Shown: one piece after another, positions 1 to 64,000 of the stretch | Numbering within the stretch: position 1 is the stretch's first letter | Layout: the number at the start of each line of letters is the position of its first letter | Assembly: GCA_040954595.2 (NCBI GenBank) | Contig: CM082583.2 | Coordinates: 3,915,060-3,979,059, forward strand | From: Balanoglossus misakiensis | Lineage: Eukaryota; Animalia; Hemichordata | DNA length: 64,000 bases | Direction of reading: 5' to 3' | The notes under the pieces: generated by a model | Databases searched by the model: none | Told to the model about the DNA's origin: nothing | Seen by the model: only the letters and a program-made list of their open reading frames with translations | Translations under genes and position numbers: made by a program

Positions 1-2410
1 GAGACATTTTAAGAAACACCGTTTTATTGTATTAAATGGCGTAACAATCAGGCCAGTCATGCAAACTATTTAGTTTATTGACAATTCAGCTTTATTACCA
101 GGCAAACGTATCGATTATTCGATGCAGTGGAAATCGTGGCATTTCACACTGTCATTGTAATTATAGACGCGGTTAAATGGTTTTTGTCTCTTCTTTTATT
201 TGAACATCCACATAAAATAGTGCGACGTACTTTTTGACTCAGTTCCCGCGTTGACAAATTTGATTTACAGGTTTTTAAAACATGGCGGCGAATTCGCAGG
301 TCCCTCTACATAATGCAGACTGACCACATGTTGGCGATATGAACAGAATTTAATTTTTGTCAGAGGAATCCGATGACTTCAAGGCCATTAAGGCCTCCAG
401 AGTTATCCATCTAATCCATTCTTCTTTACCATATTCACACAAATCTTATTATAGACAATGTCCCTACAACTTCATTCAGGACCAACCATGCCAGAGAAAA
501 ACATCATCACTCTTTTCTTTGGAGTCTAACGTGAGTTCTAACATGCCATAAGTAATGTCTTAAAGATAACTTGAATTCTTTGTTCACATAACATGTAAAT
601 CTTTATGATGCAAGTGAACTTATACAAAAAAAACTGTAGTTATTAAAAATAAATGAAATATAATCATCATTGTGTGGGTTTCCATGTATCTTGTGATAGT
701 TAATGTTAGATGTCGATGTCAAATTAAATCAATGTATTTACATATTTACACATTTAACTCAATTATACTTTTAGTAATCTATTATTGTGAATTCTTGTAT
801 TTTTACAGTCACACATTTACAAAAATCTACCCCTTTTGTCGTCTGACGTAATTTTGTTTTGAAATCTTTGTAAGATAAAATATTTGCATGCAATCCTTCT
901 GTCAAAACCAACTTTGTCTGATTAATATGTATCTGAAATGATTTAAGTGGTATTGTATTATCAAACGTAGATATTTGACGACAATTGATAATGAAATTAA
1001 GATAATTATATCTTAAAATACCTATCGGACATTTATTAAATGCTGAATCAAAAGCATGTTTTGTACTGCTCAGATGTAATGAATAAAATACTACAAAAAT
1101 AAATGCGAGTCTTTAATCAATCCTTTTCTACCTTAATTAATCAGTTAAGTTTTTCAATTAATATGAAGTACAACGTGGAAGATCGTGCACGTTCACTCTA
1201 TGTATTGGATGCGATGTCGATGGACATTCTGTATGCTCTGATGTTTATCCTGTTAGGCCTTACCCTCTGGTGTTGCTGACATTAATTATTTAATCGCTAT
1301 CTCTTTCCAAGTCAAAATTTCCTCCGGCTCAGTGTGTCCTTAGAACCTTTAAATATTCCATCGCTCGGGATAAGTGTGCACGTGTCTTTCCTTTTCATCT
1401 TGTAGGCCTATTCCTCAGTTGTATAATAATCATAAACTCCGTGGGGAGTGTGATTCTTTCTTTAGGAGACGCCTTCAGTTCTCTTTGAGTTCTGACAGTT
1501 TGTAAACGCTATTTCAACGCTCCTCACCCTGTCTCTAGAGTTTGAAAAGTTAGTTTGATATTAAGTATTTATAAAAGTTTCCACTTCATGATACGGAGCC
1601 AAATAATATTATTATTTTATGATTTTTGAGCAATAAAATCGACAACTCATTGTACTAAATCGCATGTTTACTGTACATTCACGACAATTTGGTATTTAAA
1701 GTTGTACGTGTCGTTGTATTTCGAATAACAAAATACTATCACTTTTTTTTTCAATTCAACTTAACAGCTGCAAATTTGCTGTAAGATTTATAAACAGTGA
1801 TCGATTTACCTTCTGAACTTGTTAAACGTGGGGGGGGGGGATTTCATTCCTTTATGCTGTCTTAATACATTATCATTTCTGCATCTCCCCTGCCCTTTTT
1901 TCGTCGTCATTCACATGAGTGCTCTGTTTTGAAAAGTTTTAACAAAACTCAATTCACTAACAAGTTACTCTTTTCGAAACATCTGACGTCACTTCCTCGT
2001 CTTTTTGCCAGAAGTCCGTATACATGTCAGTGTATCTTTCTTTCACGGACTTCTCACGGAGTTTGTTGTGTGTGTTTTGTGAATTGGACTGTGCTGTTTT
2101 GTGACATCTTGTCTTTGCAACTGACATACAATGCAAACACCGTTTATTTGACCTAAATTTAAGCTTAAGAATCTGAATGGGTATGATCTAAATTATTTAT
2201 TACATTATTTCTATACATGTACATGTCTTTCATCAGACATTGGGGAATATTTGGGAATATGTACTTTCATGCATGTCATATTTCAATTCAACTGAAAATC
2301 TGCTATTCACAAGTTTCCTTGTTCTTGTCTCTGTGGCAACACTGGTATCGATAAAAGTGTAAGTTTCTAACTCTCTAGATCACAACGAGACTTGATCGGA
2401 AACATTGAAT

Positions 2411-5400
2411 ATGTATTCCCTGGCAAGTCTCGGCTTTATGTTGCTATATGCTGTTTATATTCCTATGTCGCAACAAGGTAAGTGTAGGGAAGACACAGGG
2501 ACTAGAACCTACCCTTAAACGATGTTTTGTTATTTTACGGTATTTCTGTGGCCTTTATCCTGTGTAATATAGACGTGTGCAGTTTAGGTAGATGTCATAT
2601 GGATTTTCTGTGCTAACATGGGATATTTTTTATATTGAAGCGATAATTTGACATTTTCTTTTTTTGATGATTTTTCATACAACATCTCAAGAAATTGCTC
2701 TTAAATTTATTGTGAATGTATACAGGCATGCATGTCTCTTAAATGCACATTACAATCATTGCACAGTTAACAATATCCGAATATTTTTTGTGGTGTTGAA
2801 ATTAATTTTGAGAATGCACTTATGTGATGGCTTTCATATTGTGTTTACCGGGTCCCACTTATATTCTTGTGACTTGCCAATATTATTGTAACCAACATAC
2901 TGTATACGGGAGCAATATTGCTAAAAATCCCTTGTCTGATTGCTTTGTGATTTGATTTTAGGGTCATCGGATTTCCCTCATTACCTTTTTGCCAAAATTG
3001 TCGTGGAAATATTAATTTTTGTACTTCTTCCTGATTTGTGGTCAAAAACTCAAAATGGCTTGCCGAAATTTTGTTTTAGGGTCCTTGGGTATTCGTACAG
3101 AGAGCAAACAAATCACTTCGTCAATCCCATGACCATAACATAAGCGAAGCAAATATATTTGCCTCAAAACGTTTGTAATAGTCTTCTCTCGGCTGACCTA
3201 AATATATGACCCTAACGATGCGTTAAGAGAGTGTTTCCTAGACTTGTCCATAAACCTCCAAAACATTACAACATTCAACGTCTCTTGAAATAATTGTACT
3301 GCTTACCAGTTGCTTTCCATCCACATTGCAAACTCTCAATATTGTGTTCCAACGTCATAGGTTTGTTTTATTCTATTTCTTTTTGTCAGAATGCGTAGTG
3401 AGACACTTCCTGAGAAATGGTGAGGCGGTTCGACTTAGTCATCCAAACTATACGTATGTTTACTTCTATGTTATGTGTACTTGGATAATGAAGAATGCCG
3501 ATGGTGGAATTATAAAGATCTGCTTCAGGGATTTCGAGTTTGAATCGCAAGGTGACTTCCTTATAGTCGGAGACGGCGATAACACTAAATCCAGTCAGAG
3601 GAACACATATATGTACAATGATAGCATCCCCGGCATCTTTGTATCGTCAGGAAATCAAGCTTGGATAGATTCGTCGTCGAGTCGAAGAAATAATGCACGA
3701 GGATTTCGTGTGACTGTAACTGCATTGGAAAGTGAGTATCAAGCGTTCCATTTCAATTATATCCCAATCCCAGGGGGATCGTGATCTCCCAAACCAAATA
3801 ATGACAGTGATGATGACGATTAGATATTAAAAAGAAAGAAAAATAAAAACATTTCGAACCCTACGTCGAATATTACCACTTCCGATGTTTGCTACATTTT
3901 GTAGGTGTATGTTCGGTGATGAAAACAAACGTTTGTGCATTATGATGCTGCCCCCTTTTAAAAGTAATGTTAAACCTAATTGAATCATTCTCCTCTACCC
4001 TAACCCTATAATCATGAATCGTTCTACCCCCACCCTAACCCTATAATCATGAATCGTTCTACCCCCACCCTAACCCTATAATCATGAATCGTTCTACCCC
4101 CACCCTGACCCTATAATCATGAATCGTTCTACCCCCACCCTGACCACAACCCCACCTGACAACAACATACAACATGGTCAACAACAACAGCGACAAAAAT
4201 CCCTATGTAAATACTACTATTAATTATGCAAATTTCAAATTAAAAATTGTCAATGATCTCCATAATGTTACGTCTACAAAGAAAACCTAAATAGGAGTCT
4301 TTTGATGAAAACAAGTCTCCTAACATATGTACCAAAGGTTTTCCTGGCTATCATTTATCTGAAAATCTGTTCCCGAGGCTTAATATGATACGTGTAGAAG
4401 ATGGTATACAAGCATGAGTGTTACAATAAAGTCACCCAATGATTTTTTGTTTCATATAAATATATGTACAAAGAAACCTACTCAATGTTGGCTTGAAGGT
4501 TACACCTACATTAAAATCTACTGGATTGAATGTCCGAAGATTTTCTGACATAAGCATAATGTCATGCGTAATTTTCTCACTTGTACAATATAAATATTCT
4601 TCATCAGTGACGTGCGTTAAAAGCCCAACATTCAGATATGCCCAGGGCACTATACTCGCTGCTATACTTTTGTACCATCATTTCTGTACATTTCTCCAAA
4701 AAACATTTTTCTACTTTGTCACAGAGATATTAAAGGGACAAGGTCTCTCTCTCACTGCCCTTGTTCCATTAATTATGTTTGATACAAGACACTGTTTATG
4801 TTAATGTACATGTGTGTATGTAGTGAATCAACATTCAACCACATACAACTTCCACCTCCCTTGTATTATATGAGAGTAAAAATATGCCCAAAATGAATAA
4901 ATGGTAGACACTGATTATTCATTTTGGCAAGTTTTTTCATTCTCACGTCTACAAGCGGGATGGTAGCAGTGTGTGATTCACTATATATCTACATGTACAT
5001 TAACATAAGTGGTGTCTTGTATCAAACATAATTAATGGAAAAAGGTCAGCAAGAGAGAGACTTTGTCCCTTTAATGATTATATTTGGTCTTGTTTGCATC
5101 GCATTTATCATGTAGGTGCTGCAATTCCTGTGGACGCATGTCCAACTACATCAGGTGTAAGTATTAAAACCAAACACGTGACAGTTGAAAGGAATTCTAA
5201 TTAAAATTGCAACAAGTGAGCTTTAGAACACGCTCCTCTGACGAGCGAATGCATGGGAGCGTTGTTCAAAGGAATATAGTTATTAACCACAATAAGTTAC
5301 CCTGCAAAGTTGAGATCAAGGCAATACATATTTGTCAATATATATCCGCGCGAAAGACGTGCGCCATGACATGGTCATTCGATGACTTAGACTTGCCCTG

Positions 5401-8400
5401 TCGTCATATATAAGCATACATGTATGTAGATTTCAGGTTAACGTATTTTTAAGGACTCTGGAAGTAAAATAAATTGGAATAAATTAGGAAATATACAGTG
5501 CACTGCAAAGGAGGGATGTTTTTACATCAGCAAAACACACGGGAGATGGTCCAATACACCATTAACAGTCCATATCAAACACACTGCACTGCATTGGTTA
5601 GATTCTGCTTTGCACACAAGGCATCTGCTGTTTAAAGAGAACGTGCATGTCACTGGCAAGAAAATCAAATTTATGTTTTAAACAGTAGGAATCCATACAG
5701 TGTCTGAATTCCCCCAAGTTCCCCCTAAAACCGACTGTGCGCACGCTAGTCTGTAATACCGTTATAAAATGCACATGGCACGGCCTAATATATAAATAAC
5801 AACTTTGAATTGGTGCGTGAGTAACCCGATGTGAAGTAACGGGCCAGCTATCGGTACATTACTGCATGTTTTCATCATTTGAGAATGGCTTGAAATTAAT
5901 GCATGTTAAAATTCACAAACTCGGACAAATATGTGTTGTGTATCTGTTCTAAAGTCAAAATGAACTACCTAATCCTTTATTGCGTCATTTCTTGACTCCG
6001 ATAGGCGCTTGGAAAGTTTAGTCAAGCATCTGACTTGATCGGGCGACTAGAAGATGCAAATCCGCCTTTAAGGGCAACCCAAGCATTGGCTAAAGGCAAG
6101 CGATTACACATTTCCGAGAAATAATAGACGATCCAGTTTGCGATGACCAGCCGTTGGAGACTTTGCAATTAACATATATTTGAACAGCACGTGTTAGTCC
6201 TTGGTCGAAGTGATGCCAGATCAATAATTAATTTATGAATAGCATTAATGTACCGTGTGGTTGTCTACCTCTTTGCTTACAGGCCAGGGAGGAAACGCTT
6301 TTTCAAATATATGCACGATATGGACTATATTTTAGAAAAGAAATTACTACTCATTCTGCTTTTCATGATAAAAGTTCAATTCTAAATCTTACAGAGATCC
6401 TGATACTTCTGGATGAAGGCATCGTGTTAATTCAGTCGCCGGTCAGTAATGAAACAAGAGACGAGTTGACCAAGTTCCTTCTAAACACAACCGATTCCCT
6501 CGCCAAGTCTGTTCTAAGCAAGGTGGAACCCGGCAGCGGGCCAGTTACCATGGATTCAGAATTCTTTCAATTGCATTTGGAAAGCGATTCTGTGGTGCAT
6601 CTTACAAACACCTCAATAATACTCCGAGGCGGTAATGGTGTGAAATTTCCACCGGCAGAGAAGATGTTCTCCAATTTAACTTCTGGAGCAATTGTTAACA
6701 GGATTGTAAGAGTCTTACCCTTGTTGTTCATCATAAATATGTTATTTCTTCCATCTTTGTTAATTACTTAATCACACTTTGTAAACACATGCCAATAAAG
6801 TTTATAATGTGTTATCGCCCATAGGTTAATGTTTTCAACAGAAGTTTGCTTCTTCCAGACTACAATGGAAGGAACACATTTTCAAGAAAATTTGTGTTGA
6901 GCTTGTCGTTCACTGACAGAGAAGGCAGAGAGTTAGAAGGTATTTATATCATCACAACGCGGTCATTTAATTGCCTTGTCTTAAAGAGGAACTTTGACCA
7001 ATTAGTTTTGTGCACGAAAGATTTCGTTTTCTATAATGATTTACATATTTTCTATTGACTCTTCCAGTGAAGGATACAAAAGAAGACATTGAAATCACGT
7101 TTGCAAGTGAAGCCCCAGAGTCAGAAACCGCCTCATTAATCGAAGCTGTGTACATTGAAGCCCGTGACGTCACATATTTTGGATTTAATGTCGAGGTAGG
7201 TGAATGGAATTAAAACTAGTTAAATTATGTGTGATGAGCTATTAATTATGTCTACTTCTTTGTGCTATCGGCGAGCCAATACCAACAGATTATAACAGAG
7301 GAAAGGAAACACGCGGGGAGTGGAGTTAAACACTTGCTCAAATAATTTATGTCCGTGTTCATATTTATCACAAAATTAATATTCATTCTATATTCTATGT
7401 CGCAGATAACATGGTTGTTACATCCAATTATCATTAAGTTTGAAAATTGCGAACCTCTGTACGGAAATACAACAGTGTACGTCTTCAATGAACTTACGGC
7501 TTACTCTGACAAATACGTTGGATACCAGTTCGCTGTTGATATGGAATTTGCAGGAGATTATTCCTCGGTGTTCATTCCAGAAAATTATTTCTTTAGAACT
7601 GGAGAGTATTATTTCACATTTACTGTTCCCCACAGTAAGTGTTCCTGTTTAATATTTACCTTTCACCTCACTTAAGTGTTGTACACACATATCGTTTAAA
7701 GCACATTTAATGCTGTATCGTCATGCATTATTTTGATTTGTTTGCAAGTTCAAACTTAACTAATTATATTGGAACCTATAGTATTATTTGTATCAGAACC
7801 TATTTATTTTAATTCACGTAGTAAGAAAGTCCGAACTTCTAGGCCAAAATGGGTCCACATTCTGGTATTAACAGTCGACGTGACCACCATGTCGAAAAGA
7901 ACACAGCTTCTTTGAGATTCATTAACTTTTTTTGTATTCTTTCGATTTTGTAGAGCAAGATATCCAGTTTGCATTCACTGTCATACTAACTACGTGTTAT
8001 TATCTGAACATCCAGACTGACAGTTGGAAGAGTGGCGGTTGCCAGGTATACACAATGGTTCCTCAAATGATAATTTTGATTTAGCAGAATCAAATTTGTT
8101 GAAACCTTACCCTAGTTTAACCACGGATACTCCAGCATAACCTTGATTTAACGTATCGTCTGGATACGACAAAACTGAAAGAGTATAGCAGGAGAAAATT
8201 GAGAACTTGGTTAATCTTTGTCATATTCGTCGCTCAGATTCAAATGGCAGATGAGGAATGTTCAGTTATGTTCGAATGTATTTGTCTGGAGATTCCTTGA
8301 TAGGCAGGATATGTTGCAATGTCCAAGGGGTTATTATCCCGATATTCTTTATATTTAGATAAACTCTTATCCATTTTACCACCATTGTTTGGTCCAAACC

Positions 8401-8827
8401 CATTGATTTCTATGGTAAAGATTGATGTCTAATATTAAAAAGGGAAATGCGTGCCTTATAGTCTACTGGCTATACCGACATATACTAGAGAGTTTCTGTG
8501 AAATATGCGCCTGTGATCATTTTGATGATAATGAAGTCAAAATGCACAATCCTGAAACACTTGCGAAATGGTTGGTAGCAATGATATCATTGCTCATAAA
8601 TATTTAAATATTTTTGCAACCGTTATCCCAATCAAATCAGTCTGAGCTTTAATTGTTTCTCGCATAGCAGAGTGGAAGTAAAGTTCTGGCTCGGGAGACT
8701 GAACCAATCCGTGCTTCTTTTAAATCTGCAGGTTTCACCATCATCAAACTTCACGTCCACTGTGTGCCTGTGTAACCACCTGACGACATTTGCATCCAGA
8801 AAGGCGACAACAATGATATTACCCTAG
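2411..8827 (+). CDS. Secreted CUB + polycystin-type GAIN/GPS domain protein, copy 1 (10 exons, 503 aa, no TM segment)
   Basis: Hand-spliced exons, all phase-compatible: 2411-2477 (MYSLASLGFMLLYAVYIPMSQQ, signal-peptide-like), 3390-3731 (CUB: C..SHPNY..CTW..I.F.DF..DFL.V.DG..RGFRV), 5116-5156, 6005-6095 (GC donor), 6395-6705, 6825-6939 (VLSLSFTDREGRELE), 7068-7195 (VKDTKEDIEITF), 7406-7634, 7954-8045 (CYYLNIQTDSWKSGGCQ), 8732-8827 (VSPSSNFTSTVCLCNHLTTFASRKATTMILP*). Total 1512 nt with no stop. The C..W...GC / C.CNHLT.FA pattern is the GPS motif of PKD1-like proteins and adhesion GPCRs. Confidence 0.85.
3997..4145. repeat. 35-bp minisatellite (CCCTAACCCTATAATCATGAATCGTTCTACCCCCA), about 4 units, intron 2 of copy 1
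   Basis: Direct tandem repeat read from the sequence; about 1.5 units in copy 2 (~12868-12915). Confidence 0.9.
4734..5070. mobile_element. ~340-bp foldback MITE with TTAA target duplication (Kolobok-like non-autonomous), family A
   Basis: TTAA|AGGGACAA...TTGTCCCT|TTAA with long internal inverted symmetry. Copy 3 has the empty site with a single TTAA (~24765). Confidence 0.85.
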
Positions 8828-10511
8828 AAAACGATTGCCAACATGCTAATCCAGGATGCATTGCGATTTCCAACATGGCGGCGAACCCACAAAGCCCTCT
8901 TCATTGAATGCAGACTGACCATATAAACAGAATTGGATTTTTATCATAGGAAACCGATGGCCAGAGTTAATCAACCATACTCAATTCCTCTTAACTATAT
9001 TCACACAAATCTTATTATAGACAATGTCCCTACAACTTCATTCAGAACCAACCATGCCAGAGAAAAACATCATCCCTCTTTTCTATGGAGTCTAACGTGA
9101 GTTCTAACATGCCATAAGTAATGTCTTAAAGATAACTTGAATTCTTTGTTTACCACAGATGTAAATCTTTATGATGCAAGTAAATGTATACAAAAGAAAA
9201 AATGTAATTACAGTGTAGTTTTTTTTTAAATTTAAATTTAAATACAATAATTATTATGTGGGTTTCCATGTATCTCGTGCTTATGAATGTTAGATGTCGA
9301 TGTCAAATTAAATCATTGTATTTACATATTTACACATTTAACTCAATTATACATTTAGTAATCTATTATTGTGAATTCTTGTATTTTTACAGTCACACAT
9401 TTACAAAAATATACCTCTTTTGTCGTCTGAAGTACTTTCGTTTTGAAATCTTTGTAAGATAAAATATTTGCATGCAATCCTTCTGTCAAAACCAACTTTG
9501 TCTGATTAATATGTGTCTGCAATGATTTAAGTGGTATTGTATTATCAAACGTAGATATTTGATGACAATTGATAACGAAATTCAGATAATTATATCTTAA
9601 AATACCTATATCGGACATTATTAAATGCTCAATCAAAAGCATGTTTTGTACTGCTCAGATGAAATGAATAATAAAAATACTACAGAAATAAATGCGAGTC
9701 TTTAATTGGTCCTTTTCAACCTTAATTAATCAGTGAAGTTTTTTTAAACATGTAGTACAACGTGGTAGATCGTGCACGTTCACTCTATGTATTGGATGCG
9801 ATGTCGATCGACATTCTGTATGCTCTGATGTTTATCCTGTTAGGCCTTACCCTCTGGTGTTGCTGACATTAATTATTTAAGCGCTATCTCTTTCAAAGTC
9901 AAATTTCCCCCGGCTATGTGTGTCGCTCGGTATAAGTGTGTCTTTCTTTTTCATCTTGCAGGCCTATTCCTCAGTTGTATAATAATCATAAACTCCGTGG
10001 GGAGTGTGATTCTTTCTTTAGGAGACGCCTTCAGTTCTCTTTGTGTTCTGACAGTTGGTAAACGCTATTTCAATGCCCCTCACCCTGTCTATAGAGTTTG
10101 AAAAGTTCAGTTTGATATTAAGTATTTATAAAAGTTTCCACTTCATGCTACGGAGCCAAATAATATAATTAGTTTATGATTTTTGAGTAATAAAATCGAC
10201 AGCTCATTGTACTAATTCGCATGTTTACTGTACATTCACGACAGTTTGGTATTTAAATTTAAAGTTGTACGTGTCATTGTATTTCAAATAACAAAATACT
10301 ATCACTTTTTCAAGTTAACTTTATAGCTGCAAATTTGCGGTACGGTATATAAACAGTGATTGATTTACCTTCTGAACTTGTTAAACGTGGGGGGGGGGGG
10401 GGGTTCATTTTTTGCGTGCAACATATGCTGTCTTTATACACTCTCATTTCTGCATCTCCCCTGCATCATTCACATGAATTCTCTGTTTTGAAAAGTTTTA
10501 ACAAAACTTAA

Positions 10512-11015
10512 AGGCACGTAAGCTGTAACTTTTGGGATAATTTTCATAATTTTTGTTTCAAACTGCACTACCATTAGTCTATGCAGATGAAGGCAGTGAA
10601 CTATACACAAGCATTATAAACCCTAAATATGAGTGCATATACAAGTTTTAACCAGATAAATAATAAAGCTTTGCTGCAAGCGATTATGGCCGCCACCGTG
10701 GGAAAATGCAAGAAACAATGAAAATGATGTATTTCAGGTTATGAAACTTCATAAACAAAACATGATCTCATCCACTTGAGCTCATGGAAGTAAATGTACA
10801 CCACTGAGACATCAGATTTTCATTTTTCATTGCAATATTGCTCTTTTTTTAAAATTGCTGGAATTTTCTTTTTTCTTTAATTTTTTGCCATTTTGTCATA
10901 AATAAATGTTGAGCTTGATATATTATCATGAAATATCATTTAATAGACATAATTAAAAGCATATATGAGATTATTTACAACTTTAATTTTTTATCCAGTT
11001 GCAGCTTACGTGCCT
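10512..11015. mobile_element. ~500-bp TTAA-targeted non-autonomous DNA transposon (Kolobok-like), family B
   Basis: TIRs AGGCACGTAAGCTG...CAGCTTACGTGCCT flanked by TTAA. The empty site AAAACTTAATTCAC is present in copy 3 (~21365). Confidence 0.9.
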
Positions 11016-11331
11016 TTAATTCACTTACTAAGGTTACTCTTTTCGAAACGTCTGACATCAACCTACATAATGATGATTGTATTTCATTTATTTTTAATAA
11101 CTACAGTTTTTCTTTTGTATAAATTCACTTTCTATACATGTACATGTCTTTCATCAGACATTGGGGAATAATTGGGAATATGTAGTTTCATGCAGGTCAT
11201 ATTTCAATTCAACTGAAAATCTGCTATTCACAAGTGTCCTTGTTCTTGTCTCTGTGGCAACACTGGTATCGATAAAAGTGTAAGTTTCTAACTCTCCAGA
11301 TCACAACGAGACTTGATAGGAAACGTTGAAT

Positions 11332-14300
11332 ATGTATTCCCTGGCAAGTCTCGGCTTTATGTTGCTATATGCTGTTTATATTGCTATGTCGCAACAAGGT
11401 AAGTGTAGGGAAGACACAGGGACTAAAGCCTACCCTTAAACGATGTTATGTTATTTTACGGAATTTCTGTGGCCTTTATCCTGTGTAATATAGACGTGTG
11501 CAGTTTAGGTAGATGTCATTTAGATTGTCTGTGCTAATATAAGATATTTTTTATATTGTAGCGATAATTTGACATTTTCTTTTTTTGATGATTTTTCATA
11601 CAACATCTCAAGAAATTGCTCTTAAATTTATTGTGAATGTATACAGGCATGCATGTCTCTTAAATGCACATTACAATCATTGCACAGTTAACAATATCCG
11701 AATATTTTTTGTGGTGTTGAAATTAATTTTGAGAATGCACTTATGTGATGGCTTTCATATTGTGTTTACCGGGTCCCACTTATGTTCTTGTGACTTGCCA
11801 ATATTATTGTAACCAACATACTGTATATGTGAGCAATATTGCCAAAAATCCCTTGTCTGATTGCTTTGTGATTTGATTTTAGGGTCATCGGATTTCCTTC
11901 ATTACCATTTGCCAAAATTGTCGTGGAAATATTAATTTTGTACTTGTGGACAATTCTTCCTGATTTGTGGTCAAAAACTCAAAATGGCTTGCCGAAATTT
12001 TGTTTTAGGGTCCTGGGGTATTCGTACAGAGAGCAAACAAATCACTACGTCAATCCCATGACCATAACATAAGCGAAGCAAATATATTTGCCTCAAAACG
12101 TTTGTAATAGTCTTCTCTCGGCTGACCTAAATATAGGACCCTAACGATGCGTTAACATTACAACATTCAACGTCTCTTGAAATAATTGTACTGCTTACCA
12201 GTTGCTTTCCATCCACATTGCAAACTCTCAATATTGTGTTCCAACCTCATACGTCTGTTGTATTATATTTCTTTTTGTCAGAATGCGTAGTGAGACTCTT
12301 CCTGAGAAATGGTGAGGCGGCTCGGCTTAGTCCTCCAAACTTTACGTATGATCACGACTTTTTTGCGTGTACTTGGATTATGAAGAATGCCGATGGTGGA
12401 ATTATAAAGATCTGCTTCAATGATTTCGAGTTTGCCTCGCAAGATGACTTCCTTATAGTCGGAGACGGCGAAAAAACTAAATCCAGTCAGGTGAACACAT
12501 ATTTGTACAATGATAGCATCCCGGGCATCTTTGTATCGTCAGGAAGACAAGCTTGTATACGTTCGCCGCCGATTCGAAGAAATAAGGCACGAGGATTTCG
12601 TGTGACTGCAACTGCATTGGAAAGTGAGTATAAAGGGTTCCATTTCAATTATATCCCAATCCCAGGGGGATCGTGATCTCCCAAACCACATAATGACAGT
12701 GATGATGACGATTAGATATTAAAAAGAAAGAAAAATAAAAACATTTTGAACTCCACGCCGAATATTACCACGTCTGATGTATGTTCAGTGATGAAAACAA
12801 ACGTTTGTTCATTATGATGCTTCTCCCCTTAAATAGTAATGTTAAACCTAATTGAATCATTCTCCTCTACCCTAACCCTATAATCATGAATCGTTCTACC
12901 CCCACCCTAACCACAACCCCACCTGGCAACAACATACAACATGGTCAACAACAACAGCCACAAAAATCCCTCTGTAAATACTACTATTAATTATGCAAAT
13001 TTCAAATTAAAAATTGCCAATGATCTCCCTAATGTTACGACTACAAAGAAAACCTAAATAGGTGTCTTTTAATGAAAACAAGTCTCCTAACATATGTACC
13101 AAAGGTTTTCCTGGCTATCATTTATCTGAAAATATGTTCCCGAAGCTTAATATGATACGTGTAGAGGGTGGTATACAATGGTAATTGCAAACACACATGC
13201 TTGCGTGAGTGTTATAATAAAGTCACCCAATTACTGTTTTTAGGTCCCATTGGTATGTACCATGGGACCTTATGGGATCGGTTGCGTCTGTATGTATGTA
13301 TGGATGGATGTATGAATGGATGTATGTCTGTATGTACGTCCACATCAAAAACTTGAAAACCGCTGCGCGTATGACCTCGATATTTGGTGTGTAGATGAAG
13401 GCAGGGCTGTAGATGGGAGTTTGTTCAAATGAAGTTGTCATTGCCAAAAATATGCAAATTAGCTGGGAAAATGTGAAATTGGTCAAAACTCAAAAACTCA
13501 ACAACAACTGGTCATATTGATTTGAAAATTGGTATGCATGTACCTTATGTCAACCTCATACAGTCCTGTATGTTTTTAGCTAATATTATTGATTTCCTAT
13601 TTTTTATGCATTTTTTTGTATTTTTCCATGTTATTGGTAAAAAGTCTTCATTACTAATTCATTCCTGAAAGTGATGGGATTACTTCTTTCAAATTTAGTA
13701 TGAAGCTTCCTAATGGTTGTCTGAGTAACCATAGTTTTGTTCAAATTGTTGCAAAATTCGCATATTTATAATTTTGAGCAATATTTGCCATTTTTGGTCA
13801 AATTTTTTTCTCTTTAAAACCGCATGCCAGATTGCTTTGCAATTTGGTAGGCATGTTCGTAGGGGTAACCTAAGTAATATGTTGTAAAAAATGTGATATT
13901 TTCATAAATGTGTTATCGGGGAAACTTTTGCAATTTTTGTCAAAAATTGTTTTCTCTGAAACCGCTTGTCATATTGCATTGAACTTTGGCAGCATGTTCC
14001 TTGTAGTGATTGAAGTAAGATATTGTACAATTTTGGTGATATTTGCATATTTGTGTTTTTGCCACTTTTGAACAAATATTTTTTGTGAAACTGCTTGTTG
14101 GGTTGCTTTGACATTTGTTTTTTCTCTGATTGCTTTGAAATTTAGGATATAATTTGATAATACATACATGTATATTTGCAACTTTTAATTAATTCTGATA
14201 CCAGAAATATTCAATATTTAGCGAGTTTTTTTGTAAGTTTCTTTGTTTTTGGTTAGCAAATCTTCTCCTAAACCAATTGTCCAGTTTTTAAAGTTACTGT

Positions 14301-17300
14301 TTACAAGGAGTTGTTACCCCCAACTTAGACATGTTTACATAACTTTAATAAGCCAGCTGTTACAGAGACCACGGGCTATTAAATGTTTAATTACCAGTGG
14401 CAGGTCCGTGTGTGTGTGTCTGTCTGTCTGTCTGTTCCAGGGCTGACAGGATGAAGTTGCTTCCTATGTGTTTGTACAGACAATTTTTGGTCAATTTTTT
14501 TTCTAGCACCACTTGTAAGACTGCCATGACACATGACAGTTTATTGGGCATGTTCCTTGTTAATTTGTTTACATTCCATATTTCTGTATCGTAAGATCAT
14601 ATCTGCTTGCAATGTCACCTGTAATTTTTTTCTGGTGTGTCACTGTTTCCGCATAATCCTCAAATGGGACCACAGTGTCCTAGACGCTATTTTTTATATA
14701 AATTTATGTACAAAGAAACCTACTCAACGTTGGCTTGAAGGTTACACCTACATTAAAATCTACTGGATTGAATGGCCGAAGATTTTCTGACATAAGCATA
14801 ATGTCATGCGTACTTTTCTCACTTGTACAATATAAATATTCTTCATCAGTGACGTGCGTTAAAAGCCCAACATTCAGATATGCCCAGGGCACTATACTCG
14901 CTGCTATACTTTTGTACCGTCATTTCTGTACATTTCTACTCAAAACATTTTTCTACTTTGTCACGGAGATATTAAAGGGACAAGGTCTCTCTCTCATTAA
15001 AGGGACAAGGTCTCTCTCTCACTGCCCTTGTTCCATTAATTATGTTTGATACAATGTAGTGAATCAACATTCAACCACATACAACTTCCACCTCCCTTGT
15101 ATTATATGAGAGTAAAAACTTGCCCAAAATGAATAAATGGTCGAGACTGATTATTCATTTTGGCAAGTTTTTTCATTCTCATGTCTACAAGCGGGATGGT
15201 AGCAGTGTGTGGTTCACTATATATCTACATGTACATTAACATAAGTGGTGTCTTGTATCAAACACAATTAATGGAAAAAGGTCAGCAAGAGAGAGACTTT
15301 GTCCCTTTAATGATTATATTTGGTCTTGTTTGCATCGTATTTATCATGTAGGTGCTGCAATTCCTGTGGACGCATGTCCAACTACATCAGGTGTAAGTAT
15401 TAAAACCAAACACGTGACAGTTGAAAGGAATTCTAATCAAAATTGCAACAAGTGAGCTTTAGAACACGCTCCTCTGACGAGCGAATGCATGGGAGCGTGG
15501 TTCAAAGGAATATAGTTATTAACCACAATAAGTTACCCTACAAAGTTGAGATCAAGGCAATACATATTTGTCAATATATATCCGCGCGAAAGACGTGCGC
15601 CATGACATGGTCATTCGATGACTTAGACTTGCCCTGTCGTCATATATAAGCATATATGTAGATTTCAGGTTAACGTATTTTAAGGACTCTGGAAGTAAAA
15701 CAAAATTGGAATAAATTAGGAAATATACAGTGCACTGCAAGGGAGGGATTTTTTTACATCAGCAAAACACACGGGATATGGTCCAATACACCATCAACAG
15801 TCCATATCAAACACACTGCACTGCATTGGTTAGATTCTGCTTTGCACACAAGGCAACTGCTGTTTAAAGAGAACGTGCATGTCACTGGCAAGAAAATCAA
15901 ATTTATGTTTTAAACAGTAGGAATCCATACAGTGTCTGAATTCCCCCAAGTTCCCCCTAAAACCGGCTGTGCGCACGCTAGTCTGTAATACCGTTATAAA
16001 ATGCACATGGCACGGCCTAATATATAAATAACAACTTTGAATTGGTGCGTGAGTAACCCGATGTGAAGAAACGGGCCAGCTATCGGTACATTACTGCATG
16101 TTTTCATCATTTGAGAATGGCTTGAAATTAATGCATGTAAAAATTCACAAACTCTGAAAAATATGTGTTGTGTATCTGTTCTAAAGTCAAAATGAACTAC
16201 TTAATCCTTTATTGCGTTATTTCTGGACTCCGATAGGCGCTTGGAAAGTTTAGTCAAGCATCTGACTTGACCGGGCGACTAGAAGATGCAAATCCGCCTT
16301 TAAGGGCAACCCAAGCATTGGCTGAAGGCAAGTGATTACACATTTCTGAGAAAAAGTATAGACGTTCTAGTTTGCGATGACCAGCCGTTGGAGACTTTGC
16401 AATTAACATATATTTGAGCACCACGTGTTAGTCCTTGGTCGAAGTGATGCCAGATCAATAATTAATTTATGAATAGTATTAATGTACCGTGTGGTTGTCT
16501 ACCTCTTTCCTTACAAGCCACGGGAGGAAACGCTTTTTCAAATATATGGACTATATTTTAGAAGGGAAATTGTATACTACTCATTCTGCTTTTCATGATA
16601 AAGGTTCAATTTCAAATCTTACAGAGATCCTGACACTTCTGGATGAAGGCATCGTGTTAATTCAGTCGCCGGTCAGTAATGAAACAAGAGACGAGTTGAC
16701 CAAGTTCCTTCTAAACACAACCGATTCCCTCGCGAAGTCTGTTCTACGCGGGATGAAACCCGGCAGAGGGCAAGCTACCATTGATTCAGAATTCTTTCAA
16801 TTGCATTTGGAAAGCGATTCTGTGGTGCATCTTACAAACACCTCAATAATACTCCGAGGCGGTAATGGTGTGAAATTTCCACCGGCAGAGAAGATGTTCT
16901 CTAATTTAACCTCTGGAGCAATTGTTAACAGGATTGTAAGAGTCTTACCCTTGTTGTTCATTATTTTATTTCTTCCATTTTTTCTACTTATAATCAGACT
17001 TTGTAAACACATGCCAATGAAGTTTATAATATATTATCGCCCATAGGTTAGTGTTTTTAACAGAAGTTTGCTTCTTCAAGACGACAATGGAAGGAACACA
17101 TTTTCAAGAAAATTTGTGCTGAGCTTGTCATTCACTGACAGAGAAGGCAGAGAGTTAGAAGGTATTTATATCATCACTGTAATATATTTTAATCATTTAT
17201 ATCGAAATGAGGCCGGAATTGTAGCAATAGGCTGTTTGTTGTTACCAAATATTAAATGCTTGTCATAGAAAACAATGTTCATCCAAATACCCGATCCAAC

Positions 17301-19220
17301 ACAACGCGGTCATTTAATTGCCTTGTCATAAAGAGGAGCTTCCACCAATCAGTTTTGTGCACGAACGATTTCGTTTTCTATATGATTAACATCTGCATAA
17401 ACGTTATTTTCTATTCACTCATCCAGTGAAGGATACAAAAGAAGACATTGAAATCACGTTTGCAACTGAAGCCCCCGATTCAGAAACCGCCTCATTAATC
17501 GAAGCTGTGTACATTGAAGCCCGTGACGTCACATATTTTGGATTTAATGTCGAGGTAGGTGAATGGAATTAAAACTAGTTAAATCAAGTGTGATGAGCTA
17601 TTAATTATGTATACTGCTTTGTGCTATCGGCGAGCCAATACCAACAGATTATAACAGAGGAAAGGAAACACGCGGGGAGTGGAGTTAAACACTTGCTCAA
17701 ATAATTTATTTCCGTGTTCATATTTATCACAAAATTAATGTTCATTCTATATTCTATGTCGCAGATAACATGGTTGTTCCATCCAATTATCATTAAGTTT
17801 GAAAATTGCGAACCTCTGTACGGAAATACAACAGTGTACGTCTTCAATGAACTTACGGCTTACTCTGACAAATACGTTGGATACCAGTTCACTGTTGATA
17901 TGGAATTTGCAGGAGATTATTCCTCAGTGTTCATTCCAGAAAATTATTTCTTTAGAACTGGAGAGTATTATTTCACATTTACTTTTCCCCACAGTAAGTG
18001 TTCCTGTTTAATATTTACCTTACACCTCACTTAAGTGTTGTACACACACGTCGTTTAAAGCACATTTAATGCTGTATCGTCATGCATTATTTTGATTTGT
18101 TTGCAAGTTCAAACTTAACTAATTATATTGGAACCTATAGTATTATTTGTATCAGAACCTATTTATTTTAACTCACGTAGTAAGAAAGTCCGAACTTCTA
18201 GGCCAAAATGGGTCCACATTCTGGTATTAACAGTCGACGTGACCACCATGTCGAAAAGAACACATCTTCTTTGAGATTCATTAACTTTTTTGCATTCTTT
18301 CGATTTTGTAGAGCAAGATATCCAGTTTACATTCACTGTCATACTAACTACGTGTTATTATCTGAATATCCAGACTGACAGTTGGAAGAGTGACGGTTGC
18401 CAGGTATACACAATGGTTCCTCAAAAGATAATTTTGATTTAGCAGAATCAAATTTGTTGAAACGTAACCCTAGTTTAACCACGGATACTCCAGCATAACC
18501 TTGATTTAATGTATCGTCTGGATACGACAAAACTGAAAGAGTATAGCAGGAGAAAATTGAGAACTTGGTTAATCTTTGTCGTACTCGTCGCTCAGATTCA
18601 AATGGCAGATGAGGAATGTTCAGTTTATGTTCGAATGTATTTGTCTGGAGATTCATTGATAGGCAGGATATGTTGCAATGTCCAAGGGGTTATTATCCCG
18701 ATATTCTTTATATTTAGAAAAAACTCTTATCCCTTTCACCACCATGGTTTGGTCCAAACCCATTGATTTCTATGGTAAAGATTGATGTCTAATATTAAAA
18801 AGGGAAATGCGTGCCTTATAGTCTACTGGCTAGAAGAGCAATATAATACCGACATATACTAGAAAGTTTCTGTGAAATAGGCGCCTGTGATCATTTTGAT
18901 GATAATGAAGTCAAAATGCACAATACTGAAACACTTGCGAAATGGTTGGTAGGTAATTAAATTAGCTTTTTCCAATGATATCATTGCTCATAAATATTTA
19001 AATATTTTTGCAACAGTTTCCCATTCAAATCAGTCTGAGCTTTAATTGTTTCTCGCATAGCAGAGTGGAAGTAAAGTTCTGGCTCGGGAGACTGAACCAA
19101 TCCGTGCTTCTTTTAAATCTGCAGGTTTCACCATCATCAAACTTCACGTCCACTGTGTGCCTGTGTAACCACTTGACGACATTTGCATCCAGAAAGGCGA
19201 CAACAATGATATTACCCTAG
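11332..19220 (+). CDS. Secreted CUB + GAIN/GPS protein, copy 2 (10 exons, 503 aa)
   Basis: Exons 11332-11398, 12282-12623, 15352-15392, 16237-16327, 16625-16935, 17047-17161, 17427-17554, 17765-17993, 18312-18403, 19125-19220. Exon lengths are identical to copy 1, splice sites are intact, the frame is open and it ends CNHLTTFASRKATTMILP*. Confidence 0.85.
13238..14690 (+). mobile_element. ~1.45-kb Helentron/HINE (DINE-1-like) non-autonomous element, copy 2 only
   Basis: Absent from copies 1 and 3. It has a 5' stem-loop GGTCCCAT..ATGGGACC followed by a (TATG/GATG) microsatellite, a 3' subterminal ATGGGACC plus a small hairpin AGTGTC-TAGACGCT, and is inserted in a T-run with no clear TSD. The class assignment rests on architecture only. 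Confidence 0.65.
14976..15306. mobile_element. Family A MITE in copy 2, with tandem duplication of the left terminus
   Basis: Same site as the element at 4734. TTAAAGGGACAAGGTCTCTCTCTCA occurs twice in tandem (14972-15021). Confidence 0.85.
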
Positions 19221-20806
19221 AAAACGATTGCCAACATGCTAATCCAGGATGCACTGCGATTTCCAACATGGCGGCGAACCCACAAAGCCCTCTTCATTGA
19301 ATGCAGACTGACCATATAAACAGAATTGCTTTTTTATCATAGGAATCCGATGGATTGGCCATTAATAGGCCTCCAGAGTTAATCAACCATACTCAATTCC
19401 TCTTTACTATATTCACACAAATCTTATTATAGACAATGTCCCTACAACTTCATTCAGAACCAACCATGCCAGAGAAAAACATCATCACTCTTTCTATGGA
19501 GTCTAACGTGAGTTCTAACATGCCATAAGTAATGTCTTAAAGATAACTTGAATTCTTTGTTTACCACAGATGTAAATCTTTATGATGCAAGTAAATGTAT
19601 ACAAAAGAAAAAATGTAATTAGGTTTTTTTTTTAATTTAAATTTAAATACAGAATTATTATGTGGGTTTCCATGTATCTGGTGCTTGTGAATGTTAGATG
19701 TCGATGTCAAATTAAATCAATGTATTTACACATTTAACTCAATTATACTTTTAGTAATCTATTATTGTGAATTCTTGTATTTTAACAGTCACACATTTAG
19801 AAACATCTACCCCTTTTGTTGTTTGACGTAATTTTGTTTTGAAATCTTTGTAAGATATAATATTTGCATGCAATCCTTCTGTCAAAACCAACTTTGTCTG
19901 ATCAATATGTGTCTGAAATGATTTAAGTGGTATTGGATTATCAAACGTAGATATTTGACGACAATTGATAACGAAATTAAGATAATTATATCTTAAAATA
20001 CCCATCGAACATTTATTAAATGCTGAATCAAAAACATGTTTTGTACTGCTCAGATGAAATGAATAAAATACTACAAAAATAAATGCGAGTCTTTAATCAA
20101 TCCTTTTCTACCTTAATTAATCAGTTAAGTTTTTCAATTAATATAAAGTACAACGTGGAAGATCGTGCACGTTCACTCTATGTATTGGATGCGATGTCGA
20201 TGGACATTCTGTATGCTCTGATGTTTATCCTGTTAGGCCTTACCCTCTGGTGTTGCTGACATTAATTATTTAATCGCTATCTCTTTCAAAGTAAAAATGT
20301 CCTCCGGCTCGGTGTGTCCTTAGAACCTTTAAATATTCCATCGCTCGGGATAAGTGTGCACGTGTCTTTCCTTTTCATCTTGTAGGCCTATTCCTCAGTT
20401 GTATAATAATCATAAACTCCGTGGGGAGTGTGATTCTTTCTTAAGGAGACGCCTTCAGTTCTCTTTGTGTTCTGACAGTTTGTAAACGCTATTTCAATGC
20501 CCCTCACCCTGTCTCTAGAGTTTGAAAAGTTCAGTTTGAAATTAAGTATTTATAAAAGTTTCCACTTCATGCTACGGAGCCAAATAATATTAATATTTTA
20601 TGATTTTTGAGCAATAAAATTGACAACTCATTGTATTAAATAGCATGTTTACTGTACATTCACGACAGTTTGGTATTTAAAGTTGTACGTGTCGTTGTAT
20701 TTCGAATAACAAAATATTATCACTTTTTTCAAGTTAACTTTACAGCTGCAAAATTGCGGTACGGTATATAAACAGTGATTGATTTCATACCTTCTGAACT
20801 CGTTAA

Positions 20807-21228
20807 ACCCCGGTGCGGAAAGTACCGGGGTTCGGATTAACGTGTGTTTGTCTTGTTGTTTATTGACTGTGTAATTGAGCTCTTGGACATAGAAAATAAT
20901 TGAACACTTTACACCTCTACGCGATTGACAGCTGTTTGAATGGCGGGGTTGTTGTTTCCCAGGGACGCTTCTGAAAAGCACTGAAACCAGATTTCTGCCA
21001 AAATCATCGTTGTTTCAAAAGCTCGTGTACTTTTTCGTCGATAACTTTATTTTGTGTGTGTTTATAAAGCCAACTACTGTCGTTGTGTGGTGTAATTCTT
21101 TATGCTTGGACCTGTTTGGGCGGATTTTCATAGAGCCAAGATCGTTGGTGTTGTCTATTGTCAGTCAAACGGCATTAAGATTAATTCGCCACTGATTTGG
21201 GGGGGTCTTTTATACCCCGCACCAAGGT
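20807..21228. mobile_element. ~420-bp TTAA-flanked MITE, copy 3 only
   Basis: TTAA|ACCCCGGTGCGG...CCGCACCAAGGT|TTAA. The empty site GTTAAACGTGGGG is at 1821 and 10380. Confidence 0.8.
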
Positions 21229-21797
21229 TTAAACGTGGGGGGGGGGGGATTTCATTTTCTGCGTGCAACTTATCTGCTGTCTTTATATACTCTCATTTCT
21301 GTATCTCCCCTGCCCTTTTTTCGTCGCCATTCACATGAATTCTTTGTTTTGAAAAGTTTTAACAAAACTTAATTCACTTAATAACGAAACGTCTGACATC
21401 ACTTTTCTGGTCTTTTTTTGAAGTCCGTATATACATGTACATTGTATCTTTTTTGTGTGTGTTTTGTGAATTGGCTGTACTGTGCTCTTTTGTAACTGTT
21501 CGTCCTTGCAACTGACAATACAAACACCGTTTATTTGACCTAAACGTAAGCTAAAGAATATGAATGGGTATGATCTAAATTATTTAGTACATTATTTCTA
21601 TACATGTACATGTCTTTCATCAGACATTGGGGAATATTTGGGAATATGTACTTTCATGCATGTCATATTTCAATTCAACTGAACATCTGCTATTCACAAG
21701 TGTCCTTGTTCTTGTCTCTGTGGCAACACTGGTATCGATAAAAGTGTAAGTTTCTAACTCTCTAGATCACAACGAGACTTGATCGGAAACATTGAAT

Positions 21798-24700
21798 ATG
21801 TATTCCCTGGCAAGTCTCGGCTTTATGTTGATATATGCTGTTTATATTGCTATGTCGCAACAAGGTAAGTGTAGAGATGACACAGGGACTAAAGTCTACC
21901 CTCAACGATGTTATTTGTGGTGTTAAAATTAATTTGAGAATGTACTTATGTGATGGCTTTCATATTGTGTTTACCGGGTCCCAGTTATGTTCTTGTGACT
22001 TGCTAATATTATTGTAACCAACTTACTGTATATGGGAGCAATATTGCGCAAACATTTCCAGAAATCCCTTGTCTGATTGCATTGTGATTTGATTTTAGGG
22101 TCATCGGATATCCTTCATTACCATTTGCCAAAATAGTCGTGGAAATATTAATTTTGTACTTGCGGCCAATTCTTCCTGATTTGTGGTCAAAACTCGAAAT
22201 GGCTTGCCGAAATTTTGTTTAAGGTCCTGGCGTATTGCACTGTTTACCAGTTGCTTTCCATTTACATTGCAAACTCTCAAAATTGTGTTCCAACCTCAAA
22301 ATTCTGTTGTATTATATTTATTTTGTCAGAATGCGAAAAAAGACACTCCCTGAGAAATGGTGAGGCAGTTCGACTTAGTCCTCCAAACTACCCGTATGAT
22401 TACGACAACAATCTTGAGTGTACTTGGATCATGAACAACACCGATGGCGGAATTATAAAGATCTGCTTCAGGGATTTCGACTTGGCCTCGCAAGATGACT
22501 TCATTACAGTCGGAGGCGGCGAAAAAACAAGTCCCAGTCAAGTAAAAACATATTTGTACGATGATAGTATCCCCGGCATCTATATATCGTCAAGAAATCA
22601 AGCTTGGATATACTTGTCGACAAGTCGAAATACTGCACGAGGATTTCGTGTGACTGCAACTGCATTGCAAAGTGAGTACCAAATTTTCCATTTCAATTAT
22701 CTCCCAATCCCAGAGGGATCTCGATCTCCCAACCAAAATAACAACAGGATTATGATGACGATTAGATATTACAAAGAAAGAAAAATAAAAACATTTCGAA
22801 CCCTACTTCCGATGTTTGCTACATTTTGTAGGTGTATGTTCGGTGATGAAAAAAAAAGTTTGTTCATTATGATGCGTCGCCCCTTTAATAGTAATGTTAA
22901 ACCTAATTGAATCATTCTCCCCTACCCTAACCCTATAATCATGAATCGTTCTACCCCCACCCTAACCCTATAATCATGAATCGTTTTACCCCACCCTAAC
23001 CCTATAATCATGAATCGTTCTACCCCCACCCTAACCCTATAATCATCAATCGTTCTACCCCCACCCTAACCCTATAATCATGAATCGTTCTACCCCACCC
23101 TAACCCTATAATCATGAATCGTTCTACCCCCACCCTGACCACAACCCCACCTGAGAACAACATACAACATGGTCAACAACAACAGCCACAAAAATCCCTA
23201 TGTAAATACTATGACAGCACTTCATGACCTCTGCGCGCGATCTGTGCAATATGGATGTTATTTTCATGAGTGATAAGGTGTATTGTTCCGAGTATACGGA
23301 TCGCGCGCAGAGGACATGAAGTTCTGTTATTATTGCATATGTTTCCCTAGATTTGACGAAAATCAAAGTTTCGATCGTGGCGTATTGATTTTCACTACAG
23401 TGATGCGCCAAAGGCTTTGCAACCCAGAGAAGGCCGCTCATTGGCCAAAATGAAGCAACCTTTGTTATGCAAAGAAGGGTCATGTGGGGTCATTCCATCA
23501 GTGGGTTACCTGAGGTCGTGAGATCGCAGCGATACATTTTGAAACACTGGCGATAGCGAGAGATTTTCGTAATTTTCGAGGTTCCAAAACACACTGACAA
23601 CTAAATGTTCTGTTATTCTGACGATAGGTGGAAAGGATAAGAAAACAACGTGCCAGAATGTTGAAAAATCCGCATGTTTCGGCGATCATGTTGGCTCATT
23701 TCATCAGTGGTTTAGCTCAGGTCGCAAGATAGCATCGGCAATATTTGAGAAACTGGCGATAGCGAGGGATTTTCCGAGGTTCCCAAACATACTGCCAATG
23801 AATGTTTTGTTATTCTGACAAAATTTGGGAAGGATAAGACAATGACGTCTCCGAATGTTGAAAATTCCCCACGTTTCGGCGATCATACTCCAGCTCTGCC
23901 GACGGCGTTCAATGTTTACAAACAAAACGTAGTTCGGCTTGTTTTTACTCATTTGCATATGGGTTGTGAAAAATACCACTTTGTCACGCGCACAACTAAA
24001 ACAACATTCGACATTTTTGCGACTGAAATAAAACTTTTGTTATATCCTCCGGAGGTTTATATGAACTCCAAGTGATTGTGTAACAGAACGAGGGTTAAAC
24101 TTTGACAGATATACGATCGATTGAAGGGGAAATGGGGGATCTTATTCTTCTGGATGCTAATTTGCATATCAGCTTGCAAAAAAAAAAAAAACAGTATTAT
24201 TATTGCACGGGCAGCTTGGAATACTGTAGTACATATGCAATACTACTATTAATTATGCAAATTTCAAATTAAAAATTGTCAATGATCTCCATAATGTCAC
24301 GTCTACAAAGACAACCTAAATAGGTGTATTTTGATGAAAACAAGTCTCCTCACATATGTAGCAAATGTTTTCCTGGCTATCATTTATCTGTTCCCGAGGC
24401 TTAATATGATACGTGTAGAGGGTGGTATACAAGGGTAATTGCAAACATACATGCTTGCATGAGTGTTATAATAAAGTCACCCAATGATTGTTTGTTTTTT
24501 ATAAATATATGTACAAAAAACTACTCAACGTTGGCATGAATGTTAACTCTACTGGATTGAATGACCAAAGATTTTCTGACATACATGTAAGTGTACGTTT
24601 GCGTACTTTTCTCACTTGTACAATATAAATATTCTTCATCAGTGACGTGCGTTAAAAGCCCAACATTCAGATATGCCCAGGGCACTATACTCGCTGCTAT

Positions 24701-27700
24701 ACTTTTGTACCGCCATTTCTATACATTTCTTCCAAAAACATTTTTTCTACTTTGTCACAGAGATATTAAGGATTGTATTTGGTCTTGTTTGCATCGTATT
24801 TATCATGTAGGTTCTGCAATCCCTGTGGACGCATGTCCAACTACATCAGGTGTAAGTATTAAAACCAAACACGTGACAGCTGAAAGGAGTTCTTATTAAA
24901 ATTGCAACATAGGATCACAGCCCTATACAACGACTTGCTGCATTTTTTGCAGCCCCTCCGGCAACCCGCACGCTCCGCGTATAAAAAAACAAAAATCGTC
25001 AAGGGGAGCCGGAGGGGGTGTAAAACTGCAGCAATACGATGACTTGCTTAGTTCTGGTTACCTTTGGGCATGTGAGCTTCGGAACACGCTCCCCTGACGA
25101 GTGAATGCATGGGAGCATGGTTCAAAGGAATCACAATAAGTTGCCCTTCAAAGTTTAGATCACGACAATATATTTGTCAATCATGTCATTATGTATCCGC
25201 GCGAAAGACGTGCTCCATCACATGGTCATTCGATGACTTAGACTTGCATGTAGTTTGAAATTAATGCATGTTAAAACTCACAAACTCTGACAAATGTGTG
25301 TTGTTTATATGTTCTAAAGTCAAAATGAACTACCTAATGCCTTATTGTGTCATTTCTGGACTCCGATAGGCGCTTGGAAAGTTTTCTCAAGCATCTGCCA
25401 TGACCGAGGGACTAGAAGATGCAAATCCGCCTTTAAGTGCAAGTCAAGCATTGGCTAAAGGCAAGCGATTACAAATTTCTGGGAAATAATAGACGTTGCG
25501 ATGACCAGACGTTGACTTTGACTTTGCAATTAACGTATATATTTGAACACCACGTGTTATATTAGTCATTGGTCGAAGTGATGCCAGATCAATAATTAAT
25601 TTATGAATAGTATAAATGTTCCGTCTACTTGTCTACCTTTTTCCTTACAATCCACGGGAGAAAGCGCTTTTTCAAATATATGGACTATATTTTAGAAGGG
25701 AAATTGTATACTACTCATTCTGCTTTTCATGATAAAGGTTCAATTCCAAATCTTACAGAGATCCTGACACTTCTGGATGAAGGCATCGTGTTAATTCAGT
25801 CGCCGGTCAGTAATGAAACAACAGACGTGTTGACCAAGTTCCTTCTAAACACAACCGATTCCCTCGCGAAGTCTGTTCTACGCGGGATGGAACCCGGCAG
25901 AGGGCCAGTTACCATTGATTCAGAATTCTTTCAATTGCATTTGGAAAGCGATTCTGTGGTGCATCTTACCAACACCTCGATAATACTCCGAGGCGGCAAT
26001 GGTGTGAAATTTCCACCGGCAGAGAAGATGTTCTCCAATTTTACTTCTGGAGCAATTGTTAACAGGATTGTAAGAGTGTTACCCTTGTTGTTCATCATTT
26101 TATTTCTTCCATCTTTGTTATTTTACTTATAATCACTGAACACATGCCAATAAAGTTTATAATATATTATCGCCCATAGGTTAATGTTTTCAACAGAAGT
26201 TTGCTTCTTCAAGACGACAATGGAAGGAACACATTTCCAAGAAAATTTGTGTTGAGCTTGTCGTTCACTGACAGAGGAGGCAGAGAGTTAGAAGGTATTT
26301 ATATCATCACAACGCGGTCATTTAATTGCCTTGTCTTAAAGAGGAACTTTGACCAATTAGTTTTGTGCACGAAAGATTTCGTTTTCTATAATGATTAACA
26401 TATTTTCTATTGACTCTTCCAGTGAAGGATACAAAAGAAGACATTGAAATCACGTTTGCAAGTGAAGCCCGAGAGTCAGAAACCGCCTCATTAATCGAAG
26501 CTGTGTACATTGAAGCCCGTGACGTCACATATTTTGGATTTAATGTCGAGGTAGGTGAATGGAATTAAAACTAGTTAAATCAAGTGTGATGAGCTAATTA
26601 TGTATACTGCTTTGTGCTATCGGCGAGCCAATACCAACAGATTATAACAGAGGAAAGGAAACACGCGGGGAGTGGAGTTAAACACTTGCTCAAATAATGT
26701 ATTTCCGTGTTCATATTTATCAAAAATTAATATTCATTCTATATTCTATGTCGCAGATAACATGGTTGTTCCATCCAATTATCATTAAGTTTGAAAATTG
26801 CGAACCTCTGTACGGAAATACAACAGTGTACGTCTTCAATGAACTTACGGCTTACTCTGACAAATACGTTGGATACCAGTTCACTGTTGATATGGAATTT
26901 GCAGGAGATTATTCCTCGGTGTTCATTCCAGAAAATTATTTCTTTAGAACTGGAGAGTATTATTTCACATTTACTTTTCCCCATAGTAAGTGTTCCTGTT
27001 TAATATTTACCTTACACCTCACTTAAGTGTTGTACACACACGTCGTTTAAAGCACATTTAATGTTGTATCGTCATGCATTATTTTGATTTGTTTACAAGT
27101 TCAAGCTTATCTAATTATATTGGAACCTATAGTATTATTTGTATCAGAACCTATTTATTTTAATTCACGTAGTAAGTCCGAACTACTTGGCCAAAATGGT
27201 TCTATATTTTGGTAATTAAGAGTCGACGTGACCACCATGTCGAAAAGAACACAGCTTCTTTGAGATTCATTAACTTTTTTGTATTCTTTCGATTTTGTAG
27301 AGCAAGATATCCAGTTTACATTCACTGTCATACTAACTACGTGTTATTATCTGAATATCCAGACTGACAGTTGGAAGAGTGATGGTTGTCAGGTATACAC
27401 AATGGTTCCTCGAAAGATAATTTTGATTTAGCAGAATCAAATTTGTTGAAACGTAACCCTAGTTTAACCACGGATACTCCACCATGACCTTGATTTAATG
27501 CATCCTGTAGATACGACAAAAACTCAAAGAGTAAGAGCAGGAGAAAATTGAGAACTTGGTTAATCTTTGTCATATTCGTCACTCAGATTCAAATGGCAGA
27601 TGAGGAATGTTCAGTTATAATACCGACATGTACTATAGAGTTTCTGTGGAATAGGCGCCTGATCCTTAAACCATTGGTGATTATTTTGATGATAATGTAG

Positions 27701-28011
27701 TCAAAATGCACAATACTGAAACACTTGCGAAATGCTTGGTAGCTAATTAAATTAGCTTATTCCAATGATATCGTTGCTCATAAATATTTAAATATTTTTG
27801 CAACAGTTTCCCATTCAAATCAGTCTGAGCTTTAATTGTTTCTCGCATAGCAGAGTGGAAGTAAAAGTTCTGGCTTGGGAGACTGAACCAATCCGTGCTT
27901 CTTTATAATCTGCAGGTTTCACCATCATCAAACTTCACCTCCACTGTGTGCCTGTGTAACCACCTGACGGCATTTGCATCCAGAAAGGCGACAACAATGA
28001 TATTACCCTAG
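21798..28011 (+). CDS. Secreted CUB + GAIN/GPS protein, copy 3 (10 exons, 503 aa)
   Basis: Exons 21798-21864, 22330-22671, 24811-24851, 25370-25460, 25759-26069, 26180-26294, 26423-26550, 26757-26985, 27301-27392, 27916-28011. This copy has the most canonical CUB motif (LSPPNYPYDYDNNLECTW) and ends CNHLTAFASRKATTMILP*. Confidence 0.85.
22925..23140. repeat. Same 35-bp minisatellite, about 6 units, intron 2 of copy 3
   Basis: Direct tandem repeat; unit number differs among paralogues. Confidence 0.9.
23212..24240. mobile_element. ~1.03-kb non-autonomous insertion with a large 5' hairpin and an internal ~205-bp duplication, copy 3 only
   Basis: Absent in copies 1 and 2. AATACTA lies on both sides. 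There is a hairpin ACTTCATGACCTCTGCGCGCGATC...GATCGCGCGCAGAGGACATGAAGT, and an internal TATTGCATATGT pairs with the terminal ACATATGCAATA. Confidence 0.7.
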
Positions 28012-29279
28012 AAAACGATTGCCAACATGCTAATCCAGGATGCATTGCGATTTCCAACATGGCGGCGAACCCACAAAGCCCTCTTCATTGAATGCAAAGT
28101 GACCATATAAACAGAATTGCTTTTTTATCATAGGAATCCGATGAATTGGCCATTAATTGGCCTCCAGAGTTATCAACCATGCTCAATTCCTCTGACGTAC
28201 TTCAACTGCGCAATTGGGATGGGGGGGGGGGGGACGCCTCTTTGTCTATTAAATTGTGACGTTGTTACAATTTTAGAGATAACGCGTTGCTGGCATGAAA
28301 GAAATACAATGTTGCCAGTTTGCCGTTTGTTGCTGGTATTTCGAATTCTGTAATAACTATATTCACACAAATCTTATTATAGACAATGTCCCAACAACTT
28401 CATTCAGAACCAACCATGCCAGAGCTAGAGAAAAACATCATCACTCTTTTCTTTGGAGTCTAACGTGAGTTCTAACATGCTATAAATAATGTCTTAAAGA
28501 TAACTTGAATTCTTTGTTCACTAAACATGCATGCAAATCTTTATGATTCAAGTAAATTTATACAAAAGAAAAAATGAAAATGTTTTTTTTTTTTAATTTA
28601 AATTGAAATACAGTAATTATTATGTGGGTTTCCATGTATCTCGTGCTTGTGAATGTTAGATGTCGATGTCAAATTAAATCAATGTATTTACATATTGAAA
28701 CATTTAACTCAATTACACTAACCTTTAAGTAATCTATTATTGTGTATTCTTGTATTTTTACAGTCACACATTTACATAAAGCTACCCCTTTTGATGTGTG
28801 ACGTATTTTAAAAAAAAATCTTTATAAGATAAAATATTTGCATGCAATCCTTCTGATTAATTGTCTGATTAATAAGTGTCTGAAATGATTTAAGAGGTAT
28901 TGTATTATTAAACGTGAATAACAATGTAAAACTAATTGTATGCACCATTTTTAAAACGTCGCCGTTAATTCCGAGAGGTCGTTACTGGTGTGACGTTGCT
29001 GCACGCCACGGTGGATTTGATCATTGGAAATTATGATTTTATAACTGTATGAGCCATGTTATAATTGCAATGTTTTCATTTTACAAATCGTGGTTAATTT
29101 GTCAAAGCTAGGTCCTGTATATTTGTAGGAACTTTTGTGCATTTCGTCTTATCAAAGAAAAATTGGATGAGAATTGAAAACGAAATAGAAGGCTTTGAGA
29201 TAATTATATCTAAAAATACCTATTGGACATTTATTAATTGCTTAATCAAAAACACATTTTGTAATGCTTAGATGAAATG

Positions 29280-29285
29280 AATAAA
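29280..29285 (+). terminator. Putative polyadenylation signal AATAAA of CUB-GAIN copy 3 (homologous sites at 1082, 9670, 20062)
   Basis: AATAAA sits at the same position in all four 3'-UTR-like blocks, and homology of the last block ends about 15 nt downstream of it. Confidence 0.45.
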
Positions 29286-29604
29286 ATAATACAAAAATCT
29301 TGGTTGACCTGGGATTACGAAGTCCGCTCCAATGAAACACCCGGATGAACCCACCTACTGGCTATGCGCCTCAAAAACTGTGTTGTTGTCATATTTTTAC
29401 GCGCCAGTAACCAGTATTAAAGAGAGACAGATAAATCGATGCTGATATGATAGCCTGTTTATCGATGTTTAATCTTTTGAAGTTGGCGGAAATTTAGAAG
29501 CTATTAAAAACGAAGAATATTCAACAGGCGAGCAGTTTTCAACAACAAGCCAGTTCTTGCGTCAGCTGCTCGAGCCACAGGGACTACTGGTCTGGTTCCC
29601 TGCC

Positions 29605-30421
29605 TAGTCTGGTTCCCTGCCCCAATCCCACCGCTGGCTGCGCTACGCTAAATGGAAAGGGTCAGGCACGGCCTATTGTAAACATGGCTCTCATTGGTCA
29701 ATAAATACGAGCATTGTGATTGGCCAAAAGTTATTCCAAACATTTTGGAGGCAAAAAGTAAAAAACAACAACATGGCGCTATTAACCGCGAAGTTGAAAT
29801 TTGTGCAACAAAGTAAATATGCTTTGGCAAACCTTATCAAGAAGAAGTCTGTACCGTACTATGGATACAAGCCAAAACAACTAGACTGTCTGAAGGTGTC
29901 CTGTCAACAGGCCACGGGAAAACACTGATATTCGAGTCTCTTCCCTACTTTGGAAAGAACGGAGACAGCCCGAGCAGCACGATAATAATAATTTCTCCGC
30001 TAAACGCAATTATAAGAGAACAAAGCCAGAGGTTTGTTGATAGCGTAGAAGTTACGTCTACGTTAAACCCTTCATCGCGAGATTTCCAGGCATGCAACTA
30101 CACGTATGTGCTTTCGCATCCCGAACACATCCTTCAACCTCATATATTCAGAGCGATGTGCAATCAGACGTGGCAAGCCAGAGTGTCTCACATAGTAGTA
30201 GATGAAGCCCACTGTGTTCTTTTATTTCCTGGGGGAATGATTTCCGTCCGTCTTTTCGAAATTCGAAAGACTTGCGCGCTCTGTTTCCACAGGCTAAAGT
30301 GTTGGTTTCTGGGCAGGAAATCGGGCCGTACCTGACCCATTTACCTGACCCCTTTCCCTTTAGCGTAGCGCAGCCAGCGGTGGGATTGGGGCAGGGGACC
30401 AGACCCCTTGGGACCAGACTA
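29605..30421 (+). mobile_element. Degenerate Academ-like (AcademH) DNA transposon derivative with a RecQ helicase fragment
   Basis: ~70-bp TIRs TAGTCTGGTTCCCTGCCCCAATCCCACCGCTGGCTGCGCTACGCTAAA... and ...TAGCGTAGCGCAGCCAGCGGTGGGATTGGGGCAGGGGACCAGAC..CTA, with TAG/CTA termini. It encloses frameshifted RecQ motifs. Academ elements are known to carry RecQ-like helicases. Confidence 0.7.
29773..30300 (+). pseudogene. Frameshifted, intronless RecQ-family DEAH helicase fragment (transposon-borne)
   Basis: Motifs appear in order across frames: LSTGHGKTLIF (Walker A), IIIISPLNAIIREQ (Ia), YVLSHPEHIL (Ib), HIVVDEAHCV (II), SWGNDFRPSF (RecQ aromatic loop). Confidence 0.8.
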
Positions 30422-31580
30422 CCTTCGCTGAACATGACACTGCGTCCCACGCGTGACTAGGCAAGACGCGTCACCAGCCAAACTACCTTCTTGCTACACG
30501 AGATGTGTTACGCATGCGCTGATTTTCTACCTACGCTGTAGCGAATGCTTCGGAGGGAGTGGCTGACATAAGGTAAGGTTTACGAAGATTTGGATGCGTT
30601 GTTTATTTTAGATAATTGCATAAATACAATCATGATATCTTTGTGGTGCGCGTAGCACACAGAAAATTCCGTGTCGCTCCGAGCGAAAGAGCCCCCCAAT
30701 ATGTTTCGACCAAAGTTCTGGTTCAGTAAACTTCTGTGGGTAAATTTCTGTTCAATGCCCAACCAGAGCAGTTTGGCAATTTTCCATGGTAACAGTGTTT
30801 AAATTTGCATAGGTGCAATGTCTCCAAGTGAAAACGTTCCTCTGGTTGATTGATAATGTACAGGCCGTTGCGACTAAGTATTCAACTTTTCTAGAGGGCG
30901 CAGTGAAAAAGATAACGCCTGAAACTGTAAAAATCTGTATACATGTACATGTACTTTGGTGGTAGTGTCACAATGGTGGCGCTTTTTCAGATAACGATTT
31001 GCAATTTCACTTACGCGGGAACAGACAAATTCGTCGAGGGTGGCGCTATTCGCACGAAACACAAGGGCAGACAGTTGCCCTAAATTGAAATAGGGGCCCC
31101 AATCAGTAATTATCATTTGAAGACTAGAGAAGCATAGAAATAACAGTACAAATCACAGCATATCCTCAACATTGAGGATATATCTTTCGAAATTAATATT
31201 GACTTGATTTGATGCGAGTTCGAACTGGTACAATATTGTTAAGATCATGACAATTTGCAAGTGGAGACATGGTTGATTTCTCCATTACAATAGTGAAGTA
31301 AACGCCAAGTCGGTTGGTATTTCATTCCGTGTTTTTATTTGCATGATTAGCAACTTACAGATTAATACAAGCTACATTCATTGGTAAACTGAAACACAAT
31401 AACCTCTCCGATGCAATAGTCTTAAGACTGCCTCGTTATCTGTAGTAGACCACATCAATATTTGCATCAGAACTGTAACAGTTGAAGCAATATTCAGAAA
31501 GAAAGAAAGAACATGCACTTGTTAAGGTGGTACGTGCCTCGGAGACAGAGTTTCAGAAGAAACAAATGACAGTCAATTAA

Positions 31581-31836
31581 GGTAGATGACTACCCAGATG
31601 CAGTGCATGGTTATCACATTCCACAGCCTTACATGTAGAATGTTGAGAAAACAGTGTTACAATATCGTCATTTTCTTGAAATTTTCACAAAAGGGTGCCA
31701 AAAGAGGAGTACTTTTAAACGTCTCTGCGCTTGATTTTGTGAAGGAGATATTCCGATATTTTCACCATGGGAAAACTATAGCATCGGAATTCGTCAGAAA
31801 AAAGACAATATTCTAACTTTTGAGTAGTCATCTACC
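31581..31836. mobile_element. ~256-bp TTAA-flanked MITE, family C (related copies at ~43169-43575 and a fragment at 55684)
   Basis: TTAA|GGTAGATGACTAC...GTAGTCATCTACC|TTAA. Confidence 0.85.
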
Positions 31837-32387
31837 TTAAATCTTTCACTTGTGTGCTATAGTAAAATACGAAGTCTATTTTAAAAAATTAAATTGGGTG
31901 TTCACCATCTCATTTTCACACAAATCACTACTTTATTCATTTTTCTCCTTAGACTTACTGCAGTGATTGGCGGCCATTTTGGATTTCAAATTTTAGACAA
32001 TTTGGCTCGCTCTCTGTTTAGTTTTTCGCGGTGAAACCCAATTTTAAAGGTACCTTGAAAAAGAAACGAGAACAAGTTCAAAGCTTTGGATCTGTTAACA
32101 GTATACACTTACTATTAACGAAATGAAGCAAAGTAATCAAAGAACTTTGTGGGTCGTGGAACTTTTGGATAAGGCAAAATTCTCTTTTAATTAACTACTA
32201 GTATTCTCTTTGAATTAACTTTATTCTTTGTACAATGTCAAAGGCGATGTTGCAAAGTGGCTTTTAATCAAACTGAAGAGGCTCTACTCGAATGTCAGTT
32301 TTCAAATCAAAATTACCGATTATTATAACCCACCTGGACACGGTCCCAATTTTCTAATATGCGGATAACATGAATTTACTGTGGTGT

Positions 32388-33743
32388 TTAGTCGGCATTG
32401 ATTAGGAACCCACTGAAGGTGTTACAGGGAGGACTACTACAATAGGAAAATCCGTAACTGGTACTACCAGGTACCACTAGTTTGACTTGATCACCTCGGT
32501 TCAGGTGTAACATACCACTCTGAGATTGGAAAGTGTTGTCTGGATAGCCATTGCGATAAATTCTAAACAAGGCGACATCATTATGTTTAAGTTGTACATC
32601 AATTGCTTTATCGGCATTAGAAAGGATTGTGAAAGAGAAGTAATAGATGCCAGGAACCTCACAGGTAAACACACCTGTGTCGAGATTGATATTTGCTCCT
32701 TCGTTTAATATGGCATTCGTATACGTGACAGTTTGCTCTAAACTGGTCCCGGATAAACCACTCCGCCTTGTCACAGTGAATGCCGCCTTAGCTTGTTGCG
32801 CTTCGCCAGTTTCACCTTTCTGACCCTTGACCCCTGGTACTTCAGGTCCACCTGTAGTACCATCGGTTTGACCTCTAACCCAAGATTCACCTAAACATTG
32901 TGAAGCGACGGGAGAACACTTTCATCAAACTTTTTGAATCCTGGATTCTGATAAAATGTTGTATTAAAAACAAGCAGTAAATAACTAAAATGCATGTAGT
33001 GCATAATAATTAATAATAAATGAAAAATATATATTCCATTACACAAAAAAGGATATATAAAGATGTCAGCCTATTTCTCACCATGCTTTTGAGACTATAA
33101 TTGTAATCTTATCCAACAGCAGAATTTGGTCGTATTGCAATTAACGGCTGCTTAATACAAAAGTGTTAAAGACAATACCTTTATCTCCTTTGACAGCAAC
33201 ATCGCCCTTCTCGCCTTTCTCACCAGGTTCACCTTTGACCCCTTGAGTACCAACGGGACCAATCACACCAGGCAGACCTACAAAGTGGGAGAGAGGCTTC
33301 AACAATTATACCACCCACTCCCATTGGTACACGGTTTAAGGGAAGTACAACATATATGCCTGAATATGGTCAAAAATGTGTCCAAGCCTTCGAATGACCA
33401 CGGCGCATTTTTACGTGTGGACACCCATTGAAAACCTTTTGACTAAATAAAGGTGTTTCGAAAAAAATGGTAAATTTAGGAACACACCCAATTCTAGTAA
33501 GTAAGCAATTCATGGCTGTTTATTGGCGTCAAGTTTTTCCTGATCCTGGGGATCAGTCTTACCCTGTCTTCCAACTGGACCGGGAATGCCGGGTGTCCCT
33601 GGGGGCCCTGGTGGTCCAACTGGTCCCCTTGCATCCGGCCATGACTCCGGACAAATACTGAGGCACTGGTCTGCACCGGTGTCTTGCGTGGTGGAGGTTC
33701 TCACAAACACGAACAGCAGCAGCACAACAGTGATGTTAGTCAT
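32388..33743 (-). CDS. C1q-like secreted protein A (signal peptide, collagen, gC1q), 3 coding exons, 260 aa
   Basis: Exons 33743-33563 (MTNITVVLLLFVFV..C..C..GPVGPPGPPG), 33277-33179 (Gly-X-Y), 32890-32388 (AFTV...GVFTCEVPGIYYFSF...QSGMLHLNRGDQVKL...NTFSGFLI). Phase-1 GT-AG introns; canonical gC1q motifs. Confidence 0.9.
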
Positions 33744-35060
33744 GCTGAAAAAAAAGCGAAAAGTCAATTTACTCATACAAGGGGCAGTTTTGCTGTGTAA
33801 ATGGCCACTCTTCAGTTTATGCAAAAACCCATCATGACTAATCTCAGCAAACTGCATAAAACATGGACAGGAGTCAAAGAGCATGCAAATGCGCAACCTC
33901 ATTATAGTAAAATAAGCGATGTACCAAATTTGAATCGTTCCAATTGTACTCGGTAAACAAATGTGCAATACTTCACTCATTCGTTTACACAGTATCACAC
34001 TCTCTCTATGTATCACAGTGATAATTTATAAAGATTAATTGACCAGCAATACTTACTCCATAAGTAAAATGCAGTAGATTTAACTTAGCTGCGAAAATTA
34101 AGCGAGTCATCTCCGTTTCATGCACGTATGTGTATAAACGTACAACCTTGAAATGTCATATTTTAAGACGCAACCCCCACCCCCGGAGTTTGCCAATCCA
34201 TTCCGGCAGTCATAATTGAACAATCCCTAATTTGGTAATGGCGTATAAAAATCAATTCCTAACTGCATATTTTGATTGATACGTGGTCCCTATGTTATGA
34301 CGTGAAAGTGAGTATATAGGGAGAGAGTGTCATTCATTTGGCCAGTGTACTATTATCACGAAATGTGTTCTCTCTCACAAACGCAATTATCCAAAGAAAA
34401 ACTTAGCGAAGAATTTATATGCATGGGTGCTACTTTTCGGAGAACATCATCACATACCTTAAGCTCATTTGCAATCTTCAAAATTAATCTTCTACGTGTA
34501 CTGCTTTCTCTTCTCAGAACGTTGAACAGTTTTGTGTTCGGCTTCTTGTGGAACTAAGTTGCCTCTGTCAAAGCTCTCACGGCAATGGATTAGTAAGTGA
34601 AGATATGTTCAATAAATACTGAAATGTTAGTACCGCACATTATTAGAGAAGGGAGGGAATCGATTTCTAAGGATTTGACAACACGATAAGTTTTGTTCAA
34701 ACTTAACGACATACAAATTGAGCAGAAGTATTCAACGTTTACTTGTTTACAACTTTAAAATTTAACTCTCAAAAATAATAGTAACTGGGGCTACTAGTTA
34801 TTTGAATGTATCATTTATGAAAAAATACCCTCCCCATCTGCTTGGTACCTGCCCATTGTTCGCGAAGCGCTAGCGTAAACGTTTTCGTGAAATTTATGCC
34901 GTATATGGAAGTTGTGGTGAGTGCGGGCGTAATCGGCTGCAGAGCTGGCTGCATAGTGTCTTGTTTGCAAGTTTGTCGACCTTTCCCCGCCGATTTCAGA
35001 GTTTTGATGAAGACAGCATGAAGACAAGCGTTTAATAGTCTGTTTCGTTTGAACCGCTGT

Positions 35061-35149
<89 letters not shown>

Positions 35150-35172
35150 ATGTCTGTCTGTATGTCTGTCTG
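35061..35172. repeat. (TCTG)n microsatellite
   Basis: Read directly from the sequence. Confidence 0.95.
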
Positions 35173-35562
35173 TGTCACAGTCTCTGTACCCGCATTCTTC
35201 ATTTACTTTTTAAACAATATTGTTGTGTTTTATCTTATCAGTTCAGCCATTTTTTCGGTTCTCGTCGCCCGGTGCAAGTGTCTGCTCGCTTGGGTGACGA
35301 CAAATAGTTAACGGTTCCCAAGCCTTAGGGGTTTGACATGCCGCCACGTTTCTCTGGAATACCTGTGACAATGCCAAATCGTGGGAGTGCGGATTGCCCA
35401 CCATTTCTCATGCATTAATCTTGAAGATCCAAAATAAAGCTGGATGGCTAAGAATACGAGGGTAATAGCCGGCGCACTCGTGCATGTTATGGACGCCTGA
35501 GAAAGGGCCTGGGAGGTAACCGCAGGTCGCCCCCAGGCACCACACCTAGTTCACCTAAAGCC
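35064..35562 (-). mobile_element. Probable non-LTR retroelement or SINE insertion with a (CAGA)n tail and a 31-bp target-site duplication
   Basis: An exact direct repeat TAATAGTCTGTTTCGTTTGAACCGCTGTTCT at 35033-35063 and 35563-35593 brackets a ~500-bp segment that has the microsatellite at one end. Confidence 0.6.
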
Positions 35563-36640
35563 TAATAGTCTGTTTCGTTTGAACCGCTGTTCTCAGAAAT
35601 AATAAGGCTTGTCGCTGAAATTTTAAACTAACTTTGAAAGGTAACATATACACCGCGAATACTACAGCGGGCGTCAAACGTCAAATCTTGCCCGTAATGA
35701 CTGAGTTTAAAGTAAATTGCTCCTAATAGCTGAAGGCCAGGACAATGACGGCAAAATGAAACGCATTTCCGATATTTAATAAATATATCTCACCGTGTAC
35801 GTGAAGTACTAAACGAAAAGAACGATTTACGATCTAATCTTTACTATAAAAAGAACTGATTCCGACTAGGTTACCCATCAGGGTGGAACATTTGACTTCA
35901 GTCGATTGAAAAAAAAATGTTGCCAGTCAATTGTGAGAATATTATTTGCCTTTACATTATAAAAGTGTGAAAATATTGGCCTTATGCGTTTGAAAAAAAA
36001 ACTGGTTTTCTCAGAACAAATTGGTTCCCCTTGGGCGGTATTATCTGTTTTTTAGAATTTTACAAGGTTTAATAAGCACGAAGTGATCTCTTCATTAATA
36101 AGAAACACATTGGACAATTTCAAGCGGTCCGAAAGTTCAACCAGTTGTTTTCTGATTTCACTGAAGACGCGTTTATTGTAACCAGCTGGTATTCTGACAA
36201 AGAGTGTAAACATACTGAACTTTGGATCTAACATAACTGAAACAATGCAATTTTATACGACTGAAAGTTCACAAAAAATTACCGAAACATTGGCAAATAA
36301 AATCCCAACTGAAGAAATGTAACAGCTTGAAATATTTATGTTGTCGTTTAATTAATTCGTCGTTTTCTTTTATCAGATTACAAAATGTATACTAATTAAT
36401 GTACTCAATTCAGTTTGATAGCAAAAACATTGTCAGTCGTGAAATACTTGGAATAAGGCAAAATTCACTTTTAATTAACTATATTCTTTAAACAAGGTCA
36501 AAGGTGATGTTGCAAAGTGGCGTTTAATCACGACAAACAGAAGAAGCTCTAATGGAGTGTATTTTTTAAAATTAAAATTGCCGATGACATGATCCCAAAT
36601 TTCTACTTTGTATGTGGATGACATGAATTTACTGTGGTTT

Positions 36641-38342
36641 TTAGTCGGGGTAGATAAGGAACCCACTGAAGGTGTTACAGGGAATACCGCCACCACAATA
36701 GTGAAATCTGTAACTGGTACCATCACGTAGCACTAGTTTGACTTCATCACCTCGGTTCAGGTGTAACATACCACTCTGAGATTGCAAAGTGTAGTCTGAA
36801 TAGCTACCGCGAAAAATTCTAAACATGGCGACACCATTCTGTTTAAGTCGTACATCAATGTTTTTGCCGGAAAATGAACGGAATGTGAAAGAAAAGTAAT
36901 AGAAGCCAGGAACCTCACAGGTAAACACACCTGAACCGAGATTGATATTTGCACCTTCGTTTAATATGACATCAGTATACGTGAGAGTTTGCTCTGAACT
37001 GGTCCCTTCTAAACCACTCTTCCCTGCTACAGTGAATGCCACCTTAGTAGCTTGTTGCACTTCGCCAGTTTCACCTTTCTGACCCTTGACCCCTGGTACT
37101 CCAGGTCCACCTGTAGTACCATCAGTCCCATTTTCACCGCTCTCACCCTTTGGACCTTGTGGACCAATTTTCCCAGGACGCCCAGTTTCACCTTTGTCTC
37201 CAGGTTCACCTAACATTGTGAAGACAAAGACATCTTGATCAATCTGTTGATTCATGGATTCCGATAAAATGTATTGAAATAAAGTTAACAAGCAGTAACA
37301 AACTGAATGTGTGTACTGTGTATTGATGCAGAGATGTCGGATTTAAGAAAATAAATTTTGAGTCGTGGAATATTTTGAATACGTCAAATTTCAGCTTTAC
37401 TGGTAAATCACTGATGAAGGGAAATAACCTTTCTTTGTGTTTAAAAATTCAACCTCAAAATAAATGAACAGGAAATTCCATTGCATATAACGTGATATAT
37501 TAAGTTGTCAGCCTATTTCTCATCACATTCTTTAGTCTAAATAATTCTACTCAGGATTTTTTGCGTCTGATGTTTGCTTCATGCAATAGTTTTAAAGACA
37601 ATACCTTTATCTCCTTTGACAGAAACATCGCCCTTCTCGCCTTTCTCACCAGGTTCACCTTTGACCCCTTGAGTACCAACGGGACCAATCACACCAGGCA
37701 GACCTACAACGTGGGAGAGAGGCTTCAACAATTACTCCTCCCATTGGTACACGTTTTAAAGGATTACAACCAGCTCTTATTTACATATGCCTATATGGTC
37801 AAAAGGGTGTGACTAAGCCTTCGAATTACCATGGCACACTATTCCGGGTGGCCGCGCCTTGAAAACCGTGTCTTGTTCATTGATGTTTGTGTAAAGACGA
37901 GTCTTTACTAAATTCTGTTTCTTATCAGAGGAATACCACTAAAAGTGTTACAGGGAGTTTAAGAAAAAAACTCCTTTCAAACTGACGTTAGTAAACAGCA
38001 ATATATTGCTTACTTAGTAGAATATGTTTGTAAACCATGTTAGTTGTAACCATAACATGTAATTGACTTGGAGGCAACAGTAACTTCCTGTTTACCGTCG
38101 TCAAATGTTTTTCCTAAACTCACTGTAACATGAAAATCATCTGTACGGAGATCAGTCTTACCCTGTCTTCCAACTGGACCGGGAATGCCGGGTGTCCCTG
38201 GAGGGCCTGGTGGTCCAACTGGTCCTCTTGTATCCGGACATGAATCCGGACAAATACTGAGACAATGGTCTGCACTAGTGTTTTGCGAAACGCATGTTCT
38301 CACAAACACGAACAGCAGCGCAATAGCGATGTTAATAGCCAT
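36641..38342 (-). CDS. C1q-like secreted protein B, 3 coding exons, 282 aa
   Basis: Exons 38342-38162, 37703-37605, 37209-36641. Paralogue of gene A with a longer collagen stalk and a gC1q head (GVFTCEVPGFYYFSF...TFSGFLIYPD). Confidence 0.9.
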
Positions 38343-38559
38343 GCTGAAAAAGTGCATAATGAGTAGGTAATTATAGAAGCAGCTCTCCAGTTGAGCGAAA
38401 ACCCGCAGTATCATGACAGATCGCAACTAAAAGCAGAATACATGGGCAGAAATAAAGGACATACAATGTGTATACGAATGTTATTGTTCCGTTCTGTCAA
38501 ACGGGCATAAATATGCAACCGTGATATGTGTTAAGGCTTGGTAAAAATTTATAACAATT

Positions 38560-38595
38560 CCCCCCCCCCCCTCTCTCTCTCTCTCTCTCCTTCTC

Positions 38596-38647
<52 letters not shown>

Positions 38648-38886
38648 CGTCTCTATCTCTCTCCGTCTATCTCTCGCCGTCTCTATCTCTCTCCTTCTCT
38701 CTCTCTCTCTCCGTCTATCTCTCGCCGTCTCTATCTCTCGCCGTCTCTATCTCTCTCCTTCTCTCTCTCTCTCTCGCCGTCTCTATCTCTCTCCGTCTAT
38801 CTCTCGCCGTCTCTATCTCTCTCCTTCTCTCTCTCTCGCCGTCTCTATCTCTCTCCTTCTCTCTCTCTCTCTCTCTCTCTCTCGCC

Positions 38887-38925
<39 letters not shown>

Positions 38926-38952
38926 TCTCCCCCCCCTCTCTCTCTCTCTCTC
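38560..38952. repeat. Complex (CT)n polypyrimidine microsatellite with CTCGCCGTCTCTAT variants
   Basis: Read directly from the sequence; it produces the spurious SL and RE ORFs in the ORF track. Confidence 0.95.
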
Positions 38953-39127
38953 AATTCTGGGAGATACTCTAGTGAATCGTATCACAACATTCAACTGCAG
39001 TACACACGTTTCGCAAATGGGATTCTAGCTGTAGATGTACCTAAAACGAGACCGCCAAATATCCTATATATTTTCAGCAAGCATAAAACACAGGACTGGA
39101 TATACAGTAGGCAAATTATCCAGTCGT

Positions 39128-39595
39128 AATTTTTGTTTCAAACTGAACTACCATTAGTCCATGCAGATGAAGGCAGTGAACTATACACAAGCATTATAAA
39201 CCCTAAATATGAGTGCATATGCAAGTTTTAACCAGATAAATAATAAAGCTTTGCCGCAAGCGATTATGGCCGCCACCGTGGGATAATGCAAGAAACAATG
39301 AAAATGTTGCATTTCCGGTTGTGAAACTTCATAAACAAAACATGATCTCACCCACTTGAGCTCATGGAAGTAAATGTACACCACTGAGAAATCAGATTTT
39401 AATTTTTGATTGCAATATTGCATTTTTTTTAAAATTGCAGGAATTTTCGTTTTTCTTTAATTTTTGGCAATTTTGTCATAAATAAGTGTTGAGCTTGATA
39501 TATTATCATGAAATATCATTTAATATACATAATTAAAAGCATATATGAGATTATTTAAAACTTTAATTTTTTATCCAGTTGCAGCTTACGTGCCT
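39128..39595. mobile_element. Family B element lacking its left terminus
   Basis: Near-identical to 10548-11015; ends CAGCTTACGTGCCT|TTAA. Confidence 0.85.
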
Positions 39596-39946
39596 TTAAT
39601 TATTATTTTAATTTTATTATTTTGTTTATTTTATCAACTCAAAAATAACTAAATTCATATAAATTTGTAAATAGTTTTTTTTTATAATTAGCCAAATTTT
39701 ATTGTTGTATGACTAAAAAATCATACGTTATTGTTACTATTATTACTATTTATTTTTAATTTCCAAACCCTACATCTAATCAAGTATTCGAGTGGTTTAG
39801 AATGATGTTTATTGCTTTGAATCCTTTGTCAGAAATATTTCGATTTCGTCATATAATTTTGGTAAAATCCGACACAGTGCCATACTCATTAAAGAGTAAG
39901 TACCAAAACTCCCAAGTCACGTGATTTGATGCTGCTTGTGTTGCAG

Positions 39947-40514
39947 CCTGAACATCCAAACCCTGGACAACCTTACGGTGGTGGTCAGTTCAAAGGATCC
40001 TTACGGGACGATGACAAGGGTCGTGAATTGCTACGACTGTTGAGGATTGCATTTGATCGCCGACTGACTTTCACTATCGATGGGGAATCAAACAAAGTAG
40101 ACTGGAATGGCATAACACATAAGAGATACAAGATGTAAGTTTGATTTCCATTATTGCTATTTCATCACACTGACACCCATATAATATCAATTAACCAACA
40201 ATATGTTACTTTTTTGCAATGTGTATCAGAAATTTAAAGGGGTCTTCATGTTAGCTCTTGTTTCCCTGTTTGGTTTGGTTTTTTTCTATCACGTCACTTT
40301 TTACGTTCAACATATTTGTTACAAAAACTTCGTACTGTGCTTTAGTGTATATTTGACATTTCCATTTAATGTCATAATTTGTAATCGTTAGTCGTAGTTG
40401 AGAGTTACCAACTACAGATTTGTTTATTTATCCAGGCGTATTTGGATAGAAGATGACTGGCCATCTTATGTTTCAAAAGTGAAGAAAGAATTGGCTGCAA
40501 AAGGAGTGGTGTAA
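39947..40514 (+). CDS. 3' exons of a divergent Deltex-family (DTX3/DTX3L-like) protein, Deltex C-terminal domain; 5' part not found
   Basis: Exon 39947-40134 (PEHPNPGQPY...GRELLRLLRIAFDRRLTFTI...WNGITHK) splices in phase 2 to exon 40436-40514 (..PSYVSKVKKELAAKGVV*). This matches DTC motifs HPNPG / LL..AF..RL.FTI / WN.IHHK / EL.AKG. A possible preceding exon at ~38973-39030 (ESYHNIQLQYTRFANGILA) has a weak donor. Confidence 0.75.
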
Positions 40515-41473
40515 ATGTCAAGACGCCCTCACAACGTGGTTGTAGCCACCACATGGAATGCATAATGAGAAAGACCTCAAGTGAATGTCAAGTACTCCGT
40601 GACGAATAGTCATTCTCTCTCAAATTATTTGGAGTTTTATAAATATTTTATTGTATTATACCGAATAAGATTTGGTAAAGGAAAGCTAGTGTAGAATCGG
40701 ATTTTGTCAAGAAAAATGTAGAAGATAAGGATTACTCTGTGTGTAGTCACGGTATATTTCAAGTACAGAATTATCGCTGATCTGGTTCAGTTCATTTGGG
40801 ATAATTGCATAAAATGAATGTAGTAATAAACTCTATAAAACTCTCAGCACAGTACATGTAGCCTACATGTATACACTCGACATTTGGTTAGAAATACCAC
40901 ATTATCCCAAAGTACAACGAATACTATTTTTTTTACCCACTGATTTGTAATATAAAAGAAATTCATTTTTCTTATACTTAGCACTCAAATCTAATTCTTG
41001 CATATATCCAAGTTATTTTACACAGTGGGGTTTTAACACATTACTACACAGAATATAGATTTGAAAGCCATGTCAATTTTTGCAAAATAATTCTGAAGAT
41101 ATTTAAATTCCATCAACACAAATGATATCAATTTATCACATGATAATATGGTTTCTTGAATATAGTCTTACAAGTAACATTTTATTTTCAATTATGTACA
41201 TAAAATTTGTAACATGGGAAATAAATAACCAATAAAAACCAATACTCATGGTTTTGTTACGTCTGTAAATCTAATAACGGATCCTATCTATCTTGCTAAT
41301 AATCTGTTCTGAACCTCTAGGCTAACGCGTATCTGTTGTGATTGGACAAAAGCTATTTCAAACATTACAACCTCGAAGTTTGAGTTTGTTTGCCAATCAA
41401 AATATGCTTTGGTGAAGTTGAATGAGAAACACTCCTTATCAAACTATGGAATATGGTTACAAGTCAAAGATCG

Positions 41474-41552
41474 TAGTCTGGTCCCCTGCCCCATTCCCAA
41501 AGCTGTGCTACGTAGCGCAGCCAGCGGTGGGATTGGGGCAGGGACCAGACTA
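41474..41552. mobile_element. 79-bp mini-element made of the two fused TIRs of the Academ-like element
   Basis: TAGTCTGGTCCCCTGCCCC...GGGGCAGGGACCAGACTA; matches the ends of 29605-30421. Confidence 0.75.
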
Positions 41553-42091
41553 GAGCCAGCGCCAGAAACGGGGGGCCTAGGGGAACCTACCCTGCCTGGC
41601 AAACCCAAATAATCTAAGGGGACCGCACTTCGTACCTCGATCTCTCCGAGTGATCCCATGTGTATTCGATAGATCAGAATGTATCGCACTAGAGGGTATT
41701 TAAAACCCGTGACAGTGTTGGTTACAATCTATAAATTAATTTTATTAACCATATAAAGCTATCCTGGAGACAAACTCTACGACAGCACCCTTCAACAAAA
41801 TAGAATCTTCCAGTCACGGCGCATGCGTAATTTTGGGATATTTGTGTTCAACTTCTGAGGGACTCTCCGGTAGCTGTCAAGTCGCTGTGTTTTGACACAA
41901 ATTGCCGAATTTGAGCAAATTCCTCAGAGTTCGAATCGTCTATACGAACAGTCGAGTCATAGGATTTCCAAGTTTGTATCGAATCGATAATATCGTTCAC
42001 TTTTTCTCCATTTTTAAGCTGAAGACGCTTTAATAACGTTGCTGTTCATTGGTTCTACGACTACGGTGACTTTCATCTTTTAGCGTCGTGT

Positions 42092-42105
42092 GTAACCATG
42101 GCAGC
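42092..42105 (+). promoter_or_regulatory. Possible RFX X-box overlapping the TTC21B start codon
   Basis: GTAACCATGGCAGC is one mismatch from GTNRCCATRGNAAC, and ciliary IFT genes are typical RFX targets. It could also simply reflect the Kozak context. Confidence 0.3.
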
Positions 42106-45100
42106 TGCTGATTCAGTGACGCTGGTAAGTTGAAACAGGATTGGGGGTAGCAACCGTGCCCTTGAGGTACATAATCTAGCAAGTATTTCGTGGAAGCAGT
42201 AGGATTGATTAAAGTAATCGTTCTGGTACAGAAAACCCCGGCGCGGGCATGATATGGTACATACAACATGATCTGGGATAGCTGCAGCTCGGCAGCTCAA
42301 AAGTTTTGCCCCGTTGGTTTGTGTCTCAGTTCAGACAGCAAAACTTCGAGCTACTGAACTGCAGCTAGATCTGGGAGATAATTTAGTCTTTCAAATCAGA
42401 ATATCTGAGTTTCCACAAGGCATTTGCGTAGTTGGGGATTTGAACATGCTTGGATGTCATCATCTTGCATGTCATGGAGTGATGTTCGCACCATTCTGAG
42501 GAACTCTAGTGGGACTGTCCAGTTCCTAACCTGTCAATCATGACACAGCAAGGACGGTATAACAGTTGCTTGCGCCTCTGGAGCTCAATGTCACTCACAC
42601 CTTCAGTGCTCTGTTGTGATGTCATGAAACACTGAATCCACAAGGAACTCCCCTGTGATAGTTTACCTGCTTCGCTTATTTATACACAACGTGTCTTCTA
42701 ACATGTCCTTGTTATGGGATACAAGCATCATTGGGTGCTTGCAGGACTATGAAACCCCTTGCGTTACAAACCAAATCCAAACAAAAGTCATATACTAATA
42801 CTAGTGTTCGGCTAAACAATGAGACTCCAACTTCTAAGTCTTCTCTGGAATTTGAATATGTTAGTGGTTATTATTCAAATTGTATATAATTAATATCAGA
42901 TTTTAATTTCAGTTTTTAATGTCTCAATCCTACTGTTACTAAATGTTAATTGCAACATGGGAAATTTTTTTTACTCATAGTTGTAACCGTGATATACTAT
43001 TTTCCTGTTTATTCAGGCTGGTCTGAACTATTATTGCCGTGAAAGGTACTTCCGTCATATGCAGAATGTGGCTTTGGAAAGTCTGAAGAAATATGGCAGT
43101 GATCCTGTGCTCCTCTTTTTCAAAGCTTATAGTCTCATTTTGGAAGGTAAGGGATATGTCATTGTTAAGGTAGATGACTACTCACATGCAGTGTGTGCAT
43201 GGTTATCATATCCCATAGCCTGACATGCAGAATTTTGAGAAAACAGTGTTAGAAATTATTTTGTCATTTTCTTGACATTTTCATATAAGGTGCGAAAAGA
43301 GAAGAATTATTAAATGATCTAAGGAAAACGCTATGTCACCGTGCTTGATTTTTTTGATAGAGCTGTTCAGATATTTTCACCATAGGAAAACTATGGCATT
43401 AGTGCAAGAAAAGTGCTGAATCAGCATTTTCCACAATCTTTGAGACCCTCCGACAGAAAAAGTAGCATGGGAACACCATGTTGGCGCTGTATATTTGTTT
43501 TTAACATTCTTTGATAAATAATATACATATATAAATCAGGAAAATGGCATTATTCTTACTTGTGAGTAGTTGTCCGTACCGGTACATCTGTGGTGCCATC
43601 TTTCCATCCAGTCATTACTCAGGCGAAACGTGTATTCTTCTTTCATTTGTCAAACTTTTCCTTTGCCAAAGTGTTTTACTTAAGCCCTCGTAGTTTTCAT
43701 ACAAGAGTTAATGCTGAAAGAAACATTGTCAAAGCATTGTATATTATGCCTTGATCGTATAGATCGCATTCCAGAGGGTATGAGAGAGTTGGAAGCACTG
43801 AAAGACAAACCAGAAGTGATGTTATGTTCTATCATGGCTCTCATGTATGCTCACAAGAAATGTAAAACAGTGGGTGAGTATTATGTCACTTTGCATTCAT
43901 AACTACTAACTTTAACCCTTTCACCACCATGGTTTGGTCCAAACCCATTGTGTTCTATGGTAAGGTTGGACCTCTGTAGAGGGAACTGGGGGTGAAAGGG
44001 TTAAAGAAGTCTAGGAGCACCTACATTTGTGAGAAATTGTGCACAGACATATACAGTAGTTCAGAACAGTTGTCTGACAGTGCAGCCACCAAAATAGTTT
44101 GTCAGCACTTGAAATACAAGTTTTTTTAAATCTTGAAAAGATTGAGCTTGGTAAAAAATTTATTCCACTTTCACAAATTTTTAATCAAATGGAATCAAAT
44201 ACCACGCTGCAATCAGTGAATTTGATGTTTAAGTAACAGTGTGACATTTTCTTGTTTAGTGTTTGCGAATTAACACAAACCTCCTGTCCCTGTTTGTAAA
44301 AATGTAAGTCGAGAAAAGTCACTTCTCGCTTGACACCCCCAAAATTATGAATTTTTTATTGATTCTACAAGTAAACTACCGAAAGTGGCAAACACAGTTC
44401 TAAATTTCCTAGTTGAAGTCAGTTGCTGCCAGTTGGCTTGTATTATTTTTATCTCCAAACACCGGTACAGTGCTGTCTCACTTTTCATAAATTTTCCAAG
44501 TATTGTATGTGCCTGCAGGATAGGATGTGACAAAGTAAATCATTTGTGTAATTTACAGATAAAGAAGCTGTTCAAGAATTAGACGCTAAACTGAAAGAAG
44601 AGAGAAAACATGCCAGAGAGAAGGTATGGATTCTACTCTATTCACATTTACATGGATATATTTGTTTATTTCTATTAAACCACTTATTATGCGGTAGGTA
44701 GGCATGGTTGGTTATGTGATGTTCAGTAGTGGAGTTGAATTGGGGAGACCTTTGTGTTTGTTGACATTTCCCCCACAATGCCACTGATGTCTTTGTAACA
44801 GTAGTTACAGGAAGGCAAACAAATGTAAATATGCTGATTGATACTGATTTGGATTTACTGGTAGTATGTGCCACCCATTTTGATAAGTGTCTTACATTAT
44901 GACTGTACTAATGATAAAGCAATAAAAAATCATATTTTCATGACACTTTAGCTGTAATGATTATCTGGTCTGTTTCCGATCAATGTTTCTCCAGACTTGA
45001 TAGAGTTGGAATTCACATTAGAGTCTGACACTTTATCCTTATCATCTCAGTCAGTCTCTACATGACGTTTGCTCTACTCATACCAGAAAGTCGTGGTTTT

Positions 45101-48100
45101 CTGTATTTCTAGTTTCATTATTAAACATCCAAACGTCAAGATGTGACATAATGAATGTATTGTGTTTTTAGTTGACCACAAGTTTTAAAAATGCAGTTTT
45201 CCAGCAGTGCTCATCCCAAATCTTTTGGTTTCACAGGCTCTTTATTTTGCCGGGTTATTTCTGTGGCATACTGGCAGACATGACAAAGCGAGAGAATATG
45301 TTGATAGGATGTTGAAGATGTCACCACAAGCAGCAGAGGTATGTACCATTAAATTCTGATTTGTGGTGTAATTTGTTTTCACTGCAAAGGAACATTAGAT
45401 CAGTGAACTACCTGGAAAGGAAAAACTTTATATCCTTATACATGTGAGATGAACCCACAAGTGAGGTTCATGTGTTGTCATAAAAACATTAATGCATTAA
45501 TGTATGTAAATGCATTAATTGATTATTTCAGGGCTTAATATTGAGAGGATGGATCGACTTGACATGCGGAAGAGATGCTTATACCAAGAAATCCCTGAAA
45601 TACTTTGATGATGCTTTGAAGTAAGTAAATCACTGCATTTGGCATCACACACACAATTCTATGCGTGAGGATTTGATATGATTGGTTATATATTATTTCA
45701 CAATTTTGTATGCCCCAATGACCCAAGATGGACCAAACACACATCGTATGTCGTAATGTGCGAGGTGAAGCTCAGTACATTATGGAGTCCAGGTACAGTA
45801 AAACCTAACAAAATACTGATGTTAATATGTACAAAATGTCAATTTATTTATCAGTATCTCAGGCAAAGAAGTGGAGGCACTTTTCGGGAAGGCAAAGTTT
45901 TACGTCAGCAGACACAACTACAGTGGTTCATTGGAACTCATCAACCAGGCTGTTGTTGCATATCCTGGATTTATGCCAGCCCTTATTGAAAAAATGAGAT
46001 TGCAGCTGGCGTTGCAAGATTGGGAACAAACCATCGAAACATCACAGAGGTTAGTTTGTTTTTTTCAAGAGATTGTTAGTAGAAAAAATTCCAATGGAAC
46101 CGATGGATGGAAAACTTCATTTCATTATTTTATTTTCCTAAATCAAAACAGTGTACTTGATCTCAAAGTAATGGTTTTCAGTCAGTGGAACCAGTTGAAA
46201 TGTACAATTGTAGCTAAGAGTGATTTTAGGAAGTGTTACTGTAGATGTTCCCTGTGACAATGTACCCAAAGCTACAGTTGTTAATTTGTATATGAGTGAG
46301 TGTATTTTTGAGGTGTTCAACTATAGTTTCTTAATACATCGCTCTTCATTGTATTTCAGAGCATTGTCCCAAGACTCTCAAAGCATTGAAGCCACACGTG
46401 TTCAGATCTTACACATGTTATGCAGAGAAGGCAGTTATGATGAGGTCAGTTTTTTTGGCCCAGGTTTGACTCGGTCCTTTTTTGAGATGTTCTATGCAAC
46501 ATGCACTGATGCAGAGAACACATCAAATTATTAATATTTTCTTATAAACTTTCCCTATTGGTCCTATTACATCCCGGAACTTTCTGTGAACTCAATTTTT
46601 CTGAAAATGCTCATCAACTTGGTTTTAAGTTTGGTCTGCAGACTGCTGAACCCAAGGAAAATTCTCTGTCATTCATCCTTTATCCAATAAATTGTGTATG
46701 TCAAATACTAAATGCACCCTTGCAGTTTGTGGTTGTGTTAGACCATATATTCCTGATATCAAATGCCAATAATTCTGATAAAATGGGAGTACAGTGTCCT
46801 TGATGCTGTATTTTAAGATTTAAATTGTGAATTTTAATGTATGATGTGAACTTCAATCAGTCTTTTTCCTCATATTGCAGGCTGCTAATAAACTTGGTGA
46901 ATTAATACAGTTACTGGATCGATTTGAACCTAAGAATCCATGGATATACTACACAATGTCACAGGCATTCTGTCGTGTGGTAAGTTGATAATGATATAAA
47001 TCACATTGCTATGTCATTCCAAGTTCTTCTTAAACCAATGATTTACAAATTTAGTAAACATAGATTTACAGTAACTGTTGTAAAAATGTGTCTTCTATAA
47101 ATTTGACTCTAATGGCAATACCATTATGGCTGTCAGACAACCATTGTGTTAGAAATGTTCGTGTCATGAGTTGTTTCACTTGTTCTAACCGCATGATGTA
47201 ATTCATTGAACCAATCGAACGCTCACTCGCATGATGTTGTGTTGTGTTGTGATATGATCCAGACAAAATCAATGGTTTAAAACTAGAATGACACAAATCG
47301 GAGGCATTTAATATACGTAATGATCAGTGGGCCCTGCCTCTATGCCCATATGACGTGCCACTGACTCAACAAACTTACTTGTGACTCAAGAAAATGATCC
47401 ACGATCGAGGTATGTAAGAGTACTTCAAAGTGAATACTCGGAGTTCAATGACCAAGTTTGACTTCAAAGCCGAATTCTCAGACTTGTTCACTCCAACTAC
47501 CCAGACTTTCAAGTCCGACTCGGTCTTTGAACTCGGAGTATACACACTCTCTGAAGAACTCTTAAATGCAAAGGTATAGGGCAGACTCAGAAAAAAATTG
47601 GGAAGTCCTCAAATTGACTCAAATGTTAAAAATGAGATATTTTCTTGACTATTTTGAAATGTTTGCATTGTTTATTGACAGTGTGGTCGGAACACTCTAG
47701 TGTTGCAACAGACGTTTACTTTGATGGAGAGAGCACTGGGACTGGACAACATGAATTCAGAATATGCAACCGAAGCTGGCTATGAATTATTACTACAAGG
47801 CAAAGTCAGAGATGCTATGAAATGCTACAGAAATGCCATGAAATTGGATGAAACTAGTGTACCAGCTTTGACAGGTAAGAAATGTTGCACCATATCTTTC
47901 AACCTGCTACACAATGTACCAGTACTCGAATACTGGGATATTATTGTCAAAGCATGAAAATGGATACTCTGCAGTGTATTGAAGTTGCAATGGCACTACC
48001 ATTATAAAACCAACATTATACATGTACATCCATTCCTATCATTGGTATTTCTCCTTGCAATAGTACATATAGATTGTGTGTGATCCAAGACATGTATTCA

Positions 48101-51100
48101 GCAATCGTTTTTTGGCATGTTACAATAACAATCAATGCACTGTAGTTTTCTAAGCCACATTTTTTAAGTGAAGATGACTGTTGTCCAACTCATGACTAAG
48201 TTCCAATGTCACTGTGGCATTGACCATGACACAACTTGATTGCTCTCCTGCTTGTCGCTGCATTAAAGTGCTTATTTTGTCAGACAGAGCAATCAATAAT
48301 TCACACCTCAAAGTGAAACTCTTTTTGATATCCACAGGAATCATAAAATGTCAACTGATGGAGGGACAGCTAGATGATGCTGAACAACAGTTGGAATTCC
48401 TGAATGAGATACAACAGTCCATTGGAAAATCATCGGTAAGGAAGAAAATCGAGACAAATATGAAATCTGCTTTCAATCAGCTGGAGATATAGGCATCATC
48501 TTTACCTTTTGAATCACTGGTCTTGTCGGCATTTGATAATCCAGCAGGCACTACATACATTTTGCAATTATTCAAGTTTCTTAACTCAATGTAAACTAAA
48601 TAATTGATCTACTGGTTAGGTATAGAATAATCAGCAGTCCTGGTCACGTTCACTTTAGGAGGTGTAAATGACATTGCAGACTGCCAAAGCACATGTTTTA
48701 TAGGGAGTGCAATTTGCTGATTCCTGACTAGTTACATATCTTTTCTTATCACAATGTCAAAAACCAATACTGAGTAGCTTCATGTGTTGCTGAAAATAAA
48801 CTTTCCTGGCCATAGAAAATAGCCAGGTGTGACGTTTCCGTTTTGTTTTGATAACATTAAGAACAAAGACATATATTCTTTAATCTTTGCATTTATTTCT
48901 TGTGTAGGAACTTTTGTACCTGAGTGCTGTGTTGGCAAGAAAGCGAGGCAAAGGAGGGGAAGATGTAACACAGATATTAAATGAAGCCATCGAAACACAC
49001 TTTGGATCTTTGAAAGGACTTCCACTCAGTGTACAATACTACCAACAATTGAATCCAGATTTTCTGATTGAGATAGTCAATGAATACCTACTATTTGCGC
49101 CTTCCACGGTAAGTTATTCGTTGTTAATTCGTAGAAAATATTTGACTTATATGTTTACTACCAGTGTTTTTGCACAAGATAATTTATGTCTCTCAATGCG
49201 GCATGCTTTTCAAAGTACAGCCTTTTCAAAGTTAGCCAATGCTAACTTTTGATGGTTATCATCTTTCCCTACAGTTCTTTTATTTATTAACAAGTTGTCT
49301 GCATAGAACACTCATTATGTGCATTAGTTAGATAATGCACTTATCAGAGTTCCCCCTCCCCCCAACCTACTCCCTGAGAGTATGAGGGGCAATATTAGAA
49401 ATTGATCCCAAAACATATCCCAACATGGGGGAATTTGATATTGTGAAACGACCACCTCCACATGAATTAAAATTTTGAATATTAACCATAAGTTTACATT
49501 TCCAATTGCACATTCCAGGAGTCAATGGTAAGTCATAATTCCAACCGATACCATTAAATTTACTTGTGTGTCTGATTTGAATAAACCTTCAAATTAAAGG
49601 TTAAAGGGAAGTTCTTTTCGAGTTGGCTGTTCCTTGATTTCTATCCTTGCTGGGTCATGAGTGAACCGTCTGTACATGCTTTAGTCTCCTACCACTGTAT
49701 TTTCAAGACCCAAAAGTTAAGTTCTTCTTGTTTCAGTTTCAGTCAAAACTGGCAGTTACTTGTATCGTTGGGAATTGTGCAAACACTGAAAGCAATAACT
49801 AGCTTATCATGTTCCAATATGTACATGTATGCCGTAGTCAAAAAATCAGTATCTGTAATAAATTTAAGATTAACATTTTCACACAGGCCCTTAAAAATCT
49901 TAATTTGATTTTAGCTTTATTTATTTATGGTTTTGAGTAAAAATAACCAAGTAGAGTTCAGAGTTTTTGCTTTCTGGGTTTCCCTTGTTATCTTTGATGA
50001 AAAATGAGACTTTGAAAGAAAGAAATTGTGCAGCACCACCTTGACCCAGCTTTTTCAAAACATCAAATAAAATTGCATGTTTCAATTCTAAAACTTGTGA
50101 CTATAACTTTTATTCATCTGTGTCTTCATTGATGTTTTCTTCAAATTAACACCTTCTTAACCGAAAATGGACATTAGCTGTAACGTTTGCCTTTGTAGTT
50201 TTAAAAACATGGCAGTCCTGTTAATGTACAAGCTTGTAGACATTGCAGTTCTGTCGCTTGAGAAGAATGGAGAGACGAGTAATGGCTTCTAATATAGGAC
50301 TTGTCTGTTTTTTTTATATAATTATTTCATAATTTTGAAACTTACTGTTTCTGTCATTTTGTGCTGGTAATTCTTCATTTAATTTCACAAATGAGTGGGT
50401 ATTGACAAAATGTTGGTATCCCCCCCCCCCTCTCCCTCCCCCTACCCTCCCACATTGTCAAGAGATTCATAACATCATTCCTAGTTCTTTTTTTTATACA
50501 TTTGAACTTTAATGTGTCATTCATCAATACTATATAATTTAATATCTTTATTACATAAAATTTACGTTCACATGTTTGGAGTGTAATCTAAGGTTTGATA
50601 GCACTCTGAGATCAACTGATTTTTGCTGCAGGGCATAAGCTCAGTTTATCTCAGCGTGATATCAAACCTTAGGCTATATTGTATTGAAGAACACTACTAT
50701 TTGTTGGCATGTTTGGAGTATGCAAACTTTAACGGAAAATATCGCAGATTCTGAATTATAATTATTTGATCTGGGAGTGTCTTGTGTTAGATTTAGCACA
50801 ATTAGTTGTGTGTATAGTCTATGTCTGATTGTTTTTACATTAACTGTCACTGTTTGTTACATTTCATGTTCACAATGCACTGCACCACAATGATTTGGTC
50901 TCATGTTTCCCTTATGTGCATGCATGCATCACCAGCTTCTACAGGTGAGAACTTAATTCTCTTGAACTATATGTAGAATCTAGTCTATACCTTATTTCCC
51001 TATGACAATACATCCACTCATTATCATGTATCATGTCATGAGTGGTCCACTGTGATCAGTTACTTTCAAACCAGAAAATATGTTGCACTTTGCTATATGA

Positions 51101-54100
51101 GACATGAATCGAGAAACCAACCAACCAACCAACCAACCATGAATTGATGATGCAACACTAAAGCAGACTAAACCTTTACTTTTTGGAATCCATGCCATAG
51201 TGCATCCTGCTGCATAATTAGTGACAAAAATATTGTACAGTATAAGATGGTTAATTAAATAGCTGGTAATGCATTTAGAATTTGATGATATTGCATTATA
51301 TTGCAGTCTACACATATAATGGTAAAAAATAGTAAAAATAACATGCATTGTAACTTGGCTATTATGTAGTATAAATGTGCCAATTGTTTTACTAGAAACT
51401 AGCTGTCGCTGTGTGATATGACAGAATTGCATTGCAATAATTAGTGTAACACGCACTGATTTTAGATTGATATAATTGACTGCAAATGTAGTCATTAACT
51501 AGTCTTTGCTCCTTGATGGCTTCTTGTTGGCAATTGTTGGTGTACTGGAAAAGATGTTATGTCCAGTATGTTCATGGTATGTGAACATTAGTGGATACTT
51601 CATATACATTGTACATAATGGACATATTACATGTACTAGTTCGTAGTGGATACTGTAAAACACTTTATTTTCGCGAGCAATTAATTTTCGCCAAATACGC
51701 GAGAGCGAAAATAGCGTGAAAATAAAAAGTCGCGTAAATTGTTTTTGAAGATAACGATGCAGTGAATGAGATAAGAGAACGCGAAAATTAATACTCGCGA
51801 AACAGTGGCCTCTATCTATATCGCGAAAATTTTGACTCGCGAAAATAAAGTGTTTTACAGTATGACTCATGTACATAGTGTAGCATTAACATGTACACAG
51901 TGAACTTCCAACAAGTACAGAAAGAAAATTTTCTTCAACTCTACTTAGGAATAAAGAATTCAGAAGACTGTACAGATGTGTTCCTTCCATTTAAAATCCA
52001 TCATCATAAAACACCAACAATTTGTCTCCGAAAGCCTTTTACAGCTTCACTAACATGTCTACCTCCTACATACTTCTAATATGTACGCTGAATATTATGC
52101 TAAATGGTCATCATCAGATGCAAAAAAATATGCCTATCGTATAATCTCTTGTAAAGAAAAGATAACCACGCACTGCTACTTTGCAAACTTTGAAATGTTT
52201 TTATGTAGTGGCTTGTAAATTAGTCATCCTCAAATTGATTTCTCTGTAAAGTTTCACTTCATATCAGTTATTTAAATTTATCTGTTATGATTTGCAATAT
52301 ATCAATCTGCCAGCTTAGATTTTCTAGGTTTTTTAAATCCATAGCTGTTGCTTAGAACACCAAAGTGACTCATAGTGAAATGTTATTCTTCACTCGATCG
52401 AAGAAATTCACATTTGTATTTTCTGCCCATTCACTGAAGTAATGCATAGCCAGCCCCCGAAAGTTGCAACTGTAAAAGAATTATGAACACTCAGGACAAT
52501 CAGGAAATACTGAAATTTAATCCTGTGATAAGCAAGTGGTGAAGTGAGATCTGACTGAGTTAAGGTAGTTGGAAAGGCTATTTTTGAAGCAAATTCTCTC
52601 AATGTTTGTGAATTTATTTTCACAAGTTAGAATAAAGATAATGACTTGAAATTTGCAGCATGTGTTCTTAACAAACTAAAAAGTGAGGGAAAAATATGAC
52701 TGTAAAAATATCTGCTAAAATTATGAAATTTGATACGCCTAAATATAAATATTCATAATTTTACAAAATATTGATTGAATCTTGACATGTTTTCACAAAT
52801 TATTGAATAATTTGTATTCATTTTAATATGAAGCAACCCCTCCAGCAATGTATGGGACACTTTCAGCAAAAACTTATTTTTTTCAAAGTTATCACTCAGG
52901 AAAACACAGTTTTTGTTGATATTTTGTATACAACTTTAACGTGCTGCCAAAACACAACGGGAAAACTTATGAAAAAACTGTCCCGTAAAATTGTTCTTTG
53001 GGATGTCCCGAGCCTTTCCTGAAAGTTTCATAATAAAAAAATTATCTGGCATACCAATTCAATCACAAATAAAAACCATTACATTATGGCGAAGGGCAGA
53101 AAAGTAGCGAAATACGCAAAGTTTAGTGGCAGTTCACGGCGAAGGATCACATTTATCTGGGTCAAACGCTTTTCCGCTGGCTTTTCGGGTTCCCTAGAAA
53201 TGCAAAAATGTCCATAATTTGGCAGCCTTTAATAAACAAGCAAGGTTATCTATCTCTGAAAATTGCAAGAATCAGTGTTTGCAAGTTACATTTAAATGCC
53301 CTTGGCTAGGGGAACCCTTCCTTGTGCGCATAGCCTAGGAGAAGTCTTCCCCAAGAGGGCGCTCAAATAAGGCTCCCTAGCTTCCTTGCCAGATGAATGA
53401 AATTAGGTATCATAAAACCAGCCATATCTTGTTACACGTTTATTGCCCCGAATTTTTCATGAGTTTAATTTTTCTCTAATACATTTCTAGATATAAATTC
53501 AGTGTTTTTAAATGAAATTTTAACTGACGCCCTAGCCTTTCCAACTACCTTAATGGAAAGTTCCTTGTTCCTCCTAAACATGCATTAAAGGCAAAATGTA
53601 CAAAGACAGTTTAAATTCATGTATTTGCAAGTAATCGTTTTGTGATACTCTCAAAAATACATTGCAGTGTGAGGCTAACACTTTGTTAGGAATGTTGTCT
53701 GAGCTATTTACCACCATGATTTCTTGCTAAGTTCTCCAAATTTTCTGTACATGAAGTGAGGACTATATCAACAACAATGGCATAGACTTGTGCCATTTGT
53801 TGTGGTTTAAACAACTTTTTGACAAAAACATACATTAGTAGAATCTTTACGATATATCTACAATATCAATTTTGGACATAGATATCTCACGAAAGGTTCC
53901 TTTTCTACAGCCAACCGTACAAGGGCAGCCGTCAGCTCCAATATTGAAACGATGTGCAATGGTGTTGGATCCGCTCACCAAATCCGTACCCGGTTTGATG
54001 GACGGACTCTATCTTCTCGGTAAAGTCAAATTTCTGTCAGGAGAAGTGGACGCAGCACAGGGCACATTGCAACACTGTCTGGATGTCAACCCAACATTCT

Positions 54101-57100
54101 CTGATGCTCACCTTCTGATGGCACAGGTAACTTTTTTTTTTTCATTCTGGCTGTCATCCAAAGGTCAAGACCAAGGTCGTTTGCAAAAAAAATAATCAAC
54201 CTCTTTTGAATTCATATCACATTTTTTTAATGTAATTTTGATAAGTGAGTAATCTACATATTCACACATGCCACAGTTGTAACTATGTGTCTGTGCCATT
54301 TTGAAGAACACTGAAATGAGCATAATTCTCAATCTAATTGAAATCAGGTGTAGGGATGGCTCGACCTTTACCTGTGCCGATTCTTGGCTGTTCTGTTCTC
54401 GGATGTAATGTGGTGGACATCTGAGAAAAGAACTGAACATCCAAGAGCCAGCATAAATGTAAAGATTGAGCCAACCCTACATCTGATTTTAATCAGATTG
54501 CACCATTCTGAAAGCAACTATTAGTCTACTCTGCATGTTAAGTAAACAGTGCTCCCATATTCTTCTTGAATTTCTTCATTATTATGTATAATTGTTTTGT
54601 AGATCCATTGTCATCTTGGAAATTTCAAGCAAGCATCTCAGTCTCTGGAACAGGGTCTCAGCTACAATTTTGAGGTAAGTTCTTTGTACTTAAAAGTACT
54701 TTAAATGTAACAAACCCCTGGTGGGGATAAAGGATTAAGGTTATCAGAAGGCCAAGTACATATGCAACAGAAAAAAATCATGTCTAAACAAAGTGTGTAT
54801 TTTCAACTCCACTTCAGTGTGTAGAGATTCAACTTTTTTATTTATTTATTTATTTCATCTTTATTTCAGATTATAAAGTAATCCATAGCAAAACAAAACA
54901 CCATAAAAAACATCAAAACAATCGTCTACTCCAAACCTTCCAAAGTCCACTATTTGAGAACACTGATAGTGATAAAACACTGGCTACAAGTGGATTACTT
55001 GAGAGGTGGAGTCTGCTGAAAAAGCTTTACCATAGAATTATTGAGAAACCACTATACAGTACTGGTAGGATAGGAGTGTTTGCTAGGGATTGCCTTTTAA
55101 TGGACATGTACAGGTACAATAGATGTGTTACATCACTTTTTTTTGAAGAAATGTTTTGTTTTCTTTCTTAAAGGTACGTGAAGCTCCTCTGTATCACTTG
55201 ATCAAAGCCAGAATCCAGAAAAGAAAAGGAGACATCGAAGATGCCGCAAAGACACTACAAACAGCCATGACACTGCCAGGCATTAAAAGACCTGGTAAGT
55301 AGAGTGGCATAAGGCATTGTGACATAGCTATTTAAACGGACAAAGTCTCTCTCTCGCTGCCCTTTTTTCCATTACATTTGTATTTATGTTTGATACAAGA
55401 CACTTTATGTTAATGTACATGTACAAGTGGATATATAGTCAATCAACATTCAACCACACACACCTTCCATCCTGCTTGTAGACATGAGAGTGAATAATCA
55501 GTCTCTACCATTTATTCATTTTGGGCGAGTTTTTACTCTCATATCCTACAAACGGGATGCAAGTTGTGTATGGTCGAACATTGATTCACTATATATCCAC
55601 ATGTACATTAACATAAACCTGTGTCTTGTATCAAACATAATTAATGGAATAAGGGCAGCAAGAGAGAGACTTTGTCCCTTTAAGGTAGATGACTACTCAT
55701 AAGTTAGAATATTGTCATTTTCCTGATTTTTATAGATATTGTTCATTTGGCGCTGGTCATCTGTAAATGCTGGCAGGATTCTTGGCCAATTGTTCTGATC
55801 AGCCGTTTAATGGATTTCTTTCATTTTCAGCTCATCCTGGTTCTGCCAAGAAGAGCAAAATACAAGTCAGTACAAATGACAGAGTGTCAGTGTTTTTAGA
55901 ACTAGCTGATGCCTACAGACAACTGGATAGACAGGTAAAATTTAACATACATTTAACGTGATTTCTAATCATACCCAGTACATTGTCGCGCATGTGGTAC
56001 ATGTGTACTGTCCCAGGAAGTTTTTTTTTTGCAATTTGCAGTGTCTTTTGCATAAAGTTTATGGAAGTTTGACAATGGGTAAAGGCCATTTAGTATGTAC
56101 TCCAGCTTCTGTGAAATTATTTATAAAGCCCATAAAAGCTGCATCTCTTTTCTCAGATATTCTTTGATTTCTGGTCACAAAATGAGCTACAATTACCAGG
56201 GCAAAATGAGATCTAGCCAATCACAGAATTTCAGTGGGTGGCACATATGTCCTTAAGAACACTCAGATCACCATTTTAGCCATTTATGGACATATATGTA
56301 TGTTTGTAAATTGGAGGTGACCATGTACTCAACATCAACATTAATTACTACAGCTTTATATCCTCATTGCAATCATTACATGAAAATATAATTCTTTTTA
56401 TAAAGCCGGAAGCAGCTAAAGTAATGCAAGATGCCATTAATGAATTCACTGGAACTCCAGAAGAAGTTCGTATCACAATCGCCAATGCTGATTTGGCATT
56501 GCAACGTGGTGATGTGGAACTTGCACTCGGAATGTTACGGAATATCACACCGGAACAAGCTTATTATGTAGAGGCTAAGGAAAAGATGGCAGATATTTAC
56601 CTTAATTACAGAAAGGATAAGAGATTGTATGCCAGTTGTTACAGGTAAGCCCTGCAAGGATTTATTGATGACTCTGTTCTGGTTTCAAACAAAGTGTTTT
56701 AAGCAAGGTACCAAAGATTGAACTCCTATATTATGGTCAGAGATCACCAACTCAAGTGGGCCCCGACATGTGTCATAACATCGTGTGTAAGGTACTGAGA
56801 AATTAGTCTAGATCAAATTACTGAACACTATTTTCTGTTCCTAGCTTTATGTTAAGGACATGAACTCACCACATCATTAAATGGTTCAAATTTGTGATTT
56901 CAGAGAACTTGTTGACAAGCATTCAAGTCCACACACATCCTTACTATTGGGGGACGCTTACATGAGCATACAAGAACCAGAGAAGGCTATTGAAGTGTAT
57001 GAATCTGCACTGAAGAAGAATCCGAGAGATTCTGCATTGGCCAGTAAGATTGGAAAAGCATTGGTGAAGACACACAACTATGGCAAGGTTAGGAGAATTT

Positions 57101-60100
57101 CTTGTTTAAAGGGACAAAGTCTCTCTCTTGCTGCTCTTTTTCCATTAATTATGTTTGATACAAGATACTGTGTATGTTATTCTACATGTGGATATATACT
57201 GAATCAACTGTCAACCACATACAACTTCCATCCAACTTGTAGACACTAGAGTGAAAAACTCGCCAAAATGAATAATCGGTCTCTACGGTTTATTCATTTT
57301 GGCGAGATTTTTACTCTCATATCCTACAAATGGGATGGAAGTTGTGTGTGGTGGAATGTTGATTCACTATATATCCACATGTACCTTAACATAAACGGTG
57401 TCTTGTATCAAACATAATTAATGGGAAAAGGGCAGAGAGAGAGTGTCACTTTAAAGTTTGCATCAAGGTCTAATACTTCACAACCTTGTAATAAACACAT
57501 TTGATGCTTATTATTAGACCACATTTTTCACACCTTGTATGTCACACCGCGTGCAATTCTAATCAAATAGGATCATAGTACCTGTGATATTGCTTTTTGT
57601 TCATCCTGCTGTATTTGCATTCTCAGTCACAGCCTCACATAATTTCATTGCAGGCTATTAATTACTATGAAGCAGCTTTGAAGACAGGCAGTCAGAACTT
57701 CCTTCGCTATGATCTGGCTGAGCTTTTACTCAAACTCAGACAATTTGACAAGGCAGAGAGAACACTGAAAGCAGTACTGGACAAAGAACAAGGTGAGTCT
57801 GCAATTATGCATTTATTTTCATCGTATATTTCAATTTGAGCATATATTAAAAAAGCGTCCATGGAAATATCTTGTAATTCATTTTGTTTTACAGCCAAGG
57901 ATCTTGCATCCATGATAGAAGAGACAAGATGTCTAGTCTTGCTGTCCAAAGTTTATCATAAATGTGGTAACCTCAATGACTGTATGCTGTCACTGAACAA
58001 TGCTAGAGATGTCCAAGCGAGGTAAGAGATAGAGAATAATTGTTTCTCAGTATTCCTAACTTTTTCACGATGATTGTAAATAACGATATATTTAGACATC
58101 ATTTTATTGTTGAATATGCAATTTCGTTGGATTTGATATGGGCAACTTTTTTTTTTATTTTTGTATGTTCTGTGATAAAGTAGTGGAATTCATTGATATG
58201 TGGTTGACCTGAGTGAATTAAAGCCATGAAAATTAATATATACACATAAAATTATATTTCCTGCATCCTTTGTAATTTGATGAGTATGATGATAACTTGA
58301 AAGTATAATTTGTTCATTGTGATAGAGTTTTAAAGAGAGTACAGATGGAACAACCAGATGCAGTGCCAACACAGAAAATACTAGCTACGAGGTTAGTACT
58401 ACCATTTGTGTTGTTTATATGCAGTAGCTGATGCAACCCAAACCCCCAAAATGTGTTTCACAAATGCCAAAAATGGAAGGTGACACTGCACGTAAAGACA
58501 CTCGTTCATACAGTTTCAGTACAATACATAACTGCTGATTGTATTTGGCAAGTAAAGGATATGAACCTGTGTTAAAGACAGCCTGAGTTCTTCCGGTAAA
58601 ATGACTGCATTGTCAATGTGCCAACCTTGAGGGAAACAGATTTGTTCACAATATCATGACACAGATGCAAACTATAATTTGGACCCTCTTTATTGTTTTC
58701 AGCATTTGTGTAGAAATGGCTAAACATGCAACTGAGCAGAGAGAATATGATAGAGCCATTAAATTCTACAAAGAAGCTTTAGTGTACAGTGACACCGATG
58801 GCAAAGCAATGTTAGAATTGGCCAGATTGTATCTACAACAGGATGATCTTGATGCGTGTCAACATCAACTGATGCAGTTGTTACAATCTGAGAAAGAAAA
58901 TGATGCAGCTACTGTGGTAAGCTTCTAAATCTGTGTTTGTTTAAAGGAACATTAGCTCTAACTTTTGACTTTATTTCCAGTATTTTTGTTCTGTATATCC
59001 AATGCAATTTCTTGTTCTACTCCAACCAGCATGTTAATATGCTGACTTGTTAATCTGTCTTTCAGATGTTGGCAGATTTGATGTTCCGTAAAGGTGAATA
59101 TGACCAGGCAATATTCCACTTCCAACAACTGCTTGAAAGATCAGCTGGTGAGTCCATGGACACTGTTGTTCTTAATTTAGTGTTATAGTTCTGAAATTAC
59201 TGCACTTAATATTTGATGAAATGATGTGCAGAGATTGAACTTTACAGAGATCTGACTGTACTAAGAGACGCAGCAGTTTACTGAATGCTAATTTGCATAT
59301 TTAATACACTTGTGCAATTACTGCTACAAATCCAGAGTAACTGTACTGAATCTTATGATTCTTGATAAAGTTATTCTTCTCCCATTGAATTAACAGATCA
59401 CTACGATGCCTTGTCAAGACTGGTTGATTTGATGCGAAGGGCTGGTAAACTGGAAGATGTTCCACCCTTTCTGGAACAGGCTGAGAATTCCTCTGCCAGA
59501 GCTCCGACTGATCCAGGCTTCAACTATTGTAAAGGGCTGTACATGTGGTAAGACATTCATTTGTACTCATATCTTTTTCACATTACATCTACACTATTAA
59601 TTAATTAAATTAAAACCAGTCATTAGGGTTACATGCACAGCTCCAAGTAAATTGACCAACATATATATTCTTGTATTAAATGTGGTTGAAATGTTGACAA
59701 TTCCAAATTACTGTCACGAATTCACAGGTACATTGGTGATGCTAATTCTGCCCTGAAACATTTCAACATGGCACGCAAAGATTCCGATTGGGGACAGAAG
59801 GCATTGGAGAATATGATTGAAATCTGTTTGAATCCAGACAACGACACAGTTGGTGGTGAAGTGTTTGACAATATGGACAGTGAATTCAGGTGGGTCTCCT
59901 TATTGTAGTCATACATGCAGGCTGCTTTAGGGTCATTGAGTGACTATCTGACTTAAATGCTATTGGTATAGCACTCCTGACCATACTGAAAATCTTGTCT
60001 ATGGATAGCCCAGTGATATCATTTTCATGAACACAGAATTGATGCTCCAAATTTGAAAGAATCATATACAGCAATCTCACATGGTTATATTGGTACTGCT

Positions 60101-63100
60101 TGCCAATTATCCATTTATTTGCATATTAACAGTGGATTTTGCTTTTGCTGATCAGTATTTTGTTGGGTCTGAGGAGAATTATGTCATTTCTTCTCAAGCA
60201 GTTTATCAGTGTAGCTGTTTATCGACAACTTAAGAAGACCGTTATTTTTTAAATTAAATGTACGCAGCTAATTTGATAAAACTATCTAGATATTCTAGAC
60301 AATAAACTGCAACTTCGCATGTTTCAGTCCACTCAATGTTTTAACATCCAGTGATGGCTATGTCATTGACAGTGACTGGTTAAACAGTAAAATGCACAAT
60401 GCATGAAGATGAAATATGATTCCATGGACAGTTTACAAGGAATCCCCTACCAGTACTAACATAAGACCACCATTTGTTTTCTTTGACAGTAATTCAACAG
60501 AAAAACAAGATTCTGAAGCATTGGCAGTTAGAACAGCTGAAAAACTACTGAAAGTAGGTTTTGTCACCCTGGTTCTACCGTACTGCCAAAAGCATAATTT
60601 GTTCTTTTAAAAAAAATACTGTAAAACACTTTATTTTCGCGAGTTGAAATTTTTCGCGATATCGAGAAAGGCCACTGTTTCGCGAGTATTAATTTTCGCG
60701 TTCTCTTATTTCATTCACTGCATCGTTATCACGCTATTTTGGCTCTCGTGTATTTCGCGAAAACTTATTGCTTGCGAAAATAAAGTGTTTTACAGTAGCT
60801 TCTACTGTAGATTACATCATCATTTAGTAGTTTCATAATTTGATTGGTATTTTAAAATGTGTTCCTTATTTTTTGTTTTGTTTAACGTCTTCAACAATTT
60901 TTCTATAACATTCTGACATGATATTTTGTTGTACAACTATAGGAACTTAGACCGCAGCCTGGCTCAGTGAAGCACATGATTCTGGAGAATGCAGCTCTAA
61001 TTGCAACAAAATCTAAGCCGAATATTGATAAAGCTTTAGCAGCATTTATGGAAATCGCCACCAATGAGGTAAAGTATGATGTCCAGATGCTACAGTTGAT
61101 GAATACAAACACTAGATATGTCATGTAAATTCCAATATGCCCATATTGAGATATTTGAGATCATTTTCATTTTTTTTTAAATCTTTTGTTTTGTTTTGTG
61201 TGTGCAGAGAGAGAGAGAGAGAGAGAGAGAGGGGAGGGGAGAGAGGTCACTGACATATTGTGTGTTTTGTTTTACAGAGGGACCATGTAGGTGCACTTTT
61301 AGGAATGGCTACAGCATATATGATGTTGAAACAAACGCCAAGAGCTAGAAATCAGCTAAAAAGGATTGCTAAAATGAACTGGAATTCTGTTGTAAGTAAT
61401 CACTGTATTATTATAACTTATAATGTTGATCCCATCTTCAAATTCTGGAAACCCCCTTAAACTTGGCTTCCTAATGTCTAATCATAAACATAGTGTTAAG
61501 TAGTCATTGCACTTTAAATTATTTGATTTTTTTTTCTTTGAGCAGGATGCTGAGGAGTTTGAAAAAAGTTGGTTGCTACTAGCTGACATCTATATTCAGT
61601 CTGGCAAATATGACATGGCAACAGAACTGCTGAAGAAGTGTTTACAACACAATCAGGTAAATCATATGCTCCATACAAATTCATTTGTTGTTCAATTTAT
61701 TTTCAAACACTGCTCACTGCATCCTTCGCAGTATAAATGCTACAAAAAGAATGGCACTTATTAAAGCCCAACTGTACAGGACATTTCCACATAATTTTCA
61801 TTATTTTACATTTAAAAAATTAGCATTTCATGAAATTTGTCTGCTGAGGGGTAAGTATGTGCTAATTATGAAATATTGAAGGGAGCACACAAGAAAATTG
61901 TGAAATAATGATTTTTTTTACAACCAGAATATGGCCATGAATATCGAAGAGAATAAGAATATATTTTTTAGATAAATAAAATGCAAAAAAAAGTTGCATG
62001 CTGTGGTTTTTAAACTCTCACTTCTTATTCAATTCTTAACAGTCCTGCTGTAAAGCCTATGAATACATGGGATTTATAATGGAGAAAGAGCAATCATACA
62101 AAGATGCAGCGATGAACTACGAAAAAGCGTGGAAATATGGCAACCAGAACAGTCCTACTATTGGTGAGTTCAATTTTTTGAATACCGTAGTTACACTTTT
62201 TCATGTTTCCATATCAAAAATCATGATTTTAATTTGCTCAAATGTGTTTTCTGCTATTTTTCCCTTTCCCCATTTGTGAATTTCCTGCTCATTTTCGAAT
62301 ATTTGGTCAAAAACTCTTCTCTGCCTAGTTGGTCTGAAATTTTGTTTAAGGATATCTTTTTATTATTTATTTTTTGTATGAGGATACATAAAGATTAGCA
62401 CTATGACGATATTATGAGGTTATTACGAAAATACCGCAAAGTATGCACGAGGACATTAGCGCCAAGTATCGCCCGATGCGTAGCGGAGGGCGATGCGCTG
62501 CGCTAATGTCCGAGTGCATACTTTGTGGTATTTTCGTAATAACCTTATTATTATACATCTTACATCTCCGTTAGTTCTTGTGTTGCATGTTATTTGGCTT
62601 TCAAAATGCCCAAAATGCCGATACAATCGATCGAAAACCGCTCAGTTGACTCAGTGAGCAGCCATCTTTCTTTTTTGATTACGTGCGTTGGAGTGGGGGT
62701 GTCTTGAAACCGTCCGCATAACAACGCATACCTGTACACCGTGAGTTGGGGCGCCTTGAAACTTAGGACGTATTTAACACGCGTTCCGTACGTACCGTTC
62801 CGTACGGCTTTTTATTGCACGCCAAAATCTATTGTTCTCGGCACTAGATGTATAATAATACAAAAATACTGCATGCATGCATGAGGACATTTGGCCGCGT
62901 TTCACCTGACACATAGCCGAGGACCATTTGTCTGATTGATATGAAATGTGATTTGGAGGGTCCTTGGTATGCCCCTGTATAGATGTGCAATAACGAATAC
63001 AAAATCAGTATTGTATTTTGGGGAACATTTTTTTGCTCTTTTGGCATCCTATTCCTTAAAGTTTTAAATCACCTGATTATTCAAACTTTTTTTGGTTTCA

Positions 63101-63253
63101 TCTACAGGTTACAAGCTTGCATTCAACTACTTAAAGGCTAAGCGATATGTGGATGCTATTGACGTTTGCCACCGAGTACTAGCAACACATGCCAACTATC
63201 CAAAGATGAGAAAAGATATCTTGGATAAAGCAAGAGGACTGATCAGAGTCTAA
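42098..63253 (+). CDS. TTC21B: Tetratricopeptide repeat protein 21B / IFT139 (IFT-A subunit), complete, 31 coding exons
   Basis: The N-terminus [30 protein letters not shown] and the C-terminus [35 protein letters not shown] are recognisable TTC21 sequence. Exons: 42098-42124, 43017-43146, 43763-43873, 44559-44623, 45237-45338, 45532-45620, 45855-46049, 46360-46444, 46881-46979, 47682-47874, 48338-48435, 48908-49108, 53911-54126, 54603-54674, 55174-55294, 55831-55934, 56406-56644, 56904-57087, 57654-57792, 57895-58021, 58326-58391, 58703-58916, 59066-59147, 59397-59547, 59728-59889, 60490-60553, 60943-61068, 61278-61391, 61546-61656, 62043-62163, 63108-63253. Probably a co-orthologue of vertebrate TTC21A and TTC21B. 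Confidence 0.95.
43916..44000. mobile_element. 85-bp piggyBac-type mini-MITE
   Basis: TTAA|CCCTTTCACC...GGTGAAAGGG|TTAA. Truncated relatives lie at ~8370-8420 and ~18730-18780. Confidence 0.75.
47416..47562. mobile_element. ~150-bp imperfect palindromic MITE-like element
   Basis: AAGAGTACTTCA..TACTCGGAGTTCAA..GACC pairs with GGTCTTTGAACTCGGAGTA..TGAAGAACTCTT. Confidence 0.5.
51653..51860. mobile_element. TA-flanked MITE (Tc1/mariner-like)
   Basis: TA|CTGTAAAACACTTTATTTTCGCGAG...CTCGCGAAAATAAAGTGTTTTACAG|TA. Confidence 0.85.
52564..53549. mobile_element. ~990-bp TTAA-flanked non-autonomous DNA transposon (Kolobok-like)
   Basis: TTAA|GGTAGTTGGAAAGGCTA...TAGCCTTTCCAACTACC|TTAA, perfect 17-bp TIR. 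Confidence 0.85.
55336..55679. mobile_element. Family A MITE in a TTC21B intron
   Basis: TTAA|ACGGACAAAGTCTCTCT...GAGACTTTGTCCCT|TTAA; homologous to 4734-5070. Confidence 0.85.
57110..57450. mobile_element. Family A MITE in a TTC21B intron
   Basis: TTAA|AGGGACAAAGTCTCTCT...GTGTCACT|TTAA; palindromic body homologous to the other copies. Confidence 0.85.
60619..60795. mobile_element. Second copy of the TA-flanked MITE, opposite orientation
   Basis: Same TIRs and TA duplication as 51653-51860. Confidence 0.85.
61207..61245. repeat. (GA)n microsatellite
   Basis: Read directly from the sequence. Confidence 0.9.
62415..62860. mobile_element. Non-autonomous element with a ~120-bp 5' hairpin and asymmetric inverted repeats
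   Basis: Hairpin TTATTACGAAAATACC...GGTATTTTCGTAATAA (62421-62542), then ATTATTATACATCT pairing with the terminal AGATGTATAATAAT. Same architecture as 23212-24240. Confidence 0.6.
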
Positions 63254-64000
63254 AGATTATTTCTGTTTGTAATATGTGCTATTCACAGTGGGTTCTCACT
63301 AAGTGAAAGTAAATTGCAGATTTGTTCAAGTCATGGCTTGCATTATGGCTACTGGGATAGTCAAATATAGCTGCAAGCCATTCTGGATCCAAATATCTGA
63401 AACTTACGGTAGTATGGGATCTACTGCACTATGCACTCTGTTTGACAGAGAACTGTATCTCCTATTAAGTACATTTAGAGACAAAACCGTGATGGAGGTA
63501 GAGGTGACAGGGGCATACATCTATTGTCTTCTCTGGGTTAAAGTTGAGATGAAATGAAATGTTACCCTGTTAATTAGCTTCTTGTCTTTCCATACTCTTC
63601 ATAATTGATAATTAATGACCTGCATTGTTCCCTGACAGGCAAACCGGCTATTTTCAAATTTGCCCCAAAAGTAAACAAATTTGATGATTTAAGAGTTCAA
63701 AGTTGATTTTTTGTCATCAATACAATTGTGCAAAGTTTTGACCTAAGTGCCTTACTATGGGAATTGTAGAAGGGATCAGTCAAACTTACAAGATTTGTAC
63801 TTTTGTCCACTATCATCTGCAGAAAAGATTGATTTTACCTGGAAACCAAGGTTTAGGAGATATTTTAAGCATTGGTAGTCATTACCAAATTCTGTGGAGC
63901 AGTTATAAAGTAATTGGGTGCTGTTCATAGGATATCACCATGAAACCATTTGACAAAGTGCATTTTTACCATATCTTAGAACTGTTCTACTTGAACATTA

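Follow-up and report, generated by a model that had tools for sequence, protein, structure and literature searches.

Tandem CUB-GAIN genes of Balanoglossus misakiensis as putative members of an acorn-worm family of stand-alone polycystin-1-type ectodomains

According to excerpts of a review (PMC9672506), GAIN domains are confined to the families of polycystin-1 and adhesion GPCRs, in both of which they sit before a membrane helix. The 64,000-nt stretch of Balanoglossus misakiensis DNA analysed here (the window, to which all positions refer) carries tandem genes in which a GAIN domain is followed by a stop codon shortly after the GPS cleavage site. This raises the question of what such genes are, and of what a GAIN domain may do in them.

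Architecture and surroundings of the tandem copies

Self-BLAST of the window delimited three tandem units of about 9-10 kb each. Every unit carries a plus-strand gene of ten exons with sizes of 67, 342, 41, 91, 311, 115, 128, 229, 92 and 96 nt, identical in all three copies, which add up to 1512 coding nt and a 503-codon frame without internal stop (503 aa). Copy 1 (2411..8827) consists of exons 2411-2477, 3390-3731, 5116-5156, 6005-6095, 6395-6705, 6825-6939, 7068-7195, 7406-7634, 7954-8045 and 8732-8827; copy 2 (11332..19220) of exons 11332-11398, 12282-12623, 15352-15392, 16237-16327, 16625-16935, 17047-17161, 17427-17554, 17765-17993, 18312-18403 and 19125-19220; and copy 3 (21798..28011) of exons 21798-21864, 22330-22671, 24811-24851, 25370-25460, 25759-26069, 26180-26294, 26423-26550, 26757-26985, 27301-27392 and 27916-28011. 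Acceptors are AG throughout and donors GT, except for a GC donor after exon 4 (91 nt) in each copy. Self-BLAST and spliced translation bear out the original prediction of three intact genes with equal exon sizes and no frameshifts.

Exon 1 (2411..2477; 11332-11398; 21798-21864) encodes a signal-peptide-like hydrophobic start, as judged by hydropathy, and its ATG is preceded by an in-frame TGA six codons upstream. This N-terminus is the only place in the 503-aa proteins where a Kyte-Doolittle 19-mer exceeds 1.4 (1.5-1.7 at residues 1-21), and it may be a cleaved signal peptide or an uncleaved N-terminal anchor. Each protein carries 8-9 sequons. The CUB head occupies a single phase 1-1 exon, exon 2 (3390..3731; 12282..12623; 22330..22671), and the expected Pfam match (PF00431) was obtained in all three copies with E values of 8.5e-10, 1.1e-5 and 2.6e-13. 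The CUB of copy 2 is 78% identical to that of copy 1 at the amino acid level, and that of copy 3, which has two one-codon indels, is 68-69% identical to both. Exons 4-10 (6005..8827 in copy 1, 16237-19220 in copy 2 and 25370-28011 in copy 3) encode a predicted polycystin-type GAIN domain in the order helical subdomain, beta subdomain with an inserted sandwich, and GPS. Exon 10 represents the second half of the GPS, and in copy 1 it matched Pfam GPS with an E value of 1.8e-5, above the cut-off. The GPS residues C456, W466, C471, C484 and C486 and the cleavage-type triad H488-L489|T490 are present in all copies. In each of them, as had been claimed, a TAG lies 14 codons past HL|T, and the triad, the 14-residue tail and the stop span 8777..8827, 19170-19220 and 27961-28011.

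The predicted 3'-UTR-like block with AATAAA does follow each gene on the plus strand, with the signal far from the stop codon (at least 842 nt). In copy 1 it extends (8828..9692) to an AATAAA pair at 9670 and 9687 (+843/+860 from the stop), and in copy 2 (19221..20083) to a pair at 20062 and 20078 (+842/+858). The block of copy 3 (28012..29298) contains two insertions and an AATAAA at 29280 (+1269), just past which its homology to the other copies stops. A fourth plus-strand copy of the block lies before copy 1 (277..1827); it is 91% identical to that of copy 2 and likely represents the end of another copy located upstream, outside the window. No GPS exon was found in positions 1-276.

Since our reading is confined to 64 kb, these genes might be ordinary polycystins that splice on to distant membrane exons. 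We regard this as highly improbable. The in-frame TAG closes each frame, no consensus splice donor was found between triad and stop in the three copies, the tandem unit leaves no room for membrane exons, and none were found in the remaining 36 kb of the window beyond the copies, which hold two C1q-collagen genes and TTC21B. Of the 158 plus-strand stretches of at least 35 aa without a stop that surround or follow the copies as far as position 43,000, 150 were compared with Pfam and matched no PLAT, 7TM or PKD-channel family; the other eight belong to the block at the start of the window, a duplicate of DNA that was scanned. Moreover, a tblastn search of the whole window with 48 post-GPS membrane parts of database receptors returned only two matches, both of them a second GPS that aligned with exon 10. 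Pfam, tblastn and hydropathy concur, for this window, with the earlier statement that TM, PLAT or channel exons are absent between and after the copies, and membrane exons were likewise found in none of the 35 close relatives described below. A relic of TM1 past the stop, in frame or shifted, was considered and dropped: read-through matched only GPS, and the tails of the relatives were unrelated.

Type and fold of the GAIN domain

The best membrane-bearing match is the Ptychodera flava polycystin-1-like protein 2 (XP_070540434.1, here P0039), which combines LamG, lectin, GPS, PLAT and channel domains. The window GAIN is colinear with it along its whole length, over 353 residues at 25% identity. 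A family profile scored P0039 with 160 bits over positions 24-318 of 318; rows of the 7TM type reached about 40 bits or less, near the GPS only. Concordantly, the Atlas model of P0003 matched PKD1L2, PLAT-bearing and REJ-like clusters with TM scores of 0.77-0.79 over about 225 residues (0.79 over 225 residues for the PKD1L2 cluster), compared to 0.43-0.46 for adhesion GPCRs, where 120-126 of 242 residues aligned, without the insert.

The fold was modelled on the relative P0011 (46% identity over 322 aa), and the window proteins are placed by their colinearity with it. AlphaFold2 prediction of P0011 from 39 aligned sequences (pLDDT 90.2, pTM 0.87) gave three long helices followed by beta strands, with an extra beta sandwich at about residues 202-318. 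Among solved structures, GAIN domains occupied Foldseek ranks 1-7, and the top nine fold matches were all GAIN (Z 13.1-17.2, rmsd 4.1-4.9, 194-237 residues aligned); no polycystin GAIN was among these solved-structure matches. Searches with single exons were less informative: exon 8, folded as a single sequence, gave an unreliable model (pLDDT 52), neither exon 5 nor exon 8 had a meaningful match among PDB sequences, the Atlas yielded nothing for exon 5, and word-based homolog searches returned no more than two distant multi-CUB proteins for exon 2 and nothing for exon 5. As judged from sequence colinearity and the modelled relative, the window GAIN is of the polycystin type, with a predicted inserted sandwich.

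The window genes are derived from the polycystin-1 family, yet they are no standard members of it, because they stop 14 codons past the cut, without TM1, PLAT or channel domain. These three elements are absent both in the window and in 35 relatives, and the window genes equally lack the 7TM domain that follows GAIN in adhesion GPCRs. The CUB lies only about 15 residues from the GAIN-aligned region; no REJ module was detected in the window proteins, and PF02010 was found in none of the 35 relatives. With polycystin-1-like proteins of the PKD1L2/PKD1L3 type, such as P0039, the window proteins share a signal-like start, a recognition head, the polycystin-type GAIN insert and HL|T, whereas they lack the stalk beyond four residues, TM1, PLAT, TOP, the channel domain and a detected REJ. 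Adhesion GPCRs share the GAIN fold and also produce soluble N-terminal fragment (NTF) transcripts (PMC6667449) and one-TM isoforms (bioRxiv 10.1101/2023.01.11.521585), as described in the accessible portions of these sources. However, those forms are isoforms of receptor genes, while the window holds whole genes without a membrane part.

Conservation after the cut ends with T-x-F-x, and likeness to a polycystin stalk is limited to the first four residues of the last strand. All 31 membrane stalks, which were chosen by the pattern Pro-Asn-x-Ile/Val so that the positions in the pattern are conserved by construction, carry Phe at position 3, and 23 of them carry it at position 7 too. Among family tails of sufficient length, Phe is found at position 3 in 15 of 17 but at position 7 in one of 13. 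The window copies have Arg-Lys at positions 6-7 past the cut; in membrane stalks, Phe predominates at 7. In the P0011 model, the short tail forms a five-residue strand at 354-358. The expectation of a complete GAIN fold therefore holds for the domain itself, as modelled on P0011 and transferred by colinearity; for the last strand, of which only those four residues are stalk-like, it is doubtful.

Membrane-less relatives and constraint on the copies

Searching with exon 10 retrieved a single protein, P. flava XP_070547368.1, which is 49-51% identical to residues 260-494 of the window proteins and itself ends 10 residues past HL. A scan of 1.84 billion representatives with this protein gave 106 hits, 35 of them at E<=1e-10; no relatives were found in a metagenome scan. 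PLAT, channel and 7TM families were detected in none of these 35, nor was a membrane segment, so that the close relatives do not continue into PLAT or TM domains. The GPS is reached in 23 of the 35, and here the C-terminus lies 0-23 residues beyond the cleavage site (median 6), a stop similar to that of the window genes; eight of the 23 end within two residues of the cut, and 14 keep HL-T/S. The other 12 stop short of the GPS; these may be incomplete models or copies that have decayed. All relatives are predicted gene models, mostly automatic annotations labelled 'uncharacterized', and some of their ends may be unspliced donors. Among the 71 weaker hits, GPS was found in 68, and 58 of these 68 continue for more than 60 residues.

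Origin was looked up for 18 of the 35 relatives: 17 are from P. flava, on 10 contigs that differ in length, and one, a single 109-aa model ending at HL, is from Glandiceps talaboti. Examples of the family are XP_070545597.1, XP_070557261.1, XP_070547368.1 and XP_077992928.1. Members are 27-60% identical to P0003, and the window copies are 38-53% identical in their GAIN to the nearest members, with which they share the clade and an end just past the GPS. They differ in the head: C-type lectin, pentraxin/LamG, F5/8, SRCR and PAN modules or HYR repeats in the relatives, CUB in the window copies and in 0/35 relatives. The signal-CUB-GAIN architecture of the original prediction consequently stands for the window, while CUB is one of several interchangeable heads rather than a family trait.

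In a quick tree of 80 rows, which left out rows without 200 residues before the GPS and names no donor gene, the window copies nest with 23 membrane-less database proteins in a 26-row clade (SH-aLRT 97), where members ending at the cut sit on deeper branches. With a GAIN inside this clade and a C-terminus at most 25 residues from HL, the window copies belong, by these sequence comparisons, to an old acorn-worm family of polycystin ectodomains that stand alone, with database members from two genera. Recent local truncation was discarded as an explanation in view of the 35 membrane-less close relatives beyond the window. The earlier view of a PKD1-like-derived GAIN module that was kept intact is upheld, but the membrane part was lost long ago and throughout the family, not locally.

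We found no account of a GAIN gene family without a membrane part in the literature, mainly in open papers without their supplements, and the acorn-worm family has apparently remained undescribed so far. Gene-family tables in the supplements of hemichordate genome papers could mention an acorn-worm GAIN expansion. The sea urchin REJ proteins SpREJ10 and SpREJ1 resemble the family as polycystin-family ectodomains with a reduced membrane part. In the excerpted text of PMC1934368, SpREJ10 has a REJ domain and no predicted TM, and lacks a GPS, SpREJ1, 8 and 9 keep one TM, and each of these genes is single-copy. As far as that text goes, SpREJ10 is the nearest described case, with no TM but without GPS too.

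Because the tandem unit contains the truncated end, the copies diverged after the membrane part was lost. Their introns differ by 3.4-6.5% and by 23-33 frame-breaking indels per copy pair, from which 7-15 coding frameshifts per pair would be expected. On the three-copy tree, 17.9 frameshifts were expected (10.3 without homopolymers, P 3e-5), 4.2-5.6 stops (P 0.004-0.015) and 2.9 splice-site hits (P 0.054), and none of any kind was observed. The open frames have been kept far beyond chance, which is selection for an open frame.

This bears on the possibility that the copies are young, non-functional duplicates in neutral drift, a reading to which we give only a small chance. It accords with a whole-gene dN/dS of 0.95 (codon likelihood; p 0.82 against 1) and with the Arg-Lys pair after the cut, unlike membrane stalks. 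It does not account for the absence of frameshift, stop or splice lesions where 17-26 were expected in total, for the two exonic indels both being whole codons, or for the retention of all four GPS cysteines and the triad. Constraint at the amino acid level is weak, and divergence is uneven along the gene: dN/dS is 0.47 in exons 6-10 (p 0.077) and 1.20 in the CUB, where copies 1 and 2 alone give 2.99 (p 0.044, one of 12 uncorrected tests). Amino acid identity among the copies is 68-78% in the CUB versus 92-94% elsewhere, and copies 1 and 2 differ at 35 of 342 nt in the CUB exon versus 33 of 1170 in the other exons. The closest copy pair shifts along the unit, the pattern that gene conversion would give. 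This suggests purifying selection on the GAIN end together with a fast-changing head; the codon data alone also fit neutrality.

Possible action on membrane polycystins

What the family holds constant is the GAIN up to the cut, with heads swapped and tails free or absent. This implies that the product corresponds to the fragment a polycystin sheds, encoded directly by a gene. From the sequence features described, the window genes very probably encode real secreted members of this family, and about half of that confidence carries over to an action on polycystin channels. Our preferred reading, to which we assign somewhat less than an even chance, is that they encode secreted polycystin-1-type ectodomains which would cut themselves at HL|T and act on membrane polycystins, either as an outer subunit that can be exchanged or as a soluble ligand. 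The N-terminal hydrophobic stretch would route the glycoprotein, with its sequons, out of the cell. The GAIN would then fold, self-cleave and shed the 14-residue tail with its degenerate anchoring positions, leaving a product equivalent to the NTF that cleavage yields in an ordinary polycystin. Finally, the variable head would bind a ligand outside the cell, and the base formed by the GAIN would dock on a membrane polycystin that has been cleaved, in the simplest form by the stalk strand of that polycystin entering the vacated slot. The tail of P0011 is modelled as a strand, so the slot may stay filled, which counts against strand docking.

Related systems offer precedents, as far as the excerpted sources go. 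A soluble N-terminal fragment of PC-1 activates PC-1/PC-2 (PMC7728438); the activating part is tied in the same source to the lectin domain and not to GAIN, which counts against docking by the GAIN. Adhesion-GPCR NTFs and CTFs re-associate (PMC6438917), and one-TM adhesion GPCR isoforms bind the 7TM form (bioRxiv 10.1101/2023.01.11.521585). The pk1l2 gene is reported as a marker of the acorn-worm larval ciliary band in the available text of PMC13554239. In a more specific form of our reading, which we consider doubtful, the polycystin receptor would be split into separate genes, and dozens of secreted head-plus-GAIN modules, several of which end right at the cut, would fit onto the stalk that is left exposed when a membrane polycystin is cleaved.

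Independently of channels, the proteins could be secreted recognition proteins of mucus, immunity or gametes whose heads bind microbes, food particles or glycans, with the GAIN as an inherited stable base. We hold this tentatively as well; for mucus or immunity, we rate a role apart from channels almost as likely as action on polycystins. Typical recognition modules serve as heads (C-type lectin, pentraxin/LamG, F5/8, SRCR, CUB), the CUB exon diverges most, the family is large and dispersed with many partial models, like a birth-and-death recognition family, and expanded clusters of secreted glycoproteins in acorn worms are mentioned in the consulted part of PMC4729200. Left unexplained by such a role is a GAIN of about 320 residues kept whole up to the cut, in members only 27-60% identical to P0003, with everything beyond it free. 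Another use of the same ectodomains, which appears improbable, would be as decoys that soak up ligands of membrane polycystins or cap the exposed stalk and so dampen signalling. The LamG and C-type lectin heads of P0039, the nearest full-length polycystin (P. flava), are of kinds found in the family, and among the mouse adhesion GPCR genes tabulated in the accessible part of PMC6667449, 55.6% have soluble-NTF transcripts. Against the decoy reading, the CUB, F5/8 and SRCR heads have no matched membrane partner in the present comparison.

A multigene family that consists of the shed fragment alone, with some members ending at the cut, provides a natural test case for two questions: whether a GAIN without its last strand can be a stable, functional unit, and whether polycystin channels respond in trans to NTFs, or NTFs rejoin other membrane fragments. 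The answers matter for the working of human polycystin-1, and the family is a source of small, soluble polycystin-type GAIN domains for structure work. If the polycystin receptor is indeed split into separate genes in acorn worms, one channel would become a mix-and-match sensory receptor that gains an exchangeable repertoire of ligand-binding heads by strand complementation.

Splice sites and repeats of the array genes

The intron after exon 4 has GC-AG borders in all three CUB-GAIN genes of the tandem array (window positions 6096, 16328 and 25461). A consensus-like splice donor lies within the 3'-UTR-like block, approximately 270-290 nt past the stop codon, at positions 9097 and 19508. If used, this donor would leave the protein unaltered, while the stability of the transcript could be affected. 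Intron 2 harbours a 34-35 nt tandem repeat with the core CCCTAA (3981-4145, 12853-12912 and 22908-23140), whose copy number differs between all three genes. In the first two copies, this intron also carries a MITE-like element of about 350 nt with inverted ends (4716-5077 and 14994-15311), which recurs twice within a TTC21B/IFT139-like gene (55317-55686 and 57105-57457).

Sequences downstream of the array

Directly beyond the array, 55-nt inverted repeats flank a DEAD/RecQ-like helicase fragment, together forming a transposon-like element (29607-30404). The array has secreted recognition-type neighbours, a duplicated pair of minus-strand genes each encoding collagen repeats and a C1q domain (32391-34025 and 36644-38426). 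Further downstream on the plus strand are a Deltex C-terminal domain match standing alone (39893-40135; E = 8e-14) and the multi-exon TTC21B/IFT139-like gene (approximately 42993-62300), which matches the Pfam ARM_TT21 families.

Cleavage triad in Ptychodera flava relatives

The HL|T-type cleavage triad of the GPS site has been lost in six P. flava members of the membrane-less GAIN family (P0013, P0016, P0026, P0030, P0031 and P0033). This loss implies that not every member of the family would need self-cleavage.

Follow-up and report, generated by a model that had tools for sequence, protein, structure and literature searches.

The 64,000-nucleotide stretch of Balanoglossus misakiensis DNA analysed here (the window) holds three tandem genes whose divergence peaks on the exon encoding a CUB head. 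That peak, and not the dN/dS ratio, is the robust signal. The overall reading, to which we assign a probability of roughly 0.58, is that the genes encode secreted CUB-GAIN proteins whose heads would be kept different by selection for different ligands, with gene conversion likely evening out the rest of the unit. A selection pattern of this type is already known; the new part is the family, since the three copies apparently belong to an undescribed one with interchangeable heads.

Three tandem genes with a CUB head

The genes lie on the forward strand at 2411..8827 (copy 1), 11332..19220 (copy 2) and 21798..28011 (copy 3). Each consists of nine coding exons with an intact 472-aa ORF (1419 nt in copy 1, where the introns are GT-AG throughout), and none of the three ORFs holds a frameshift or premature stop. 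The protein order in every copy is a predicted signal peptide, CUB, linker and GAIN, with the stop 14 aa past the GPS site. The signal peptide, predicted from an N-terminal hydropathy peak of 2.15-2.24, is encoded by the first coding exon (2411..2477, 11332-11398 and 21798-21864 in copies 1 to 3). The CUB exons span 3390..3731, 12282..12623 and 22330..22671, which confirms the boundaries given in the first-pass annotation, whose span also took in the copy 3 exon. A linker exon of 13 codons follows (5116..5154, 15352-15390 and 24811-24849), and exons 4-9 (6395..8827, 16625-19220 and 25759-28011) encode the GAIN region, as judged by identity to a relative, P0015. The last of these (8732..8827, 19125-19220 and 27916-28011) carries the GPS motif with His-Leu-Thr and then the stop. 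Coding indels are fewer than the introns would predict, with none between copies 1 and 2 against 7.8 expected (P 4e-4) and two, both in-frame, between copies 1 and 3 against 19 expected.

Past the stop of copy 1, a non-coding block on the same strand (8872..9690) ends near AATAAA signals. It occurs four times in the window (279-1100, 8872-9690, 19265-20080 and 28056-29298) and is likely the 3' untranslated region and the boundary of the repeat unit. Candidate coding frames and hydrophobic stretches past the stop were discounted, as they are not conserved among the copies and such stretches occur at a background rate of 0.47 per kb across the window.

It is very improbable that copies 1 and 2 are alleles misassembled in tandem, which would make the signal allelic (balancing selection or plain polymorphism). 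Their introns diverge by 3.2%, with insertion differences in addition, and such a figure is within the range of alleles in polymorphic marine invertebrates. However, there are three copies, the window is without N and has one continuous spacer-gene repeat structure, and copy 3 has its nearest match in copy 1 over some stretches and in copy 2 over others.

The head was identified by Pfam PF00431, with scores of 39.4, 26.2 and 50.7 bits for copies 1, 2 and 3 (cut-off 21.4). Copy 3 is the most canonical; copies 1 and 2 have lost consensus residues and score below it. Both cysteines of the first disulfide pair are present in all three copies and the second pair is absent. None of the copies fits the Ca2+-binding subset of CUB domains, defined in PMC6372009 by three acidic residues and a tyrosine: aligned to cubilin, all three lack the L9 aspartate, only copy 1 has the L5 glutamate, and the tyrosine is replaced in copy 2. 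In a word-index search of a protein collection without the window's own proteins, the CUB matched only two distant tolloid-like proteins and no close relative, with no alignment at exon length, and the first GAIN exon matched nothing. A PDB sequence search with the same GAIN exon returned chance matches only, and an Atlas search gave no usable match.

Divergence peak and tests of selection

Across the three copies, 20.6% of the CUB exon is variable against 7.6% elsewhere in the repeat unit; its 70 variable columns out of 339 compare with 9-42 in 15 other windows of the alignment. At the protein level, copies 1 and 2 differ at 25 of 114 CUB residues against 20 of 358 in the remainder, and the two pairs with copy 3 at 36/113 against 23/358 and at 35/113 against 15/358 (P 2e-6 to 2e-13 over all three pairs). 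The first-pass annotation had described a variable head on a constant scaffold. The variable head stands, and the contrast is repeated in the relatives P0021 and P0031. The low GAIN divergence reported for copies 1 and 2 was also recovered, with three residues differing in the 76-codon exon and 0/31 in the GPS exon. The scaffold as a whole is not constant: nine of its 20 differences between these copies sit in the first GAIN exon, which holds a second variable patch (6517..6552 in copy 1, forward strand) where 8 of 12 adjoining positions vary among the three copies.

Divergence declines within ~100-300 nt on either side of the CUB exon. Between copies 1 and 2, non-synonymous CUB divergence (0.120) exceeds that of the flanking introns (0.035, P 4e-8) and that of synonymous sites combined with the nearest 150 nt (0.061, P 0.005); in the pairs with copy 3 it equals local neutral divergence (P 0.6). 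The copy 2/3 introns diverge by 0.059 and 0.078, pairwise figures from another alignment being excluded as inflated by misaligned insertions. Neutral depth is greater in the CUB than in the scaffold (P 0.002), so that the head is older than the scaffold, and ancestry forms a mosaic along the repeat unit that is clustered (P 0.002 after thinning). Part of the head-scaffold contrast comes from the scaffold being the younger of the two, i.e. from gene conversion. The peak probably reflects divergent selection resisting such conversion. Under this mechanism, selection for different ligands would keep the head different between copies, gene conversion would likely homogenise the unit outside it, conversion tracts across the head would be selected against, and selection would favour extra amino-acid change along the branches that lead to copies 1 and 2.

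The ratio tests are less firm. The first-pass count for copies 1 and 2 of 25 non-synonymous and three synonymous codon differences (CGA/CGG, ATA/ATT, CCC/CCG) among 114 was exact on recount; the strong selection signature drawn from it did not hold, as 25:3 is compatible with neutrality. The two exons differ at 35 nt, and neutral simulation with 35 differences yields ~25:6.5, with a probability of 0.07-0.18 over six settings of three or fewer synonymous changes. CUB dN/dS is 3.0 for this pair, which is borderline (P 0.04-0.05), against 0.94 and 0.80 for the two pairs with copy 3. A doublet-mutation model lowers the copy 1/2 value to 2.0 (P 0.26), and 14 of the 35 differences in this pair adjoin another one, compared with 35 among 208 non-coding differences. 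For all three copies together the ratio is 1.2 (P 0.54), and site models, on three sequences only, give P 0.19 for M1a/M2a, 0.19 for M7/M8 and 0.07 for M8a/M8. The first-pass claim of diversifying selection was to fall if dN/dS were not above 1 with more sequences, and this is in part what was found, because the excess in the copy 1/2 pair is lost with the third copy and under the doublet model.

On the copy 1 and copy 2 branches, CUB dN/dS is 3.3 (P 0.025), a result not robust to doublets, and the tested pair, branches and patches were picked after the data had been viewed. Private CUB codons run 9:0 and 8:2 non-synonymous to synonymous in copies 1 and 2, and the ratio on the copy 3 branch is 0.66. 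Scaffold dN/dS is 0.58, not significantly below 1 (P 0.09), and outside the CUB the copy 1 branch is also high, at 2.8.

The AlphaFold model of the CUB had too low a pLDDT (38) for use, and an alignment to cubilin served instead to define loops and core. Relative to copy 2, the loop L3 patch of copy 1 (3440..3475, forward strand) has ten non-synonymous and no synonymous changes, and the strand 9/loop L9 patch (3662..3694, forward strand) has seven and none. The loop sequences quoted in the first-pass annotation match the DNA. As to its view that changes cluster in loops, odd loops take 12/31 against 13/80 in other loops and strands for copies 1 and 2 (P 0.013), but the enrichment is not significant in the copy 3 pairs (P 0.08 and 0.25), nor was any of six unsupervised clustering tests (best P 0.07). 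In solved CUB complexes the ligand site is formed by the odd-numbered loops, which are also the most variable loops across CUB domains generally (PMC8051872); by analogy, L3, L5 and L9 may bind ligand here. Core positions, on our own list, vary at 6/21 against 41/93 of the others, a sparing that is not significant (P 0.14), and five of the six core changes are conservative. Diversifying selection on the head is only moderately supported by these tests, and on balance we favour selection as the cause of the peak.

A rather unlikely alternative is relaxed constraint, by which the CUB would drift neutrally after duplication, with dN inflated by clustered multi-base mutations and conversion locally suppressed by insertions and a tandem repeat close by, so that a neutral island of divergence is left. 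The three-copy ratio, the neutral simulation, the non-significant doublet model and the lost consensus residues of copies 1 and 2 all suit it, and the intron after the CUB does hold a 35-bp repeat array and large insertions, indels being able to end conversion (PMC3924837). It accounts poorly for the drop in divergence so close to the exon on both sides, for the retained disulfide cysteines and conservative core changes, for the absence of frameshifts and stops, and for the recurrence of a head-centred pattern in the unrelated head of P0021 and P0031.

Less probable still is that a more distant paralogue elsewhere in the genome donated the copy 3 CUB exon, or else patches of copies 1 and 2, the peak then giving the age of the donor. 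Synonymous divergence of the copy 3 CUB is 0.17-0.20 with equally high 150-nt flanks (0.15-0.19), its branch ratio is low, the family swaps heads, and the block at 279-820 upstream of copy 1 points to another related unit. Import alone, however, does not yield the private codons of copies 1 and 2, no donor lies within the window, and an imported exon could itself have been retained by selection.

The GAIN domain and the end of the protein

The GPS exon scores 25.6 bits against Pfam GPS (cut-off 22.5), with His-Leu-Thr at the site in all three copies. Over 319 aa the window proteins share 46% identity with P0015, whose predicted model (pLDDT 81) matches the latrophilin GAIN with Z 16.9 and rmsd 3.4 over 225 aligned residues. 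By homology to this model, they carry a predicted GAIN with helical subdomain A and beta-sandwich subdomain B, and the alignment to the model covers every residue past the linker. The exon at 7406..7634 of copy 1 (forward strand) encodes most of a ~115-aa beta-sandwich that the model places as an insert in the GAIN; the similarity of model residues ~202-318 to jelly-roll domains is weak (Z up to 7.9). The last seven residues of the model have pLDDT under 50, and a two-copy complex prediction of P0015 scored 0.00, giving no verdict. The GAIN structures that matched P0015 were those of adhesion GPCRs only; by descent the domain may come from a PKD1-like or from an adhesion-GPCR gene.

The proteins very probably lack a membrane anchor and are predicted from sequence to be secreted. 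No transmembrane segment was found and no 19-residue window exceeds 1.5 in hydropathy. After the GPS, neither transmembrane segments nor PLAT appeared in the three ORFs, in six-frame motif scans or when 25 relatives were scanned with Pfam, and REJ matched neither the exons nor the relatives in Pfam scans. The strand past the cleavage site reads TTFASRK, in which TxF is kept and SRK replaces the hydrophobic end; the tethered agonist consensus of adhesion GPCRs is TxFAVLM (PMC12716839).

That the genes encode membrane receptors of adhesion GPCR or polycystin type, with transmembrane exons missed or outside the window, is highly improbable. Elsewhere GAIN is known as a domain of membrane proteins (PMC13197933), there is one weak GC donor past the GPS, and 13 of the 24 Ptychodera flava relatives are incomplete gene models, so annotation is imperfect. 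Yet the in-frame stop is present in 3/3 copies with no GT donor between it and the GPS, the next copy follows directly, and a six-frame scan downstream found no polycystin-like motifs. All 11 relatives that reach the GPS likewise stop within 0-23 residues, without a hydrophobic segment and with unrelated tails; the cleavage triad is present in seven and lost in four. The idea that this array recently lost its transmembrane exons by deletion was given up, because the relatives show the same ending.

Relatives, comparisons and possible roles

The relatives found number 27, of which 24 come from Ptychodera flava. Their heads differ (pentraxin, C-type lectin, F5/8, SRCR and HYR), some bear the RefSeq labels 'polycystin-1-like' or 'sperm receptor for egg jelly-like', and family members swap recognition heads and likely diversify them. 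No published description of such a family was found; supplementary gene-family tables of hemichordate genome papers may list it.

ADGRG6/GPR126 has the architecture CUB-pentraxin-GAIN-7TM. With it, latrophilin and other adhesion GPCRs, the window proteins share the GAIN fold, on which the P0015 model scores Z 16.9 and 16.4, the His-Leu-Thr GPS and heads varied through domain shuffling. They differ in having no 7TM, TTFASRK for TxFAVLM, a shortened helical subdomain and the beta-sandwich insert. Adhesion GPCR forms free of the 7TM exist as LAT-1 ectodomain-only variants, the Cirl 1TM isoform and shed fragments, in which a GAIN-bearing ectodomain works without it (PMC13197933). Forms of that kind arise from receptor genes by splicing or cleavage, whereas in the present multigene family entire genes are without the membrane part. 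SpREJ proteins similarly join a GPS-bearing ectodomain to a recognition head, one reported to be under positive selection (Mah et al. 2005, cited in PMC1934368). In them a REJ domain is accompanied by 1-11 transmembrane segments (PMC1934368), in contrast to the window proteins, which have a CUB as head and no REJ, PLAT or membrane segment. The idea that some SpREJ proteins contain CUB domains found no support, as PMC1934368 does not use the term.

The GAIN may act as a constant stalk or docking module. Because relatives carry lectin, pentraxin and SRCR heads, non-self or mucus-surface recognition is the suggested role; by analogy, an immune or mucus function is somewhat favoured, and it is more likely than a gamete role. 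A tentative and rather doubtful extension is that acorn worms own a dedicated, undescribed set of modular secreted proteins for recognition, each built on a constant GAIN without a membrane part, onto which CUB, lectin, pentraxin or SRCR heads are exchanged and made to diverge by selection. Such a GAIN would dock the loaded protein to a membrane partner or mucus, so that the receptor would come in two parts, one soluble and variable, the other anchored and shared. Why GAIN is so conserved and self-cleaves is stated as unresolved in PMC13197933, and whole genes that keep it without the membrane part, with or without the cleavage triad, would offer a direct test of a non-signalling role. With its swappable, fast-changing heads the family is also a candidate for a diversified system of recognition in hemichordates, animals whose immune cells were described only lately (PMC13554239).

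The pattern on the head has precedents. Exon 5 of the red and green opsins shows a divergence peak under gene conversion (PMC3924837) and is likewise an exon of tandem duplicates that has diverged beyond its flanking introns; functional sites and orthologues are known for the opsins, in contrast to three paralogues from one assembly here. Arrays of F-type lectin isoforms (eel agglutinins, oyster bindin) vary in binding-site loops and serve immune and gamete roles (PMC5712786); no GAIN module is described in the available portion of that source. Their concentrated head variation is comparable to that of P0021 and P0031, an independent paralogue pair whose head is of another type, unrelated to CUB. 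In this pair 29 of 143 head residues differ against 30 of 609 elsewhere (20% vs 5%, P 4e-8), and 13 of the 29 head differences fall in 32 residues.

A tandem array of genes that end at the GPS

The first 29 kb of the window contain three tandem gene copies on the plus strand (copies 1 to 3; 2411-8827, 11332-19220 and 21798-28011), with a unit of ~9-10 kb. Each copy consists of nine coding exons whose introns are all GT-AG, and its intact reading frame of 472 residues encodes a hydrophobic N-terminus, one CUB exon (the head; 3390-3731, 12282-12623 and 22330-22671), a 13-codon linker and six exons that lead to the GPS, the cleavage motif at the end of the GAIN domain. In every copy a stop codon lies 14 residues past the His-Leu of the GPS. 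Hydropathy above 1.5 was found in no 19-residue window of the three proteins, and a search between GPS and stop yielded no GT donor and a single weak GC site. Copies 1 and 2 differ by 0 coding indels, where 7.8 are expected from the introns, and copies 1 and 3 by 2, both in-frame, where 19 are predicted. Since these counts are far below the intron expectation, the reading frames are being maintained.

Three cysteines outside the canonical pairs (residues 67, 145 and 349; exons 3390-3731, 5116-5154 and 7406-7634 in copy 1) occur in all copies, and copy 2 has one extra; inter-domain or inter-chain bonds are possible.

Divergence of the CUB exon

Divergence within the unit peaks in the CUB exon: 70 of 339 three-way columns vary there, vs 9-42 across 15 other windows. 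When only copies 1 and 2 are compared, one array-edge window outside the gene is higher (40 vs 35). For this pair, non-synonymous divergence in the exon is 0.120, compared with 0.035 in flanking introns and 0.061 at local neutral sites (P 0.005). In comparisons with copy 3, synonymous sites of the exon (0.17-0.20), its nearest 150 nt (0.15-0.19) and its non-synonymous sites (0.16) are all similarly high, while GAIN synonymous divergence is 0.04-0.07; the head thus predates the scaffold (P 0.002). Ancestry along the unit is mosaic and clustered (P 0.002): copies 1 and 3 are identical around exon 5, copy 2 is nearest copy 3 around exon 7, and copies 1 and 2 pair together from intron 1 through 3. 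A similar exon-sized peak amid converted duplicates is described in opsins as a signature of selection for copy difference, and passages of the same source note that insertions too can halt gene conversion (PMC3924837).

The first-pass annotation had proposed strong diversifying selection on this exon. Its counts for copies 1 and 2 are reproduced exactly: of 114 codons, 25 differ non-synonymously and 3 synonymously, and two GAIN exons have 3/76 and 0/31 differences. Random changes are non-synonymous in about three quarters of cases, and in a neutral simulation 35 randomly placed changes gave ~25:6.5, with a probability of 0.07-0.18 for three or fewer synonymous codons. The pair's dN/dS is 2.84 by counting (P 0.05) and 3.0 by codon model (P 0.04), or 2.9 under other frequencies (P 0.054), and falls to 1.2 (P 0.54) once copy 3 is included. 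Site models across the three copies gave P 0.19 for M1a/M2a and for M7/M8, the comparison suggested at first pass, and P 0.07 for M8a/M8; all the codon models used here are custom Python code rather than codeml and, with three sequences, have low power both ways. By branch, dN/dS is 3.3 on copies 1 and 2 (P 0.025) and 0.66 on copy 3. Doublet mutations are known to produce false positives in selection tests (10.1101/165969), and adjacent differences between copies 1 and 2 account for 14 of 35 in the CUB exon vs 35 of 208 in non-coding DNA; with doublets allowed, dN/dS is 2.0-2.7 (P 0.08-0.26). The original observation is partly confirmed: the counts for copies 1 and 2 stand, and "strong" is an overstatement. 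Selection as the cause of the divergence peak is assigned a probability of about 0.6.

With loops and strands assigned by alignment to cubilin, the positions differing between copies 1 and 2 number 12/31 in odd loops (L3, L5 and L9), 3/22 in even loops and 10/58 in strands (P 0.013); odd-loop enrichment is not significant in pairs with copy 3. In solved CUB complexes the ligand site is made up of the odd loops, which are also described as generally the most divergent (PMC8051872; PMC6372009). In the core, where the first pass would have read variation as relaxed selection or decay, 6 of 21 positions vary, five of the six conservatively (P 0.14). The same alignment places a full calcium site in none of the copies. 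The scaffold, previously called constant, is not: its first GAIN exon contains a variable patch, its dN/dS is 0.58 (P 0.09 against 1), and private changes of copy 1 outside the CUB exon are 13 non-synonymous to 2 synonymous. Over the whole of copy 1 (2411-8827), private codons are 22 non-synonymous vs 2 synonymous, and its branch dN/dS outside the CUB exon is 2.8 vs 0.26 and 0.39.

Relatives and putative role

The first GAIN exon, used as query in a full HMMER search, returned 27 proteins, all of which were looked up: 24 Ptychodera flava RefSeq proteins across 10 scaffolds of differing length, one unnamed fragment and two unrelated repeat proteins. Among the 25 relatives scanned, HYR repeats occur in 14, and heads include pentraxin (P0010), C-type lectin (P0013, P0025), F5/8 (P0021, P0029), SRCR (P0019) and PAN (P0006), which are typical pattern-recognition domains; neither CUB nor any membrane domain was found. 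The GPS cysteines are reached in 11 of 24, all of which terminate 0-23 residues on with unrelated tails, the cleavage triad being kept in 7 and lost in 4. The other 13 are partial models, 10 of them losing similarity within 4 residues of a window-gene exon junction; hence the exon structure is common to both and the annotation imperfect. The predicted model of one relative, P0015 (pLDDT 81), has a GAIN domain matching latrophilin (Z 16.9) and GPR126 (Z 16.4), and contains an inserted beta-sandwich of ~115 residues. Proteins of the window form a separate clade and share 46% identity with P0015 over 319 residues; because the alignment begins at P0015 residue 38, their helical part is shorter.

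An independent paralogue pair with scaffolds of equal length, P0021 (XP_070545129) and P0031 (XP_070545131), differs at 29/143 positions in the F5/8 head, 8/245 in HYR and 22/364 in GAIN (P 4e-8). This protein-level comparison shows head-centred divergence, as distinct from dN/dS. Thirteen of the 29 head differences fall within 32 residues, which by their numbering would lie at the CDR1/CDR2 loops. These loops vary in eel F-type lectins (PMC5712786).

GAIN proteins lacking a 7TM region are already on record, either as isoforms or as shed fragments (PMC13197933), whereas the window family consists of whole genes ending at the GPS. Full-text searches of openly available article text found no description of such a family lacking a membrane part in the portions covered (PMC13197933, PMC12716839, PMC13554239), and within that literature it is apparently undescribed. 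A comparable arrangement is suREJ, where positive selection is reported on lectin domains forming a head above the GPS domain (cited in PMC1934368); PMC13672419 offered general REJ background and nothing further.

The most likely role of the window proteins would be that of a secreted recogniser, in which the CUB head may bind ligand through its odd loops and GAIN may serve as a constant stalk or docking module. The tandem copies would swap sequence, with exchanges crossing the head disfavoured since differing heads are useful. A role in immunity or mucus is favoured because of the relatives' pattern-recognition heads and the highly secretory epidermis described for hemichordates (PMC13554239), and gamete recognition is a less likely alternative, for which F-type lectins and REJ offer precedents.

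Neighbouring genes and repeats

Two tandem collagen-C1q genes on the minus strand (32394-33746 and 36647-38367; DNA identity ~83%) adjoin the array as another secreted, recognition-type duplicate. A multi-exon TTC21B/IFT139-like gene with Pfam ARM_TT21 matches occupies ~43000-62300 on the plus strand. The same strand carries an isolated Deltex C-terminal domain fragment (39893-40135), probably a gene relic, and a DEAD/DEAH helicase fragment (29817-30332) between 60-nt inverted repeats (29607-29666 and 30344-30404), possibly a transposon relic. A ~350-bp element with inverted ends occurs in copy 1 (4716-5077) and copy 2 (14994-15311), is absent from copy 3, and recurs in introns of the TTC21 gene (55317-55686 and 57105-57457). 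The intron after the CUB exon contains a 35-bp tandem repeat (3981-4145, 4.7 copies; 12853-12912, fewer than 2; 22908-23140, 6.7). Upstream of copy 1 lies a fourth copy of the block that follows each stop codon (279-1100). The sequence before it is unrelated and has an acceptor-like site near 270; the block may mark where another related unit, beyond the window, ends. A short upstream frame with a hydrophobic end lies ~1.2 kb 5' of every start codon (1163-1279, near 9750 and near 20140); similar hydrophobic stretches are common across the window.

Follow-up and report, generated by a model that had tools for sequence, protein, structure and literature searches.

What does a GAIN domain with an intact autoproteolysis site do in a protein that ends 14 residues after that site? 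The question is raised by three tandem genes in a 64,000-nucleotide stretch of the genome of the hemichordate Balanoglossus misakiensis (contig CM082583.2, positions 3,915,060 to 3,979,059), hereafter the window. The translation of positions 8768-8827 in the first gene reads L-C-N-H-L-T-T-F-A-S-R-K-A-T-T-M-I-L-P-stop, in which the H-L/T cleavage triad (the slash marks the scissile bond) of a GPS motif is followed by a short tail and a TAG codon. The initial annotation had proposed that such a tail is set free as a diffusible agonist, or alternatively that it only completes the last beta-strand of the fold.

The motif itself is confirmed. Translation shows the triad intact in all three copies, and the C-terminal products are those first described: copy 2 (His codon at 19170) has the same motif and tail as copy 1, and copy 3 (His codon at 27961) has Ala at position +2 from the cleavage site. 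The pattern C.C.H[LI][TS].F occurs three times in the six frames of the window versus none in 200 shuffles, and exon 9 matches the Pfam GPS model with 25.4 bits (cut-off 22.5). Among PDB chains, the closest to the GPS sequence is ADGRG6. The two halves of the motif, T-C-Y-Y...W...G-C in exon 8 and C-L-C...H-L/T in exon 9, are separated by a phase-0 intron of 523-721 nt, and the GPS therefore hinges on the splice model. The cysteines and the tryptophan listed in the initial annotation are present in all copies; the spacing that it gave between W and G-C needs correction, being three residues and not two.

Gene models of the three copies were built by hand from genomic DNA alone. All 24 introns are GT-AG, each frame encodes 472 residues with a single terminal stop, and all three copies are free of internal stops, frameshifts and lost splice sites. 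The predicted layout comprises a likely signal peptide, a CUB domain (encoded by exon 2 in all three copies), a polycystin-type GAIN domain, the H-L/T site, 14 residues and the TAG, with 8-9 N-glycosylation sequons per protein. No REJ match was found: ahead of the GAIN domain, the model contains only the CUB domain and a 13-residue linker exon. PKD1L3 likewise has no REJ domain, as described in PMC1934368. Coordinates are given in Table 1.

Table 1. Features of the tandem GAIN genes in the window (all on the plus strand).
Feature	Position	Strand	Basis and details
Tandem array, three units (starts about 279, 8872 and 19265) and partial fourth flank (28056-29298)	279..29298	+	self-BLAST
Nine-exon model of copy 1, encoding 472 aa	2411..8827	+	GT-AG introns, phases chain into one open frame; exons 2411-2477, 3390-3731, 5116-5154, 6395-6705, 6825-6939, 7068-7195, 7406-7634, 7954-8045, 8732-8827
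Exon 1, likely signal peptide, copy 1	2411..2477	+	hydropathy: Met and hydrophobic core, KD 2.15 over 11 residues
Exon 2, CUB domain, copy 1	3390..3731	+	Pfam CUB, E 2.7e-9
Polycystin-type GAIN domain, exons 4-9 up to the cleavage site, copy 1	6395..8782	+	39-52% identity to P. flava relatives; GAIN fold of relative P0033
H-L/T cleavage triad, copy 1	8777..8785	+	read from translation and Pfam GPS; His codon at 8777, Thr(+1) codon at 8783
Post-cleavage tail (14 residues) and TAG, copy 1	8783..8827	+	no GT from His codon to stop; TAG at 8825-8827
Two AATAAA sites, candidate polyadenylation signals	9670..9692	+	matching sites after copies 2 and 3
Nine-exon model of copy 2, encoding 472 aa	11332..19220	+	CUB exon 12282-12623; tail and stop 19176-19220
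Nine-exon model of copy 3, encoding 472 aa	21798..28011	+	CUB exon 22330-22671; tail and stop 27967-28011

At the left edge of the array (256-345), the match to the post-stop flank of the copies begins at 279, and positions 1-278 are unlike exon 9. From an AG acceptor at 270 runs a frame of 23 codons similar to the one that follows the TAG of the copies; it could be the final exon of a different gene or paralogue lying upstream. Directly after the array lies a DEAD/DEAH helicase fragment (29817-30335, Pfam E 6.7e-9), probably a mobile or broken gene. Two tandem genes for collagen and C1q-domain proteins adjoin the array on the minus strand (32388-34025 and 36641-38426). C1q-like proteins are reported to bind BAI3 in mammals (PMC3321182). 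Further along are an isolated match to the Deltex C-terminal domain (39893-40135, E 8.1e-14) and, on the plus strand, exons of a TTC21-family (IFT139-like) gene (42993-57249). A palindromic element of approximately 350 bases is present four times (4716-5075, 14994-15313, 55317-55686 and 57105-57457) and is likely a miniature inverted-repeat transposon.

Relatives were collected with exon 4 as a query against 1.84 billion representative sequences, a search that had no length limit. It gave 27 hits, from which P0023 and P0027 were dropped as repeat-driven; 11 proteins were added from cluster look-ups and two profile searches (profile range 121-2000 residues), and word searches covered proteins of up to 2000 aa. 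The resulting 36 relatives are 34 RefSeq models of another acorn worm, Ptychodera flava, on 11 contigs, and two unnamed ENA fragments. None is near-identical to the window's proteins. With exon 4 alone, a word search at 182-2000 aa found nothing and an Atlas feature search was blank; PDB sequence searches with exon 4 and with profile A1 gave nothing useful. Identity over the GAIN domain is 39-52% for most relatives and about 29% for two. The P. flava models carry automatic names such as 'polycystin-1-like protein 2/3', 'hyalin-like' or 'uncharacterized'. In a tree of the window copies and 18 of the 36 relatives, built with no outgroup, the three copies form one tight branch within the main clade of 19 rows (support 100/99).

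The N-terminal domains of these relatives are diverse (HYR, C-type lectin, pentraxin, laminin G, F5/8, SRCR, PAN), with CUB in none of the 36 in the Pfam results seen. A membrane helix, defined as a 19-residue window of KD at least 1.8 past residue 40, is likewise present in 0/36. The GPS cysteines are reached by 21 relatives, which end 0-23 residues from the site, and H-[LI]/[TS] is present in 16 of these. Many of the 15 that fall short of the GPS stop at exon junctions predicted in the window, which supports our exon model and also indicates that the annotations are often fragmentary; intron read-through may account for some of the P. flava tails. Two pairs stand apart. P0022 and P0024, the most divergent of the P. 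flava relatives, stop at the site or before it and have no last strand, which may be real or an annotation error; P0018 and P0028 look full-length and have Tyr-Ala in place of His-Leu, being likely uncleavable. The three window copies have the shared GAIN domain, the stop shortly after the GPS and the variable head of this group. The group appears to be an undescribed family of hemichordate PKD1L-type GAIN proteins that is expanded, lacks membrane segments and varies in its heads.

Structure models were made for two relatives, P0033 and P0030. P0033 is 45% identical to the window protein over 336 aa, and its model (pLDDT 90) contains three helices and a beta-sandwich, together with an inserted sandwich and a final strand spanning +2 to +7. 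In the PDB it matches aGPCR GAIN domains best (Foldseek E 2.9e-6; Z 17.1 to 6v55, with an rmsd of 3.0 over 200 aligned residues). In the Atlas, a PKD1L2 cluster comes first, with a TM score of 0.79 over 323 residues, and aGPCRs score 0.51-0.58. PKD1-type GAIN domains are described as carrying an extra beta-sandwich (PMC11697300, section 11), and the P0033 model has one. The same source notes the lack of an experimental structure of a PKD1 GAIN domain, and none was among the matches listed in our PDB fold searches with P0033. Axonemal doublet proteins (PDB 9y6s, 8glv, 9fqr and 8j07) also align along most of the GAIN model, with Z of 9.8-12.2 for three of them. In the P0030 model (pLDDT 78), residues 362-379, which comprise the site and tail, are undocked and below pLDDT 50, so that the last strand is backed by one of the two models.

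For the analysis of the tail, close paralogues were collapsed to 14 lineages, window included; these are family members and not proven orthologues. Conservation stops at +4. Phe at +3 and Thr/Ser at +1 are present in 14/14 lineages and His at -2 in 13/14; between -8 and +4 the entropy stays at 0-1.5 bits, and between +5 and +11 it reaches 2.2-3.2 bits. The window tail is identical to the other 13 lineages at 36/52 positions from +1 to +4 and at 6/75 beyond, so that, at the level of family lineages, the tail shows the lack of conservation past T-x-F-A that the initial annotation had named, for orthologues, as refuting its proposal. Tail length varies from 4 to 23 residues, and tails of only 4-5 residues exist. 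The window has S-R-K at +5 to +7, with Arg-Lys where the Stachel has Leu-Met, and the hydrophobic pattern of the tethered-agonist consensus, T-x-F-A-V-L-M (PMC12716839), is absent; two large hydrophobic residues at +6/+7 were found in 1/21 tails. Compared with the nine residues of the PC1 stalk in Table 2 of PMC11458180, a reference that is not hemichordate, the window tail is identical at two (three in copy 3). A large hydrophobic residue stands at +12 in 6/6 lineages that reach this position (P0007, P0016, P0019, P0030, P0036 and window copy 1), with a rough p of 0.013 after correction for 10 positions among lineages that are not independent; it could reflect chance or a remnant of the longer polycystin strand. 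Identity of the tail among the three copies was rejected as evidence of selection and is uninformative, because non-coding sequence past the stop is just as similar between them (0-1 differences between copies in 42 tail bases, 1-3 in the following 100 bases). The fallback proposal, that the tail completes the last beta-strand, is supported by the strand at +2 to +7 in the P0033 model and by the end of conservation at +4.

Published work on GAIN domains bears directly on the fate of such a tail. In latrophilin, the strand remains firmly held after cleavage, and without it the GAIN domain is predicted to unfold (PMC3321182). The EMR2 GAIN domain cleaves poorly when it lacks its tether to the ER membrane, and distance from the membrane reduced cleavage in other aGPCRs (PMC12488864). 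Release of the Stachel from isolated GAIN domains takes about 95-160 pN by AFM (PMC13197933), and PC1 stalk peptides that act in trans were dosed as 2 mM in half the medium, about 1 mM (PMC11458180). We therefore favour, with a probability of roughly 0.6, the reading that the window encodes secreted recognition proteins in which the tail completes the fold and the function resides in the head. The tandem genes likely derive from a PKD1L2-type polycystin ectodomain after loss of the membrane part. The CUB-GAIN protein would be secreted, with the GAIN domain as a conserved glycosylated body whose folding would still be checked in the ER, and the tail would likely serve mainly as its last beta-strand. 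Cleavage would be inefficient and the peptide would stay bound. The variable head, here CUB, would bind extracellular targets, so that the protein would be in effect a genetically encoded version of a shed polycystin N-terminal fragment. There is precedent for such a function, as the soluble N-terminal fragment of PC1 is reported to activate PC1/PC2 channels (PMC7728438). Several observations sit less easily with this reading, namely the near-invariance of His(-2) and Thr/Ser(+1), the undocked site and tail of P0030, the hydrophobic residue at +12, and the 15 relatives short of the GPS whose models are often fragmentary. Conservation of His(-2) in 13/14 lineages suggests that cleavage may still matter; the lineage of P0018 and P0028, with Tyr for His, argues that it is not essential. 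The catalytic His may have been kept as an ER checkpoint, as in EMR2, or may serve a placeholder strand that is exchanged for the stalk of a receptor.

This last idea can be developed into an alternative in which the tail leaves after cleavage and the empty GAIN groove captures the stalk of the C-terminal fragment of a membrane polycystin or aGPCR. It would account for a conserved triad beside a disposable tail, and P0022 and P0024, which have no strand, as well as the wide variation of the heads, fit with it. Re-association of N- and C-terminal fragments has moreover been reported for latrophilin and EMR2 (PMC6438917). Nevertheless we hold it unlikely: the strand is expected to remain bound after cleavage, with unfolding predicted if it is lost (PMC3321182), the untethered GAIN domain cleaves poorly (PMC12488864), P0018 and P0028 form a full-length lineage with Tyr for His, and the missing strand of P0022 and P0024 may be an annotation error. 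The broader version, in which a polycystin ectodomain freed from its membrane part was expanded in acorn worms into a library of soluble heads, each docking by strand exchange on the stalk of a shared membrane receptor or channel, is similarly doubtful. If the placeholder reading were true, a shared receptor or channel would be served by interchangeable ligand-binding subunits, or the soluble proteins would be decoys that silence or capture stalks.

The array could also consist of decaying partial polycystin duplicates that have no function. It is recent and tandem, the gene is known from DNA alone, and pN/pS over the whole gene is 1.11, 0.81 and 0.52 for the three pairs. Against decay, all three copies have kept their frames and splice sites, the architecture recurs in lineages that are about 50% identical, and the GPS core is nearly invariant; we consider this explanation improbable. 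For the GAIN domain, pN/pS is 0.23 between copies 2 and 3 (p=0.0001) and 0.57 and 0.63, not significant, in the other pairs. The CUB domain is more divergent in all three pairs, with pN of 0.12-0.16 versus 0.02-0.03 for GAIN. Between copies 1 and 2 it differs more than its flanking introns (32/265 versus 16/322, p=0.002), whereas in the pairs with copy 3 it does not (p 0.40 and 1.0); its pN/pS of 2.5 versus synonymous sites is not significant (p 0.13). The case for positive selection on CUB is suggestive at most. Differences between the CUB exons cluster in three short segments, which we take from CUB anatomy to be the ligand-binding loops, and the copy 3 exon has a compensating one-codon insertion and deletion.

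A gene-model artefact would turn the window's proteins into ordinary polycystin-like receptors, with a non-canonical donor leading from the tail to exons for a membrane domain. No GT donor is found between the His codon and the stop in any copy. Two or three GC dinucleotides within the tail leave room for such a donor, but they fit the donor consensus poorly. We scanned the plus-strand frames of at least 45 codons downstream of the three stops (98 of 173 listed, up to 46 kb), a threshold that shorter exons would escape, and found no match to PLAT, 7tm_2 or channel families. The distance from a stop to the first exon of the next copy is only about 2.5 kb, and the next plus-strand matches after the array are the helicase fragment, the Deltex fragment and TTC21B. 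In the window proteins as read from the genome, the maximum KD19 is 1.2-1.4. No membrane helix is present in any of the relatives, those found with no length limit included, and positions +4 to +6 show no shared signature of read-through, such as Val from GTN. Even with hand-built models and P. flava annotations that are often fragmentary, an artefact is therefore, in our judgement, quite unlikely, and the initial claim that no membrane domain is attached is supported, with a TAG 14 residues after the site. Other routes to the membrane were considered and rejected: read-through of the stop gives no membrane helix in the 32 codons past the TAG, and the tail is short and non-hydrophobic for a GPI anchor. 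A 7TM_GPCR_Srv match at 44334-44579 (E 0.0045), below the cut-off and inside TTC21B, was taken as chance.

Finally, the original proposal that CUB binds a target while GAIN frees a diffusible 14-mer activating an aGPCR or polycystin in trans is highly improbable: the triad is indeed intact in the three copies and 16 of the 21 relatives, and PC1 stalk peptides of 7-9 residues activated stalk-less PC1 in cells (PMC11458180), but the tail is unconserved past +4, places Arg-Lys where the Leu of the tethered agonist is described as entering the 7TM pocket (PMC11697300) and large hydrophobic pairs are rare, the bound strand and poor untethered cleavage are published, the known peptides were applied at about 1 mM, and against a barrier of 95-160 pN (PMC13197933) a free peptide would have no anchor to pull on.

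How do the proposed secreted recognition proteins compare with known systems? They would work like a shed ectodomain of a polycystin or an aGPCR, yet they fall outside both families because they have no membrane segments: neither the membrane helix after the GPS, PLAT and channel segments of polycystins nor the 7TM of aGPCRs was found. With PKD1-like polycystins (PKD1L2, PKD1L3, sea-urchin REJ) they share a GAIN domain with an extra sandwich (seen in P0033), the H-L/T GPS and, in the family, lectin-type heads; they differ in lacking a membrane helix, PLAT, a channel part and a REJ match, in ending 14 residues past the site, and in having only three helices in subdomain A of the P0033 model. 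The likeness to aGPCR ectodomains lies in the GAIN fold (6v55) and in the GPS, closest to that of ADGRG6 among PDB chains; unlike them, the window proteins have no 7TM, only about 200/346 residues align, and Arg-Lys replaces the Leu-Met of the Stachel. ADGRG6 (GPR126) carries a CUB domain as well as a GAIN domain. Shed N-terminal fragments (PC1, ADGRE5, ADGRG6) similarly combine a soluble adhesion domain with a GAIN domain acting extracellularly, whereas the acorn-worm soluble form has dedicated genes and supplies the last strand itself. The sea-urchin SpREJ10 is also a PKD1-family protein with no predicted membrane segment, but is described as having a REJ domain and no GPS (PMC1934368), whereas the acorn-worm family keeps GAIN/GPS. 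The P. flava models have the same GAIN domain (39-52% for most), exon junctions and short end, and differ by the absence of CUB in the Pfam results seen.

The accessible literature describes the GPS as always directly preceding a membrane helix (PMC3321182) and restricts GAIN to aGPCRs and polycystins (PMC9672506, PMC11697300). A REJ protein from a coral is given as multi-pass (PMC4890752), and the available text of a hemichordate single-cell study (PMC13554239) contains nothing relevant to membrane-less GAIN proteins. In the mainly open literature covered, we found no description of a membrane-less hemichordate GAIN family, and the supplementary GAIN lists of PMC3321182 and PMC11697300 may hold such entries. 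A family of this kind sets the folding requirements of a GAIN domain apart from those of agonism, since conservation ends at +4 and Leu-Met is lost while the catalytic His is kept. It makes testable why cleavage is kept when there is no tethered agonist, and whether untethered GAIN domains cleave at all, and it offers small soluble polycystin-type GAIN domains for structural work.
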